The position numbers and the translations under genes were made by a program. From positions 39,814 through 103,813 of the forward strand of contig JALTLO010000177.1 of assembly GCA_027001995.1 (NCBI GenBank): a stretch of DNA of 64,000 nt. Reading direction: 5' to 3'. The notes beneath the pieces are model-generated. The model ran no database searches. It worked only from the letters and a program-made list of their open reading frames with translations, and was not told the DNA's origin. Shown here piece by piece: positions 1 through 64,000 of the stretch (the first letter of the stretch is position 1; each line of letters starts with the position of its first letter). Source of the DNA: Planctomycetota bacterium. Lineage in GTDB: Bacteria > Planctomycetota > GCA-002687715 > DRQF01.

Positions 1-261
1 TTCTTATTTGCTGGTGCGGGTGGTGGCACACAGAAGAAGTAAGAGGCGGCTCCCCGTTGTCGAATGCGAGCGGATATGTCTGACCTTTGGTCCATTGCAT
101 GACGAAGGCACATGCTCCGTGTCGATAAAATTAGGAGACCCGATAGGCCACTGGATCCGAACACATGAACGGGATTTGGCAGGGAATGGCGTTCATGACT
201 ACAAGTTCTTGACCCAACGGTCTTTTATCCTATGCTCAAGATAAGATAAATAGAGAGTTTC

Positions 262-2847
262 ATGAGCATAGACGACAAGAACACTGCACCTAAGGACCAA
301 GACCAAGATGGGCTTGACGGCGATGCACCTCAGTCCACCCGTGTTGGTTCGTCGGCGAAGTCTCGGAGCAGCTCGCTATCTATGGGGTTAGGAGGGAAGA
401 CGCTCGGACACTATAGACTTCTGAAAGAAATTGGTCATGGGGGGCAGGGCTATGTTTATCTTGCAGAAGATGAGCATCTCCATCGGAAAGTCGCCCTCAA
501 GGTTCTGCTTGAATCGGGGCAGATGTCAAAGGCTTCACGATTGCGCTTTGAGCGCGAAGCGGAAGCGGCAGGCATGTTAGACCACTCTGGCATCGCACGG
601 GTCTATGAGATTGGTGAACACGAAGGTTTGGCGTTTATCGCATTCGAATTCGTCGCCGGTAGGAATCTAGCCGACCACATCAGCGAGTCTGGTGACAAGA
701 TGATTGCTGGGCAAGCGATCACAGAAGTTCACATCGAATTTGATCAGAATGAGAGCTCGTCTGCTTCGTCAAGCGCAACAGAATCGAGCGATCCGAGTAC
801 CGCAGACAGAGATGCGATTTTGAGTGCCGTGCGCTACATCGAAAGCGCCGCCCGGGCCCTCCATGCTGCCCATGAAGTCGGGCTCATCCATCGGGACATC
901 AAGCCTGCCAATCTCATGGTTCGAGACGATGGAACTGCGTGTATCCTCGATTTTGGCTTGGCAAAAAACGAAGAGTCTCATGGGATGACGCTGACCCAAT
1001 CGGGCGATCTTATGGGCACTCCGGCCTACATGTCTCCAGAGCAACTCCTGGCCCATCGCCTCAAACTTGATCGCCGGACAGATATCTATTCTCTCGGGGT
1101 CAGCTTGTTTGAGGCCTGCACTTTGCGCCGTCCTTTTATTGGCAACAACCGCCAAGAGTTATACCAGGCGATCTCGCAACAAGAGCCGCCGAATCCCCGA
1201 ACCATTAATAAGAGAATTCACAAAGACTTGTCGGCCATTATCTTGACTGCCATCGATAAAGACCGGAATCGTCGCTACCCGACAGCTTTGGAATTTGCCG
1301 ATGATTTGCGGCGGTTTCGAGAATTTGAACCAGTCCGAGCTCGACCAGCAGGGCCCTGGGTCAAAGGGGTCCGATGGATACAACGGAACCGAGGCGTTGC
1401 TATCAGCCTCGGACTAGCTTTGATGTTCTTGACAACTGGCCTGATTGTCAGCTTGGTCTTGTTGGGCAAGGCACGCAGAGAGAGAGATAGCCGTTTGGTC
1501 GCTCAACAGATCGCCGAGAAACGTCGGGAAGAGGCGGAGTCATCAGCAAGGACTGCAAGGGCTGCAAGGGCTGTCAATGATTTCTTGAACAATGATCTCC
1601 TTGGGGCGGCGAATCCAGAGAGGGCTCAAGGTCGAGAAACAACAGTGCGAGAGATCCTTGATCAAGCTGCGAAGAGAGTGGGCAAGACCTTCGAGGACGA
1701 ACCGGAAGTCGAAATTCAATTGCGGCAAACTCTAGGGGAAACTTACTCGGCTTTGGGATTGTATCCTCAGGCCTTGAAGCATTTGGAGATCACCCTAGAA
1801 AAAGTCAAACACCATTATCCTGGTGAGAGCCTCCAAATGGCCCAAGCTCATTTTGCCATGGCATTTGCCATTGGCGGAGGAAAGGGAGATCCGGAGGAAG
1901 CGGTTCGTCATATGGAAGAAGCCTATGAGATCAGGAAGTCTCTTCTTGGGGAGAATGCTCCAGAGACCTTGATTGCCGGTGCTAGGCGAGAAGAGTTTCG
2001 CGCTTTTGCCCGAGGCAAAGTGGCTCCTCCCATGACGGATTTCTATTTGAAGACGTTTGCCTTGTTGAGAGGAAAAAGCGAGACTCAACAAGAAATTGAA
2101 GATCATCTTGCTCGCAAGATCGGCGAGATTGACAATTTGTGGCGCAGTGGCAAGAGGCAGGCTGCTATTGACTTGGTCAAGGCAGAAGCGGTCCCCATAT
2201 TTAGGCACCCCATTTTCGGATCAAAGATACCTCTTGGGCTCTCATCCTATGGCGCGACTACTCTGGCCGACGCTGGTTTGCTGGGGGCAACTGAAGCCAT
2301 GATTCTCGCTTCTTTTGACCTCAGCAAAGAACTTTCCGGCCCGAATAGCCATGACACCTTGATGATTGAGGGGCATCTCGGGAATCTTCGTTTGGAACAG
2401 GAAAGACTCGAAGAAGCGGAGAGCATTCTCAAACACGTATTCCAAGTGTTGGAAAAGAAGTGGGGTTTGGGGCACAATTATACTCTCGGAGTAGCGTGGA
2501 GCCTCAGCGATACCTATCAAGCCCAGAAGCGCCTCGATTTGGCCCAAGATCTTCTCTCAAGAGCCCTTGCTGCTGGGCGTAAGAAACTGACGTCATCCCA
2601 CTATTTCGTTCTTCGTACTGCGACAAAGCTGAGTCTTGTGTTGATGAAACGAGGCCAATTTGTGGAAGCGGAGTCTTTGCTTCTGGAAAACTGGAAAATC
2701 TTGGAAAACATGGATGCGAATGGGAAATCTACCCGAAACCAAAAGCTCGCTCGGAAAGGAGCCGTGGCAACGTTGATTAAGCTCTACGGTGCATGGCAAA
2801 AGCCGGCTCAGAAAAGCAAATGGCAAGGTCGGCTGCGGGCGGAATGA
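262..2847 (+). CDS. Hanks-type Ser/Thr protein kinase with TM helix and C-terminal TPR repeats
   Basis: Kinase motifs GHGGQGYVY, VALK, HRDIKPAN, DFGLAK, GTPAYMSPEQ, DIYSLG. Hydrophobic helix GVAISLGLALMFLTTGLIVSLVLL, then TPR-like helices. Confidence 0.95.
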   Translation: MSIDDKNTAPKDQDQDGLDGDAPQSTRVGSSAKSRSSSLSMGLGGKTLGHYRLLKEIGHGGQGYVYLAEDEHLHRKVALKVLLESGQMSKASRLRFEREAEAAGMLDHSGIARVYEIGEHEGLAFIAFEFVAGRNLADHISESGDKMIAGQAITEVHIEFDQNESSSASSSATESSDPSTADRDAILSAVRYIESAARALHAAHEVGLIHRDIKPANLMVRDDGTACILDFGLAKNEESHGMTLTQSGDLMGTPAYMSPEQLLAHRLKLDRRTDIYSLGVSLFEACTLRRPFIGNNRQELYQAISQQEPPNPRTINKRIHKDLSAIILTAIDKDRNRRYPTALEFADDLRRFREFEPVRARPAGPWVKGVRWIQRNRGVAISLGLALMFLTTGLIVSLVLLGKARRERDSRLVAQQIAEKRREEAESSARTARAARAVNDFLNNDLLGAANPERAQGRETTVREILDQAAKRVGKTFEDEPEVEIQLRQTLGETYSALGLYPQALKHLEITLEKVKHHYPGESLQMAQAHFAMAFAIGGGKGDPEEAVRHMEEAYEIRKSLLGENAPETLIAGARREEFRAFARGKVAPPMTDFYLKTFALLRGKSETQQEIEDHLARKIGEIDNLWRSGKRQAAIDLVKAEAVPIFRHPIFGSKIPLGLSSYGATTLADAGLLGATEAMILASFDLSKELSGPNSHDTLMIEGHLGNLRLEQERLEEAESILKHVFQVLEKKWGLGHNYTLGVAWSLSDTYQAQKRLDLAQDLLSRALAAGRKKLTSSHYFVLRTATKLSLVLMKRGQFVEAESLLLENWKILENMDANGKSTRNQKLARKGAVATLIKLYGAWQKPAQKSKWQGRLRAE

Positions 2848-2923
2848 GGGACCCCGGTTTTTCATGGAACCTATGACCAATCCGGGAGTCAAATGATGCA
2901 ATCTTGTTCATTCGAGGACTCCC

Positions 2924-3535
2924 ATGAGAATATCCCCCTTCTTTTTTCTTTCCACTTTGATCCTTGGGTTTGCCCCTAGCAGCGATCCTCTTGTAATCAC
3001 GAGGGCCGATGTGTCGGAACGGGCTGAGATCAAATCCGAGCCCCTTGATCAGCTTATGTTCTTTGCAGTTTCCGAAGGGCTCTATCGTGAGGGTGTCAAG
3101 AATGATGACGTTGACATCATCTTGGCACAGGCCGAAGGGGAAGGGGGGACCCTGGCATACGTGAATTTCGTCTATGGCTGCGGGCTTTGCACTCCGTCAT
3201 TGAATGCGTTTCGGAACTATCGCGAAAGGCAGCTTTTCTTTGCTTCAAAGACTCACGCGAGGAGTTTCGGCAAGGGCTTAGGCAAGGTTGAAAGAGTGAG
3301 GCTGCGTAGCAAGGACCCTCAAGTACGCCTGAACTGCCTCCAAGGAATGATTCAAAGGTGGATCAAGCAGAGGCTTGACAGCAAGCGTTTGACGGCTGTG
3401 GAGAAGCGCCACTACCGAATTGGTCTGTCTCGACTCCGGAAGGACGCCATGCTGTTCCTTAAGGCACCCAAGTCCCTTTATGGGTCCAAGGCGAAATGTG
3501 CCGTTTGCGAGGGTGCGGTGGAGAGCTCTCGATGA
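2924..3535 (+). CDS. Exported hypothetical protein with two CxxC motifs
   Basis: 203 aa ORF with GAGGA RBS, signal-peptide-like N-terminus, and CGLC and CAVC motifs. Confidence 0.75.
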   Translation: MRISPFFFLSTLILGFAPSSDPLVITRADVSERAEIKSEPLDQLMFFAVSEGLYREGVKNDDVDIILAQAEGEGGTLAYVNFVYGCGLCTPSLNAFRNYRERQLFFASKTHARSFGKGLGKVERVRLRSKDPQVRLNCLQGMIQRWIKQRLDSKRLTAVEKRHYRIGLSRLRKDAMLFLKAPKSLYGSKAKCAVCEGAVESSR

Positions 3536-3809
3536 AGGTGCTTACCTCTGACCAAATGGGGCTGGTTGGGGCAGCAAAGGTGGATTCGTTGCACCATTTT
3601 GTCAATTCTGCGGCTGAGTTATGGCCCCTATGTCGATGAATGACCAGTTCTTGGTAGTGGATGCCACATACCTTAAGTCATTTATTTGTAACAGTTTGAG
3701 GTGTTATGGCTGAGGGAATTGAGTGAATTTTCAATTTCATTACAGGGAAAGGCACGGACGTTGCGATGGGTTGGGCAAGTTTCACTTAGTTTTGGATAAC
3801 GAGGTTGCC

Positions 3810-3980
3810 ATGATTATCAAATACGCACTTTCGATGCAGGGTGTTCGCTACTATCAAGTCTTTGAAGGCGACGATGACATCTTCATGGGCACTTTGGGCG
3901 AATGCAAACGTTTCATTTCGATCCACAACGCCAAGATCCTCGAACGTCAGGCTATGGCCCGAGCAGCTCGCGCTTCCTGA
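3810..3980 (+). CDS. Small 56 aa hypothetical protein (MIIKYALSMQGVRYYQVF...)
   Basis: GAGG RBS at 3801 before ATG 3810 (the track ORF starts at 3723). Followed by a clear intrinsic terminator. Confidence 0.65.
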   Translation: MIIKYALSMQGVRYYQVFEGDDDIFMGTLGECKRFISIHNAKILERQAMARAARAS

Positions 3981-4019
3981 TCGCTTTTGAAACTTTCCTA
4001 ACAGTCAATCCAGTATAAG

Positions 4020-4047
4020 GTAGGAGATACACAATCTCCTACTTTTT
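4020..4047 (+). terminator. Rho-independent terminator after the small gene
   Basis: Perfect 9 bp stem GTAGGAGAT/ATCTCCTAC followed by TTTTT. Confidence 0.8.
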
Positions 4048-4061
4048 CATGGACACGCGGA

Positions 4062-5282
4062 TTGCACTCATATCGTTTCCCCATCATCGGCCTACTCCTC
4101 ACCCTCTTCCTTCCCGGAGCTTTAGGGCAGGAAAAGACTTATAGGCCGTGGTTCCCACAAGCTATTCTTAATGAATCCACAGGCATCGTCGTGGCGACTT
4201 ATGTGCGCACGACTAAGCTCCCAAGCAAGGAACTCTTGCATCGGTTTCAGGTAAAGAGTGTTCTGAAGGGACAAGAATCCAAGAGCATCTTGGTCATTGG
4301 CGCCGAGCGTTCAATTCTTACCGAGAAGAAGCTTGAGAAAATTCTCTTTTTGAGAAGAACGAAGCACGCTTCATTTCGGGTTGTGATCGATTTCGTTGAT
4401 CTTCCCCGCCGTGATGCCGTCAATCGTGTTTCCTTCTTGGAGTCCTATCTTAAGCTCATCAAGGCTGCTAAGGGCTCTTTGGCAATTCCCATGAAGCAAC
4501 TCTGTTTTGATCACATCGAGACTTCGAGTTCCTGGGTGCGCCGCATCATTATTCGAGAGCTATTTCGGCTGGCCACCGTTCGTGCCGATCTCTTCAGTTC
4601 TTCTGATCTCTTTGAGGTCGAGAAGCTGCAAACAAGGGTGGCAGGCAAGTATGACAAGAGAACGGTCGCCCGTATCCGATTGGCCATCGAAGAAGGCAAA
4701 GCCCTCAAGTGGACCCGCTCCCGTCTTGTTTTTCCTGACGCTGAAACCCGTCGCGCCTATCTGGCAGATTTGGCACTCTTTGAGAAATCGAAGGACGTGA
4801 AGAAGCGCCTGCAATTCTTGAAGGACACGGTTGAGACCTTTCGCAAGGCTTCAGCTCCGTTTCTTGCCAATTTGCTGTCAGACTCTTCCGCCGAGGTCGT
4901 GAAACAAGCGATCTTCTATCTGGGAGAACTGGAGTCCGGAGCTGGAGTAGGAAAACTGGTGACTTTGGCACAATCGTCCCCCCAAATGGAAATTCGGCAA
5001 GCTGCTGTCTTGGCTCTTGGAAAAATCGCAGCAACGAGGGTGACCCCATCTCTGGTGGCCCTCCTGGGGGTAGAAGAGTTGCAGGAGGCTGTTCTTCGGG
5101 CCTTGATCGCCCTGGACACCCCCAGCAGCGTTCAGGCAGTTCGCGAGTTTGATGACGCACGCAGGCGTGATCCGAAATCTTCTCCAGAGCTTCGTGTCTA
5201 TTTGGCCAAAATTCTCGGAAAACCGTTTCGCAAACAATTGGAGCGGGAGCACCGCGCGCGCTTGACCAAATATGCCCGCTGA
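4062..5282 (+). CDS. Exported HEAT-repeat protein
   Basis: Signal peptide (…LPGALG|QE). HEAT-like units LLSDSSAEVVKQAIFYLGEL and MEIRQAAVLALGKI. Confidence 0.8.
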   Translation: MHSYRFPIIGLLLTLFLPGALGQEKTYRPWFPQAILNESTGIVVATYVRTTKLPSKELLHRFQVKSVLKGQESKSILVIGAERSILTEKKLEKILFLRRTKHASFRVVIDFVDLPRRDAVNRVSFLESYLKLIKAAKGSLAIPMKQLCFDHIETSSSWVRRIIIRELFRLATVRADLFSSSDLFEVEKLQTRVAGKYDKRTVARIRLAIEEGKALKWTRSRLVFPDAETRRAYLADLALFEKSKDVKKRLQFLKDTVETFRKASAPFLANLLSDSSAEVVKQAIFYLGELESGAGVGKLVTLAQSSPQMEIRQAAVLALGKIAATRVTPSLVALLGVEELQEAVLRALIALDTPSSVQAVREFDDARRRDPKSSPELRVYLAKILGKPFRKQLEREHRARLTKYAR

Positions 5283-5389
5283 ACGGAGCGTTGCCCGTTT
5301 GATGCTTCTTCCCTCCCGTGCTACCGTAAACCCTGTTCGAGCCCATTGATAGCAGAGTTTTTCCCGCTCAGATTGAGGGTCAGTTCTTC

Positions 5390-6982
5390 ATGTTGCATTT
5401 TTCTCGGATAGGGTCATTCTCTATCATAATAATTGGCATGTTTTTTTCGTTCTTGCCAGTTGCTTTTGCACAGGTGGAAAGCACCGCCGCTGAAACTCAT
5501 GTTTCGCCTAAGAAGAGTTCTCCGCGACAGTTGAGAATCGGTGTGGAAGATGCTGTGCGTTTAGCCACCACCCACAACAGCTCCTTGAAAGTTGCCTATT
5601 TTAATCAATTGATTGACCACACTTCTGTTTCTGAATCGGAAGCCAAGTTTGAACCAACATTGAATCTCGCCGCCAACTATGGCGCTCGCGAGTCGGTGTT
5701 TCCAAGCACTTTCCCTACAGGAAACACCAATCCAGATGGAACTCCCGAGTTCTTCCAAACCATCGTCACCAACTCGGCGGATGCCGCGGGGTTCAGCGCT
5801 GGGGTCAAAGGGCTCTTTCCTACAGGCGCCACTTACGAAATGCAAATTGGCACCAGCTTCGAGAACAATGAACGAGGGGGTTTGATTAACCCAAGTTTTC
5901 AAACATCGACGACGGTGACTTTCACCCAACCGATTCTTCGAAATGCTTGGCTTCAATATAACTACGCCGAGATTCGATTGGCGCGTTTTGCCGAATCTCA
6001 AAGTCGGCAGCGATATCGCACCGATGTTTTGGCTACGATTCAGGCAGTTCATGAAGCCTATTGGAACTATGTCTTCTCAATCAAAGACTTGACGGTGAAG
6101 AAACGTTCTTTGGAGCTGGCGAACAAACTCTTAGACATCAACCGGGTGAAAGTGGAGACAGGCGTTTTTGCTCCCATCGAAATTGCTGCTGCAGAGTCGG
6201 GGGTGGCAACACGTGTGACCGATGTCCAAGTGGCAGAAAATGCTATTGAAGACAATGCGGATCGTTTACGTCGGCTCATTTTGAGCTTCGCAAAGCGTTC
6301 CGATTGGGATATCGATCTCATTCCAACAGACGATATCAAGGAAACAACATGGAAAATTCCGCCACTTGATGAATGCATTGATATTGCCCTTTCGGAAAGA
6401 CCAGATCTTTCAGAATCTCGCCTGAATCTCCGTCGCCAAGACATCAATATCGCCGTGGCAGACAATGAGCTCTTACCCAAAGTTGACGTGGCGGGTTCGG
6501 TGACCTTCACGGGTCTGAATAGTGGCTTTGATAGCTCATTCACTGATAGCTTTGGAACTGTCGGTGCTGAGACTTGGAATTTGGCGGTCACTTTGGAGAT
6601 CCCCCTGGGGAATCGCGCTGCAAGAGCAAAGCTGTCTCGGTCGCGTCTTCAAAGAGATCAAGCTTTGATGACCTACAGAGATCTTCAGTTGACCGCCATG
6701 GAAGAAGTACGAAAGTCCTATCGCGACGTGGAGATTGCCCTCAAGACCACCCAATCCCAGAAGAAAGCAATGGAGCTCAAAAGAGAAGAGCTCAAGAACG
6801 AACAGATCAAACTGGAGAACAAGGTCTCAACGAATTTCCAAGTCTTGGAGGTTGAAAGTGATCTGGCAGAACGCAAAAGTGAATTTATTCGGGCATTGGT
6901 TCAATATCGAATAGCTTTGTCGAGCTTGGCCAAGGCCATGGGATCAAGTCAAAGAGTGCTGAAATGGTCGCTTCGCCGTTAG
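5390..6982 (+). CDS. TolC-family outer membrane efflux protein
   Basis: Signal peptide and duplicated OEP pattern: LRIGVEDAVRLA…, FTQPILRN, LLPKVDV, LEIPLGNRAARA, STNFQVLEVESDL. Confidence 0.9.
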   Translation: MLHFSRIGSFSIIIIGMFFSFLPVAFAQVESTAAETHVSPKKSSPRQLRIGVEDAVRLATTHNSSLKVAYFNQLIDHTSVSESEAKFEPTLNLAANYGARESVFPSTFPTGNTNPDGTPEFFQTIVTNSADAAGFSAGVKGLFPTGATYEMQIGTSFENNERGGLINPSFQTSTTVTFTQPILRNAWLQYNYAEIRLARFAESQSRQRYRTDVLATIQAVHEAYWNYVFSIKDLTVKKRSLELANKLLDINRVKVETGVFAPIEIAAAESGVATRVTDVQVAENAIEDNADRLRRLILSFAKRSDWDIDLIPTDDIKETTWKIPPLDECIDIALSERPDLSESRLNLRRQDINIAVADNELLPKVDVAGSVTFTGLNSGFDSSFTDSFGTVGAETWNLAVTLEIPLGNRAARAKLSRSRLQRDQALMTYRDLQLTAMEEVRKSYRDVEIALKTTQSQKKAMELKREELKNEQIKLENKVSTNFQVLEVESDLAERKSEFIRALVQYRIALSSLAKAMGSSQRVLKWSLRR

Positions 6983-7061
6983 AAGCCATTTCATTTGTGG
7001 CTAAAGATGAGACCAAAATCGAAATGCGCATTCCACAAGAACTCATTAGGATCGAATTCTC

Positions 7062-8474
7062 ATGGATATGAAGACCCTTTTGCTCTACGGCGCAGTTGTG
7101 GCTCTCGCGGCTGGCTTAGCAGTCTTGGTATTTTCGGAACCGGCCACTTCAGATTCGCTTGGAGATAGGGAGGTTGTGCAGGTTGATGATCCAGCTTGGT
7201 ATCGAACCGCCTCTTTCGGAACTCGTTTGGCTGCTCTCAAGAAGCGCCTTGCATTGATGACTTCTCGCGCGATTGCACCGGAGCAAACAGGACCGGTGAA
7301 GGATGACATTGCGCTTCTTTGCCGAGATGAAGCTTTGGTGGACGTTGTGATTGACTCCTTCGAATCTCATCCTCATTTGACCTCAGCCCTTCTGTCCGCA
7401 TACATGGAGATCTTTGGCCGAGTCAAGAATCCCAAATTCACGCCTCTTTTGAAGCGCGGTTTTGAAAGTCCTGAGTTTGAAGTACGGATGAACGCTGCTG
7501 CCGCAGGAATGGTTCACGGAAGTGCTCGCTCCATCGAAGAGATTGGCCAAGCTCTTCTTGTCAGCTCGGGAGCCCAAGCCGGAAGTTTGTTGGCGACGCT
7601 CTTGGCCGACGGTGGGGGAAACGCACTCCATTGGGTCGAGGCCGTTATTGCCGAGAGAGAAGAAGAAGGCTTGCTCATCCCTTCTCTTCGTGCCATGGGA
7701 GACGCCCGATACATGAACGCTATTCCGACGATTCGTCGCCGTCTGAAGCATCCCAGTGCTGCGGTGGAGATTGCTGCCGCCGCTGCTTTAGCGATTATGG
7801 GCCAACAGGATGGCTATCAGTATATTCGCAACTTAGCCATGGACGAGAAAGCCAGCCCTTTGGCAAGAGCTGAAGCCGTCCAAGTCTTGCACACCGTAGC
7901 CGGTGGCAAAAACAAGGAGCTCTTTCGCAAACTGGCCTCGCGTAAAGACGCTGCGGGCTTTGAGTCGCGGCTTGTTTTGCTGAAGTTGCGCGATCCAGAA
8001 ATGATCAAGCAATTGAGAAGTAAAGCTTTGGGAAAGAGAGGTCTCGACAAAGTTCAGGCTGCAGGGGCCCTTGGGGCTTCTGGGGTGGAAGAAGATGCGG
8101 CATTCTTGGCAGAGCATGTGGACGAATTTGATGTGGCGACGCTTCGCGCTGTCATCGAATCTCTCAAACGAGGCCGGCCGAAAAACGCCGGTCGTTTCAT
8201 CGCCAACCTGGCAGCCTTGAAAAAGCCGGAAGCAGGCTTGGCTTATCGCGCTTTTTCTCAGTATGGCGAGGATGCTCTGGATGACTTGGCCCGTGTCCTT
8301 GCCAAAGAGACAGACCCGGAACGACGTGACCTGCTATTGAGAGCTGCGTCGCTTGTACCGTGTGAAAAGTCATTGGCTATCCTTCAGTCCGTAGACGCGG
8401 GAGACGATCGCGATTTGTGGATGCTTGTTCGGAGTCTTATTCGCAAAGTTGATCTGGGGATCCTTAAGAAATGA
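7062..8474 (+). CDS. Membrane-anchored HEAT-repeat protein
   Basis: N-terminal TM helix and repeated HEAT units (EFEVRMNAAAA, SAAVEIAAAAALAIMG, PLARAEAVQVL). Confidence 0.8.
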   Translation: MDMKTLLLYGAVVALAAGLAVLVFSEPATSDSLGDREVVQVDDPAWYRTASFGTRLAALKKRLALMTSRAIAPEQTGPVKDDIALLCRDEALVDVVIDSFESHPHLTSALLSAYMEIFGRVKNPKFTPLLKRGFESPEFEVRMNAAAAGMVHGSARSIEEIGQALLVSSGAQAGSLLATLLADGGGNALHWVEAVIAEREEEGLLIPSLRAMGDARYMNAIPTIRRRLKHPSAAVEIAAAAALAIMGQQDGYQYIRNLAMDEKASPLARAEAVQVLHTVAGGKNKELFRKLASRKDAAGFESRLVLLKLRDPEMIKQLRSKALGKRGLDKVQAAGALGASGVEEDAAFLAEHVDEFDVATLRAVIESLKRGRPKNAGRFIANLAALKKPEAGLAYRAFSQYGEDALDDLARVLAKETDPERRDLLLRAASLVPCEKSLAILQSVDAGDDRDLWMLVRSLIRKVDLGILKK

Positions 8475-8480
8475 CAGCCG

Positions 8481-9062
8481 ATGCAGATCGTTAAGAGTGT
8501 GGTCCAAGAGGGGCATGTGGATCACATCCGTGAAGGTACTCGTGCCTATTTCTTGGGCGAGAATTATACCGAACTTCAGATCGACAAAGAGCAGTTGCGT
8601 TTTTGCAAGCATGGGGCTGTAAAGGTGGCCATGAACTCAAAAATCGAGTCTCTGCCAACAGTGCTTGATGTTCGTTTGATTCCCCAAGTCGACAGAGACG
8701 GCCATGACTTGGTTGTTCTGACCTTGAACTATGAAGTAAAAATGAAGTTTCGACTAGTGAGTCGAATCGACACATTATTTTTCGATTTGGAAACCGAGGC
8801 CCTTCAAGAGTACTTAGAGACGGGGAAGCGTAGTTTTGATGTGGGACGGTTGAACGATGTTCGCAATCCCATCGCCATTACAGCTTTTGGTAACGCTCTT
8901 TTGACTGCTTTTCTGATCGGAGCGGCGGGGCTCTTGATCGGGGCTAAAGCCCATGTCATCTTTCCGATCGCCCTTGGCATCAGCTTGATTACCTATGTCA
9001 GTATTATTGGTTTCGCCGATATCATTGTTGATGGCATGGATCAGCTCAAGCACAAGAAATAA
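8481..9062 (+). CDS. Hypothetical protein with two C-terminal TM helices
   Basis: 193 aa ORF 6 nt after the previous stop, with a hydrophobic hairpin near the C-terminus. Confidence 0.75.
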   Translation: MQIVKSVVQEGHVDHIREGTRAYFLGENYTELQIDKEQLRFCKHGAVKVAMNSKIESLPTVLDVRLIPQVDRDGHDLVVLTLNYEVKMKFRLVSRIDTLFFDLETEALQEYLETGKRSFDVGRLNDVRNPIAITAFGNALLTAFLIGAAGLLIGAKAHVIFPIALGISLITYVSIIGFADIIVDGMDQLKHKK

Positions 9063-9072
9063 TCGGCAACCA

Positions 9073-10848
9073 TCAAGCCTGAGCCGAGGACTCAATCTCC
9101 GTGTTAAGCCTCTGGATTGTGGCGACGATCTCTTTCAATTCCAGTTCTTCTTCTCTCATACGGCCAAGGGCTGTGGATTCAGCTTTGGTCAATTGGGTTG
9201 TGAGCTGGTCAAGGAATGAGTCTTTCCATTCGCTGGAATTCAGAAATCGGCGACACCGGGATACGACTTTCTTGTAGGCGGCGGCTCTCAACAAGGCGAT
9301 GTAAATAACATAAATCATGAGCACGAATGCTGCGGAAACCATGAGGTGAACAGCGCCGGACATGCGGACCAAACGGAACGCAAGCCTGCCTGACAAGGTA
9401 CTCAGCCCCCTGGTGGGTCTCAGGATCTCTTCTGCCAGAGGCTGCACCAAGGGAAACCAAAGCAAAGGGGCCCATACCAACATGCGGCGCTTCCATCGTG
9501 AAAGGGTGCTGGTCTTTTTGCTCGTGCCTTGTAGGGCCCCCAAACCTTCTTGAATACGGAGAACACATTCGTTCTCAACCTCGACTAAGCGACTTTCAAT
9601 GGCAAGCTGGTCTTGCTCTCGGTTTCGGTTTAGAAGAGGAGTGGGAGCCCGGCTGGCCAAGCGCCGCCTTTCTTTCTCCATGGCGAGCATGCCCTGAAGG
9701 AGTCGTGGGAAAGGGCGATTCTTGATCTTTGATTCTTGATCCTGGGGCAGGAGGAGTTTCGCGCTGTTGAGAATTCGGCCTACTTGTTTCAAAGGCGATG
9801 CCAAAAGTTGTAAATGGGGTAGAAGCGGCCATTTTTGAATCGTCTCGGCGAACAATTCAGCACCGATTTTCTGTGGTGCGCTGCTTGACTGCAGACGGTT
9901 CAACATTTCGTCGTGGATAGGAGGCTCTTCGGTCAGGCACTTCAATTTCTCACGGACCAAGTCTATTTCAGTTGACAGTTCTTCTTGTCGCTTTTCAAAG
10001 TTAATGCTCTTGTTGATGTGCTCAACACGACGTTGAAGAGAGCTCAAACGATCAGATGACTTGATGTTTCGGATTTCTTGCAGACTGCGTTCCTTGGCGA
10101 TGTAATCAAAGAACTCAGCGAATTGGTTTCCAGGAATCTGGGCATGGGGATTCTTCGCCGAGCAGGTGAAGAATTGAGCTGCATTGACATTCGTTTCGGC
10201 CTTTGAAAGCGTCTTCTCGACGGCATGTCTGAAATTCTGGAGAAGTTTTTCTGCTCCCAAATGCGGATCGTCTTCGCGTACACGGTCAATCTTGTTGAGT
10301 AGAAAGACTGCGTTATTGAGGTTTCTCGTTGCTCCATGCCGGGCCAGCCATTCGTGAAAAATACGGTCATTGTATTTTAGATCGGAAGTCACCCATACAA
10401 TGAGATCGAGTCCTTGTAAGGCCCGATGCACCACTGCGGCGTGCTCCGGCTTGGATCCATCCATGTCAGGAAGATCAAAAATGATGATGGATTTGAGCTG
10501 CTGGACCTCATGCAGTCCTTTGAATTCATCTAAGTCATTCTTGACAAAATTGAACTTTGGCAAGAGTGCTGCGTGGTCCTGGTGAAGGTAAGGAATGACT
10601 CGTGAAGTCGTTGGGCGACGAACGGATGTTTTCGAGATGTGCTTGCCTGCCAGGGCATTGACGATTGTGCTTTTGCCCACGCCGGTGCCCCCGACCAAGC
10701 CAAGGGTGAGAATGTCTTCTGGGATTCCATCTCTGTTTCTAAAAGGCAAATCCAAAGGACTAAATGCAAGGGTTGACTGGCCCTTCAAACTGGATTCTAA
10801 GGAGTCCAGCCTTTCTTCGCAGGCCAGGAGATCTTGGTAGGTGCTCAT
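9073..10848 (-). CDS. Dynamin-like/YfjP-type GTPase with C-terminal hydrophobic helices
   Basis: G1 GGTGVGKST, G2 RRPTT, G3 DLPD, G4 NKID. Coiled-coil stalk and two hydrophobic segments near the C-terminus. Confidence 0.85.
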   Translation of the reverse strand: MSTYQDLLACEERLDSLESSLKGQSTLAFSPLDLPFRNRDGIPEDILTLGLVGGTGVGKSTIVNALAGKHISKTSVRRPTTSRVIPYLHQDHAALLPKFNFVKNDLDEFKGLHEVQQLKSIIIFDLPDMDGSKPEHAAVVHRALQGLDLIVWVTSDLKYNDRIFHEWLARHGATRNLNNAVFLLNKIDRVREDDPHLGAEKLLQNFRHAVEKTLSKAETNVNAAQFFTCSAKNPHAQIPGNQFAEFFDYIAKERSLQEIRNIKSSDRLSSLQRRVEHINKSINFEKRQEELSTEIDLVREKLKCLTEEPPIHDEMLNRLQSSSAPQKIGAELFAETIQKWPLLPHLQLLASPLKQVGRILNSAKLLLPQDQESKIKNRPFPRLLQGMLAMEKERRRLASRAPTPLLNRNREQDQLAIESRLVEVENECVLRIQEGLGALQGTSKKTSTLSRWKRRMLVWAPLLWFPLVQPLAEEILRPTRGLSTLSGRLAFRLVRMSGAVHLMVSAAFVLMIYVIYIALLRAAAYKKVVSRCRRFLNSSEWKDSFLDQLTTQLTKAESTALGRMREEELELKEIVATIQRLNTEIESSAQA

Positions 10849-12512
10849 GAATTCGATCTTCCTGCGCCGGGTTTGAAAGCAGTTCCTATCTCGTTGAGGG
10901 CTTGCGTGGTTGCCCTTGAAGTCCCCATGGCGTTGAGCTCGTTTTCATAGCGTTGGTTTTGCCATGCGATGGTCTCGTCCATGATCTCGCGGAATTCTTC
11001 CTTTGCACGACGGTATTCTTGGGTCATTGCATTGGTGAAACTGGGAAGTCCGATGACGCGAAGTAACTCCCATACTATGGCGGGAACGACGGCGAGGGTG
11101 AGGCCAAGTGTGAGCAAGTGAAGGACCTTATCAACAGCCCAAAGGCGTAGTGTTCCTATAGGGCCAGATTGGTGTGCGGTTTTTTCGAGACGGGCGGTTT
11201 CCAGGCATTTCTTGCCAAACTCATTGAGATGAGTTGCGAGCTTTTGGAATCTCTGAAAGACCTCTTTCTGACTCAACTCTATTTCATTGGGCCCTGCCAA
11301 GTTGGCCAATAGCAAACGTCCCACCTCATGTCTTTGCATGGTTTCTCTGGCCCGGATCTGGGAACTTTCAAATAGATCCCATGCTTGGTTCTTGACTGTC
11401 TTGTCCAAAGCGCAATTCTCTGGCGGATCTAATATGGGTTCTTTGCGGGGGGTGAGAATGCTACGGGGTTGAGTGACGATCGTGCGAATCCCTTTGATGA
11501 CGCTGCGAGGTGAGTAGCGTAGCCAAAATTTCCTGACCTCTTCGTTGTATTCCAGGTTTCTGAGGGCCTGGTCAGTTTCGAGTTCCATGGCCGAAGGGAT
11601 TGTTCTTGAGAGATCTTCTCGCAAACGATCTATAGAAGATGCCCATGCGTTGACTGCTGGTAGAATATCGTGGTGAAGACCAAAAACGATGGGGTCGAGA
11701 TTCTCTCGGTTTCGCAGTTTCGTAAGCTTAATTTTGTCTCTTATGGTCTGGATGTCGTCCAGGTCTGCGAGAGAGCCGGTGTCGTTCTCATCGATGTAGA
11801 AAGTGACAAGTGGTTTTATCTCCAAAGTTGCGATCTCAGACTCAAAAGACTCTTGGAGGCTTTCGTCGTTGGTGGGAATGCGATTGAGGACAGCGATGAC
11901 TGGCACGGCGAGATCGCCATAGTTCTTAAATTCGTCGACGGTGCTTTGGTCCGCATATTTCTCAGTGCTGGTGACAAACAAGATGACATCTGCCCAAGGT
12001 ACGATGCGTCTTGTTACTTCTTGATTCCGGTGTGCGACTGTGTCGAAATCTGGGCAATCGACGAGGACCACGGGTGACTCCGTGATTCCAGGAAGGAAAC
12101 GGACGGCACCAGTATCTCCGGCGGTCTTGGTGGTTTCTTGACCTGCACGGGGCAGGGTGGGAAAGAGTGCAGTTTCTTGATTGAAATGTATTCTTGCTGG
12201 GAGAGCACAAATGGCGCCCTTTGTGGCCGGTCGTTCGATGCTGGAGGTGTGAGAAATGGCATTTCCGACGATGGCATTGAAAAGGGTGGATTTGCCACTG
12301 CCTGAAGGTCCAACAAGGACAGCAATGATCGTATTGTCGTCATTGATTTTGCGATGGATCAGAAACAAGGCAGCGTGAACCCGTTCTTTGAGTTGGGCTA
12401 ACTGACTGGCTAATCCCGGGGCGCGGGGAACACGCACTTGCTCTAGAAGAGCCAGGAGCTGCTCCAGAAACTCCTCTGGATCCTCATGGTAGTTTTTTTG
12501 GGTTTCTGTCAT
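10845..12512 (-). CDS. Dynamin-like GTPase (partner of the downstream GTPase)
   Basis: G1 GPSGSGKST, G2 ERPAT, G3 DCPD, KYAD, degenerate G4 NRIP, hydrophobic paddle near the C-terminus. Start ATG 12512 lies in an ATGA overlap with the upstream stop. Confidence 0.85.
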   Translation of the reverse strand: MTETQKNYHEDPEEFLEQLLALLEQVRVPRAPGLASQLAQLKERVHAALFLIHRKINDDNTIIAVLVGPSGSGKSTLFNAIVGNAISHTSSIERPATKGAICALPARIHFNQETALFPTLPRAGQETTKTAGDTGAVRFLPGITESPVVLVDCPDFDTVAHRNQEVTRRIVPWADVILFVTSTEKYADQSTVDEFKNYGDLAVPVIAVLNRIPTNDESLQESFESEIATLEIKPLVTFYIDENDTGSLADLDDIQTIRDKIKLTKLRNRENLDPIVFGLHHDILPAVNAWASSIDRLREDLSRTIPSAMELETDQALRNLEYNEEVRKFWLRYSPRSVIKGIRTIVTQPRSILTPRKEPILDPPENCALDKTVKNQAWDLFESSQIRARETMQRHEVGRLLLANLAGPNEIELSQKEVFQRFQKLATHLNEFGKKCLETARLEKTAHQSGPIGTLRLWAVDKVLHLLTLGLTLAVVPAIVWELLRVIGLPSFTNAMTQEYRRAKEEFREIMDETIAWQNQRYENELNAMGTSRATTQALNEIGTAFKPGAGRSNS

Positions 12513-13165
12513 TCCATGAGCCAACGATATGATCTTTGGGTACCTTGGGGCTTCTTTGCAAAGGGATAACTATGTCCTTCTTCTGGTAATGCCAGATGGG
12601 CAGGGGGAGGTTTCTCTATTCCTGAGTAGTGTGTCTTTGTACTCGACTCATTGTTCCAAGCTCGGAGGGAACCTCGATAGTCCATGACAAAAACACGTCT
12701 TCCTGAAGAACCGTAGCTCCGGGGCCAGGCGTATCCAATCCAGAAATCTGGATTGACGTCAGAGTCCTTGATTTGGCCTTCTTGGATGGGGAATCCCAGC
12801 TTGTCAACCAAGTAGACGGCGAAGCAGTAGTTCGAGTTGGCAAAGACGTGGCCTTTGTGATCGGATGTCTCCAAGAAGAGGCGCAATTCATTTCCGATGT
12901 CGGCATAGCGCGAACGGTTGTCTCCCAAGCCCATGAGCTCATCGAATGTTCCAAATCGTGACAGTCCAGTTCGTTTCGTTTCTTCGCGGAATTCATCTTG
13001 TGCGCTGGCAATGGCCCGTAGAATCTCGCATGCCTTAGATTCGTTTATTATGAGTTCATCGCTCGATCGCCAAGCACGCCAAAAGAAGGAAATGCCACAA
13101 CCAAGAACAACAATGGCAAGTAGTTCCAGGTAAATGTGTCCTGCGTTTCTTTGATCGTGCTTCAT
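12509..13165 (-). CDS. Type IV pilin/pseudopilin-like protein with a DUF2950-like C-terminal motif
   Basis: Class III signal-like RNAG|HIYLELL with Glu at +5. INESKACEILRAIASAQ resembles the pilin NE..A...LR.I..AQ helix. YAWPRSYGSSGRRVF motif. Confidence 0.65.
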   Translation of the reverse strand: MKHDQRNAGHIYLELLAIVVLGCGISFFWRAWRSSDELIINESKACEILRAIASAQDEFREETKRTGLSRFGTFDELMGLGDNRSRYADIGNELRLFLETSDHKGHVFANSNYCFAVYLVDKLGFPIQEGQIKDSDVNPDFWIGYAWPRSYGSSGRRVFVMDYRGSLRAWNNESSTKTHYSGIEKPPPAHLALPEEGHSYPFAKKPQGTQRSYRWLME

Positions 13166-13376
13166 GGGAAAAGCGTAACTCAGTTGTCCTTTGATTTGAC
13201 GTTGCGAATAAGCCCCGCGAGGCTTACTCGGTCGACGAATGGATATTTCGGAATCGACTGATAGATTTTCGCATGAGATGGTCAGGGGTCAACCCCAACA
13301 GGGACCCAAATTATTCTGTTTGGGGAAAGGACGACCCTTCCTTTTCAATCCATGGCCCTCAAGCTATCCTTAGCCT

Positions 13377-14636
13377 ATGAATGAGAATTTCGAGCAAGCC
13401 AGAAGAATTGTCCAAGAATTGAAGGCAGGAGGCCACGAAGCTTTTTTTGCCGGGGGTTGCGTCCGTGATTACCTCTTAGGAGTCGATCCGAAAGACTATG
13501 ATATTGCCACGTCCGCCAAGCCAGATCAGGTAGAAGGGCTGTTTTCCAATACCATTGGCGTTGGCAAGCAATTTGGCGTGATTATTGTCTGTCGAAAGGG
13601 CCGCAGTTTCGATGTCGCCACATTTCGAGCTGATGGCAACTATGGCGATGGAAGACGGCCAGATCAGATCTCCTTTTCAAGCGCCAAGGAAGATGTGCTT
13701 CGCCGGGATTTGACCATCAACGGGCTCTTGATGGATCCGGAATCGATGGAAGTGGTCGACTATGTCGGCGGCAAGGACGATCTTGAGGCAGGGATTATTC
13801 GCACCATCGGTGATCCTCTGCTCCGATTTGGGGAAGATCACTTGCGAATTTTGCGGGCTCTCAGATTCGCTTGTCGTTTCGGATTTCAGATCGAGTCGGA
13901 GACGAAGGGGGCGATCCAGCGCTTGGCAGATAAGGCAGCCAACCCCAGCGCTGAAAGAACGTTTGCTGAGTTAGACCGCATGTTGACGGAGAGGGCGCCT
14001 CATCATGCCTTGGAGTTAATGGATAGCTTGGGAGTCTTGCCTGTTGTCTTGCCCGAAGTTGCCAAAATCTGGGGCGAGGTTCTTGAAGATCGTCTCAATC
14101 CGAAACCGAACACCGCCTTGACTTATCGGGATCGGACGAAGTTGATCTTCGCTCGTTTAGGCGGATCGATTTCGTCTGCTTTGGCCTGGTCCATTTTACT
14201 TGGGGATTTGGGATTTACTTCACCAGTGGTAAGGGGAAAACGGGCGGCTCAAGTTCTCAAAGGCTTGCGGGCAGCGAATGGCCTGATCAAAAAATGTCAG
14301 TTTCTTGTGACCCACAGAGATCGGTTGCTTTTTGCCTGCCGTATTTCTCAAGGGAGGCAACGTTTGCTCCTGGCACATCCTGATTTGGAGTTGATTCACG
14401 CATTCACCTCTTGCCAGTGTGGCGCTTCCAATCCCGCTGCTGTCATGGAAAGGAACTTTCCCCAAGATGGCGTGCCTCTACCTTGCCCTCACTTGAATGG
14501 TAAAGACTTGATGGCTTTGGGTGTTCCTAAAGGACGTATCATGGGCCGGGTGCTTAAGAAGTTGCGTTTTCTTCAACTCCAAGGCCGAATCCTGGATCGG
14601 GAGCAAGCGATCACTTGGGTCCGTGGCACTTTCTAA
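13377..14636 (+). CDS. cca: CCA tRNA nucleotidyltransferase (class II nucleotidyltransferase family)
   Basis: GGCVRD, DYDIAT, EDVLRRDLTINGL, EDHLRILRALRF motifs. Confidence 0.88.
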   Translation: MNENFEQARRIVQELKAGGHEAFFAGGCVRDYLLGVDPKDYDIATSAKPDQVEGLFSNTIGVGKQFGVIIVCRKGRSFDVATFRADGNYGDGRRPDQISFSSAKEDVLRRDLTINGLLMDPESMEVVDYVGGKDDLEAGIIRTIGDPLLRFGEDHLRILRALRFACRFGFQIESETKGAIQRLADKAANPSAERTFAELDRMLTERAPHHALELMDSLGVLPVVLPEVAKIWGEVLEDRLNPKPNTALTYRDRTKLIFARLGGSISSALAWSILLGDLGFTSPVVRGKRAAQVLKGLRAANGLIKKCQFLVTHRDRLLFACRISQGRQRLLLAHPDLELIHAFTSCQCGASNPAAVMERNFPQDGVPLPCPHLNGKDLMALGVPKGRIMGRVLKKLRFLQLQGRILDREQAITWVRGTF

Positions 14637-14809
14637 TTTCAGCATTTTTTCCGCAGCAGTGACGGACGCAAGTGCACTCTTCGGACACAGTTGCACCTGC
14701 TTCGATTTCTTATGCAGTCACTGAAGGAATGATTCATTCAAGTTGTTTAGCCATGTGGCCGATTTGGGGGATGCGGTGATCATGTCCCACGCGTTTTTCT
14801 TGGGGTTAG

Positions 14810-15265
14810 ATGACTGAGATGACTTTTGCCAAAATGTCACACGATAACGATCCAATTGATGCATTCGAGCGGAAACGCCGGATGCAAGAAGGTGATGCGC
14901 CTTCGCTTGAACCGATGGATGCCTCGGGTATTGACGACATGCTCGATGCTCTCGACCGCGTCTTGTCTGCGGAAGAAACGCAGGTCAACGTCGATGCAAC
15001 AGAACCCGCGCCCATCGTTGAAACGGTTGTCGCCATTTTGCACGACCTCCAAGACAACTGCGAACGCCTTTCGGTGGCTGCTGCCCGGGAAGGTGATGTT
15101 CTGAGCCAAGATTTCTTGACCGTTATTCAGCCTCGATTGCAATTCTTGATCAAACGAGCAGAAGATATGCCTTTGCCTGCTGCGGGGGCCATCGAAGTTG
15201 AGCTAGACTACGAGGCACTTCATGCCTTCATGCTTGACCCGGACATCGATCGCTTGGCATCTTAG
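14810..15265 (+). CDS. Acidic hypothetical protein
   Basis: 151 aa ORF filling the gap between cca and a convergent gene. Start uncertain. Confidence 0.65.
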   Translation: MTEMTFAKMSHDNDPIDAFERKRRMQEGDAPSLEPMDASGIDDMLDALDRVLSAEETQVNVDATEPAPIVETVVAILHDLQDNCERLSVAAAREGDVLSQDFLTVIQPRLQFLIKRAEDMPLPAAGAIEVELDYEALHAFMLDPDIDRLAS

Positions 15266-15297
15266 GCCGACTCCAACTCAGTCACGACATTGGCGCT

Positions 15298-16182
15298 CTA
15301 TGAGGTCTTTTGGGACAAAGCCCAGGCGGACAAACGGAGCAGAGCGTAGCAGCCAAGAGAGAGCCCTGCTAGTTGGTTTTGTCCCCAGGCGAAAGCCCAG
15401 ACCGCGTCATAAAGTGGAAGTGCGAAAATAACATTGCGCACGATAAGCCCTGCCGCTGGGTTTGGTTTATGACATGGCCAAAGGATGAACACAGTCAAGC
15501 ACAATGAGAGAATCCCTGTCGTCAGGAAGTCTGTTCCGCGAGCCAAAAGGGGAGTGAGCAAAGTCAGGGCCAAAATGACGATGAGAGGTCGGATTGATGT
15601 ATCCTCTTCCTCGTCGGATTCAAAATTTGAGATGGCCGTGATGGTGGTGATCAGCAAGAGATAGGACAGTGGCACCAACAGCGCTGACCACCTGAAGACG
15701 GACTCCCACTCCTTTCCCAAGGTCGATCCCAAGACTGTGCCAATGAGGACACAGGTGAAACGGCACATGCCCATGGCGCCACTGGCCGCCACAGGCCAAG
15801 GTTTTAAGGCAGCATCATAGAGCACGACAAGCATACATAGGACTATGCCCACAAGGATAAGCGACGGGGCCGCCAGGCCCAGGGAAACCAGGCCTCCTAT
15901 CAGGAAGAAGGTGGCGACAAGCTGAGCGGTTCTGACCGTAACGCGGCCTTGGGGTAGAACTCTATCTGGATGCTCTATTTGGTCCTTCTCGACGTCGACA
16001 ATGTCATTCAGGCACATGCCAAAAGCATAGAGGAGCATGGCCCCTAAACTAGCCAGTAGGAGGCGGCCATCTATCTTGAGGGTTGGATCCCATGACTTAG
16101 CCACAGCGAAACCCAAGATGACGTTGGACGCCGCCGTGAAGCTGTTTGGCAGACGCATCATCTGCAGAATGGCTATGAGCAT
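15298..16182 (-). CDS. UbiA-family prenyltransferase (EboC/DGGGPS-like)
   Basis: MRLPNSFTA, GMCLNDIVDVEKD…HPDRVLPQG (NDxxDxxxD), YD motif, multiple TM helices. Confidence 0.88.
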   Translation of the reverse strand: MLIAILQMMRLPNSFTAASNVILGFAVAKSWDPTLKIDGRLLLASLGAMLLYAFGMCLNDIVDVEKDQIEHPDRVLPQGRVTVRTAQLVATFFLIGGLVSLGLAAPSLILVGIVLCMLVVLYDAALKPWPVAASGAMGMCRFTCVLIGTVLGSTLGKEWESVFRWSALLVPLSYLLLITTITAISNFESDEEEDTSIRPLIVILALTLLTPLLARGTDFLTTGILSLCLTVFILWPCHKPNPAAGLIVRNVIFALPLYDAVWAFAWGQNQLAGLSLGCYALLRLSAWALSQKTS

Positions 16183-16185
16183 CGA

Positions 16186-18009
16186 CTAATTCTTAAAGAA
16201 GAACCGAACGATATCTTGGTAAGTCACAAAGACCATCAGGCCCAGAATGAAAACTAATCCAAGCACGTTGGCGTAGCCCATAATGCGTTCGCTGAGTGGT
16301 CCCCCTTTGATCTTCTCCATGGCCAAGAACATCAAGTGTCCTCCATCTAAGACCGGGATGGGCAAGATGTTGAGGATAGCTAAGTTGAGGCTCAGTATGG
16401 CCATGAAGAACAGGATCTTTCCTAAGCCTTGCTCAACGAAGGTATAACTCACCACGGCAATAGTAATGATGCCGCCCATGTTCTTAGCCGCGACTTTGCC
16501 CGCTATCAGGGATTTCAACGTCATGAGGATAGATTTAAATTGACTGATTGCTTGGCTGAAACCGGCGGTCATGCTTTGGGGGAATGACAATTGGACCCGT
16601 TCTTGAAGGGGCCGGAGTTTGAGCTTCTTCAGTAGGGTGTTCACCATGGATGGGGCTGCTTTGATGGGGAAGGTTAATTCTTCGCCACCACGATTAACGA
16701 TGATGGTTTCGCTTTTGCCTTTTGCAGCCTCTTTGAGCTCGGTGAATTGCTTCCAGCCGTCCATGCCTTTCTTAAGCTTCTTACCGGCGTAAGAAATCAA
16801 TATGTCGCCATTCTTGAGGCCTGATATGTCGGCTTGGCTTCCTGGGAAGACGCTGACCTGAATGCCGTCGTTGAATTCTAATTGGAATGAGCTCAGGAAT
16901 GATGCGGGGTCCCCGTCCCATTTGTCCGTTTGCAAGAGCATCTCATCGCCATCACGTTGGATAAGGACGGACAGATTTTTTTGCCCAGACATGGCGAAGA
17001 TGCGCTTCTGGATGCCGTTGAGGTCGCTGATATCTTCCCCGGCAATCTTCAGAATGACGTCGTTCTTCATCAAGCCGAGGGCCTGGGCGGCGCTGGGGCT
17101 GTTGTCTTTTGTTGGGCGCAAATCTGCTACCCGCGTGCGCAAGGTGCCAACGCCAATGCTCAAGGTGTCATCGTTGATTTTTTCGAATGTTGCAGGGACG
17201 GAAACGACCTTCGTTGTCTCGCTTCCAGGCTCACGGACAGTCAGAGACATGAGCTCGCCTTCACGAAAGGCTCCTGGCCCCATGGATAAACCGGCGGTCA
17301 CGGGAACACCTTGGACAGCCACCAACTCCATTCCAGGTTCGATACCAGGGGGTAACTCTTCAGCCTTATCATCGAAGAAATACGTCTTGCTGCCGTACAT
17401 GCCAATGAGATGGAGACCCTGGTTTTCGTCATACCTGGGTTCGACGGTCTTCGTGATTTCCTTGCCGTTTCGGATCAGAGTGAACGTCTTCTCGTCGTCG
17501 CTAAAGGCTACGGACGTGCGAATATCGGTAAAAGATATGACATCGGAGTCATCGATCTTTGCTACCCGATCTCCAGGTAAGATGCCCGCCTCCCAAGCGG
17601 CACTTCCAGGTGCTACAGACCCGACCACGGGTGCCTCAAATGGGACCCCGATGGTGAATGCCAGGGGAAATGCAATGATGGCAAAGAAGATATTCATGAT
17701 GACCCCGGCCGAAACGACCCAGGCTCTTTGACTAATGGTCTTGCCGAAGAACTCTTCGCCAGTGCTTTCGTCCCCTTCTTCTTTGAACTCTCCCGCCATC
17801 TTCACGTAGCCGCCCAAAGGGATGAGGCTGAGCTTGTAGGTGGTGTCGCCCCGCGTGAAGCCCCAGATTGTTGGTCCAAAACCCAAAGAGAATGCTTCGA
17901 CGCGAATGCCGACTTTCTTGGCCACCAAGAAATGGCCAAGTTCGTGAACGAAGATGAGGATGCCAATCGCTAAGACGACAACGCCTCCCTGTACAATGCT
18001 TAGTAGCAA
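16186..18009 (-). CDS. rseP: RIP metalloprotease RseP (M50B) with several PDZ domains
   Basis: HELGH, IPLGGYVKMAGE, NILPIPVLDGGH. Lies directly downstream of dxr. Confidence 0.93.
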   Translation of the reverse strand: MLLSIVQGGVVVLAIGILIFVHELGHFLVAKKVGIRVEAFSLGFGPTIWGFTRGDTTYKLSLIPLGGYVKMAGEFKEEGDESTGEEFFGKTISQRAWVVSAGVIMNIFFAIIAFPLAFTIGVPFEAPVVGSVAPGSAAWEAGILPGDRVAKIDDSDVISFTDIRTSVAFSDDEKTFTLIRNGKEITKTVEPRYDENQGLHLIGMYGSKTYFFDDKAEELPPGIEPGMELVAVQGVPVTAGLSMGPGAFREGELMSLTVREPGSETTKVVSVPATFEKINDDTLSIGVGTLRTRVADLRPTKDNSPSAAQALGLMKNDVILKIAGEDISDLNGIQKRIFAMSGQKNLSVLIQRDGDEMLLQTDKWDGDPASFLSSFQLEFNDGIQVSVFPGSQADISGLKNGDILISYAGKKLKKGMDGWKQFTELKEAAKGKSETIIVNRGGEELTFPIKAAPSMVNTLLKKLKLRPLQERVQLSFPQSMTAGFSQAISQFKSILMTLKSLIAGKVAAKNMGGIITIAVVSYTFVEQGLGKILFFMAILSLNLAILNILPIPVLDGGHLMFLAMEKIKGGPLSERIMGYANVLGLVFILGLMVFVTYQDIVRFFFKN

Positions 18010-19151
18010 CGCGCAATCTCCTGTCTAGCCCAAGCATCGGCCTCGAGAATTTCTTCGAGGTTTGGTTCTTGCTTAGGTGTGTGTCTTTCCATCACTTGGG
18101 CGACGGAATCAAAAATTTGTTGGAAACCGATTTTGCCCGCCATGAAACCAGCGACGGCTTCTTCGTTAGCGGCGTTCAGGACTGAGCCATAGGTGCCGCC
18201 TTGTTCGGCAGCAAAGAAACCTAAGGAAAGGGAAGTGAACTTCTCTAAATCGGGGGTATAGAAATTCAGGTTGTTGAACAATTCTGGGGAATAAGTTTCG
18301 ACAGTGCCCGTCAATCGGTCTGGATAGGTCATGGCATACTGAATCGGTATTTTCATGCTCGGTGCTCCCATTTGGGAGATGACAGATCCGTCTTTCCAAA
18401 GCACCATGGAATGCACGATGGACTGGGGATGAACAACCACATCGATTTGTTCTCTTGGAACATCAAACAGCCAACGGGCCTCAATGATCTCCAATGCTTT
18501 GTTGAACATGGTTGCCGAATCGATGGTGATTTTTGGCCCCATGGTCCAGGTGGGGTGTTTGAGGGCCCGCTCCAAAGTAACGTGAGCGAAGTCTTCTTTG
18601 GGTAGTTGACGAAAAGGACCCCCGGAGGCCGTTAGGATCAGCTTGCCAACGTCCTTGGCTTGACCACTTAAGAGGCATTGGAACAGGGCGCTGTGCTCGC
18701 TGTCCACGGGGATGATCTCTGTTTGTTTCTTTTTGGCCATGGCGTTGAGCAAAGGGCCAGCCATGACCATGGATTCTTTGTTGGCCAAGCCCAAACGGTG
18801 TCCTGCACTAAGTGCGCCCAGACTCACAGGAAGTCCTTGGGCCCCGGTGATACCGGAGATGACAATACCGATGTCTGGGCGACTGGCGGCTTCTTGCAAT
18901 CCTTCAGGCCCCGCCAGGATCTCGAACTCGTTCTGATTTGCTCCCAAGGCCTCTTTGAGTCCCGTTTCCGATTCGAGGCGGCCAACCACCAAGATTTGCG
19001 GGCGGAACTCCAGGGCTTGTTTTGCCAGCTCTTCAACGCTGGTGCCCGCTGCCAAGATCGTGATCTGGAAGAGTCCTTGGTGAGAGCGGACAATGTCCAA
19101 TGTACTCTGGCCGATTGAGCCAGTTGATCCGAATACAGCGATCTTCTTCAT
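18000..19151 (-). CDS. dxr: 1-deoxy-D-xylulose-5-phosphate reductoisomerase
   Basis: GSTGSIG, LANKES, PVDSEHSA, TASGGPF, HPTWTMGPKITIDSAT. True start MKKIAVFG at 19151; the track ORF is extended upstream. Confidence 0.97.
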   Translation of the reverse strand: MKKIAVFGSTGSIGQSTLDIVRSHQGLFQITILAAGTSVEELAKQALEFRPQILVVGRLESETGLKEALGANQNEFEILAGPEGLQEAASRPDIGIVISGITGAQGLPVSLGALSAGHRLGLANKESMVMAGPLLNAMAKKKQTEIIPVDSEHSALFQCLLSGQAKDVGKLILTASGGPFRQLPKEDFAHVTLERALKHPTWTMGPKITIDSATMFNKALEIIEARWLFDVPREQIDVVVHPQSIVHSMVLWKDGSVISQMGAPSMKIPIQYAMTYPDRLTGTVETYSPELFNNLNFYTPDLEKFTSLSLGFFAAEQGGTYGSVLNAANEEAVAGFMAGKIGFQQIFDSVAQVMERHTPKQEPNLEEILEADAWARQEIARCY

Positions 19152-19408
19152 GGACCCTTGACCGATTCTGGGTGATAGAGGATAAAGTCTTTGCAGCCCT
19201 CGATTTAGAGCCTGCCATAAGCCCAAGTATAGCACTGTGAGAAACGAAGACAACGGGATGCTCCGGGCATGGCACAGGGATTGCGAATCATGGGGCAAGA
19301 ACTCTCTGGCCTCAGGTCCGGGGAATCTCGTATTTAACGGCTTCCTTACCTTTGAGACCATGGAGGATGGGAGCGAAGGAATGTCTTTCACAAGGTGGAT
19401 CTTGCGCA

Positions 19409-20320
19409 ATGTCACCAATCGGTAACGAATCCGAATTTCCCTTCTTGGGCAGGCTCCAAACTGACAAGGAGGGCATCTTGCCTGTTATCTCCCGTGGAGG
19501 GCGAGTTTTCACCATTGAATGGCCACGAAACAGGGACAGTTGGTCTTTGGCATTTCGTCAAGGAACAGCGGGACTTGAATCCCTGGCGAGATTCATTCTG
19601 GAGGATACCCGTTGGCAGACTTCCGCCTCGGACCTGGGAGATGAAGTCGAGTTGCGGTCAAACTTGTTGCCAATCCTTTGTTCTCCAGGAAAAATAGTGG
19701 CTTTGGGGAGGACTTTCCCCGCCCATGCTGTGGAGTTGGGTAATGAACCGATCAAGGAGCCCCTCATCTTCAATAAGCTGAGTGAGAATATTGTTGGCGA
19801 CGGTGATGAGCTTGTCATTCCTTGGGTACAGGGAGAACGCTTTGACAATGAGATCGAATTAGGAATTCTGATTGGAAAGCCTCTTCATTTTGCCAGTCAA
19901 GAAGAGGCAGAGCAGGCTTTCTTCGGATGGTGCCAGATCAACGATTTTACTTGGCGCAGTGAACAGGGCAGAGCCAAAGGGAAAGGGGCACCCTGGTTTG
20001 TTGCGAAGAACTTGCCTCGATGCTTACCCCTAGGAAAGCGTTTGGTTCTTGCCTCCTCAGAGCTAGACCCATGCTCATGGCGTTTCACCTGCAAGATCAA
20101 CGGAACTCAAGTGCAGCAAGGGGATTTTGCTGGCATAGGACAAGAGCCTGGGGCACTGATTTCTTGGCTTTCCCGGCAATTACCTTTGCATCCAGGGGAT
20201 CTGATCGCTTTAGGAACACCGAAGGGGGTCACATCCGTGAAACCCGGGGACATGGTGACGACGGCCATTGAAAACTTAGGAACGCTGACTCATCAGATAG
20301 CGGCAGGAAGCCAACAATGA
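19409..20320 (+). CDS. Fumarylacetoacetate hydrolase family protein
   Basis: PGKIVALGRTF, DNEIELG, NDFTWR, AKN, LHPGDLIALGTPKGV. Start approximate (19352 or 19409). Confidence 0.9.
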   Translation: MSPIGNESEFPFLGRLQTDKEGILPVISRGGRVFTIEWPRNRDSWSLAFRQGTAGLESLARFILEDTRWQTSASDLGDEVELRSNLLPILCSPGKIVALGRTFPAHAVELGNEPIKEPLIFNKLSENIVGDGDELVIPWVQGERFDNEIELGILIGKPLHFASQEEAEQAFFGWCQINDFTWRSEQGRAKGKGAPWFVAKNLPRCLPLGKRLVLASSELDPCSWRFTCKINGTQVQQGDFAGIGQEPGALISWLSRQLPLHPGDLIALGTPKGVTSVKPGDMVTTAIENLGTLTHQIAAGSQQ

Positions 20321-21840
20321 ACAAAATTATCTATATCGCAGTCATGGGGTCCTTCTTCGTGTTGACGCTTTTCGGCCAAGAAACAGAGGTCCAGGCCGAG
20401 AAACTCTATAGGGAGGCACGCTACCAAAAGGCCGTATCAGCCTATGAGAAGCTGATCACCAAGGAAGGGCGAAAGCCGAGTCTCTTGCTGGGCTTGGGAA
20501 AGAGCCTTTTTGGTTTGAAAGAAACACGCAGGTCCCAAGCTCTGTTTCAAGAGGTGATTGGGGAGGATGATTCCATTGGTGCTGCACACTATTGGATGGG
20601 CCGTGTTTTAAGTCAGCAGGCTCTGGATGGCATTGAGGCTGGGCGTCTTTTGGCGTCGGCCGATTTGCGGGATGCCGTTAGCTTCTATCGGGCAGCCTCA
20701 AGTCGAGAGAAAGATCCGTTTCGCTCCCATTTTGCTGCTGGTCGCGCGCTTATGTACCTCTTAGATTTTGATGGCGCGATCCAAGAGCTTCAAGCGGCGA
20801 GACGAATTCGTCCTAAGAATCGTGATGTGATGGACCACCTTTTGGGGGCCTTTTATCGGGGTGAGCGATTCGACGAGTTTCTCCGTGTGGCGCGGGAAGA
20901 GAAAATTCCTATGGATCCAATGCGGGAACTTGATGCTGTTCTTCGGCTGGGCCGAATTGAAGAAGCGAAGAGACTTTTCGTTGGGCTTATTGAAAAGCAG
21001 GGCTTTGCTGGACGTAAGGAGCCTTACAACGTCTTGCTGAAGGTGGGTGAAGATAGCAAGAGACTTCCGGCGATCATCGAGATTCTTCAAGCGCTTCGAG
21101 CCAAAGTCCCAGATGAACATTTTGCTTCTTTTTATCTGGGGTATTTTCAGGGATTGGCTGGCGACTATGTTGGGGCCGAAAGGAACTTGAAGGCCCACTT
21201 GAAGATCATGGAATCCAGCTGGATGGCCAGGGTTTATTTGGCGTCCGCCTTGCGGCTTGATGGGAAGCTGGAGGCAGCAGATAAGGAGATCCGTTTAGCC
21301 CTGGCGCGAGTGCCTGAGGCTCCTTTGGCTCAGGAGGGGGCATCCATGGTTGTGGGAGCTTGGGTCAACAAGAAAGAATTTGAGCGGGCTCTCAGTTTGC
21401 ATTCTCTTCTTCTCAAAGGGCAAACATCGGCGGCAACCCGGCGAAATCACGCCATTTTGCTGAAAGAAACTGGTCGACTCAAGGAAGCGATTGCCATACT
21501 CCAGGAACTCTGTAATGAGGAAGACGTGGAAGGATTTCGGCTTTCCAAGTTCTGGAATGACCTTGGGCTTTGCCTCAAAGGCGATGGGCAGCGGGAAAAA
21601 GCCAAGGCTGCTTTGCTGAAAGCCACAGAAATCTTCGAGTTTAACGGGGATGCCTGGGAAAACCTGGGGGTAATAGAGTTCGAGAATAAGGACTATGACG
21701 CAGCCCAAAATTCCTTGAAAACGGCCATCAGGGTTCGCCTGGCGGAAGATAGCCAAAATAAGAAGAATAACTGGCGCGCTCGCTACTATCTGAAATTGGT
21801 GAAAAGTGCGAGAATAAGCGTATCGAAGGGAGACTTATAG
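20317..21840 (+). CDS. Exported tetratricopeptide-repeat protein
   Basis: Signal peptide, many TPR units (e.g. AWENLGVIEF), ATGA overlap with the FAH gene. Confidence 0.85.
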   Translation: MNKIIYIAVMGSFFVLTLFGQETEVQAEKLYREARYQKAVSAYEKLITKEGRKPSLLLGLGKSLFGLKETRRSQALFQEVIGEDDSIGAAHYWMGRVLSQQALDGIEAGRLLASADLRDAVSFYRAASSREKDPFRSHFAAGRALMYLLDFDGAIQELQAARRIRPKNRDVMDHLLGAFYRGERFDEFLRVAREEKIPMDPMRELDAVLRLGRIEEAKRLFVGLIEKQGFAGRKEPYNVLLKVGEDSKRLPAIIEILQALRAKVPDEHFASFYLGYFQGLAGDYVGAERNLKAHLKIMESSWMARVYLASALRLDGKLEAADKEIRLALARVPEAPLAQEGASMVVGAWVNKKEFERALSLHSLLLKGQTSAATRRNHAILLKETGRLKEAIAILQELCNEEDVEGFRLSKFWNDLGLCLKGDGQREKAKAALLKATEIFEFNGDAWENLGVIEFENKDYDAAQNSLKTAIRVRLAEDSQNKKNNWRARYYLKLVKSARISVSKGDL

Positions 21841-22032
21841 TCGTCCCAAAGATAGCAAAAACAATCATCGTGGTATTGGACTCGCCAAGAGGCTATGAAG
21901 GGCGTATCAAGGACACAGGTGCTATGATGATTGGGATAGACCGTATCTGTTATTTTGGCAGAGCTTGACTTGTCGAGCTCGAACACAAATTCAGCCTTCG
22001 ATCTTGAATTGACGAAGGGGAGACTCTGACAC

Positions 22033-23580
22033 ATGAGACGTTTCATTTGCCCGTTGATCTTGGCTTTTTTTTGTTGCGTGGCGGCATTGCCGACATTTGC
22101 TCAAAACGAAGAAAGTAAGGAAGAGACAAAAGCTCCGAACAAGGCCAAGCTTTCTCAAGAAGACATCGCCTATTTTGAGCCCTTGTTGAGAGCCTATTTG
22201 GACGCAGAAGGACGCGCCGATATCGCCGAGGCCAAAGCAAGCATTTTACAAGCTATGGACGACTATGCTGAGAAGAACAAAGTGTCTTCTCCAGTGGCTG
22301 ACTATCAAGCTTGGGTGGATATGTTCGGGCGCTACAACAAAGAGACTTTCACTCGCAAGAAAGTTTATGCCACCGGCCGAATCAAAACAGAACAGTTCGT
22401 CCTTTCTCGTAACGGCGATCATTATCTCTACGAGTACAGTGTGTTCGTCCCACGAGACTATGACCCGGCGAAGTCTTGGCCTGTTCTTCTTTGCCTTCAT
22501 GACAAAGAAGCCAAAGGATTAGGCAAGGGTTACATCCAGAAGGTGTGGCAGGGAACTAAAGAGTCAAAGCTTCTGTGCGAGAACTTTATTATTATCGTTC
22601 CTCATATTCCCAAGAAACTTCTCAAGAAGAAAATCAAAGTCACGATCGCCGGCAAGAAAACTTCAGTTAAGAGTACAGTCAAGAGACTCGATTGGTTTAA
22701 TAGCTATCACCTTTGGGCCATGGTCCTTCCATTGGTTGAGATGCGCAAGAACTACAACTGCGATCCGACACGCATCTTTATCGAAGGTGTGGGGGATGGG
22801 GCGGACGCGGCTTTGTCCCTTGCAGCCATGATGCCTGGACGTTTCGCCGGTGTTATCGCCAGACACGGAAAACTGCGGACACCACGATTGCTCACCGGGC
22901 TCCAGCACACTCCAACTTTGATCTTGGCCAGGGAAGAGGGCAAGTTTGCCAAAGGTCCAGGTAAGGAATTTCTTGAGATTGCCAATGAAGCAACAAAGGG
23001 TGACGTTCAATACGACTCTTTGGAGGTCGTCAAATTCCCATCTCTTGGTAAGAAGAAGATCTCCTTGAAGAAGCTTGCCAATCAAAAGGTTGATCCAATC
23101 TTGGAGGCGAACGAGCAGATTGCCACTTACTTGACCAAGCACGTTCTTGATCCCAATCCAAAGAAAGTCAGGATCACGAGCAACAATCGGGTCTTCCGCT
23201 TGCACCCTTTGCTGAAAGTGACTGAGCACGATATCGCCGCAGGAAATATCCTCGATTGCATCGCAACTTTCGACAAAGAGAAAAACACTGTTGAGCTGAC
23301 CGGTGAGAATTTTTATGGCGTGTCCTTGTTCATCAGTGACGCCGTTCTTGACCTGAGTAAACCAGTTCAGGTTTTGGTCAATGGCCGTCAAGTAGACGCC
23401 CGCATCCCCGATCGCAATGCGGCCAAGATGCTGAGCACGTTCCGCAACGCCAAGACCGATTTTCACCGTGCGATGACCTGCAATATCGTTGTGCCTCGAT
23501 TTACACTTGAAGTCGAAGAAGACGAGAAAAAGGAAGGCGAGAAGAAAGCGGGCGAAAAAGAATCTGGGGAGAAAAACTAA
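22033..23580 (+). CDS. Exported alpha/beta-hydrolase-fold (esterase/peptidase-like) protein, probably catalytically degenerate
   Basis: Signal peptide. YSVFVPRDYDPAKSWPVLLCLH and DPTRIFIEG motifs are present, but the nucleophile elbow reads GVGDG. Confidence 0.75.
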   Translation: MRRFICPLILAFFCCVAALPTFAQNEESKEETKAPNKAKLSQEDIAYFEPLLRAYLDAEGRADIAEAKASILQAMDDYAEKNKVSSPVADYQAWVDMFGRYNKETFTRKKVYATGRIKTEQFVLSRNGDHYLYEYSVFVPRDYDPAKSWPVLLCLHDKEAKGLGKGYIQKVWQGTKESKLLCENFIIIVPHIPKKLLKKKIKVTIAGKKTSVKSTVKRLDWFNSYHLWAMVLPLVEMRKNYNCDPTRIFIEGVGDGADAALSLAAMMPGRFAGVIARHGKLRTPRLLTGLQHTPTLILAREEGKFAKGPGKEFLEIANEATKGDVQYDSLEVVKFPSLGKKKISLKKLANQKVDPILEANEQIATYLTKHVLDPNPKKVRITSNNRVFRLHPLLKVTEHDIAAGNILDCIATFDKEKNTVELTGENFYGVSLFISDAVLDLSKPVQVLVNGRQVDARIPDRNAAKMLSTFRNAKTDFHRAMTCNIVVPRFTLEVEEDEKKEGEKKAGEKESGEKN

Positions 23581-23583
23581 GTC

Positions 23584-25182
23584 GTGACTGATTCCGAAGT
23601 CGAGGCTCCAATACAGGGGAGCGCAAACCTTGGACTCCTCTTAGCTGTCGCGTTTTTTGCCGGAGCGGGCACTATGCTCCTGGAGGTCTTGGCACCCCGG
23701 GTGATGCAGCCTTATTTTGGTGCCTCCACCTTCGTATGGACCAACGTCATCGGCGTCATCCTCTTGGTCATGGCCTTGGGGTATAATCTTGGCGGCAGGC
23801 TTTCTGAACGGGATGGAGGTTTGCTGAGAATTGCTGGGACACTGGGAGGGGCAGCCCTCTTGATTGTCTTGATCAGACCCTTATTCCCCTTTGTCGCTGA
23901 ATTTTTACTGCCGAGTGCCGAGAGTTTAGCCAATTCCGACGATGCCCGTAGTCGCTTGGAATGGGGCTCTCTTGTTGCTGCGGTCTTCCTGTTTTGTCCT
24001 CCAGTCTTGCTGTTAGCGACGATTACTCCTCAGCTTGTACAACAAGTGCACCTCAGTGGGCTGACGGTTGGCAGGGCCTCTGGCCGTGTCTTCATGTGGG
24101 GAACTTTGGGAAGCCTCTTCGGCACTTTCCTGCCTACTTACTGGTTGGTCCCTTCTTTTGGCACATCCGTTAGTCTTTATGTTGCCACGACTTTTCTTTT
24201 GATCCCTTCAGCCCTTCTTTTCGTTGGCAACAAGAAAACGACTGTGGCATCGTCCTTCATGGTGCTGGCTGCTTTCCTGATATTGGGAGGATCTTCCTTT
24301 CGTTCCACAATCCGCCCGGCCTTGGTTGGCGAAGAGGTCCTTTTGGAAGAAGAGAGCCGCTATCAGTACCTACGGTTGGTGAGGCGGCATGCTGTGGAAG
24401 ACAGCAACGTGATGGAGACGAAGCTCTGTTTGGATGAGGGTCTGCTCGACTTTCACAGCGTTGACTGTGAAGGAAAAGTCGGGACGTTGGGGAAGTACTA
24501 CGACTATTTCGCCTTGTTGCCGACGGCGTTTCCCAAGGACAGGAAATTGAGAATCTTGGTGCTGGGAAGCGAAAAAAGCAATATGTCTTCGATGCTCTGT
24601 TCTTTTTGGCCTGATCGCGTCGAGCGCATCGTTGACGTGGAGATTGATCCCCGTGTCATTGCCATGGCCAAAAAACTGGGCCAGGAAAGAGACCCACGAA
24701 TCGAGTCTGTCGCTATGGACGCCCGGGCCTATGCACGACTTACCAAGGAAACCTTCGATTTGATCCTGGTGGATGCATATGCTCGGCAAGTTGACATTCC
24801 TTTTCACATGACCACCGTTGAGTTCTTCCACTCCCTGTCAGAGATTCTTACTGACGACGGCATCGTTGCTTTGAATGTCAGCGTCAAGAATGTGGAAGCA
24901 GAGCTGACTCAAGCCCTTTTTTTGTCTATGAGCTCGGGGGGGCTCAGTGGTCTCCACAGTGTCTGGGTTCGCTATTGGGGCAATCGGATGTTATGGGGTT
25001 CGAAACGCTCAAATGCGGCTGTTCTTGGGCCAGAATCAGTACATCCAGAACTCACAGGAGTCTTGAGGCATGCTTTGCGTGCTCAGATTCCAGCTCAAGT
25101 GGATGAATCCGCGGTTCGCTTGACTGATGATCATGCTCCCGTAGAGCTTTTGACGCGTAAGACTCTGACGAAAGGGGAATAG
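23584..25182 (+). CDS. Fused MFS-like membrane domain/spermidine synthase-like protein
   Basis: LEVLAPRVMQPYFGASTFVWTNVIG, GTLGSLFGTF, ESRYQY, VEIDP, DARAY, DLILVDAY, TDDHAPVE. Confidence 0.88.
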   Translation: MTDSEVEAPIQGSANLGLLLAVAFFAGAGTMLLEVLAPRVMQPYFGASTFVWTNVIGVILLVMALGYNLGGRLSERDGGLLRIAGTLGGAALLIVLIRPLFPFVAEFLLPSAESLANSDDARSRLEWGSLVAAVFLFCPPVLLLATITPQLVQQVHLSGLTVGRASGRVFMWGTLGSLFGTFLPTYWLVPSFGTSVSLYVATTFLLIPSALLFVGNKKTTVASSFMVLAAFLILGGSSFRSTIRPALVGEEVLLEEESRYQYLRLVRRHAVEDSNVMETKLCLDEGLLDFHSVDCEGKVGTLGKYYDYFALLPTAFPKDRKLRILVLGSEKSNMSSMLCSFWPDRVERIVDVEIDPRVIAMAKKLGQERDPRIESVAMDARAYARLTKETFDLILVDAYARQVDIPFHMTTVEFFHSLSEILTDDGIVALNVSVKNVEAELTQALFLSMSSGGLSGLHSVWVRYWGNRMLWGSKRSNAAVLGPESVHPELTGVLRHALRAQIPAQVDESAVRLTDDHAPVELLTRKTLTKGE

Positions 25183-25184
25183 GA

Positions 25185-25736
25185 GTGAGAATCCTCTTTC
25201 TGTCTTCGGTCCTTCTTCTTGCATTTACCATCTTTCCTTTGGGGCAGCTCCATGGGCAAAAGTTTCAGAACACCTACGAGTCCTTGAGCCAACTTTATCA
25301 ACAGGCTGCACGGCCGGCGGAAGAGATGGAAGCACGGGTCAAGGTGGACAAAAAAAATCCCTTGGTTTGGCATTTCTACGGCCTCTCCATGGATGAATTG
25401 GGCAACGAAAAAGCGGCTCTTGAAGCTTTGGAAAAGGCTCGCGATTTGGACCCCCGGCAAGCCTGGCATGTCCAGAGTTTGGCGGAACATTATTTCGGCG
25501 TTGGTGATTTCGAACAAAGCCAGCGGTTTTATCGTTTGGCTATTTCCCTGGAGACCAGGCCCCAGGTTGTTGTCAACCTGAAGACTTCCTTGGCGCAGGC
25601 AGAAAAAAGAGCCTTGGTGGATGCCCGTCTGCGTGATGAAGAACAGGCTGCAATCTCGCATACCTGGCTCATAGGCCTTCTTGGAATCGCCTTGCTGGGA
25701 GTTTTTGTGGTGGTGGCACCTCGATTGACGAGGTGA
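25185..25736 (+). CDS. Small exported TPR protein with C-terminal TM anchor
   Basis: Signal peptide, TPR units (VWHFYGL…ALEKARDLDP), C-terminal hydrophobic helix. Confidence 0.75.
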   Translation: MRILFLSSVLLLAFTIFPLGQLHGQKFQNTYESLSQLYQQAARPAEEMEARVKVDKKNPLVWHFYGLSMDELGNEKAALEALEKARDLDPRQAWHVQSLAEHYFGVGDFEQSQRFYRLAISLETRPQVVVNLKTSLAQAEKRALVDARLRDEEQAAISHTWLIGLLGIALLGVFVVVAPRLTR

Positions 25737-25790
25737 CTCGGCCTGGGAACCCGAAACGGTTTTGATTCCTTTCAATAGACTGCATAGAAC

Positions 25791-25828
25791 AAAAAAGTGC
25801 GAAGACCATGTTTGTGGTCTTCGCACTT
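25791..25828 (-). terminator. Intrinsic terminator downstream of the cytochrome c peroxidase gene (between convergent genes)
   Basis: Perfect 14 bp stem AAGTGCGAAGACCA/TGGTCTTCGCACTT with a U-tract on the minus strand. Confidence 0.8.
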
Positions 25829-25907
25829 ATGAAAAGTTTCTCGTCTCTTCCTTGACCAGATTGGCTCACAGGAGTGAAGCAATCAAGAACAAGCTTTCTT
25901 CAATTCA

Positions 25908-26369
25908 CTATGGAAGGATGGTGAACAAAGCTGTGTCGGTCAAAGAGATGCCCAAGCCAGGATGAGTTACCCCAGTCATTGGATCGGTCAAAGGAACAGG
26001 ATCAGTCACGACCCACTGAGTGAAGAATGTCAGTCCAGCATAGAATGGGTTGTTGGCGATACCAGTTGAGACGGAACCATAACCACTTCCCGGAACACCA
26101 AACGTACCCTTGAGGGTGATTTGTTGGATGAATGGTTGAAGTGGGCCAGATCCGACACCCAATGGGACAAAGCCAAAGAGTGTTTCGCCCAATGTGTTCG
26201 GGCTACCAGCAAGCAAGAATGCATCCATGGCTCCCCAGGCATTGTTCACGCCAATGGTGAAGAATGGGTGCTGCAAGTTGGCCGGTTGGTTGACGATGAT
26301 CTGCGGCACAGTCTTGTTGGAATCGGCGAAACCACTTCCTGGAATGATGAAAGGCAGACCGACACCACT
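25908..26369 (-). other. Shared C-terminal domain, copy in the peroxidase
   Basis: …NNPFYAGLTFFTQWVVTDP…ISLTDTALFTILP-stop resembles the C-termini of both FG-GAP proteins. Confidence 0.6.
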
Positions 26370-27626
26370 TTCACTGCGCAATGTAGGCCGACTGAAAACA
26401 CCGGTTTCATTGGCAACACGAGGATCGGTAAGAGCGTTCATCAAGAAGTCTTCCATGGCGATTCTGTCACCAATGGTCAGACTCAAGAATTGCATTTGAG
26501 GATCAATGTTCTCGAAGAAGACACCACCAAGAGCATAGAAACTGATGACCTGATTCAGATCGGCGCCGAGAGCGTTACCGTCATGGAACAAGCGGCCAGA
26601 GCCTTGGTTTCTGATGCCGACGTTGCGCAAGGTCGGTGTCTTCATGCGGCCTTTGTCGCTGGCCAAACCCGTGACTTGCATGCGTCCGGTGTCGTTGTTG
26701 GGATCGGTGATGCCGATGTTATGGAAATCGTCATCAGAGAAGAGATTTCCTGAGTGACATATGCCACAACGGCCTTTGGTCACGTCGTTGAAGACGCTCA
26801 ATCCCATGCTTTGTGTTGCCGTCATGGTTCCCAAGTCGAATGGGGTTTGGTCTGCAACCAATGTACGCTCGTAAGTGGCGATAGCAAATGCAATGCGCTT
26901 GACTGTGACTGTCGCGTCACCGAATGCCGCAGTGAAAAGATCGGCATAGGTTGGATTGACTGCCAAGGCAGCGACAATATCTGCGGGGAAATTGGTTGCC
27001 AAACGCAGGGGCTTGACCTTAGAAATTTTTTCTTCGATTTGAGCCCAATTGCGGTTTTCGTGGGCCATTTCGACATCTGAAACGGGAGGCCCAACAGCTT
27101 GGCTCTCGAGAGCACCGCCGGAAGCAATTTCGACAACGCCTGATACTGGGTTGACGAATTGGCTGCGAGCCCGGCCGTCCCAGAAGAGATCTGTGAAGAA
27201 TGCTGCGTCGATCATCGTTGGTGTCTTGCGCCCGGTCCGTTGGACATCGGGGAAGAAGGTACCGTCGTTGATCATGTCACCGTCCACAGTTGCGCGAATA
27301 ACACCACGGGAGCCGATGACATCGTCGAAGTCGCCGAGAATGCCGTTGGCACCTGGGTGATTTGAGTTTGGCAGGTTGGACCGAGGGTCACTACCGCCAG
27401 CGGCCGGAATGTGGCAAGTTCCGCAGGCTTGGGTGTTGGTGGAACTGAGTTGCTCGTCCCAGAAGAGGATTTTGCCCAAAACTGCTTTTGCTGCGGAAAA
27501 GGGATTTTCTGGGGGGAAGGAAACAACAGGGTAGTTGAGTGATGGAGACTGTGCGTTGAGACCGCTGGCAGCCACCAAGACTAATAGCCCAAAAAGGGAA
27601 AGGAACTTTGTCCGATGGGTCGTCAT
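25908..27626 (-). CDS. Di-heme cytochrome c peroxidase (CcP/MauG family) with an extra C-terminal domain
   Basis: Signal peptide, LGKILFWD, heme motifs CGTCH and CGICH, FWDGRA, KTPTLRN. GAGG RBS before ATG 27626. Confidence 0.92.
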   Translation of the reverse strand: MTTHRTKFLSLFGLLVLVAASGLNAQSPSLNYPVVSFPPENPFSAAKAVLGKILFWDEQLSSTNTQACGTCHIPAAGGSDPRSNLPNSNHPGANGILGDFDDVIGSRGVIRATVDGDMINDGTFFPDVQRTGRKTPTMIDAAFFTDLFWDGRARSQFVNPVSGVVEIASGGALESQAVGPPVSDVEMAHENRNWAQIEEKISKVKPLRLATNFPADIVAALAVNPTYADLFTAAFGDATVTVKRIAFAIATYERTLVADQTPFDLGTMTATQSMGLSVFNDVTKGRCGICHSGNLFSDDDFHNIGITDPNNDTGRMQVTGLASDKGRMKTPTLRNVGIRNQGSGRLFHDGNALGADLNQVISFYALGGVFFENIDPQMQFLSLTIGDRIAMEDFLMNALTDPRVANETGVFSRPTLRSESGVGLPFIIPGSGFADSNKTVPQIIVNQPANLQHPFFTIGVNNAWGAMDAFLLAGSPNTLGETLFGFVPLGVGSGPLQPFIQQITLKGTFGVPGSGYGSVSTGIANNPFYAGLTFFTQWVVTDPVPLTDPMTGVTHPGLGISLTDTALFTILP

Positions 27627-28006
27627 ATAAAACCTCACCTAGGGTACTGCACTGCCGGCTTATTCCAGCAATGACAAATTTCGGAACAACTTCTTGGAGT
27701 CCGATCGAATGAAATTATGGCAATGGGTGACGTGCCGGGTACTAAAAGGCTCATCACAATGTGCTTGAGTATAGGCATTTTGTTCGGGATTCACAGCATC
27801 CTTGAGAAATATTTGAGCTTGGGCCTGTTCCTCGCAAGTCTTTATTTGATAAAGCACTATGCATAAAAACCCTGATTTGATGTCCTTTGAATTCCCTTCT
27901 GTGACAACTTGTACAGGGAGCCAATTGTTCACTGTTTTGGTTGGATGCAAGTCCCGTAACTTCTGTGACGATAGAAGGATCAGAAGAACTCCGGAGCCGA
28001 AGAGCC

Positions 28007-29245
28007 TTGCTACTTTTATCGAACATTCTGACTCTGGTGGTCTTATTGGTGCTGGGTTTCGCCCTCCGCGCCGTGGGAAAGAAAGCCAGCATTCCTCCAG
28101 CAGCAAGCCTGATGTTTCTCGGAGTGCTCGTGGGGACGAGTGGTTTTGACGTCATTCCCCAGAGTTACCAGGCCATCAGTCAGCAATTGTCTCTTGTGGC
28201 CTTCGTCATGTTGCTTCTTCGGGCAGGCTTGGGCATGGAGCCCAAGGCCATGGGCAAAATGGTTCCTGGCATCGTCCTTCTTGGGTTGATCCCTGCCATG
28301 GCAGAGATGGCATTCTTGGCCACTGGCGCGCGGGTTTTTCTTTTCGATCGTTGGGACCTAGCGCTTCTCGCTGCCTTTCTTGTTGCGGCAGTTTCCCCAG
28401 CCGTCATTCTTCCGACCATGCTCGACCAAAAGCACAAGGGACGTGGTGGGCCCAGGATGGTACCGGATCGCATCATGGGAATGGCCATCGTCAACTCTTT
28501 CGTGGCGAAGGCGTCAATCATTCTCCTTCTTGGTCTCATTGTCGGCACGGTGAAACAGTCCGACTTGGGGCGAGAGTTGTTGCTATTGCCCCTCAGGTTG
28601 ATTTTTGGCGTTGTGCTTGGTTTCGTCTTGGGGCGTTTTGTGGTTGTGGCACTTGAGAAGGTGCCCAGATCTGAAACCCTCATATGGGGTGGCGCAGGCC
28701 TTGTCTTAGCCGCCTCCATCACCATGTACTTCAAGGCGCAGGCATTCTATTTTGAAGGTGTCTTTGCAGTCTTGTCGTTTGGTCTTGGAATGCGTCTTCG
28801 TGGTCCCGACTTGGCTGACGGTTTCAAAGATCGATTCAATAGCCTTTGGGCTGTGGCTGAAATCCCTTTGTTTGTCAACGTTGGTTCACTCATTGATCTG
28901 GGGCGGCTCTCTCAGTTGCCTTTGGTCGTCGGGCTTTTGGGCTTGATGATATTGGGGCTTGCTGTGCGGAAATGGGCGGCTTGGCTGTGCACAGCCCGGG
29001 GAGATCTCTCGAAGCCAGAGCGGTTTTATGTGACCCTTGCTCAAGTTCCCAAAGCCACGATTCAGGCTGTCTTCGGGCCGGTTGTTTTCTTCACTTTGGG
29101 AGGAGCTGGTTCTGAATTGCGCGAAGCTGGGCAGCTGATGCTCATTATGGCGGTCTTGGCGATAATTTCGACAGCCCCTATTGGAGCTGTGGTCTTAGAT
29201 CGTTGGGGTGGACGCCTTTTGCCGCGAAACGACGAATCGAGTTAA
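28007..29245 (+). CDS. Cation:proton antiporter (NHA/CPA family)
   Basis: About 12 TM helices, LLLRAGLG, AAVSPAVILP, PKATIQA, IISTAPIGA. Start approximate (TTG 28007 after GGAG; the track uses 27941). Confidence 0.87.
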   Translation: MLLLSNILTLVVLLVLGFALRAVGKKASIPPAASLMFLGVLVGTSGFDVIPQSYQAISQQLSLVAFVMLLLRAGLGMEPKAMGKMVPGIVLLGLIPAMAEMAFLATGARVFLFDRWDLALLAAFLVAAVSPAVILPTMLDQKHKGRGGPRMVPDRIMGMAIVNSFVAKASIILLLGLIVGTVKQSDLGRELLLLPLRLIFGVVLGFVLGRFVVVALEKVPRSETLIWGGAGLVLAASITMYFKAQAFYFEGVFAVLSFGLGMRLRGPDLADGFKDRFNSLWAVAEIPLFVNVGSLIDLGRLSQLPLVVGLLGLMILGLAVRKWAAWLCTARGDLSKPERFYVTLAQVPKATIQAVFGPVVFFTLGGAGSELREAGQLMLIMAVLAIISTAPIGAVVLDRWGGRLLPRNDESS

Positions 29246-29302
29246 AACTGCTTTCCCATTGGGCTTCACCGATTGACAGTTCAGATTTGCTAAGATCGAC
29301 TC

Positions 29303-29524
29303 ATGGTCAACAATAACAAAAGTAAACCCAGTGTCGGTTTGGCGCGCTTTCATAAGCTGACGATCGGAGCCGGGCTCCTGTGCATGATGTACATGATCTG
29401 GCGCTATTGGCACCTCTATCAATTCTCAGGCGAGAATCACCATTTGGCCTACGCTTCGGTGACCACCATGCTTTTCATGGCCATGACTGCATATCTTTGG
29501 CGTTTCAACAATAAAACTCTTTAA
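29303..29524 (+). CDS. Small two-TM membrane protein
   Basis: 73 aa ORF with two hydrophobic helices in an otherwise unoccupied gap. Confidence 0.55.
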   Translation: MVNNNKSKPSVGLARFHKLTIGAGLLCMMYMIWRYWHLYQFSGENHHLAYASVTTMLFMAMTAYLWRFNNKTL

Positions 29525-29772
29525 CAGGCACGATGCAGTCGAGGGGTGTGTCACCCAGGGCTGAAAACGGTGACTTCATGCCCTGGAGGATTCACGGTTT
29601 CGAGGACAGATCGAAAATGGCTTCGAGCTGGGAGTCGAAACGGGGTTCGGTTTTGAGTGGTAGGCCCATAGGAAGAATAGGTGCGGTAACTTCGTTTTCA
29701 CATGGTTGCAGCAGATAATGTAATCTGCCATTCTCAGTCAAGGCAATAGAATCACTCATACGAGGTAAACCT

Positions 29773-30230
29773 ATGAGAACTGTAGAGTCCGTCGCATGTT
29801 TGTTTTTGGTCATAGCCCTGCTGTTCGTGATGGGGCATGCTCAGGCGGCGATGGCTTAAACTTCTGACGGTGACAGTGTGGAAGACTATCTTGGCATTTC
29901 AGTCAGCCATGTTGGTGACGTGAATGGGGATGGCTTCACCGATCTCATTGTTGCTGTTCATTGGGATGACGGTAGCGGACCTGATAGCGGCAGTGCCCGG
30001 GGTCTTCTTGGCACCGACCTTGGCGGTCATTTAGTCCCCACGGAAACGACCTGCTCTCACGACCTTGATCTGAACTGTTTCCAGGATACCGCAGATCCAT
30101 TGGCAGTCACAGGGCTCTTGTCTGTGATGGAGTAACTCCTCGTGGGCTAAGCGTCATTGGTTGGTTGGAGCTTTGCTCAAGCTGATTTCTCGTTATTCGG
30201 CTATCTGCCCTTGCTCATTGCCATCGCCTC
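29773..30230 (+). pseudogene. Degenerate, internally collapsed duplicate of the downstream FG-GAP gene
   Basis: MRTVESVACLFLVIALLFVMGHAQAAMA-stop matches the signal peptide MNTLKFVVCLFLVMAV…YAQ. One FG-GAP repeat follows, then a frameshifted C-terminal domain (ACGGAAACGACC…GCAGATCCAT…TCTGTGATGGA…TTGCTCATTGCCATCG shared with 31717-31900). Confidence 0.88.
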
Positions 30231-30405
30231 ATGTCGCCTTGTGATCTGCCCTTGAGTGTGAGGACCTCATGAAAAGGACATGTGTGGTATGAAAAATTCT
30301 TCTTTCGTGCCAGAAAATGGGGGACTTGCTAAATTATGGATCTGTGACCGTATAGGAAGATTCGAGAAGAGCGCAAAGAGAAGATGATCATGAGGGGAGC
30401 AGTCT

Positions 30406-32079
30406 ATGAATACTCTAAAGTTTGTTGTGTGTTTGTTCTTGGTGATGGCCGTGATGGGGGGCGTGAGTTACGCTCAGGTGACGGTCGGCTACACTTTTAA
30501 CGGTGACAGTGTGAATGATTTCTCTGGCTATTCAGTCAGCAACGCTGGAGACGTGAATGGAGATGGTTTCGCCGATCTCATTGTTGGTGCCTCTGGAGAT
30601 GACAACAACGGAATCGACAGCGGTAGCGCCCGGGTTTTTTCTGGTTTCGATGGCAGTGTCCTCTACACCTTTGATGGTGATAGTGCGAACGATTACTTTG
30701 GTTATTCAGTCAGTAGCGCTGGAGACGTGAATGGGGATGGTTTTGCTGACTTCATTGTTGGTGCCTATGGAGACGCCAACAACGGAACTGAAAGCGGCGG
30801 TGCCCGAGTTTTTTCTGGTTTCGACGGCAGTACTCTCTATACCTTCGACGGTGACAGTGCGTTCGATAGATTCGGCTTTTCAGTTAGCGATGCTGGAGAC
30901 GTGAATGGGGATGGTTTTGCTGACCTTATCGTTGGTGCCTATGGAGACGATAATAACGGCGCTGTAAGCGGCAGCGCGCGGGTTTTCTCAGGCTTCGACG
31001 GCAGTATTCTCTACACATTTGACGGTGACGGTGTGGGCGATTTCTTTGGTCGATCAGTCAGCAATGCTGGAGACGTAAATAGGGACGGTTTCGCTGACCT
31101 TATTGTTGGTGCCGTTGGGGACGACAACAACGGAACCAATAGCGGTATTGCCCGGGTTTTTTCTGGTTTGGACGGCAGTATTCTCTACAACTTTGAGGGT
31201 GACAGTGTGGGTGACAACTTTGGTCAATCAGTCAGTCATGCCGGAGACGTGAATGGAGACGGCTTTGCTGATCTCATTGTTGGCGCCTATTTGGACGACA
31301 ACAACGGAAATGAAAGTGGCAGTGTCCGGGTTTTTTCTGGTTTGGACGGCAGTATCCTCTACAACTTTGACGGAGACAGCGCGGAGGATTACTTTGGAGT
31401 TTCAGTCAGCCATGCTGGAGACGTGAATGGCGATGGGTTTGCTGACCTCATTGTTGGTGCCCATGGAGACAACAACAACGGAAATGAAAGTGGCAGTGCC
31501 CGGGTTTTTTCTGGTTTGGACGGCAGTATCCTCCATACCTTTGACGGTAGCAGTGGATTCGATTTCTTTGGCTTTTCAGTCAGTAGTGCTGGAGACGTGA
31601 ATGGGGATGGCTTCGCTGACCTCATTGTTGGCGCTTATGGAGACGATAGCAACGGCCTTGATAGCGGCAGCGCCCGGGTTTTGTTGGCGCCGACCTTACC
31701 TGTCCTTAAGTACCGCACGGAAACGACCTTTTCTCATGGCCTTGATTTGAATTGGTTCCCGGATGCCGCAGATCCATCGGCAGTCACAGGTACTCTTGTC
31801 TGTGATGGAGGAACTCCCGGTGGTTTTGGGGTCAAATTGCGGAGTTTCGCTCGCATTGACTTCTTGGCATTCGGGAATCTGCCTTTGCTCATTGCCATCG
31901 ACTCTATCAATTTCCTTGACAGTCAGAATTTGAGTTTCGATGGCATGGGTGAGTTTACGATTTCCGGTGCTTCCCGCAAGAATCCTGTCTTGGCGGGTTT
32001 CGATGTCTACTTGCAGATCTTTGAAATAAGCCCAGTGATTTCCTCCTCTCCAGGATTACGCTTTGCGGTGGCACCTTAG
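30406..32079 (+). CDS. Exported FG-GAP/integrin-alpha seven-bladed beta-propeller protein with C-terminal domain
   Basis: Signal peptide and seven repeats with consensus SVSxAGDVNGDGFADLIVGA…SGSARVFSG. Confidence 0.95.
   Translation: MNTLKFVVCLFLVMAVMGGVSYAQVTVGYTFNGDSVNDFSGYSVSNAGDVNGDGFADLIVGASGDDNNGIDSGSARVFSGFDGSVLYTFDGDSANDYFGYSVSSAGDVNGDGFADFIVGAYGDANNGTESGGARVFSGFDGSTLYTFDGDSAFDRFGFSVSDAGDVNGDGFADLIVGAYGDDNNGAVSGSARVFSGFDGSILYTFDGDGVGDFFGRSVSNAGDVNRDGFADLIVGAVGDDNNGTNSGIARVFSGLDGSILYNFEGDSVGDNFGQSVSHAGDVNGDGFADLIVGAYLDDNNGNESGSVRVFSGLDGSILYNFDGDSAEDYFGVSVSHAGDVNGDGFADLIVGAHGDNNNGNESGSARVFSGLDGSILHTFDGSSGFDFFGFSVSSAGDVNGDGFADLIVGAYGDDSNGLDSGSARVLLAPTLPVLKYRTETTFSHGLDLNWFPDAADPSAVTGTLVCDGGTPGGFGVKLRSFARIDFLAFGNLPLLIAIDSINFLDSQNLSFDGMGEFTISGASRKNPVLAGFDVYLQIFEISPVISSSPGLRFAVAP
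30528..31690 (+). repeat. Seven tandem 174 nt (58 aa) FG-GAP coding repeats
   Basis: GGAGACGTGAATGG…GATGG…GCTGA…CATTGTTGGTGCC recurs every 174 nt. Confidence 0.95.
31690..32079 (+). other. Shared C-terminal domain, copy in FG-GAP protein 1
   Basis: …NLPLLIA…DGMGEF…KNPVLAGFDVYLQIFEISPVISSSPGLRFAVAP-stop. Confidence 0.65.
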
Positions 32080-32188
32080 ACTTGGCGCCTCAAGCTATTC
32101 ATGACTCGTGGTCGTCATGAAAGATCACCAATAGAAGGGGATCGATCATGCAATCCGTTAGGTTTGCCTACTTCGACCGCGACTTCAT

Positions 32189-32214
32189 GAAAGACAGATC
32201 TCGGGCTGTCTTTC
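32189..32214. terminator. Hairpin between the convergent FG-GAP and gdh genes (possible terminator)
   Basis: 9 bp stem GAAAGACAG/CTGTCTTTC. Confidence 0.5.
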
Positions 32215-32230
32215 TGGAACCAGGATGTCT

Positions 32231-32268
32231 CAAACAACAACGATCATGCCGTGAGTCGGCATGATCGT
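32231..32268 (-). terminator. Probable intrinsic terminator of gdh
   Basis: Perfect 12 bp stem ACGATCATGCCG/CGGCATGATCGT followed by TGTTGTTTG on the minus strand. Confidence 0.7.
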
Positions 32269-32294
32269 CTTCAATTCTCTTGCTTAGATCTGGG

Positions 32295-35240
32295 CTAACC
32301 TCCCAGAGTGGAGAGAATACCGGCTCGCTCGAGAATCTTGGCGATCCTCATCTTGTGAGGCAGATCACTGGCTGCAACTTCTTGGGCCAGTTCCTCTCGC
32401 TCAGTTTCTAAGCGCAGGTATTCTACGGCCAACCGCCCGATAGCTCGTTCAGAAATTGATTCCAAATATTCGAATCCTTCCCGGTAAACGAGCCTTGCGG
32501 CCAAAGATTTGGCCATGATCCATTCTAAGTAGGCTGGAGGCATTTCGTCCCATACCCGGTCTCCCGCTTTCTCCAAAAGAGCATTGGGCAAGTGGCTTGT
32601 GACTAGACGCTTCATCAATGCGGGATCTGTGTCGTTGGTAGCGGTGATTGCGCTATGAATGGCATCGGCAGTACGGATCACCACCCGGCTGAGGCGAATG
32701 GACAACTCAAAGAGTGGTGTTTCCGCATGGTGTTTGCTCATCCTGAGCAGCAATTCAGCTTCTCTGCGGGCTAACTCTCGGAGTTTCGTTAGTATTTGTT
32801 CGATGAAGGTTGTCTTGATTTCCAAGAATTCGTCTTCACTGAGGATCATACTGGCGGCGATCTCAAAGCTCGACGTAATAACGCCGCATTTATTGGCGGA
32901 GCTGTCTTTGATGATGATGACGCCAGCATCCGACAAGGCACGTCGGGCTTCTGTCGTGAGAAACAGGTTTGCACCTTCGACAATGACCTTGCTGGCGGGA
33001 ACGCCGTCTTCGTCCAAGAAGTCTTGCCAATTGGACTCATGGATAGTTGCTGGCCGACCACCTGCAGGAATGAAGGCGTCCGACTTGATGCGGTTGTGCA
33101 TGTTGTTTCGAGCTTGGACGCCTTCCGGGTCACCTACTTCGATGATACGACCTTGTGCTCCCAACTTGCTGGTATCGAAAGAAGAAATGGGAAGTCCTTC
33201 GCGGAACAAGCGGAGTAATTCCTGATGATCCAAACCGTCGGGGTCCTCGCCGCAGCCAGAACCGTCGGCAATGCCAATGATCTTGGCGTTCTCGCCATAG
33301 TCCCGGTTGAGGATGCGGATCTCGTTGCCGGCAACATCGCCATCTGGACCGCCGGTTATCTTGACGGTAAAGGTGTCTTTGTCTGGATTGATCCCAATGT
33401 GGCGCAGGGAAGAATCGAGGAAAACAGTGACTCCTTCACTGGTGACGCCGTACGTTTTGTGGTTGATACCAGCACCAGGTTTGGAGCTCATGAAAGCGTT
33501 CGGCGTCGGATAGTTTCGTCTCTTGGCTCGGGCGGCAATCCACTCAATGAGATCGGGTGTAATGTTTTCATCAGGGCCCAAGTACAAGAGCTCCGGACTG
33601 CCAAAGTAATCAACCAAGGAATCTTCGCTATCCTCTCCCGGCGCGATGAGATCTAAGAGTCCATCGACGAAAGCCTTGACACAACGATTGACCGGTGTGT
33701 CCGGCTCCAAGAGAACAACAGCTTTTGAACCACCTTCTGGGATGTCTTTGTTCTTCAATTGTTGAGCGAAAGCTAAGCCGTAAACTTCGTCGTAGAGGCG
33801 GTTGACTTCCCGTGAATGTTGATCGGCACCGATGGTGCGGACGCAACGGACACCACCCCGAGCGATGTCGCGGAAGCGGACGTGAAAGCCATTGAATGAA
33901 CGTCCATGAATGAAGAATACACCGAAGGGCAATTCGGGACGATCTTCAGAAACCAGAAGCTTGGGGTCGATCCGCATCGCCAAAGCGAAACGATTCTGCT
34001 TGAAGACGTTGGTTCGCATGACTCCTGAAACAGCTTTGATCAGGGTGTCCAGCATGACCCGTTCTGATTCCAAGTCGACTGTTGTCTCGATGCGTTGACG
34101 AAGGGCATCGGTTGTCTCTTGGAATTCTTCGTCCAGCATGGGACGTTTGGCATTGAATCGTAAGAGGAATATATCGACGATTTCGGACGTGAATTGATAG
34201 TTTTTTTCGGCGCTCTTGAGAATCTGGTCCCGATCAAATGCCGCGTGATTGCTCTTCACCAACATGTGATGCGCCAAATGGCAGAGGGCCATAATGACTT
34301 CTGCCCGGGTGAGGCTTAGTCCTTCGTGACGATAGGCCAAGAAAAGAGTGTTGACGTCAATCCATTTGAGACGTTGAAGATCTTTGTGGACGGAGATCCA
34401 CAATTCTGAATTCTCGTCCAGAGGTTTGCCGTCCGGTCCATGAACAACAAAGCCCATAGTGTTGACCTTACCGTGTTCCTTGTCGTCCAAAACGTCCAAG
34501 TATGCGCGATCGACTTTGATTCCTGCGCGGCCTAAACGGGTGTTGATTCGGCGAAACATGCGATAAGGGGCGCAGTTTGAAATCGTGACCACCACACGGC
34601 TGTAACCTGGGTCAAGTTCCTGCTCCAAGGCGACGGTGGCCAAGTCTGTGCCACTGACCGCTTTGAAGTAGTCCCACTTGCGTGCGATTCGAAGAGGGGT
34701 CAAGACATTGACGTAGTTCTCCGGACAGCGTTCCAAGTGTTCCTTGACCTCGTCTTTGGTGATTTCTGGGTCGAGAGTTCGGATGTACTCATAGACTTCT
34801 TGGAGTTTTTCGCAGTTCTTCTCGCCGACGGCTTCAAATACCTGGGTCTTGCCGAAAGAAAAAGTCACGATAATGAGCTTGTTATCCGTTGCCGTGTGGA
34901 TCTTTGCGGAACGCAAATTGAGATGTTCAGGCAGGGCCTTCATGTACTCAGAGAGAATTCCAGGATAATTCTCTGGTCCCATGAACGTCCATTGCTCGCG
35001 CTCATCATCCCGCAACACCATGTCGATGGGACGACCAGATGCTTTGGCTGCCAGGAGGGCACGGAGATGACGCAGGCGTTCCCGTGGCCCGGTATCTTGG
35101 AAATACATCTGGGGCATATTGTCGAAGAACCAGGGGACCACCTCTTCGGCTGTTTGGCGTAAACTCTGGGTGAGTTCATCGACAACGGATTGGGGATCAG
35201 TTTGTTCTTGGTTGGCTGGGGCGTTGGTGTTGTGGTCCAT
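32295..35240 (-). CDS. gdh: Large NAD-specific glutamate dehydrogenase (GDH2-like, ~110 kDa)
   Basis: HVRFRDIARGGVR, QQLKNKDIPEGGSK, LYLGPDEN, INHKTYGVTSEGV, GGPDGDVAGN, EGANLF, DSSANKCGVITSSFE. Confidence 0.93.
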   Translation of the reverse strand: MDHNTNAPANQEQTDPQSVVDELTQSLRQTAEEVVPWFFDNMPQMYFQDTGPRERLRHLRALLAAKASGRPIDMVLRDDEREQWTFMGPENYPGILSEYMKALPEHLNLRSAKIHTATDNKLIIVTFSFGKTQVFEAVGEKNCEKLQEVYEYIRTLDPEITKDEVKEHLERCPENYVNVLTPLRIARKWDYFKAVSGTDLATVALEQELDPGYSRVVVTISNCAPYRMFRRINTRLGRAGIKVDRAYLDVLDDKEHGKVNTMGFVVHGPDGKPLDENSELWISVHKDLQRLKWIDVNTLFLAYRHEGLSLTRAEVIMALCHLAHHMLVKSNHAAFDRDQILKSAEKNYQFTSEIVDIFLLRFNAKRPMLDEEFQETTDALRQRIETTVDLESERVMLDTLIKAVSGVMRTNVFKQNRFALAMRIDPKLLVSEDRPELPFGVFFIHGRSFNGFHVRFRDIARGGVRCVRTIGADQHSREVNRLYDEVYGLAFAQQLKNKDIPEGGSKAVVLLEPDTPVNRCVKAFVDGLLDLIAPGEDSEDSLVDYFGSPELLYLGPDENITPDLIEWIAARAKRRNYPTPNAFMSSKPGAGINHKTYGVTSEGVTVFLDSSLRHIGINPDKDTFTVKITGGPDGDVAGNEIRILNRDYGENAKIIGIADGSGCGEDPDGLDHQELLRLFREGLPISSFDTSKLGAQGRIIEVGDPEGVQARNNMHNRIKSDAFIPAGGRPATIHESNWQDFLDEDGVPASKVIVEGANLFLTTEARRALSDAGVIIIKDSSANKCGVITSSFEIAASMILSEDEFLEIKTTFIEQILTKLRELARREAELLLRMSKHHAETPLFELSIRLSRVVIRTADAIHSAITATNDTDPALMKRLVTSHLPNALLEKAGDRVWDEMPPAYLEWIMAKSLAARLVYREGFEYLESISERAIGRLAVEYLRLETEREELAQEVAASDLPHKMRIAKILERAGILSTLGG

Positions 35241-35453
35241 AACTCAGTCTTTTTTTGGAGCATTGGATGTGTCAATAGCGTGATCTTCGCACATTTCGGC
35301 CCGTCAATCACATTTGAATAATTACCAACAGTTGAGGCGCCGACAAACGAGGATTTTGAATTCACTCCGATTTGAGTTTAGACGCAAAATTCGTCCCTTG
35401 ATGCTGAATTTTAGGGGTGTTGAATTTGGGCAGTATTATCTATTCTCTGCCTT

Positions 35454-36242
35454 ATGAGAATCGTCACTTGGAATGTAAATTCAATAAGGGTCCGCCTTCA
35501 GCGGGTCAAGGCCTGGTTGGCAGCAGAACAACCAGATGCGCTTTGTCTTCAAGAACTGAAAGTTGAAGACGGGGCTTTTCCTCACGCTGAGTTTGAGGAG
35601 GTGGGCTATCGGGCGGTGACTCATGGCCAGAAGACCTACAATGGGGTAGCCATCTTGACCAAAGATGAGCCCCAGGACGTAGTGATTGGCTTAGATGACG
35701 GTGTTGATGACTCCCAAGCCCGGCTCATTGCGGCCACGGTCAACGGCGTGCGGGTCATTGGGGGATATTTTCCCAACGGCGGCACTTTAGATTCGGACAA
35801 GTACCCCTATAAATTGGCCTGGTTGTCTCGGTTGCGCAAGTATTTGGAGACGCGGCACAATCCAGAGGAAGATCTGGTTCTTTGCGGCGACTTCAATGTG
35901 GCTATGGACGAGCGCGACATGAAGAATGTCGACAAATGGCGTGGGGGCGTGCTCTTCAATGAAGAAGTCGTTGGGCGGGTTCAAGATTTACTTGATTGGG
36001 GGTTGGTGGATAGTTTTCGCCAATTGCATGAAGATGGGGGGATGTTCTCATGGTGGGACTACCGAGGTTTGTCCTTTCCGAAAAACGATGGCCTGAGGAT
36101 TGACCATCTCTTCATCACCAAGCCCCTCTTAGGCCAGTTGAAGAATGTGCGTATCGATCGCGATCAGAGGAAAAAAGGTGCTTGTCCAGAGGGCTCCAAA
36201 GCTTCGGACCACGCGCCGGTGATCCTGGACTTGGATCGATAG
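35454..36242 (+). CDS. xth: Exodeoxyribonuclease III / AP endonuclease
   Basis: TWNVNSIR, CLQELK, YNGVAI, YFPNG, GDFNVA, SWWDYR, RIDH, SDHAPV. Confidence 0.96.
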   Translation: MRIVTWNVNSIRVRLQRVKAWLAAEQPDALCLQELKVEDGAFPHAEFEEVGYRAVTHGQKTYNGVAILTKDEPQDVVIGLDDGVDDSQARLIAATVNGVRVIGGYFPNGGTLDSDKYPYKLAWLSRLRKYLETRHNPEEDLVLCGDFNVAMDERDMKNVDKWRGGVLFNEEVVGRVQDLLDWGLVDSFRQLHEDGGMFSWWDYRGLSFPKNDGLRIDHLFITKPLLGQLKNVRIDRDQRKKGACPEGSKASDHAPVILDLDR

Positions 36243-36245
36243 GCC

Positions 36246-36965
36246 ATGGCCACTTCTTGGAAACGGATCGTTGACGAGATGAACACGGACCTAGCTTCCT
36301 TGTCATTCGCTGAACCCGTTAGCTGGATCTATAATCCCCTTGAATATGCCAGACGGGCCCACAATCAATTCATTCGACGATTTGGCCAAGGCCGGAAGGA
36401 GGCCATTTTCTTGGGGATGAACCCGGGGCCCTATGGCATGGCCCAAACCGGAATCCCATTCGGCGAAATAGCCCATGTCCGAGATTGGATGGGCATCAAG
36501 GGACCCATCGGAAAGCCGAATTCGGAGCATCCCAAACGCCCGATTCAAGGTTTTGATTGTCCTCGGAGTGAGGTCAGTGGTCGGCGCCTCTGGGCGTTTT
36601 TCGCCGAGTTTTATCCGAAACCAGAAGACTTCTTTGAGCGCTTCTTTGTGGTCAATTACTGCCCTTTGGTGTTCATGGAAGACGGCGGCAAGAATCGTAC
36701 ACCAGACAAATTACCTCGATCTGAGCGAGAAAACCTCTTTGCCATTTGCGATTTGGCCCTGCAGCGTATTGTTGAAAGGGTCAAGCCGGAACGGGTGATT
36801 GGAGTTGGGCGATTCGCCACAGACCGGGCGTTGGCGGCTCTTTCTTCTCATAACTTATTGGTAAGTAATATCTTACATCCAAGTCCTGCTAGTCCAGTAG
36901 CGAACCGCGGTTGGGCTGCTCAAGCTCAGAAGCAACTTGAGGCCATGGGAATTCGGCTCCCATAG
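36246..36965 (+). CDS. smug1: Single-strand-selective monofunctional uracil-DNA glycosylase (UDG family 3, SMUG1)
   Basis: YNPLEYA, GMNPGPYGMAQTGIPFG, SEVSGRRLW, NYCPL, HPSP. Confidence 0.93.
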   Translation: MATSWKRIVDEMNTDLASLSFAEPVSWIYNPLEYARRAHNQFIRRFGQGRKEAIFLGMNPGPYGMAQTGIPFGEIAHVRDWMGIKGPIGKPNSEHPKRPIQGFDCPRSEVSGRRLWAFFAEFYPKPEDFFERFFVVNYCPLVFMEDGGKNRTPDKLPRSERENLFAICDLALQRIVERVKPERVIGVGRFATDRALAALSSHNLLVSNILHPSPASPVANRGWAAQAQKQLEAMGIRLP

Positions 36966-37019
36966 CGATTTGTGGCATAAAGTCCTTGCTCATGACGAGC
37001 AGATCCTTACTCTCTCATC

Positions 37020-37637
37020 ATGCAACGTGTTCGACCCACAGACCGTCATCCACCGAGTCATAGAAGAACTTCATCGGGGGCCGCTCTAGACGACCTCAAG
37101 TTCATTCGTGAGACCATGGAACGTTCCCAGGCATTTACCGCTTTGCCTGGGCGTGGTGGTGTCCTCATCGGGGCAACCGCACTCATTGCATCGATTGTTG
37201 CTTCACGTCAGACCCAAGATGCGGCATGGATCATGGTTTGGATCATTGAAGCCATGGTGGCTGCATGTATCGCTTTGATCTCTCTGACGAAGAAAGCTCA
37301 TAATTCTGGGCTGAGTTTGTCCCGGGGACCTGGCCGGAGGTTCTTGTTGAGCATGGGCCCTGCGATTTTCGCAGGGTTCTTACTGACTGCATCTTTGCAC
37401 GGGGCGGGGCATTTTGACTCGATTCCTGGCATGTGGCTATTGCTCTACGGTGCGGCGATTATCGCCGCAGGTACGTTTTCTGTCCCGGCTGTTCCCACTA
37501 TGGGAGCATGCTTCATGGCCTTGGGCATGGTGGCAACTTTCGGACCAGAGGTTTGGTTCAACGAGTGCATGGCACTCGGATTCGGTGGCCTGCATATTGG
37601 CTTCGGAATTCTTATTGCGAGGAGATACGGTGGTTAG
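37020..37637 (+). CDS. Six-TM membrane protein
   Basis: ALDDLKFIRETMERS, WLLLYG, GFGGLHIGFG. Overlaps the start of the downstream regulator. Confidence 0.8.
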   Translation: MQRVRPTDRHPPSHRRTSSGAALDDLKFIRETMERSQAFTALPGRGGVLIGATALIASIVASRQTQDAAWIMVWIIEAMVAACIALISLTKKAHNSGLSLSRGPGRRFLLSMGPAIFAGFLLTASLHGAGHFDSIPGMWLLLYGAAIIAAGTFSVPAVPTMGACFMALGMVATFGPEVWFNECMALGFGGLHIGFGILIARRYGG

Positions 37638-38007
37638 GAAGGCAAAAGAAAAAACTGGTCCTTTACTTCGAACGAAACGTCGAAATGATGGGGCCAATTC
37701 TCCGGTGGCCCCAGTCCCTGAGCTCAACCGACTCATTCACGAGCGCATGCGCCTTGGCATCATGAGCGCTCTTGCGGTTCACGATTCCTTGAGCTTTCAA
37801 GAACTCAAGGATGTTCTCCAAGCAACGGACGGCAACTTGAGCGTCCACGCGAGGAAACTAGAAGGAGCCGGTTACTTAGAATGCAACAAGACTTTTGTTG
37901 GTCGTATGCCGAAGACGGAATACAGCCTCAGCAAGACCGGGCGCCATGAGTTAGAAAACTACTTAGGCCACATGGAATCCTTGATCGAAGCAACCCGCCG
38001 TCCTTAA
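37630..38007 (+). CDS. Winged-helix transcriptional regulator (HTH_34/ArsR-MarR-like)
   Basis: LIHERMRLGIMSAL, TDGNLSVHARKLE, PKTEYSLS. GTG start at 37630 after GAGGAG. Confidence 0.88.
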   Translation: MVRKAKEKTGPLLRTKRRNDGANSPVAPVPELNRLIHERMRLGIMSALAVHDSLSFQELKDVLQATDGNLSVHARKLEGAGYLECNKTFVGRMPKTEYSLSKTGRHELENYLGHMESLIEATRRP

Positions 38008-38041
38008 GCCCGACTTATTGGTGAGTCGGAGATTGTTCGGT

Positions 38042-40555
38042 CTAAGGCTCCTTAGAAACCTGAACAGCAGGTGTGAAGTGTTTGGTTCCCACTCCCTGGA
38101 TGAACAGTTCTGATGGTATTTTCTGCTGTTTATTGAACTGATAAGTCGTCACTCCCGAGCCCAACTGATTTGTCACCAAGAAGAAAGTGCAGTCTTCTCC
38201 ATCGACATTTTTCAGTCCAGCCTCATCGTTGAGCCACATGCTACCCGTTCGTTCTGGAAACTTCCGTGCTTGGGCATCAAGAGCACCGGATAAATAGAAT
38301 TCATAGCGGGATTCTCGTTCGCCCCCAATCAGGTTCACTTCGAGTTTGCCGTCGGCTCTTATGTGTGCGCGAACAGTTGGCACTGGGAATGACCCCGTGG
38401 CAAACTCTTGAGTCGCTGGCCGCAGGTCTAAGCTCTCTAATGTCAAATTCAAGCCCGGTTCAGTCTCACTCCAAAAAGAAACGGATTCCAAACGTCCCCG
38501 GCTCAAAGGGATGACCCACTCATTGCTGCCAATTCGTTTGGGGAACAGCCGGCGTTTTTGCCCTCCCAGTTCATCGGTTCGCGTGCCCGACCATGAGACC
38601 TCGAAAGAGGAATTCATGTCTTCTTCCCTCATGAGTCCGCGAATAACTAAGTCTCTCGGCGGGGTGGTAAGTATCTTGCGAAAGCGAAAAGTGGCTTGGG
38701 AGTCCTTGTCGACCAACTCCATTGCGATCTTGCCGTCGACAATGGACATTTCTGAACCTTGCGGGAAGACATAGTAAGAGTCAAAAGTCTGTGGCGCAGA
38801 TTCAAGCAAGGGGGTGGCACAGGATCTTGCCAACGTCGTTACGAGAATGGACAAGACGATGATGGATGCGGCAATGAGAAGGAGTAGGGCACGAACCTGC
38901 GGCTGAGTAAGTCTCTTCTTTCCGCCTTGAAACCGCACATGAGCATGGAGGGAAATCGTCGACCAGACCACCAAGAGAGGGTAGGCAAGAAGAAGATCTC
39001 GGCCTCGGTTTGGCAACCAGAACACTTCTTCAAAGCTGATGGTCAATGCTCCCAAGAGAGCGCAAATGAAGAAGAAGGACTCCACTAAGAATAGGGAGTC
39101 GAACCCTCTTTCTCGGCGCCAAGCTATCTGCGTAATGAATGCAATGAGTGCGGCAAAGAAAAGAGCCGGAATGACTACTTGGTACCAGGAGCGAACGCGG
39201 TTTCTGCGGTCGGCGTCTTGGTAGGGATGGACTGCCATGTGGAAGGGATCTTCCAGGAGAACATTCTTATACATGTTGACCTCCCCTGGGTTGGCAGCAA
39301 CTTGCGCCACTGCCTGAGCCGGTTCCACATCTTCGTAGTCGAATCTCCAAAGCTCATGGGTCTTGTACCACAGGCCATGAAGTGCTTTGCCCATGCCCGT
39401 CATGGTCCAGCTTGGAGAATCGTTGCTGAGTGTTGTGTCCAAGGACTTGATACGTTTTTCGTCACATGCTTGGTTGATCTCGCGAGCCAAATCATTGTAG
39501 AAGGCGATGGCAGTCTTGGGGTCCTTGTGTTTTCCCGCCTGGGCAGCCGCTTCGCGAATGGCCTTGGCCAAGAGTGCTGCTGGTCTGCCGATCTTGTCGC
39601 CTTCGCTCTCGGGGCCTGAATAAAGTGGGCTTTCCAGGACCGGTTTCAACTCTGCGAATTTTTGGGAAACTTGATAGAGCGATTTTCTCTGATTGGCACT
39701 CAGGGCACCTAACTCATGATTTTCAACACGGGCTACTCTTTGAATGGCTCCTAAGGCCGCTTGAAAGTGAGGTTCGTCCATTTCCTCGATGAGAGAGACT
39801 CCGTAGTGCTTTTCATTCTTGGCTTTGACCCATCCTTGGGCCCCCTGAACCCCAAGAACAGTAGAAAGGATCACCAACAATCCTTCGACGATCAATTTCT
39901 TTCGATCTTCATTGAGATGACGTCTGATGCGCCAGCGCAAGAAGAACCCAAGCCCCAGGTAGGGCACTAAGCGAAGCCAGTGAGGTGATGTGATCGAAGT
40001 CCATGCGAGAACAAGGGTCAACGCGCCAACATGGATACGGAACCACTTTGTCTCTTTGACCCCGACGAGCATGAGGCAAAGTCCAATGGCAAGGACACTC
40101 TGGAGGCTAAACAGATTGGGAATGGCGAGACGGGTCGCCAGTTGGCCGTAAAATGCTGGGCAAAAGACAACACCAATGAATGCCAGTGTTGCCAGTGGAG
40201 GAGGGATTCCTAAGCGGATAAGGGCAACCAAAATCAAGGTGCTGCCGATTGCCAAAAGAAGAAAATTAAAGATTCTGAGAGAAATGCCCCCTTGGTCGAG
40301 TGCAGCTAAAGTCAGGGAGAAACCAGGTGGCTGTCTGAGTTGACGAAAATCGTAGCCCCCTAACCACCGGCCATCTTGAATGTGAGATGCTTGAGACACG
40401 AAAACATAATCTCTTGACCAATCAGGCATCCACTGGCTCGGCAGGTGGGCGGTTAGCTCCCAGCGAATCGAAAGCACGATAGCTAAGACGAGGCCGAGAA
40501 CGATCCAGCTCCGTCGGTCCATGGTGCATTGAGATTTGTCGTTGTCGTCAGTCAT
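38042..40555 (-). CDS. Large multi-pass membrane protein (GT-C glycosyltransferase-like) with a soluble C-terminal region
   Basis: 837 aa. TM1 is followed by an extracytoplasmic loop (DYVFVSQASHIQDGRWLGGY…PPGFS), then about 12 TMs and a beta-rich C-terminal part. Confidence 0.6.
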   Translation of the reverse strand: MTDDNDKSQCTMDRRSWIVLGLVLAIVLSIRWELTAHLPSQWMPDWSRDYVFVSQASHIQDGRWLGGYDFRQLRQPPGFSLTLAALDQGGISLRIFNFLLLAIGSTLILVALIRLGIPPPLATLAFIGVVFCPAFYGQLATRLAIPNLFSLQSVLAIGLCLMLVGVKETKWFRIHVGALTLVLAWTSITSPHWLRLVPYLGLGFFLRWRIRRHLNEDRKKLIVEGLLVILSTVLGVQGAQGWVKAKNEKHYGVSLIEEMDEPHFQAALGAIQRVARVENHELGALSANQRKSLYQVSQKFAELKPVLESPLYSGPESEGDKIGRPAALLAKAIREAAAQAGKHKDPKTAIAFYNDLAREINQACDEKRIKSLDTTLSNDSPSWTMTGMGKALHGLWYKTHELWRFDYEDVEPAQAVAQVAANPGEVNMYKNVLLEDPFHMAVHPYQDADRRNRVRSWYQVVIPALFFAALIAFITQIAWRRERGFDSLFLVESFFFICALLGALTISFEEVFWLPNRGRDLLLAYPLLVVWSTISLHAHVRFQGGKKRLTQPQVRALLLLIAASIIVLSILVTTLARSCATPLLESAPQTFDSYYVFPQGSEMSIVDGKIAMELVDKDSQATFRFRKILTTPPRDLVIRGLMREEDMNSSFEVSWSGTRTDELGGQKRRLFPKRIGSNEWVIPLSRGRLESVSFWSETEPGLNLTLESLDLRPATQEFATGSFPVPTVRAHIRADGKLEVNLIGGERESRYEFYLSGALDAQARKFPERTGSMWLNDEAGLKNVDGEDCTFFLVTNQLGSGVTTYQFNKQQKIPSELFIQGVGTKHFTPAVQVSKEP

Positions 40556-40662
40556 GGTGTGCTGAGTCTAACTGGCGGCCATGTTTGTTCCTATGTCTTA
40601 TGGCGAAAACTCAGTTCCCGATTGAATCTGGGCCAAAACCCCACTTTCGGCTAACATGAGGC

Positions 40663-41256
40663 ATGACCAATCGACGTCGCACTTACCGCCGCAACAAGCC
40701 GTCGAGGCTGGATCCTCGATTGTTTTTTCTGTGGGTGATCCCAGGGAGTTCGGTCTTGTTTCTCCTGATGTTCTTTGCCTCTCAGGATTGGAGCCAACCC
40801 GTGAGGAGCCATGATGCCTCGGAACCACAAGTTTTGACACCTTCTCTCGATGGCGAGGACAGCAAGAATGACAAGGCTTTTGCAGTGGCCCATGGTGCTT
40901 TGCTGAGCATCGAAGACCTCATAAAAGATTTAGACCGCCAGGCTCGCCGCTTCGAGGGGGATCGAGTTCGTGGTGTTTTTGCCACTAAGCCCCAGAACCT
41001 TCTCAGTTCATGGGATCGTTGGACGGAGACATTCCATGAACGGATCCGGGAGTTTGGAGAGGAATTTGATATTCAAGTCGATGACCTTGAGCGAGATGCG
41101 CCAACACCGGTCCATCATGTTTACCGTTTGGTCATGCGCGTTCCCTTCGAAATCCGAAGGAACTGGGAAGACGGTAGGGGAATTGAGGGGATACCTGTTC
41201 GGGCTGGAGTTGATGAATTGTTGAAACAAGCCCATGACTGGATAGAGAAACGCTAA
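40663..41256 (+). CDS. Hypothetical single-TM protein
   Basis: 197 aa with an N-terminal TM helix. Ends 2 nt before hrpB. Confidence 0.7.
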   Translation: MTNRRRTYRRNKPSRLDPRLFFLWVIPGSSVLFLLMFFASQDWSQPVRSHDASEPQVLTPSLDGEDSKNDKAFAVAHGALLSIEDLIKDLDRQARRFEGDRVRGVFATKPQNLLSSWDRWTETFHERIREFGEEFDIQVDDLERDAPTPVHHVYRLVMRVPFEIRRNWEDGRGIEGIPVRAGVDELLKQAHDWIEKR

Positions 41257-41258
41257 TC

Positions 41259-43751
41259 GTGCAGCTCCCTGTTGACCTCATCGTTCCAGATATTCTCAAA
41301 TCGTTGGCATCACGACCTTGTGTTGTTGTCACCGCACCTCCAGGCTCAGGGAAAACAACGCGCATTCCTCCAGCGTTGGTAGGGGCTTTTGGTGTTGGCC
41401 GTGTTTTGGTTTCTCAGCCTCGTCGAATTGCGGCTCGGTCCGCTGCTGCACGTATGGCGGAAGAGCAAGGAAGCTCCCTAGGAAAGAGCATCGGATTTCA
41501 AACACGTTTTGAGTCGAAAGTTTGTCCTGAAAGCCAGCTTATCGTATTGACTGAGGGACTTCTGCTGCGAAAAATCCAGTCGGATCCTTTCCTTGGCGGA
41601 GTCAGTTGTGTGGTTCTGGATGAGTTCCACGAACGCAGCTTGGACTTAGATCTGACCTTGGCCTTTCTCAAGGAAGTCATTTCCGAAGCCAGGCCAGACT
41701 TGAAGTTGATCATCATGTCCGCGACCTTGGAGGTGGAGCCTCTCCTTAATTATTTAGAAGATGCGGTGACTTTGTCTGCTGAAGCCCGTCTTTTCCCTAT
41801 TGAAGTGACCCATGACCGGCATCGAGACGAGGGTCGCTTAGAACAGAGAGTCAGTGGGGCCATTACAGATGCTCTTAATTTGCATGAGGGGAATCTCTTG
41901 GCATTCCTTCCAGGAATTGCAGCCATTCGGAAGACCAAGGAACGATTGAAAGCTCTCCAAGTCGATCAGATTGCTGACATTCTCGAACTTCATGGTGATC
42001 TGGATGCCAAACTCCAGGATGCGGCAATTTCGAAATCCGGCCGCCGCAAGGTCATCTTGTCCACCAACGTTGCTGAGACATCCCTGACCGTTCCCGGAGT
42101 CCGCATTGTGGTTGACTCAGGGCTCGTAAAGAAGCTGCGTCATGACAGCAATCTAGGATTGGATCGGCTCGAGGAAGAGAGAATCAGTTTGGCTTCAGCC
42201 CGTCAGCGGAGTGGGCGGGCTGGTCGGGAAGGCCCAGGATTCGTGAAGCGTTTGTGGACTCAAGTTGATGAGCGGCAAATGCCAGAGCAGGACGAGGCAG
42301 AAGTCTACAGGTTGGAATTGGCGAATGCGATTTTGCAAATTCTCTCCTGGGGGGCACCTTCCGTCGACGACTTCGACTGGTTTGCTTGCCCGCCGAAGAA
42401 GAGTCTCCAGGAGGGTGTTGGTCTCTTAGACCGTTTGGGTGCCATTGAGACCGATCTCGAAACTGGAAAACTATCATTGACCAAGTTGGGACAGGGGCTC
42501 TGCTCTTTGCCCATTCATCCTCGTCTGGGTGTGCTCTTGCATGAGGCCGATGCTCGAGGGGTCGGAGACCTTGGGGCATTGGCTTGTGCACTACTAAGTG
42601 AACGCGATCTCTTGAGTATGGATCAGCGTCGCGGTTTGGGACAGAAGCTTGCGGCGCCTTCTGATCTGCAATTGCGAATCGACCTTGTTGAAAGTGATGA
42701 TCGACAGATCCACCGAGGCGGGCGTGCGCGGGTGCGAAAGGTAGCCAAGCAACTGAGGCGCTTCCTTGGAACTCACTCCGGCCCAAAGCCTACTCATGCC
42801 GCTGAAGCGTTGTCTAAGGCCGTTCTTGCTGCCTTTCCCGATCGTCTAGCGAAAAGGCGAGATAAGGATAGAACTCGCGGGCTTATGGTGGGGGGCAGAG
42901 GTGTTCAGATATTAGAAGAAAGCGTGGTCAAAGATGGAGATCTCTTTTGTGCCTTACGCTTGTCCGCTGGCAGAAGGGGTAAGGGTTCTGATTCCCCAGT
43001 GACTTGGCTCCAATGGATTGATGAATCTTGGTTGGAGGAAGATTTTTCTCATGGGCTTCGGACCAAGGATGAAGGGGCCTTTGATGAAGCTAAGGGGAGG
43101 GTCATTTTTGTCCGACGCAAACGATTCTTTGATCTCATCCTCGACGAGCGCCAGGTCAATGTGACAGATGGGGCGGCAGCAGGTGAGATTTTGGCCCAAG
43201 CAGTTCGCCAGCACGACCAGACCATTCTTGCGAGAATCGTTGACCGTAAGACAGATTCTTTGCTGCAGAGGCTGGCGTTCCTGAGGGAACATAGTCCGGA
43301 GTTTCCCTGGCCGAAATTCGAGGGAGCAGACTTGATAGAACTCATTGTGAGCTTGTGTCCCGGGAGGTCGCGGTTTTCTGAACTTGAACCCCAAGACCTG
43401 CGTCGCATGATTGAAGCCTCCATTGGCTTTCAACTCATGACCCGACTCAAACAGGAAGCACCGGTGGAATTTCAGCTTGAGAATGGTCGGAAGCTCAAAG
43501 TCGCTTACACCCCCGGTGCCCCTCCTACAATCTCTTCTAAGGTGCAGCATTTTTTCGGTCAGTGGGAAACCCCTTCGTTTGTGGGGGGGCGGGTCAAGGC
43601 GCGTGTCGAGTTGTTGGCCCCTAATAGGCGACCGGTTCAGATCACCTCTGATCTGGCGAACTTTTGGCGAACCACTTATGCTCAAGTCCGAAAGGACCTG
43701 CGGGGGCGCTACCCAAAACATGACTGGCCAGAAAATCCACCGGGGTCATGA
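41259..43751 (+). CDS. hrpB: ATP-dependent DEAH helicase HrpB
   Basis: APPGSGKTT, DEFHER, MSAT, STNVAETSLT, QRSGRAGR, and the HrpB C-terminus ELLAPNRRPVQITSDL…RGRYPKHDWPENP. Confidence 0.96.
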   Translation: MQLPVDLIVPDILKSLASRPCVVVTAPPGSGKTTRIPPALVGAFGVGRVLVSQPRRIAARSAAARMAEEQGSSLGKSIGFQTRFESKVCPESQLIVLTEGLLLRKIQSDPFLGGVSCVVLDEFHERSLDLDLTLAFLKEVISEARPDLKLIIMSATLEVEPLLNYLEDAVTLSAEARLFPIEVTHDRHRDEGRLEQRVSGAITDALNLHEGNLLAFLPGIAAIRKTKERLKALQVDQIADILELHGDLDAKLQDAAISKSGRRKVILSTNVAETSLTVPGVRIVVDSGLVKKLRHDSNLGLDRLEEERISLASARQRSGRAGREGPGFVKRLWTQVDERQMPEQDEAEVYRLELANAILQILSWGAPSVDDFDWFACPPKKSLQEGVGLLDRLGAIETDLETGKLSLTKLGQGLCSLPIHPRLGVLLHEADARGVGDLGALACALLSERDLLSMDQRRGLGQKLAAPSDLQLRIDLVESDDRQIHRGGRARVRKVAKQLRRFLGTHSGPKPTHAAEALSKAVLAAFPDRLAKRRDKDRTRGLMVGGRGVQILEESVVKDGDLFCALRLSAGRRGKGSDSPVTWLQWIDESWLEEDFSHGLRTKDEGAFDEAKGRVIFVRRKRFFDLILDERQVNVTDGAAAGEILAQAVRQHDQTILARIVDRKTDSLLQRLAFLREHSPEFPWPKFEGADLIELIVSLCPGRSRFSELEPQDLRRMIEASIGFQLMTRLKQEAPVEFQLENGRKLKVAYTPGAPPTISSKVQHFFGQWETPSFVGGRVKARVELLAPNRRPVQITSDLANFWRTTYAQVRKDLRGRYPKHDWPENPPGS

Positions 43752-43902
43752 GGTCGGTTGTGAGCATCCCCATGACCGTTGCCTCAAGGAAGGCACAAGG
43801 GCCGCAATCTCGTGAATAGGGCGGTCTGTCAGCGAATATGTCCCACGGCCTGACGTTGCCCTTCGGCTGTGCTATCCTCTGGCGAATCGTACGAGGAGTC
43901 AA

Positions 43903-44271
43903 TTGGTGAAGTTGGTGTTGATCTTGATTGGACTGAACGCCTTGGGAGCTTGTGTTGGACCATTGCCGGCGCCTACCCCCCCAGGACAACTTTCGGAAAC
44001 GGCTGGCGGTGTCATTTACGTGGACATCCCTCGACCTTTGCATGAGGTCAGGGAATTCTTTGAATCCCGCGAAAGTGAGACTGCTGCAAGTGGTACCGAA
44101 GGCGTTTTTCTTTTGTTCGCTGATGACCATGTGATTCAAATCGAAGTGACTTTGATTTCAGATAAATTGACCCAACTCCGCATTGAAGATCAAAGGGATG
44201 ACAATGAATTGGTGGGGCCTAACGGCCTTCGTCGTTGGAGTCGCGCCTTGGTCAAGGATCTTTTGCCATGA
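43903..44271 (+). CDS. Putative lipoprotein
   Basis: GAGGAG RBS, lipobox LGA|C, ATGA overlap with the next gene. Confidence 0.65.
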   Translation: MVKLVLILIGLNALGACVGPLPAPTPPGQLSETAGGVIYVDIPRPLHEVREFFESRESETAASGTEGVFLLFADDHVIQIEVTLISDKLTQLRIEDQRDDNELVGPNGLRRWSRALVKDLLP

Positions 44272-46703
44272 ATGATGCCAAGGTAATCCATGAGAAAGGT
44301 CTAATGATTCCCCTCATGGGTCTATCTATAGCGGCTCTGGCAGCTCAGATCTTGATGGTGCGAATTTTCTCATTCACGATGAATCATGGTTTCGTCTACA
44401 TGGCGGTTAGCCTCGCTATGCTGGGGTTCGGAATCTCTGGGACGTTATTGTCTTTAGTGCCGCAATTGAAACAGTCGTCGCCTCGGTCATGTTTGCAGTT
44501 TTGTTGCCTTGGATTCTCCCTATCACTTGTGGCGTCCATGTATGTTTTTGGTCGATTTGCGTCCTTGGCGAGCCCCGCATCGGGTTTGAGCTTGATGTCG
44601 CCTTTGGCGGCTCGTCTCCTCTTACTTTCCTTGCCCTATGTGTTTGCCGGCCTTGGGATTGCTGTGGCTCTCTTGGCGCGCAAGGAAGGTGTGGGGCTTC
44701 GTTATTCTGTGAATCTGGCCGGATCTGGCCTGGGTTGTTTGCTCGCCTATCCTCTGCTGACGACATGGGGGGCTGAAGCAGGACTCTTGGTCTTGGGGGC
44801 TTTAGTTTGTTTCTCTGGCGTTTTTTTGGGCCGGCTCTTTTGGCGACTCATTCTGCTGGCCGGGGCTATTTCCTTCTTGGCATTCATTCCTCATGCTGTT
44901 GATCTCTTTGCTTTCTCCCCTGACAATGCTGATCAGTTGGCAGATTTGATTCGTCAACTTGAGAAGGACGGTCATGATCCCGACGATGTGAAGCTTGAAT
45001 TTGAAGCCTGGGATCCTGTTGGACGTATCGAAGTCCATTCCTTGCCAGGGGACTATGGTCGCATGTTGCATAAGGCGCCCGTCCGCTTTTACTCTCAGGA
45101 CGCCGGGGCTGGGAGCGTTCTTCTGTCTTTGGGGGACTATCCCGATCTCAAAGAAAGTCTGACAAAGGGAACCCTCTATGGATTCGCTTCTCGCCTAAGA
45201 CCTCATGCTGAATCCCTGGTCATTGGCATTGGCGGTGGTCCAGACCTGATTGCCATGTTGGCGGCAGATACGAAGAAAGTAACGGCGGTTGAAATCAATG
45301 GGGCTACGGTCTCCATGATTGGCAAGGATCAAGCTGCGTTCTTAGGGCTCGAAAATGATCTTAAGTCAGGTCGTTTGGCGTTGTTTCACGCAGATGGTCG
45401 CGGATTTGTTCGACGCCATGGGGAGGCCTTTGATGTCATCCAAATGACAGGGGCCGACACCTACGCTGCTAATCCTGCGGGTGCTTCTATACTTTCGGAG
45501 GGTTACCTCTATACAATAGAGGCCTTTCGCGATTACTTCCATGCACTCAAACCAGGGGGCATCACGGCTGTGACCCGCTTCGGCATCGAAAGTGCGCGGG
45601 TATTCAATACGGCGTTTCAGGCTCTCAATGATGTGGGCGTGGCGAACCCCAGAGATCACCTTGCGGTGGTGGCTCAAGGCAATGGAGAGATATGGAGTAC
45701 GGTTCTGATGAGTAAAGAGCCGTTTTCTGATGCCGACATCGCCAAGCTTTATGCTCTTTGCAAGGAGGGCGCTCCCTTTGCCGAGAAGTGTTGGATTCCG
45801 GCCTACAACGCTGTTGGATTCCGCTTTGATGCACCCCTTCATGTGACTTTCGAACCCCGTCTCCCCGTTGATCTTGAATCCATGGGAGAGAAACTTGAGG
45901 GTGATAAGTGGCGTTTGGATCCAGTCAATGACGATCGCCCTTTTTTCTTTCAATTCTTGCAGCGGGACGGCATTGGCTGGCAAGAGGTCTTTGACAACCA
46001 GGGTTTCAACAAGCATCATTGGGATTTGCCAGATTACTTGCGCATTGCTCTGCAAGTCTGCGGCGTGGCGCTTTTGTTGATCCTTCTGCCTTTGTTGCGC
46101 CTGGGGCGAGGGGGGGCGTCAAAGGGAGACATGGTCTGCGTTGGCCTTGGATTTGTGGCTCTGGGGGCCGGCTTCATGTTCTTGGAAGTTGTTCTCATGC
46201 AGAGGTGTACCTTGTTTCTTGGCCACCCCAATCATGCCATCGTTGTTGTTCTTTTTTCTCTTTTGCTTTCAAGCGGTTTGGGTAGCGCTTTGAGCAGCCA
46301 GCTACCGTTTTCTAAGAAACTTATTGTCTGGGTGTCGATTGTCGGTGTCTTGGTTTGGACTTGGTATTTCAAGAACAATGCTCAAGATTGGTTCGAGGAG
46401 CGCTTAGAGCTCTCTCTTTGGGCTCGTTCCTTCCAGTTGATGGGTTGGATCCTGCCTCTGGGCCTTCTGATTGGCATGCCCTTTCCAACTTTTCTGAGCG
46501 CTGTCGAAGAACAAAGGCCTCAATTGTCGGGGTGGGCATGGGGAGCCAACAGTTTCGCTTCTGTATGTGCATCCCTTATTGCCATTCCGGTTTCTATGCA
46601 GTTGGGTTTCAGTTTCTCGTTTAACTTAGCCCTGCTTTGCTATGCCTTGGCTCTCCTGGCCATTTTGGCTTTCATGAGGCCAAGGGCCCCTCAATCTCGT
46701 TGA
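44268..46703 (+). CDS. Membrane protein with a spermidine-synthase-like SAM-binding domain flanked by TM domains
   Basis: YSVNLAGSGLG, LVIGIGGGPD, VEIN, DGRGFV, EGYLYTIEAF, NDDRPFFF, AWGANSFASV. ATG 44268 lies in the ATGA overlap. Confidence 0.85.
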   Translation: MNDAKVIHEKGLMIPLMGLSIAALAAQILMVRIFSFTMNHGFVYMAVSLAMLGFGISGTLLSLVPQLKQSSPRSCLQFCCLGFSLSLVASMYVFGRFASLASPASGLSLMSPLAARLLLLSLPYVFAGLGIAVALLARKEGVGLRYSVNLAGSGLGCLLAYPLLTTWGAEAGLLVLGALVCFSGVFLGRLFWRLILLAGAISFLAFIPHAVDLFAFSPDNADQLADLIRQLEKDGHDPDDVKLEFEAWDPVGRIEVHSLPGDYGRMLHKAPVRFYSQDAGAGSVLLSLGDYPDLKESLTKGTLYGFASRLRPHAESLVIGIGGGPDLIAMLAADTKKVTAVEINGATVSMIGKDQAAFLGLENDLKSGRLALFHADGRGFVRRHGEAFDVIQMTGADTYAANPAGASILSEGYLYTIEAFRDYFHALKPGGITAVTRFGIESARVFNTAFQALNDVGVANPRDHLAVVAQGNGEIWSTVLMSKEPFSDADIAKLYALCKEGAPFAEKCWIPAYNAVGFRFDAPLHVTFEPRLPVDLESMGEKLEGDKWRLDPVNDDRPFFFQFLQRDGIGWQEVFDNQGFNKHHWDLPDYLRIALQVCGVALLLILLPLLRLGRGGASKGDMVCVGLGFVALGAGFMFLEVVLMQRCTLFLGHPNHAIVVVLFSLLLSSGLGSALSSQLPFSKKLIVWVSIVGVLVWTWYFKNNAQDWFEERLELSLWARSFQLMGWILPLGLLIGMPFPTFLSAVEEQRPQLSGWAWGANSFASVCASLIAIPVSMQLGFSFSFNLALLCYALALLAILAFMRPRAPQSR

Positions 46704-46839
46704 TTCTCTCAAACCTCGTTTCTTCTGCAATCTCGAAGGCTTCTGCACCTCTTCAATTGGCTCGACGTCCCCGTTGACTTATGATGGCACCACTCATGCG
46801 ACTTCCACTTTGGGTAAGTCATCGTATTTGGAGCTCCTT

Positions 46840-49800
46840 GTGACAATCCGCAACATTCTCTTTCTTATCATAGTTCTTGGGATCCAGGGATCGCTCTGGG
46901 CCCAGGTCGACGGTGCCACACTTAAGTCTCAGGACGTCTGGTCGGTGCCGAAGAATGTCCAAGAAGTCGGAGACATGCTCAAGGAGGTTGATAAAGAGAT
47001 CGCTTCTTTAGCCCAAGATGAAAAAAAGAAGGAACGACTGGAAACTCTGACGAAGCAGAAGGGAGTTTTGGAAGCTCTTGCCAAAGTGATGACTGAGACG
47101 GCTGGCTTAGAAGCAGCGAGCAACAATCTCAAGGACCGCGCTAAGAAGAAGAGCGAAGAGTTGGCGGAGGAGAAGGGGCGAAAGAAACGAGATGGCCTGA
47201 TGACGGCAAATCTCACCATCAAAGACCTCAACGAAGCCAAGAAGAAAGTTGACGATCTCAATGCCGACATTGGTCGGGCCCATAGTTTGGTGGAAGCAGC
47301 GGAAAAAAAAGTCGACCAGTTGACGAAACGGCTGGAAAGCAGCTTGCGTGATATTCAGAAAATTCCCTTGGAAACCGCTTCTCAAGCACGGAGTGCCTTT
47401 GAAGAAGCGAAAGCTGAAGATCCTGTTGCTAAGAACTTACTCCTGTCGAAACTCCATTTGGCTCAACTTCAGCTTGAGTTGGTCACGAGGAACCGCGATA
47501 GAGATGAGAAACTCAAAGACTTAGGGTCTCTGGCTGATGAGGTGCGTATTGCCAAACTCGATGAGTCGATCCTCAAGAGGAAGCTCGAGATTGCGGCTGC
47601 AGAGCAGGAAGATATCAGAAACCGAGTTTCCGAGTTGGCAGAAGAAGCCCGAGAGCGGGGTCGATTTGATATTGAGGCCCTTGAGAAAGAAGTTGCTGCC
47701 CTTCAGGAGTCTGAAGACTACAAACGACCCTGGTTAGAATTGCGTCTTGAACGAGCTAAACTGAGAGACGCAACAAATCGTTTTCAAAAGGAATGCGGCG
47801 ATTTCTCTGAAGCCATAGATGGCCGGGGGGCTTTTGTGGCCATGGAGCCCGTGGTCACCACCTTGGCTGATCGTATTCAAGCGTTTATTGAGAATCCAGC
47901 TGAGGATGTTCTACCTCGAACCGCCGATGGTCTTCGGGCAAGCCGAGATGAAGCAAAGCAGCGTTCTCGGGCTATGTTGACCAACCTTCACGATATTCGA
48001 GAAAGGCTTCCCCTGGTTTCTGACATTCTCGGTAACGCCACCCGGGAACAAAAATCTCTGGATGAGCGCATTGCGGATGCACGGGCCACCTACGAAGCTG
48101 GCCGCAAGAAATCGCCGATTCAATATCTTGAGGTCGTTCCTGATTGGGTTTCTCTGGAAAATGACTTGGTGGCGGCTCACAACGAGTATCGCACGCTGAT
48201 TGACGGCTTTCTGAGCAAATTGAAACAGGACCTGAGGAAATGGGAAGACCTGCAAGATCGTAGTGACGCGAACGTCCAGTTCTTGACCCGGGAATTGCTA
48301 TGGACACGGGAAGAAAGCAACGTTTCCATTGAAAGCATGGAACGAGCTCTCAGAGATTTGTCTCAAGCCGCCGGCAATTTGGGAGGGCTCATCTCAGAAG
48401 CCTCCCATGGCGCGGTTTCATTTCTGTTCGAAGAGAAAAATCGCCTGCGAACAGGGATCGCCTTCCTGTTCATTCTCGTCGTCGGATTTGCCTTTGTCCG
48501 CCTTCATCTTCGTTTGCCGAAGACTTGGGGTTGGTTGGATGCTCAAGCCCACGAAGGAAAGAACTATTACCTCATCTTGGGGATCATTCTCCGCCGCACT
48601 CATGTCAGTCTGATGTTGGCCGTTGTTTTCGTTGGAGCCCCTCTCATTGTCGGATTCGATCGGGGCTTGGTCGAATTGGCAGCTTGTGTGTTTGCGGTTC
48701 CTTTCCTCTATCGCCTTGGCCGCGTGACGCTTGATGTTTTTGTTCTTCCAGGAAAGGACGAGGAGAGAGTTTTTAATCTCGATGAGGATTTAGCGCGAAC
48801 GCTGCACCGGGCAGGGCGATGGTTGCTCAACTTGGCTGTTGTTTTTGTGCCTGCGGCAGTCTTGCTGGAGTTTGTCGGCTACGGAAAAACGAATCCTGGG
48901 TTTTTGGAGCTATGGTGGCTGACCTACGAATCTCTCAGTCATGCGATTCTCCTATTCTCGGTTTTTCGTCCCGCTGTGGTCAGCAATATCATTCGCGGGG
49001 GTGGTGTGGTTGCCATTTCGGTAAAGACCTGGATTCTTATTCTTTATCCTCTTGTTGTTGGTGCCGTCCTCTTCCTCTTTGTCTTGGGCAGTTTGAGGTA
49101 TTTGGAGGCTGAGCAGTTCTTCCAAACTCTTTTGCTCAAGAGCCTGGGGGTCCTCTTCTTCAGTTATTTGGGATATCGTTTACTTCTGGCGAAGGTGACA
49201 AAAGGCCAGGATCTATCCAGAGAACCAAACCCAGAGGATTTTGAAAATGACAAGGATTTCGTCACAGTCGGACGAGAACTGTTTTTTGGACGTTTGACGC
49301 GGACCTTTATACGCCTCGCATTCGCTGTACCTGCGATCTTTTTGATCGTGCGGTTCTGGGACGAATTCGACATGCCGTTTCTGGAATGGGGGATTTTTGG
49401 GGAAGGAACGGTGACGACGAAGGACTTCTTGAAGGCGTTCATCGCCTTCATCATCACCACAGCCATTGTGCGTACTATTCGACAGTCCCTTGCCTATGTG
49501 ATCTTGCCCAAAACAGATTTGGACAAAGGTCTGCGCTATACCGTGAGTATGCTGGCAACCTACGCTCTTTGGACCCTGGGCATGGTTGTGATCTTGAACA
49601 TCATCAAAATCCGTGGTGAGCATATCGCCGTCTTTACCGGAGCTTTGGCGTTCGGAATCGGATTTGGTCTCCAATCCATCGTCAAGAACTTTGTTTCTGG
49701 TTTGATCCTATTGATCGAGAGACCAGTCAAAGTTGGAGACAAAATTGACGTAGGCAACAAAGGTGGGTCGGTGGAGAAAATCACGTTGCGTGCCACCACA

Positions 49801-50265
49801 GTCATGACGTGGGATGGTACGGGCATCGTCATTCCCAATGAGACGATGGTGGGTGGCACATTGACCAATCACAGCTTGGGGCATCCCCGATTACGTTCGT
49901 CTCTCTTGGTAGGGGTGGGCTATGGCAGTGACGTCAAACGAGTTCGCGAAATCCTGACGGAAACCGTAAAAGGGCACGGGCTTACTCTCAAGCGTCCAGC
50001 ACCGGAAGCGTTCTTCATGGGTTTTGGCGACTCAAGCCTTGATTTCCAAGTGCGTTACTGGACAAGGATGTCGACGCATCGTTTGCGGGTAATCAGCGAC
50101 TTGCGCTTCGCAATCGAAGAGGCTTTTCGACGCGAGAACATTGAGATTCCCTTTCCCCAACGGGACCTCAACATTCGCTCAGTTGATGGGGATGTCATGG
50201 GTGCGTTTGGGGGTAACCAAGGCGTTGAATTGGACCCGGAGTTGGAAGATCATGAGGAACAATGA
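46840..50265 (+). CDS. mscK: MscK/KefA-like mechanosensitive channel (long periplasmic coiled coil, TM region, MscS domain)
   Basis: [59 protein letters not shown]. Start approximate (46774 or 46840). Confidence 0.88.
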   Translation: [1141 protein letters not shown]

Positions 50266-50297
50266 TCCCTGGGGCGTGAGGGAATCAGGTCTGGAAG

Positions 50298-50343
50298 GAA
50301 AGAGAAATCCGTTGCCCAGAACCTAAGGGAACTGGACAACGGA
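50298..50343 (-). terminator. Probable terminator of FG-GAP gene 2 (between convergent genes)
   Basis: Stem TCCGTTGCCCAG/CTGGACAACGGA with one wobble pair, followed by TTTCTCTTT on the minus strand. Confidence 0.6.
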
Positions 50344-50350
50344 ATGAGAG

Positions 50351-50734
50351 CTACTGGGGACCAAACAGGAGTTCTATTGCATTGGTCGTATAGGCTGTCG
50401 CACCCAAGACACCGTATTGGACGTAGATCCGAATACCCGCTAAGGCGGATTGAGCGAGATTGACGAAGTCTCTGTGTTCACCCAGGTTGTCTGTGGTTGA
50501 ATTGAATAGGCCATACAAATCGCCCGGGGCTGGAGAGACAAAGAGTGGGAGGTTCGTGCCGGGCACGAGGGTATGGACTGCTGCGAAGCCCACAATCCCG
50601 ATGATGGGTGTAAGAGGATCGGCGCCACTGAGGGTCATGGCTCCATTGGCTGGGGCCACGGTGCCGGGAGTCCAATCGAATGACGGAGCGCCCGGTGATT
50701 GGCCATAGCGCTGGCCTCCCATCAAAGTTCTTCC
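50351..50734 (-). other. Shared C-terminal domain, copy in FG-GAP protein 2
   Basis: …NLPLFVS…DNLGEH…QSALAGIRIYVQYGVLGATAYTTNAIELLFGPQ-stop. Confidence 0.65.
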
Positions 50735-51946
50735 GGTGAATCGTGTTTGCCCGAGACCTGGTTGGGAGAGGTCTGTAAAGACAAAGTCGGAAATGTCATC
50801 ACCATTGAGGTCACCGACTGGGAAGTCCCCGATAACGAGGGTACTGATCGTGCTTGCGTTCAGACCAGAGCGAATTTCTCGTCTCACCACCTGAGTCCCA
50901 AGATCTCTGATGAGCAAGATGAAATCAAGGGCACCATCACCATTGTGATCGCCTGCTTGAAATAGGTTTTCGATGCGATCACCAGTGTTCGGTAGGATAT
51001 CTTGAAGACGCTGCCAGGTGTTGGTCGAAAAGATCTCGACTCTGCCTGCGTCAGAACCGCCAGCATCGGACCCTGGACTGAAAATTGCAATCTCTGATCC
51101 TCCGTCACCGTCGAGATCGCTTAACTTGGCGGCCTTGAAACCAAATCGATCGAAGGCGCTTCCCGTCCAAGTATGGAGCGCCAAGCCGCTTGCACCTGAG
51201 TAGATCGTTGCACTACCTCCAAGCGAAGCGAAATAGGAGGTTGAGCCAGAGCTTGCCACGAAATCAGGAACACTGTCTCCATCGATATCTCCAACACCGA
51301 CTACACCTCCGGGCTTGAGATCAACGTAAGTCAATTCGTCTAACACTGTCCTGACGTGGGTGGCGCCGTCAATGAGAACAACACGGCTCATAGGAGCGAC
51401 AGTAAGGAAATTGACTTGGACATAACTTACTTCCGAGAACACCCAGTCGCTCACACCGTCACCAGTAAGATCGCCTACACTTGCCCCTTGGATTGTGGCG
51501 TCCACCATAACGAGGCCGCTATTGACAGAAACCGCAGGTGCAATCAGGGCATTCGTTGAACCGGAGCGGACGAAAAGATCGTGGGTGGGATTGAATGTCC
51601 CCACTTGATAGGTGTAGCAAAGTTCTGCGCAGCCATCCCCATCAAGATCAGGAGTTTTGACAAAGCTCAGGTTGCGAATGAGGGAGCCGCTTTGCCAGGG
51701 GAATATGTCGTTGATAACAAGACCAGTTCGCCCCGAGAAAACGGCGGCCCGAACAGAATCCCCGACGGCTGTTGCAAAGAATCCAACATCATCGCATCCG
51801 TCACCATCTGCATCCCCAACATCGAATATCTTGACCTTTGTGACGTCGCGAGGGGTATTATGATGGACCAATTCTGGCAGGGTTTGAGCTGACCCTGTCA
51901 TGGTACAAACGAGAGTCAAGAAAAATGAAATAACGATTTTCGACAT
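50351..51946 (-). CDS. Exported FG-GAP/VCBS beta-propeller protein with C-terminal domain
   Basis: Signal peptide from MSKIVISFF (GGAAGG RBS). Ca-binding blades GDADGDGCDD, DLDGDGCAE, GDLTGDGVSD, GDIDGDSVPD, DLDGDGGSE, GDHNGDGALD, GDLNGDDISD. Confidence 0.9.
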   Translation of the reverse strand: MSKIVISFFLTLVCTMTGSAQTLPELVHHNTPRDVTKVKIFDVGDADGDGCDDVGFFATAVGDSVRAAVFSGRTGLVINDIFPWQSGSLIRNLSFVKTPDLDGDGCAELCYTYQVGTFNPTHDLFVRSGSTNALIAPAVSVNSGLVMVDATIQGASVGDLTGDGVSDWVFSEVSYVQVNFLTVAPMSRVVLIDGATHVRTVLDELTYVDLKPGGVVGVGDIDGDSVPDFVASSGSTSYFASLGGSATIYSGASGLALHTWTGSAFDRFGFKAAKLSDLDGDGGSEIAIFSPGSDAGGSDAGRVEIFSTNTWQRLQDILPNTGDRIENLFQAGDHNGDGALDFILLIRDLGTQVVRREIRSGLNASTISTLVIGDFPVGDLNGDDISDFVFTDLSQPGLGQTRFTGRTLMGGQRYGQSPGAPSFDWTPGTVAPANGAMTLSGADPLTPIIGIVGFAAVHTLVPGTNLPLFVSPAPGDLYGLFNSTTDNLGEHRDFVNLAQSALAGIRIYVQYGVLGATAYTTNAIELLFGPQ

Positions 51947-52189
51947 GTAACTTCCTTCCAATTGAGATGCGATACGCTTCTGCACCATACACCGTCTTAT
52001 GGCAATTAACATGATCTTTTCCATCTCTTTTGGGTCGGTGGATCGGATTAGAGGCCAATTGGATTCAGTTTTGGGTGGGGTGATGGGCGTGATCGGGGGG
52101 AGAAGGCCTCAAGCAAGGTCGAATTCTACGACCTGAAATCGGGAGGGCTGCATGGCGTGTGGAGAAGCTGGCGTTGCAGTACGTGACTC

Positions 52190-52218
52190 AAGAAATAGGG
52201 GACTCTCTGGTCCCCTAT
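52190..52218 (-). terminator. Intrinsic terminator of sodB
   Basis: Perfect stem ATAGGGGAC/GTCCCCTAT followed by TTCTT on the minus strand, 27 nt after the sodB stop. Confidence 0.75.
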
Positions 52219-52245
52219 CCTGATATTCAGTGAGTCAATTGATGA

Positions 52246-52824
52246 TTAACCCAAGCAAGTATTCGCGTGGTCCCAATTGACCAAGTTCCAAAATGCCTCG
52301 ATGTACTTGGGGCGGGCATTGCGGTAGTCGACGTAATAAGCGTGCTCCCAGACATCACAAGTCAAGATGGGAGTCTTGCCATCTGTCAAAGGGCAACCAG
52401 CATCGTGAGTGGTGACGATGTCTAAATTGCCATCGGAATCTTTGACGAGCCAAGCCCAACCGGAGCCGAAATGGGTAGCAGCGGCGTTGGTGAATGTTTC
52501 TTTGAATTTATCGAAAGACCCGAAGGCGTTGTTAATGGCATCGGCGATGGCGCCCGTGGGTGCGCCGCCCCCGTCTGGGCTGAGGCTATTCCAGTAGAAT
52601 GTGTGATTCCAAATCTGAGCGGCGTTGTTGAAAATGCCCCCTGATGACTTCTTGATGATGTCTTCTAAACTAGAATTTTCGAAGCCAGAGCCAGGCAATG
52701 CGGCATTCAGCTTGTCTACATAGGCGTTGTGATGCTTACCGTGATGGTATTCCAGAGTCTCTTTGGAAATGTGTGGTGCCAGGGAATCCATGGCAAATGG
52801 AAGCTGTGGGAGTTCGTGAGACAT
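52246..52824 (-). CDS. sodB: Fe superoxide dismutase
   Basis: [19 protein letters not shown] (Fe-type AAQ), [16 protein letters not shown]. Start MSHELP at 52824 after GAGGA. Confidence 0.96.
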
Positions 52825-53094
52825 ATCATTCCTCAATTGCGGTGGCTTTTGGGGCCCCAATCTGTATCTAAGAACGCTAACGTTCTGAAAGTGTTCGCTT
52901 ATCTTAACTCCCCTTTGCACCTAGGTCAAAATTGCAACCTCGGAACTCTCAATCTCTCCAGGGGCATGGGAGGAAATGGGGCCTTATAGGGAGTAATTGG
53001 GGCAATTTGCCCATTTCGAGAAAAGATCAGGAACAAAACTGGTCGCAGGCCGTTCAATCACCAGGGCTCGATACTTCTAAGAAAAGAGGAATTC

Positions 53095-54528
53095 ATGACA
53101 CGACTGTTCAATTTGCCAATCTTGCTCGGGATCTTTGTCTTCTTTTCTGGAGGACCCTCCGCGCCCGAGCATGCCGCTGCAAATGAAAAAATTGTTTGGG
53201 AAACGTCTTGGGCGAATGCTGTGAAGCGGGCCAAGGCTGAGAACCGGCCAATCATGATTCATTTCAATATGAACGACGAACCGGCCTGTCGGAACATGGC
53301 CAAGGACCACTTTCGCAACAAGCGCGTCATTGAGCTGTCGAAACAATTTGTCTGTGTTGTTGGTAGTTTGGGAACTCATGAGGAAGAGACGGTTTTTCAA
53401 GAAGAAGGGAAGTGTGGTCGCTTCGGCACAGTCACTTGCCAGGAGCACAGTAAAACCGAGATTGCTGCTCGAAGCACAGTCATGGAATCGAGTCGTGTTA
53501 CGGCTCCCCAGTTCGTTTTTGTCACGCCGGACTTGGATGTCATGGTGAGGCGTCCATGGGACCTACCTTCAAGCGAACTTATAGCTCTGATGGGCCGTGC
53601 TCTCTATTACTTTAATCCTTCTCTTTCACCGGAGGCCATAGACAAACGAGCCAGCGAACTCATGAAGCGCCTTCTTGATGAAGGCAAGTCAGACAATGCG
53701 GCCACTCGGAAGAAAGCCATGGACGCTCTCGCCAAGCGAGATGATCCGAAAGTGATTCAGTTCTTGATCCGTCAAACGAAACCAGACGTTGACTTGGTGA
53801 AGAGAATAGAGGCGGTTCAGGCTATTGGCGACGCGGTCAATGCGACTTGCCTTCCAGCCCTGCTGAAATTGTTGAAAGACCGTAGCCCCAGGTTGCGGCT
53901 TGTGACCATGGTCGCATTGGGCAAGTTGGGAATGCGTGAGTGTATTGAACCTGTTGCAAAAGTCTTTGGTGTTGAGAGCTCCTCGGAAAACAAAGCTCTG
54001 GCTGTGCGTACAGCCATTACTTGCGATCCTGATGACAAGACCGCCCGGAAATTACTCAATAAAGGGCTCAAAGCTAGCAAGTCTCAAATTCGTTTGCATT
54101 CAGCCCGCGCTTGTTTAGAGGTCGCGGTAGATAAGAACGAATTCTCCAAACTGATTAAAATGGCAAGAGGAGATACGGACATGAAAGCCAGAGCGGTGGG
54201 CTGTCATGCTTCCACCACATTGGCGATTCGCTACCGTGACAATCTTGCCCTGACCGTTGATGGGAGGAAACGCGCCGATTTCGCTCTTCGACGAAAGAAG
54301 ATTCTGGCTCTAACCAAGTCAAAGCTACGTCCAGCTCTTAGGAAAATTGCGGCGGGTGATAAGGAAGAATCCCTACGAGAATTTGCCTCCCTTTGCCTCA
54401 GTGCTTTGGATTCTCAAGAATTCGTCGATTTGGACAGTGACTTGGAAGAGTTCTTCAACGACGAGGAAGCATTCGATCCTGACGGCAGTAGTAAGAAGAA
54501 ACGTCGGGGTCGGGGGGGGAGGCGATAG
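53095..54528 (+). CDS. Exported thioredoxin-like domain plus HEAT-repeat protein
   Basis: Signal peptide, WETSWANAVKRAKAENRPIMIHF (Thioredoxin_7-like), HEAT units LLKDRSPRLRLVTMVALGKLG. Confidence 0.8.
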   Translation: MTRLFNLPILLGIFVFFSGGPSAPEHAAANEKIVWETSWANAVKRAKAENRPIMIHFNMNDEPACRNMAKDHFRNKRVIELSKQFVCVVGSLGTHEEETVFQEEGKCGRFGTVTCQEHSKTEIAARSTVMESSRVTAPQFVFVTPDLDVMVRRPWDLPSSELIALMGRALYYFNPSLSPEAIDKRASELMKRLLDEGKSDNAATRKKAMDALAKRDDPKVIQFLIRQTKPDVDLVKRIEAVQAIGDAVNATCLPALLKLLKDRSPRLRLVTMVALGKLGMRECIEPVAKVFGVESSSENKALAVRTAITCDPDDKTARKLLNKGLKASKSQIRLHSARACLEVAVDKNEFSKLIKMARGDTDMKARAVGCHASTTLAIRYRDNLALTVDGRKRADFALRRKKILALTKSKLRPALRKIAAGDKEESLREFASLCLSALDSQEFVDLDSDLEEFFNDEEAFDPDGSSKKKRRGRGGRR

Positions 54529-54629
54529 GCGGGCTCATGAGATTGTAGTGGATTTTTCTGGGTTTTCTGCCAATTCTATGCATGAACAGGAGTTTCTCTG
54601 CCGATAACAAGTGTGGAGGAAATCCGGAT

Positions 54630-56144
54630 ATGAGCGCTTCGACGGGGAAAAATCAGGACATTCAGGGTTTAGGCTTGGGGGAAGCCGACACCGGCGTGGC
54701 CCGTTCCTTTAGGGCACGACGAAAAAGCCCACCACCGATAGAGGAAAACTTAGGGGTGATTTGGGAGGGATCTCAATTCATAACTCATTCCTTGGCCATT
54801 GTGAATAGAGAGCTGTGCTCACGATTGATCGCCAGAGGTGTAGACTTGGGGCTTGTGCTTTACGAAGAGCACTCCTTTGCCGCTGGTTCAGACCCTCAGC
54901 TCCTGAGTCTAGAAAAGCGTTTTCATAAGAGTCCTCAAAACCCAACTCAAGTCCACGTCCGTCATCAATGGCCCCCCAATTTTGAGCGCCCCCGTCAAGG
55001 TAAGTGGGTTCTGATTCAACCCTGGGAGTTTGGTTTCATTCCCCAAGAATGGCTGAAGCCCCTTCGGGATGAAGTGGACGAAATCTGGGTGCCGTCTCGC
55101 TATGCTCGCCAATGCTATATCGACAGCGGTGTACCCTGCAAAAAGATAGTTGTTATTCCTAACGGTGTGGACACTGAGCGTTTCCATCCGAAGGCCACGC
55201 CCGCAATTTTGGAGACGAAAAAGAGGTTCAAATTCCTGTTTGTGGGTGGCACGATTCCTCGCAAAGGGATTCGTCTTCTCCTGGATACTTATCGTCGCTA
55301 TTTCAAACGATGTGATGATGTTTGCTTGGTAATCAAGGACATGGGGGGGAAGGGAGTCTACCAAGGCTCAACCAATGAGGATGAGATCCGCGCTATGATG
55401 GCCGATCCGGATGCCCCGGAAATCGAGTACATCGATGAACATATACCTCATGAGCAGGTAGCTGGCCTCTACACGGCAGCGGATGTCTTGGTCCATGCCT
55501 ACCATGGTGAAGGTTTCGGAATACCGATCGCTGAGTCCATGGCCTGTGGTGTTCCTGTCATCGTTACGGGCTTAGGGGCTGCAATGGACTTTTGCAATCA
55601 GCAGAATTCTTATCTGATCCCTGCTACCCGCCATGACATGCCAACAATGAAGGTGAGTGACATGGTCGCTTGCGGTTACCCTTGGTTGGCCAATCCCGAT
55701 GGCGATGCCCTGGGACTCCTTATGCGAGAAGCCATAACCAATCCAGCACGGCGCCTGGCTCTTGGCCGCGAGGCTCGCAAGACAATCGTGAGTGAATTCA
55801 CTTGGGACCACGCCGTTGATATGGTGTGGACCAGGCTAAGAGCCCTTGGTCACTGTGAAGACATAGGACGGGGTAAGATTGAAAGTGTCTCTTCCAGCTC
55901 CGGCATGTCGCCGAATCCGAAGTTCTCAGGGGTGGAAGGTGAGCAGGTCGAGGGCTACCTACGTTTTGCTGTCTCTCTTCGAAAGGAAGGACGGGTAGAC
56001 GAGGCCTGTGAACTCGCACTCTTGGCGCTTTCGGAAGATCCGGGAAACGAGGAGGCCATGGGTTTGCTCAGGGAGTTGTCGAAAGAAGTAGGATTCGACA
56101 TCGCCGCTTCCCCGCTTTCTTCGGGGGTTAGGGATGATAGCTGA
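54630..56144 (+). CDS. Glycosyltransferase family 4 (GT-B)
   Basis: VDEIWVPS, VIPNGVD, FLFVGGTIPRKG, EGFGIPIAESMACGVPVIVT. GGAGGA RBS before ATG 54630. Confidence 0.92.
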   Translation: MSASTGKNQDIQGLGLGEADTGVARSFRARRKSPPPIEENLGVIWEGSQFITHSLAIVNRELCSRLIARGVDLGLVLYEEHSFAAGSDPQLLSLEKRFHKSPQNPTQVHVRHQWPPNFERPRQGKWVLIQPWEFGFIPQEWLKPLRDEVDEIWVPSRYARQCYIDSGVPCKKIVVIPNGVDTERFHPKATPAILETKKRFKFLFVGGTIPRKGIRLLLDTYRRYFKRCDDVCLVIKDMGGKGVYQGSTNEDEIRAMMADPDAPEIEYIDEHIPHEQVAGLYTAADVLVHAYHGEGFGIPIAESMACGVPVIVTGLGAAMDFCNQQNSYLIPATRHDMPTMKVSDMVACGYPWLANPDGDALGLLMREAITNPARRLALGREARKTIVSEFTWDHAVDMVWTRLRALGHCEDIGRGKIESVSSSSGMSPNPKFSGVEGEQVEGYLRFAVSLRKEGRVDEACELALLALSEDPGNEEAMGLLRELSKEVGFDIAASPLSSGVRDDS

Positions 56145-56550
56145 AAATGACTCGACGATGGTGGGGCCTAGTTCTGTGCTCCCAAAGGTAGAGACCTTGC
56201 CACGTCCCCAAGGCCAATTCACCGCCGATGACAGGAATCGAAATCGAATTCGTCGTTAACACACTCCGAATATGTGCGGCCATGTCATCGGGGCCCTCGG
56301 CCGTGTGTTCAAATCTTGGATCACCATCCGCTGCGATACTTGCGAATGCTAACTCTAAGTCACGTCGTACCCCTGGATCCGCATTCTCGCAGAGGATGAG
56401 CGACGCGGAAGTGTGGCTGACAAAGACATGCAGTATGCCGCTTTGGACCCGAAGATTGTTGAGAAACGATTGAGCTTCTTCTGTGATATTGTAGGTTCCA
56501 CGCCTATGGGTTCGCAATGAGATCTCGTGGTGCTGAGTTTCGGAGGACAC
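56128..56550 (-). CDS. yjbQ: YjbQ/UPF0047 secondary thiamine-phosphate synthase family
   Basis: HTSASL, ENADPGVRRD, EGPDDMAAHIRS, LGTWQGLYLWEHR. Confidence 0.93.
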   Translation of the reverse strand: MSSETQHHEISLRTHRRGTYNITEEAQSFLNNLRVQSGILHVFVSHTSASLILCENADPGVRRDLELAFASIAADGDPRFEHTAEGPDDMAAHIRSVLTTNSISIPVIGGELALGTWQGLYLWEHRTRPHHRRVIFSYHP

Positions 56551-57491
56551 TATTTTTTTCTCCGTATGATGACCTCTCGACCATCTTCAAAACGAATGAT
56601 TTCCTCCACATCATCCATGCCTTGGGTGCCAGGATTGCTATGTCGCTTGGGCCGTGAAAAAGGGTTTCTCTGTTGTTGAAAACCATCCCTTGGGTTTGGT
56701 TGTGAACCAGCCCGTTGTTGCATGGTCCGCAGGAGATCAAAGATGCTGCTTGCTCCCTGAAAACCTCCGGCCTGGGCTTGGGCCCCTCTTCTTTCACTGC
56801 TGGCAGCTCGCCTCAGGAACCAACCCATGAATGCAGTAAAGATGGCCCCAAAGAGGTCACCACTCAAGAACCGCATGAATGCCAAGCCATAGAAAACTAA
56901 GCCAAGAATCTCGCCACCTCTGGCGGCGACCAAAGTCGCCTGGTTTCGATCTTTCTTGAAATGCCAGACGGCCGCACGAAGTATTCGGCCTCCGTCAAGT
57001 GGCAGACCAGGAAGCATGTTGAAGACGCCTAAAACGAGATTGGCGTAGGAAAGATAGAGGAATGCCACGATGAGCATGAAAGGCATCGATGCGTTGGCAA
57101 GAATTGCTGCTAAAAGATGAAATGCTCCTGCCAGAAAGAAACTCACTGCCGGCCCGGCAATGGCCACAAGGAATTCTTGCTTGGCAGTTGTTGGCTCACC
57201 TTTGATCTTGGCCACACCACCTAAACCGTGCAGAGTAATGGACTGGGTGGCGATCCCGAATTGCCGCGCTGTGAGGGCATGGCCCAGCTCATGAGCCAAT
57301 AAAGAGCCCAGGAAAAGCATGACGAATAGGGGAACGATGAAGAGTGACTCTAAGGAGAAGCCAAAGAGTGAGAATCCGTTGAGAGCCAACATCAACGCCA
57401 GAAAGGCGGCGCTTTGGTTGGCATTGATCCGAATTCCGGCTATGCGGCGCAAGGGATAGCCGTCTTGCATCATTTGAAATGGAATACTCAT
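56550..57491 (-). CDS. Site-2 protease (M50, SpoIVFB-like) without CBS domains
   Basis: HELGH, LGGVA, IAGPAVS, FNMLPGLPLDGG. Likely start MSIPF at 57491. Confidence 0.9.
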   Translation of the reverse strand: MSIPFQMMQDGYPLRRIAGIRINANQSAAFLALMLALNGFSLFGFSLESLFIVPLFVMLFLGSLLAHELGHALTARQFGIATQSITLHGLGGVAKIKGEPTTAKQEFLVAIAGPAVSFFLAGAFHLLAAILANASMPFMLIVAFLYLSYANLVLGVFNMLPGLPLDGGRILRAAVWHFKKDRNQATLVAARGGEILGLVFYGLAFMRFLSGDLFGAIFTAFMGWFLRRAASSERRGAQAQAGGFQGASSIFDLLRTMQQRAGSQPNPRDGFQQQRNPFSRPKRHSNPGTQGMDDVEEIIRFEDGREVIIRRKK

Positions 57492-57881
57492 AACTTCACC
57501 TTTGCAAAACTCGTTCCTTTCACATTCGTTGGGGTTCTGGCTTAGTTTTGGAATCTGGCTGACAATCTGCCAGTCATTTTCCCTTACTTTCTCTGCCAAA
57601 CTGTCGTTTTTTTTGGATATGAGTGGGGGAGGTTCGTCGACTTCTATTCCGCAGCGAAACTCCCTTTTGGAGCCATTCATCTGCTGTTTGGCCTGTCCGC
57701 AGCGTGCGACCACTCACAATTTTCCTTCCATTGCCCCCGGGATCTCCTAAAGTTTTAGGAGAATTAAGGAGGGATTTTCCTTCCTGTTCCGTATCGCCCC
57801 TATCTACGGGAATATCGCAGCAGTTCGCCTTGCCATGAGGTCGTGGCCACCTAGGCGTCCGTGAATTTGAAAGGCACCGCC

Positions 57882-60800
57882 ATGCCCCAGTTTCATTTGT
57901 TTATCGTTTGCCTTTTGTGCCTGGGGAGCGTTGATCCTGTCTCCGCCCAGTCCCAGGAGCGCGAATCATACCAGTTCGCCGCAGCCTTATTTGATCGCGG
58001 TCTGTATGCCCGGTCCATTCCCGCCTGGCGAACTTTCCTGAGAGAGTTTCCTCAGGTTCAGAAAGCGTCTCAAGCACGTTTTCATTTGGCCGAATCACTT
58101 TTTCAAACGAATGATCAGGAAGGAGCCCTCCAGCAATTCTCCCAGTTCCTCCGGAGTAACCCGAAGAAATTCAAGCGAGAAGCCGGCCTTCGAACGGGGG
58201 AGATTCAAGCGAGTTTGGGGCATTTACCGCAAGCGATTGAGGCTTTCGAGATTGCTCGGAAGAAACCTGGAGACTCGATTTGGCTGGCAGCTACCCATGG
58301 AAGTGCGGAAGCCCACTTGAAGCTCAAGCAACCCCAAAAAGCCCGTGCTCTGTTCTTGGCGATTCTCCGCACGAAAGACAATGATCTTTATCGGGCCAAC
58401 GCCGCTCTCGCCCTGGGATTTCTCGCATTCGAATCTGGGGAGTTCGAGGAAGCAAGGAAGAACTTTGCTGCGGTTCCAGGGAAAGAATGTGAACCTTCTA
58501 TGGCGGTGGAATCACTATTAATGTTGGGCGAGTCCGAATTCAAACTTAAGAAATATGGTGCAGCAGTTGACGCTTTTCGTCAGGTCATTCAGGCTCGCAT
58601 TCCGGAGTTCTCTGCCGATGCCTGGATCGGGCTGGCGAAAGTGGCGATTCGACGCGATCAACCGGAGGCCGCCAAAACGAGTATCGAAAAAGCGATGGGC
58701 CTGGGCAATGGCACCAAGATTGCGCAGACGGTGATTCGCGAAGCAGCTCTCTTACATGAAGGCGGAAAAACCCAATTCGGGTTGGAGATTCTGAAGACGA
58801 TCCCAGCAACCACAGCAGGCATTGGCAAAGACCTCAGCTACTGGCGGGGAGTTTTGGCCAGCGAGAGCGGAGATTCTGCTTCGGGTTTGAAAGCTCTTGA
58901 GGCGTCCGTCGCCCAAGGTTCAACCCCCACACGCACCTATCGACTTGCTGATGCCCTTATGCGAGCCGGAAGGTTCGAAGATGCTGTTCGAAGGTTTGCT
59001 GAGTTGGAGAGTGAAAGTGTTGATGCAAGAATGCGCTATGAAGCGCGTTTCTCCCGGGGATTTTGTCTGTCTCAACTTGGTCGACATGAAGAGGCTGCTC
59101 GGGTCTTTCGGCTTCTTGATCGGGAAGGAGTCGCCCTTGAACTTCGTCTGGACGCAGCCATGGCGCGAGGAGAGAGCCTCTTTGAGGAGGAGGAGTACAG
59201 GACAGCTCTCGGGGTGTATGCTTCCGTCCAAGAAAGGTGCCAAGAAGATGAACTACGCAAACAAGCGATCTACAAGCAAGGATGGTGTTACTTCAAATTG
59301 AAACAGTTCGAGAATGCCCTCGGCCAGTTTCAAACCATCATGAACAATCCAGCAGACCCGGCCATGGCAGCGGAAGCGTCTCATTTATCTGCTCGTTGCC
59401 TAAAAGAACTGGGACGAAACAAAGAGGCGTTAGAGCTGCACAAGAAAGTGGCGACGCATTTAGGGAGCCAAGGGGGTGTTGGCATTTGGTCGATCATGAT
59501 TTTGGCCGACAACGCCCTTCAAAGGGAGAGGCCGGAGGAAGCGCTTAGGTATTACGTTAAGGCAAATGAAGGCAAGCTTGATGAGCAGACTGGGGCGGCC
59601 GTTCTTTTTGGAATCGCGGCATCCTTAAGTGCTTGCGGTCGCGATGAAGAAGCTGAGGAGGCTTACAGCCGCTTCATAACTGTTTATCCCGAAAATGAAC
59701 GCATCAACGAAGCACGTTTAGGTCTATCTTGGGCTCTCTTCAGGCAAGGTGCGATGGCCAGAGCCAGGCAATCTTGCAAGAAAAAGTTGAAGGATCTGGT
59801 CTTCGATGGAGAGAGGATTTTCATTGCCGGCCTCATCGAACGCGGTGCCAACAATCATCAAGTTGCCGCCGACTTGTTCCAGCAAGTGGTCGATCTGGAT
59901 CCACCTCATAGTCGAAAGAACGAGGCGATGTTCTTGGGCGGGCTGTCCAGTGCCAAGTATGGGGCCAATGCCCAAGCTCTTAGGCTTCTTCAAGGTTTTC
60001 TTGACGGTGATGGTTCCCCTGAGGATAAGGCCACTGCACTTTATGAACTTGGGTTCGTTTACCAGAAGATGAAGTTGGCTGTCAAGGAGGAAGCGACCTT
60101 TATTAGGCTGGTAGAAGAATACCCCCAGAGCAGCTATGCGGCTGACTCGGCATTTCGTGCGGGAGAAAGCCTTTACGCTCGAGAACACTATGAGACGGCA
60201 TTCTCGGCCTATGAGTTTTGTGCCAAAAAAGACGCCGATGGCGAGTTGGGGCGAAAGGCCGCTTACAAAGGAGCTTGGTCTAAACTGAAGCTCGGCGACT
60301 TCCAGGCGGCATCCCAATTCTTTGTGCTTTGCTCCACCAAGGGAGGTCCTCTGGCTGCTGAGTCCCACTTTCAGGCAGGGACTTGTTTCTACGAATTGAA
60401 GAAATTTGATGAGTCTTTGAAGCATTTTCAAGTTTTGGTGGACAATTATCGAACCCACGAATTGGCGAAACCAGCAAGTTTCCGGGTCTTGACCCTTCTT
60501 GCACATTTAGGCCGTCACCGTGAGGTACTGGAAGGGGCGGGGTCAACGTTGTCTGTAGAAGCCAAAGATGCTTGGAGTCTGGAGGCCTGGTCCGCAGCAG
60601 GGGATTCAGCTAGAGAACTCAAAGTCTATGGAACAGCGATCCGAGCCTATCAGCATGTGGCGGAATTTGGTGCTCGGGTGGAGGCTGCCCGGGCACGCTA
60701 CTTCGCTGCTGATTGCATTTTGGCTTCTCAGAGCAAGGAGAAAGCTGTAGACGCTTTCCTAAAGGTGTCTATTTTTCATCAAGACGACCAATGGTGCGCC

Positions 60801-60962
60801 AAGGGATTAGAGCGGGCCGCCGTGCTGCTTGAATCTCTCGGTCGACCGGGAGAAGCTCTCAAGATCTGGCGCGACCTGAAAAAACGCTATCCATCCCAAC
60901 CAGGGGCCAAGACTGCGCAAACACACATTTCTGCCCTCAACGACAAGGAAGAATCAAAATGA
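57882..60962 (+). CDS. Large exported TPR protein (CpoB/BamD-like repeated units)
   Basis: Signal peptide and many units such as FLREFP…ARFHLAE, FITVYP…ARLGL, LVEEYPQS…SAFRAGE. Confidence 0.88.
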   Translation: MPQFHLFIVCLLCLGSVDPVSAQSQERESYQFAAALFDRGLYARSIPAWRTFLREFPQVQKASQARFHLAESLFQTNDQEGALQQFSQFLRSNPKKFKREAGLRTGEIQASLGHLPQAIEAFEIARKKPGDSIWLAATHGSAEAHLKLKQPQKARALFLAILRTKDNDLYRANAALALGFLAFESGEFEEARKNFAAVPGKECEPSMAVESLLMLGESEFKLKKYGAAVDAFRQVIQARIPEFSADAWIGLAKVAIRRDQPEAAKTSIEKAMGLGNGTKIAQTVIREAALLHEGGKTQFGLEILKTIPATTAGIGKDLSYWRGVLASESGDSASGLKALEASVAQGSTPTRTYRLADALMRAGRFEDAVRRFAELESESVDARMRYEARFSRGFCLSQLGRHEEAARVFRLLDREGVALELRLDAAMARGESLFEEEEYRTALGVYASVQERCQEDELRKQAIYKQGWCYFKLKQFENALGQFQTIMNNPADPAMAAEASHLSARCLKELGRNKEALELHKKVATHLGSQGGVGIWSIMILADNALQRERPEEALRYYVKANEGKLDEQTGAAVLFGIAASLSACGRDEEAEEAYSRFITVYPENERINEARLGLSWALFRQGAMARARQSCKKKLKDLVFDGERIFIAGLIERGANNHQVAADLFQQVVDLDPPHSRKNEAMFLGGLSSAKYGANAQALRLLQGFLDGDGSPEDKATALYELGFVYQKMKLAVKEEATFIRLVEEYPQSSYAADSAFRAGESLYAREHYETAFSAYEFCAKKDADGELGRKAAYKGAWSKLKLGDFQAASQFFVLCSTKGGPLAAESHFQAGTCFYELKKFDESLKHFQVLVDNYRTHELAKPASFRVLTLLAHLGRHREVLEGAGSTLSVEAKDAWSLEAWSAAGDSARELKVYGTAIRAYQHVAEFGARVEAARARYFAADCILASQSKEKAVDAFLKVSIFHQDDQWCAKGLERAAVLLESLGRPGEALKIWRDLKKRYPSQPGAKTAQTHISALNDKEESK

Positions 60963-61729
60963 ACTCTCTCCGCAAAACTCTTCTGTCTTCTTTGTTCTTA
61001 CTTTTCTTCGTTGCGCCCATTTTTGCAGCGGAGGGCAAACCTCTGGCTGGGGTCAAGGACCTCTTTGACAAGGGGGGCTTTGTCATGATGATCATTGTTG
61101 GTCTGTCGGTCATTGGCGTAGCCCTGGCTTGCGAGCGTTTGGTCAGTCTTCGGCAGGCTAAACTGGTACCGAGCAATCTAAAGACGGCGGTTGCGACTGC
61201 AAGAAATGTTGGGTCAATCGATCAATTGAAATCTCTTGTCGATCAAGGGAAGACCCCATTGGCTCGTATCCTCAAAGTTGGTTTGGCCCGTGCGAGTGGA
61301 GGAATCCCAGAAATGGAAAGGGCCATGGAATCTCAGGGTGCCTTGGAGAGTGATCGACTGATGCGCCCAATTCGGCCCATTGGCATTTTGGCACAAGTCG
61401 AACCCCTACTTGGCTTGTTGGGAACAATCTTGGGCATGATTACCACCTTCAATTTGCTCCACACCACGTCTGCGGCTGAGAGGGTCACAACGTTGGCGCC
61501 GGGTATTGGCCAAGCCCTTTATACGACGGCTGCTGGCCTTGCCATTGCGATTCCTTTCGTTCTGATGCATCACCACCTCCAGGGCCGAGTCATGCGGGCA
61601 ACAGAAGAATGGAGTGTCCTCGGAACCGATCTCGTTGATCTTGTGTTTCAACCCTCAGTTGCAGCCAGAACGAAATCTGAGGCGACCCCGGTCCTGCCTT
61701 CTTCCCTAGAAGAGGCAGAACAAGCATGA
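60959..61729 (+). CDS. exbB: MotA/TolQ/ExbB proton channel family protein
   Basis: GGFVMMII, PLLGLLGTILGMI, GIGQALYTTAAGLAIAIP. ATGA overlap with the upstream gene. Confidence 0.92.
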   Translation: MNSLRKTLLSSLFLLFFVAPIFAAEGKPLAGVKDLFDKGGFVMMIIVGLSVIGVALACERLVSLRQAKLVPSNLKTAVATARNVGSIDQLKSLVDQGKTPLARILKVGLARASGGIPEMERAMESQGALESDRLMRPIRPIGILAQVEPLLGLLGTILGMITTFNLLHTTSAAERVTTLAPGIGQALYTTAAGLAIAIPFVLMHHHLQGRVMRATEEWSVLGTDLVDLVFQPSVAARTKSEATPVLPSSLEEAEQA

Positions 61730-62154
61730 AGATCAACGGACCAGAACAGCGGGACGGTGACCTCATCAACCTGACTCCCCTGATCGATATCGTATTCCTG
61801 TTGCTCATCTTCTTCATGGTGACGTCGAGTTTTAAGGAAGACGAGAGAGATTTGAAGGTCGTCTTGCCCGGTGCTCAAAATGCTGACCCCATCAAAAACC
61901 TACCGGAGCTTCTTTTGGTAAGCGTCCGCGAAAACGGTGATTTCTATGTGGGGACTCAGCGTTTAGATCGTGAAGAATTGCGAACCTTATTTGAGCGAGC
62001 AAAAGAAAAAAACGGCAAGCAGAAAGTTCTCATTCGAGCTGACCAAGATACGGCTATTCAGCACTTTGTCGTGGTCATCGACTTGTGCGCAGGTCTCGGG
62101 ATTTCAGCGTCTTTGGCAACCATGGAAACAGGCTCTGCCGAAGGAGGTGGTTGA
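61726..62154 (+). CDS. exbD: ExbD/TolR biopolymer transport protein
   Basis: INLTPLIDIVFLLLIFFMVT with the conserved Asp, and VLIRAD. ATGA overlap. Confidence 0.93.
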   Translation: MKINGPEQRDGDLINLTPLIDIVFLLLIFFMVTSSFKEDERDLKVVLPGAQNADPIKNLPELLLVSVRENGDFYVGTQRLDREELRTLFERAKEKNGKQKVLIRADQDTAIQHFVVVIDLCAGLGISASLATMETGSAEGGG

Positions 62155-64000
62155 TTGAAGCGCCTGACGTTGAGACTCTTGGGTTTTGCTCTTGTCGTCT
62201 CCCTGGTCTTGGCCATGACGTTGGAGGACTTGCCGGGGACACGGGTTTTTTCCGACGGTAAGTCTGAGCAACCCTTGGAAGTATGGCAGAGTGCGTCCCG
62301 ATTTGTCTGGGAGGACAAAGGGGAGATCATGGATGGGGCTTTAGGTTCTTTTCGAGGAGCCGTTGTTTCGCCCCAGGACGGCTCTCTCTATTTTGCCAAA
62401 CGCGATCGAGATTCTTGGAATCTCTATCGGTCCCGTCGAGGGACTTTGATCGGAGAATTCTCTGAGCCAGAGCCTATCTTTGAGTTGAACAGCGAGCGGA
62501 ACGACCGAGAACCGGCTTTCACTCCCGATGGGAGGACCTTGGTCTTCACCAGTGATCGTTTAGGGGACTACGACTTATTTGTCTGCCATTGGAACGGTGA
62601 GACATTTTCTCAGCCGAAACCCATAGACCGCACCTGTACCGAGGATGACGAGCGTCAACCTTACTTCTCCCATTTAGGGGAGCTGTATTACTTCTGTGTC
62701 GATGGTTCTTCTGGTTCTTATGCCCCCCAAGCAATCGACATGTTCTTGCCAGAATCACTGCCAGTCCCTGGGGAATCGATTTGGCCAGATCGTTTCGAGG
62801 TCCAGTCGGTCTCCACGGATTCCCAAGGAAGAGTTTTTCTTCTGTCGGCCAGGGTGAGTGAAAAGGGTGACTTTGACCTCTACCGCGTGGTGCGACATGC
62901 TGGCCAATATGGTGAGCCTAAGTTGATTGCCGCCTTGAGTGGTGAAGAAGACGAACTTGATCCACGATTCTCTCCCAACGGGAATTTACTTTTTAGCAGA
63001 CGCTCTCCCGAGGGAGGTGGCTTGGACTACAGCATTCATAGAGCGGCACTACATGAACTAGATGTGCGCTCGGTGGAATCCGCATTTTGGACTATGTTGT
63101 CTCGGATCCTGATGGCGATTGTGGCTCTGCTTATTGCCGGATATTTGGCCCTTCGATGGAAGCAATTGCATCCTTTCTTGAAGTTCCTACTCCTGTCGAT
63201 CTTGATTCATCTCCTCTTGATGCTTTACGTTGATCCTCTTGGCAATAGTGAAGTGGGTACTGGTGATGATGCTCCTTCAGGATTTGCTGTCACATATTTG
63301 CAACAACGACATGACAAGGCTGAATTTGAAAACGCCGCTGGCGGAGCTATGAGTCGGTTGGTGGCTCAGAGATCTTCTCCCAGCCAAAGACCGGTCACTG
63401 AGATCAGGGAAGAAGAAGTGAACTGGGATGCCCAGGAATTCGTTTCGGCCCCTCGGGAAACGCTTCAGGGCGAAGAAGCTCCAAAGACGCCCCCTGTCCA
63501 ACGTCAAAGTGAGTCTCCTCTGTTGGAGAAGACGCAGCTGCCTTCTCAGAACTTGGCAGGGGGAGGGGCTGCTCGTCCCGTCTCCCTGGAGATGGAAACT
63601 TTGCTATTGAATGCAAGTGGTGTATCGATCAGTCAAGTCAAAACGGTTGTATCGAAAGCCGAGCCTCACCGTCCCAAATCGACCAGAGTTCTGGAGAAAG
63701 GGAGGGCCAAGAGTTTTGTGCAGGCCCCGAAATCTTCCGTCTCATCGCGACTCGAAATTACAGCCTTGGTTGAAGGAAAATCCCGCCGGGAACGAGAAAT
63801 CAAAGCGACAAAGCTGGAATCAATGGCAACGTCAAATGACTCCCGACCGGTGACGAAGCGTCGAGAGGTCTTGGCGGGTGTCGAAAGGCTCAAGCCAGGT
63901 AAGGTCGGCTTGCGTAGTCAGGTGAGTGTCATCGAAAAACCTATGGCGTATGTCAGCCGTCGACGAAGTCGAAGGACTGAATTACGTCCATCGGCGGTCA
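62155..64000 (+). CDS. TolB-like PD40/WD40 propeller, two TM helices (the second with SxxxH) and a low-complexity linker; truncated by the window end
   Basis: Not in the ORF track. TTG at 62155 follows AAGGAGG, and my manual translation found no stop up to 64000. Motifs DREPAFTPDGRTLVFTSDR, DYDLF, DELDPRFSPNG, LLLSILIHLLL. Confidence 0.88.
   Translation, partial: MKRLTLRLLGFALVVSLVLAMTLEDLPGTRVFSDGKSEQPLEVWQSASRFVWEDKGEIMDGALGSFRGAVVSPQDGSLYFAKRDRDSWNLYRSRRGTLIGEFSEPEPIFELNSERNDREPAFTPDGRTLVFTSDRLGDYDLFVCHWNGETFSQPKPIDRTCTEDDERQPYFSHLGELYYFCVDGSSGSYAPQAIDMFLPESLPVPGESIWPDRFEVQSVSTDSQGRVFLLSARVSEKGDFDLYRVVRHAGQYGEPKLIAALSGEEDELDPRFSPNGNLLFSRRSPEGGGLDYSIHRAALHELDVRSVESAFWTMLSRILMAIVALLIAGYLALRWKQLHPFLKFLLLSILIHLLLMLYVDPLGNSEVGTGDDAPSGFAVTYLQQRHDKAEFENAAGGAMSRLVAQRSSPSQRPVTEIREEEVNWDAQEFVSAPRETLQGEEAPKTPPVQRQSESPLLEKTQLPSQNLAGGGAARPVSLEMETLLLNASGVSISQVKTVVSKAEPHRPKSTRVLEKGRAKSFVQAPKSSVSSRLEITALVEGKSRREREIKATKLESMATSNDSRPVTKRREVLAGVERLKPGKVGLRSQVSVIEKPMAYVSRRRSRRTELRPSAV

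Follow-up and report, generated by a model that had tools for sequence, protein, structure and literature searches.

The window analysed here, a 64,000 nt stretch of a planctomycete contig (GenBank JALTLO010000177.1), contains three genes whose products share signal-peptide-like N-termini, each ending in AQ. All three products end in beta-strand sequence with neither a transmembrane helix nor a basic tail. The first gene (25908..27638, minus strand; ORF and translation, likely start the ATG at 27626) encodes an exported di-haem peroxidase of the MauG/CCP superfamily. It matches Pfam CCP_MauG at E 2.6e-35, while the MauG and MbnH models of NCBIfam fall well short of their cut-offs. Its C-terminal domain, from here type B, spans approximately aa 430-576 (25911..26351, minus strand), as delimited by an in-genome HMM match over aa 430-547 plus the terminal strand, and by alignment.

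The second gene, FG-GAP 1 (30406..32079, plus strand; ORF, translation and Pfam), encodes a signal peptide, an FG-GAP propeller of seven repeats (Pfam, E 6.5e-49, seven stretches) and a tail of a second type, type A. This domain copy was assigned by HMM match and alignment to approximately aa 421-557 (31666..32076, plus strand); the match extends to the end of the ORF and the domain stops at the last residue. The third gene, FG-GAP 2 (50351..52024, minus strand; ORF, translation and Pfam), encodes a divergent FG-GAP propeller (FG-GAP_3 1e-8, FG-GAP 8.6e-8) followed by a type A tail. Its true start is likely the ATG at 51946, immediately before the hydrophobic, signal-like segment MSKIVISFFLTLVCTMTGSAQ. 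The divergent type A copy lies at 50354..50752 (minus strand; iterated HMM, E 8e-30), with a single residue between the end of the HMM match and the stop, and groups with type A in the tree.

Upstream of FG-GAP 1, a decayed propeller-plus-tail paralogue was recognized at 29773..30135 (plus strand; phmmer E 9.5e-9, translation and ORF list). It retains a signal peptide, an in-frame stop, a single FG-GAP blade and the first part of a type A tail, followed by a further stop. Selenocysteine was rejected because the in-frame stop, at 29857-29859, reads TAA. The peroxidase and FG-GAP 1 genes point away from each other and are separated by a Na+/H+ exchanger gene, and the neighbourhood of the carriers in the window consists of housekeeping genes. 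The preliminary description of this DNA had placed the three proteins correctly, and every motif it quoted is present in the translations. The tails show no T9SS CTD, PEP-CTERM or LPXTG pattern, as it had stated.

Relatedness and predicted fold of the tails

Pairwise comparison linked only weakly the FG-GAP 1 and FG-GAP 2 tails (E 7e-4, 26% over 90 aa) and the peroxidase and FG-GAP 1 tails (E 0.005), while the peroxidase and FG-GAP 2 pair was not significant (E 5.6). HMMs were iterated over the 21,405 six-frame ORFs of the window's genome. Those built from the two FG-GAP tails converged on the same 27 ORFs and that from the peroxidase tail collected 11; with looser iteration both sets fused into a single one of 39 ORFs. 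Profile-profile alignment of type A against type B by hhalign gave a probability of 95% (86% in a scripted version), E 3.5e-8, over 88 columns. In the ESM Atlas, both tails reached the same unnamed Planctomycetota clusters (0.89 and 0.97). Because of this profile-level similarity and the merging of the iterated HMMs, the three tails are, as judged from their sequences, one superfamily with two subfamilies, A and B. The earlier claim of a shared domain is thus upheld, and chance similarity is ruled out by the profile-profile and iterative searches. The domain measures ~120-145 aa, and an AG-x4-Q motif is invariant in the alignment of both subfamilies.

No Pfam or NCBIfam family covers any of the three tails at E up to 1. 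The sole match in the PDB by sequence profile, a partial one to a GH11 xylanase (E 0.015), was taken as chance. A characterised family, which the preliminary description had named as an observation that would speak against its proposal, was hence found in none of Pfam, NCBIfam and PDB. At E ≤ 0.001 the domain is matched by 2,382 database clusters. A word-based homologue search with the FG-GAP 1 tail returned 5 proteins only. No description of the domain was found among the full-text matches listed; passages of PMC11685898 deal with other C-terminal subdomains.

The type A tail of FG-GAP 1 was modelled by AF2 with high confidence (pLDDT 92.6, pTM 0.83) as a domain of ten strands. The type B tail of the peroxidase was predicted as all-beta at low confidence (pLDDT 65.5), too low for structure search. 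With the type A model, VIA-align returned many tied FN3/Ig-like chains (Z 5.6-6.6, 77-99 aligned residues), none with Z ≥ 8, and the best Foldseek match had an E of 5e-3, with none at E ≤ 1e-3. The suggested comparison with Ig folds and T9SS CTDs thus yielded generic Ig/FN3-like matches. The 50 best structural rows listed include no T9SS CTD, CBM or integrin chain, although weaker matches of these kinds may lie below them. The model suggests a generic Ig/FN3-like beta-sandwich, a fold that carries no information on function.

Carriers, placement and distribution of the domain

There are 26-27 type A and about 13 type B copies in the window's genome. Among the 39 domain ORFs, 30 pass a scripted signal-peptide test and 6 more look alike by eye; an N-terminal hydrophobic stretch is present in 102 of 113 full-length database representatives. 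Type A is joined to an FG-GAP propeller on 24 of the 25 full-length copies in this genome, and an FG-GAP-type propeller was found in 107 of 122 scanned database representatives. The tail adjoins the last propeller blade without an obvious linker. Type A hence represents a single architecture, a propeller with a tail, that has multiplied by paralogy, and two of the three window proteins belong to it. Type B is carried by MauG-like peroxidases, a matrixin and propellers. Altogether, the partners in the window's genome comprise five CCP_MauG domains, a matrixin (M10), a subtilase with propeller, and FG-GAP and FG-GAP_3 propellers, and relatives add PQQ and Kelch propellers as well as DUF5060+Big_7. 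The cargo is therefore diverse, as proposed, with regard to several unrelated partner domains, but not for type A, nearly all copies of which sit on propellers.

Each protein bears one copy. The domain is C-terminal in 37 and N-terminal in 2 of the 39 carriers of the window's genome; in five relatives, 25 of 30 copies are C-terminal and 5 lie directly behind the signal peptide; and among 150 database representatives 145 are C-terminal, 2 N-terminal and 3 internal, the latter followed by TIG. Exported copies also exist as stand-alone domains (P0036, P0046, P0103). The preliminary description had expected the domain always at the C-terminus: this holds for >90% of the copies, but not for the N-terminal, internal and stand-alone ones. 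A mostly internal or cytoplasmic occurrence, which it had named as contrary evidence, was not observed; the copies are mostly terminal and on signal-peptide proteins. Neither a conserved cleavage-type motif nor a linker is visible in the type A, type B or combined alignments.

Type B was recovered from 57 of the 251 Planctomycetota genomes sampled, and across the phylum the domain is all-or-none by family (e.g. 7/7 genomes in family f8 vs 0/13 in f7). Genomes of the window's order have 9-77 type B-profile matches each, many of them only 1-8 weak type A matches, and type A reaches high numbers only within the taxonomic family to which the window belongs. The domain family is confined to part of Planctomycetota; it was absent from the non-planctomycete homologues examined. 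In two Phycisphaerales genomes the sole copies (2 and 1) lie inside peroxidase-tail-dockerin proteins, and may serve there as an accessory domain specific to the peroxidase.

Carrier genes are clustered in the window's genome (7 close pairs vs 2.0 expected, P 0.0016). Mixed A/B pairs within 8 kb, including the peroxidase and FG-GAP 1, number 5 vs 0.92 expected (P 0.0026). No recurrent neighbour or operon partner was found near the 39 carrier genes, the largest neighbour families being ABC ATPases (8 ORFs near 6/39 genes) and Ser/Thr kinases (5 near 5). The co-occurring export machinery anticipated earlier thus did not emerge, neither as a recurrent neighbour gene nor as SprA.

The C-terminal slot of the peroxidase is filled differently in other lineages. 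Among 23 tail-less homologues examined, 4 bear a T9SS type A CTD (TIGR04183, 32-40 bits, cut-off 23) at the same slot, and SprA was found in 4/4 of their genomes. One tail-less homologue (L121) has a GC-type dockerin there, others have PEP-CTERM-like or IPTL-CTERM-like ends under the curated cut-offs, and in an acidobacterial homologue the slot is taken by an fn3 domain. Of eight homologues with 61-65 residues past the tail, seven carry a GC-type dockerin in this extension (31-49 bits, cut-off 29); these tail-then-dockerin peroxidases, 7 loci, are Phycisphaerae-type. By analogy, the slot comparison lends support to a localisation role of the domain.

Possible roles of the domain

Our preferred, though still tentative, explanation is that the domain is a non-covalent docking or binding module of exported proteins and not a cleaved secretion signal. 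Enzymes and propellers bearing it would be exported by Sec; the non-catalytic domain may then bind an envelope or extracellular ligand or partner common to the different carriers, and binding would localise the cargo at a common site. Binding as such is inferred, and ligand, partner and site are putative. Docking is favoured by homologous tails that form one family with an autonomous fold, and by exported carriers with unrelated partner domains, a single copy at either end and stand-alone copies. The domain can, moreover, precede a true anchoring module, the GC-type dockerin, as CBMs precede dockerins, and tail-less peroxidase homologues bear localisation modules at the same position. The window's genome is without T9SS CTD, SprA, GC-type dockerin and dockerin_1, and its carrier genes cluster; both also speak for docking. 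Against it, the fold match is generic only (best Z 6.6), type A is bound to one architecture with a joint lacking an obvious linker that also fits a purely structural role, the domain may be particular to the peroxidase in the two Phycisphaerales genomes, and the extreme C-terminal placement of >90% of the copies together with the slot analogy suits a sorting signal equally well. Of the targeting or anchoring module initially suggested, the localisation role is backed by the slot comparison, but the idea of a dedicated C-terminal tag with its own export or anchoring machine is weakened.

Alternatively, though we consider this unlikely, the domain might be a passive stalk, spacer or folding partner with neither a common ligand nor a localisation role. 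The near-constant position of type A right behind an FG-GAP propeller (24/25 and 107/122) would fit such a function, as would the generic Ig/FN3-like fold, the three representatives that continue stalk-like into TIG and the peroxidase-tail-dockerin proteins in which the domain is set between enzyme and anchor. However, each protein has just one copy, unlike the tandem arrays typical of spacers, the domain is found on unrelated partners and at either end, and stand-alone exported copies exist. The invariance of AG-x4-Q in both subfamilies, the clustering of carrier genes, and the lack of an Integrin_alpha2 Pfam hit and of an integrin chain among the 50 best structural rows also argue against a merely structural part.

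Slightly less probable still, the domain might be a genuine signal for sorting or secretion that would be read, and perhaps removed, by an undiscovered T9SS-like planctomycete machine for outer membrane export or surface attachment. The extreme C-terminal position (37/39, 25/30 and 145/150), carriers that all look Sec-exported, the tens of copies that genomes of the window's order have (9-77 matches) and the T9SS CTDs at the same peroxidase slot in SprA-bearing genomes are what such a signal predicts, and all-or-none presence by family is as for a system with machinery. Yet copies occur N-terminally behind the signal peptide (2/39 and 5/30), without any cargo, or internally before TIG (3/150) or a GC-type dockerin (7 loci). 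Some genomes have just one or two copies, all in one enzyme family; neighbours recur near at most 6/39 genes (ABC ATPases, Ser/Thr kinases); and neither SprA nor a conserved cleavage-type motif or linker was detected. The related notion of an address tag of an undescribed surface-display or outer membrane export system, in which a clade-limited envelope receptor or translocon would read the folded module on dozens of exported proteins in a genome, appears to us improbable. It is very improbable that the tails bind each other, with type A propellers and type B enzymes assembling complexes outside the cytoplasm: Ig-like domains often dimerise and mixed A/B pairs are enriched, but in many genomes of the order type B occurs beside few type A copies or none, and the paired genes do not form operons, those for the peroxidase and FG-GAP 1 diverging around the exchanger gene.

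Relation to known systems

The placement of proteins in or beyond the planctomycete outer membrane is barely described; in the text consulted of PMC12673574, a review of Planctomycetota from 2025, none of the terms secretion system, sorting, C-terminal, surface protein, secretome and exoproteome occurs. Here, genomes from a defined section of the phylum have tens of exported proteins each that bear an unnamed folded module, at a position where other phyla place T9SS, dockerin or PEP-CTERM-type modules. A Pfam-type model would annotate thousands of 'hypothetical' C-termini, and the clean presence/absence pattern by family makes the search for the domain's partner directly testable.

PEP-CTERM and LPXTG signals consist of a motif, a hydrophobic helix and a basic tail, a pattern that differs from the three tails; PEP-CTERM TIGR02595 found nothing in the window's genome and none in the control genomes either. 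Dockerins (GC-type, NF041540) are likewise terminal and non-catalytic on exported enzymes, with non-covalent docking as their accepted role, and the GC-type dockerin is found C-terminally on homologous peroxidases, following the tail at 7 loci and without it in L121. However, they consist of short Asp-rich repeats instead of a beta-sandwich, and sequence and expected fold are unrelated. Dockerin and domain are not equivalents because both coexist in the peroxidase-tail-dockerin protein. The window's genome has neither NF041540 nor dockerin type I (PF00404), the latter model being positive in 2 control genomes.

FN3, Ig-like and CBM-type accessory modules are likewise single all-beta modules that adjoin a propeller or a catalytic domain at one end or the other and can be followed by a dockerin. 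FN3 and Ig-like chains are the structural neighbours of the domain, yet there is no Pfam sequence match, and unlike these modules the domain is confined to part of one phylum. In integrin alpha, the Ig-like thigh domain directly follows a seven-repeat FG-GAP propeller, the same order as in type A. Integrin_alpha2 (PF08441) gave no Pfam hit on the three proteins at E up to 1, and, in contrast to the thigh, the domain family is also found on peroxidases and proteases.

The T9SS type A CTD (TIGR04183/Por_Secre_tail PF18962) of Bacteroidota and other FCB-group bacteria similarly forms a small beta-sandwich placed last on varied Sec-exported cargo, and on homologous MauG-like peroxidases it fills the slot of the tail (4 loci, SprA-bearing genomes). 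After export, such a CTD is cut off by the PorU sortase. Its HMM matched none of the three proteins at E up to 1 and nothing in the window's genome; 14 control genomes were equally silent, and the TIGR04183 model works since four tail-less homologues score above its cut-off. SprA/Sov (PF14349) had 0 candidates in the window's 92%-complete genome, with a positive control of 4/4. The domain is larger (~120-145 aa and ten strands vs a 72-position CTD model) and, whereas the T9SS CTD is always extreme C-terminal, also occurs N-terminally, internally (3/150 plus 8 dockerin-type cases) and alone. If only a structural Ig-like module, it would be an ordinary lineage-specific domain family; if an address tag, it would be a functional counterpart of the T9SS CTD that evolved independently in Planctomycetota.

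Three exported proteins with related C-terminal domains

The preliminary description had assigned one common tail domain to three proteins with signal peptides. The three ORFs are present in the window and their translations hold the quoted motifs. The gene at 25908–27638 (minus strand; P0001) encodes a di-haem peroxidase that Pfam places in the MauG/CCP superfamily (CCP_MauG, E 2.6e-35) and that scores far under the cut-offs of the NCBIfam models MauG and MbnH. The product of 30406–32079 (plus strand; P0002, from here: FG1) contains seven FG-GAP repeats (Pfam, E 6.5e-49), and 50351–52024 (minus strand; P0003, from here: FG2) encodes a divergent FG-GAP propeller according to Pfam. All three N-termini are signal-peptide-like and end in AQ. 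The longest ORF of FG2 begins 26 codons 5′ of the ATG that adjoins this segment, and its true start is probably at position 51946. No Pfam or NCBIfam model matched the last 120–145 residues of the three proteins, even at E values up to 1. The genes are surrounded by housekeeping genes, with no adjoining secretion apparatus. Elsewhere in the window, the ORFs at 38045–40555 (minus strand, 837 aa) and 44235–46700 (plus strand, 822 aa) lacked a Pfam family at E ≤ 1e-5. Among the papers listed by full-text literature searches, none describes the domain; passages of PMC11685898 concern other C-terminal subdomains, and a term search of a 2025 review (PMC12673574) for six words on secretion or sorting gave zero occurrences.

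Pairwise BLASTP revealed weak similarity between the FG1 and FG2 tails (E 7e-4) and between the peroxidase and FG1 tails (E 0.005); that between the peroxidase and FG2 tails was not significant. Iterated HMMs were run over the 21,405 six-frame ORFs in the genome holding the window (minimum length 80 aa). Seeding with the FG1 or the FG2 tail yielded an identical set of 27 ORFs (type A), while the peroxidase tail yielded 11 ORFs (type B) with zero overlap with the 27. hhalign aligned the two profiles over 88 columns at 95% (E 3.5e-8; 86% in a separate script run), and a looser iteration joined both sets, giving 26 type A and 13 type B ORFs (39 in all). An alignment of 20 tails from both subfamilies shows the G and Q of the AG-x4-Q motif to be invariant, and the 25 type A tips of a tree of 71 domains form one exclusive split (support 0.987). 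Thus, these profile-level matches confirm the relationship of the tails, albeit as two subfamilies.

Directly upstream of FG1, at 29773–30135 (plus strand), lies a decayed propeller-plus-tail paralogue consisting of an FG1-like signal peptide, an in-frame TAA, a single FG-GAP blade and a type A tail broken off by a stop after its first strands. Selenocysteine was ruled out because the in-frame stop is TAA and not TGA. This remnant shows turnover in the family.

Carrier proteins and phylogenetic distribution

In the genome holding the window, the type A matches end 0–5 residues before the stop without exception. A type A fragment is interrupted by a contig end (L024, C134:43377–43634), and a 125-aa ORF with just the final 34 residues of the domain (L025, C76:40903–41280) is likely a remnant. 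Full-length type A copies occur on an FG-GAP propeller in 24 of 25 cases, one of these with a subtilase in front (Pfam); the remaining copy belongs to a 213-aa protein with no other domain. The diverse cargo proposed initially holds for peroxidases, a matrixin and propellers taken together; type A is tied almost entirely to propellers. The 13 type B ORFs comprise five MauG-like peroxidases, one matrixin, one FG-GAP_3 protein, five ORFs without a Pfam family at the thresholds used and one fragment left out of the scan. Two type B copies directly follow the signal peptide, with 215–384 residues further downstream. The type B tail is present on each of the five MauG-like di-haem peroxidase paralogues of this genome (25908–27638 in the window and L026–L029), none of which reaches the NCBIfam MauG and MbnH cut-offs. 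A script test predicted signal peptides in 30 of the 39 carrier ORFs, and six more appear to have one by eye; the other three are two fragments and one ORF without its N-terminus. The neighbour families that recur beside the 39 carriers are limited to ABC ATPases, with 8 ORFs near 6 carrier genes, and Ser/Thr kinases.

The type A profile had 8–47 matches in each of the eight other genomes of the window's family, weak matches (1–8) in 13 of 14 genomes of the same order and none in 18 genomes of other planctomycete families. Type B matches numbered 7–26 in the window's family and 9–77 in all 14 genomes of the order, and occurred in 3 of the 18 genomes of other families. In an even sample of the phylum, the type B profile matched 57 of 251 genomes, from 49 of 200 genera, with an all-or-none pattern among families (for example, f8 7/7 and f25 6/6 versus f7 0/13 and f15 0/14).

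A mixed A+B profile matched 2,382 of 1.84 billion database representatives at E ≤ 0.001 and 165 at E ≤ 1e-10. The 150 best matches have the domain at the C-terminus in 145 cases, at the N-terminus in two and internally in three, these three in the order propeller, domain, TIG. Partner domains were scanned in 122 of the 123 representatives with a length of 250 aa or more, which gave FG-GAP-type propellers in 107, CCP_MauG in four, DUF5060 with Big_7 in one and no family in ten. With type A making up 11 of the 20 rows of the profile, the list is skewed to that subfamily. The best 30 type B matches from five relatives end 0–3 residues before the stop (25) or follow a signal peptide (5); they are accompanied by CCP_MauG (8), FG-GAP (7), a PQQ propeller, a Kelch propeller and an HZS_alpha-like domain (1 each) or none (12), with 11 of the 30 ORFs interrupted at the locus border. 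Stand-alone exported copies exist as well (P0036, P0046 and P0103, database representatives). The suggested HMM search of the genome and of Planctomycetota returned many, mostly C-terminal copies, but also N-terminal, internal and stand-alone ones. The domain seems to have spread onto many exported proteins within one part of the phylum, and type A is an expansion, at the level of the family, of a single propeller-plus-tail gene.

Modules located behind the peroxidase

Homologues of one peroxidase paralogue were compared at 79 loci from species-representative genomes; among the nearest is one at 77% identity in a Planctomycetota MAG. The tail is present at 46 loci, all labelled as Planctomycetota, one of its groups or merely "bacterium", and at none of the 13 labelled as other phyla. 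Among 23 tail-less homologues with a C-terminal extension, four carry a T9SS type A CTD over the cut-off (32–40 bits versus 23), with SprA in all four genomes (L085, L103, L114 and L141, from Gemmatimonadetes, Eisenbacteria and two unclassified MAGs). A GC-type dockerin (61 bits), an fn3 and an endonuclease/phosphatase-type domain were found once each, and one extension has a VPEP-helix-RRRR end with a weak PEP-CTERM score. Dockerin-like repeats plus an IPTL-CTERM-like end, slightly under the cut-offs, characterize three extensions, and two more are similar by eye. The last ten matched no family; by eye, six of them are short dockerin-like stretches rich in Asp. The T9SS, dockerin and CTERM-like modules show that several lineages use this position for localisation modules, and the T9SS sorting domains together with SprA suggest that members of the peroxidase family are secreted or surface enzymes in several phyla. 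Searches of the genome holding the window gave no T9SS CTD, no SprA, no GC-type dockerin and no dockerin_1; for PEP-CTERM, too, there was no match, though that search lacked a working control.

In 8 of the 46 tail-bearing homologues, 61–65 residues follow the tail, and seven of these extra pieces match the GC-type dockerin over the cut-off (L086, L092, L093, L094, L098, L126 and L127, all from Phycisphaerae-type genomes). Two 2.9 Mb Phycisphaerales genomes contain two and one copies of the domain, all within peroxidase-tail-dockerin proteins (L153–L155). In such dockerin-bearing lineages, the domain occupies an internal, accessory position and the protein ends in a recognised anchoring module.

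Fold and possible functions

Modelling of the type A tail gave a high-confidence all-beta structure with ten strands (pLDDT 92.6, pTM 0.83); the type B model was poor (pLDDT 65.5). Foldseek found no match to the type A model in the PDB at E ≤ 1e-3, and a PDB sequence-profile search with the tails gave nothing credible. VIA-align against 48,161 chains reached a best Z of 6.6; 170 chains scored Z ≥ 5 and zero scored Z ≥ 8, and the rows consist of FN3 and Ig-like domains that tie with each other. The predicted fold resembles a generic Ig-like sandwich. In the ESM Atlas both tails adjoin the same unnamed clusters (131–147 aa), whose known members are mostly Planctomycetota.

We tentatively favour the domain being an autonomous, non-catalytic docking or binding module. 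A purely structural role appears rather unlikely. The sorting or anchoring signal proposed in the preliminary description gains from the localisation modules that occupy the peroxidase slot elsewhere, but the copies followed by a GC-type dockerin at seven loci and the N-terminal, internal and stand-alone ones are hard to square with an obligate C-terminal signal read by a translocon. A dedicated sorting signal appears rather unlikely as well.

Carrier genes are clustered in the genome holding the window, with seven pairs less than 8 kb apart versus 2.0 expected (P 0.0016), five of them mixed A/B pairs versus 0.92 expected (P 0.0026); one pair is 25908–27638 and 30406–32079 in the window. This may point to functional linkage or to local duplication hot spots, and a pairing of type A with type B tails, for which it is the sole hint, is very doubtful. 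In its placement, the domain resembles carbohydrate-binding modules (CBMs) and other accessory sandwiches, which can come before dockerins.
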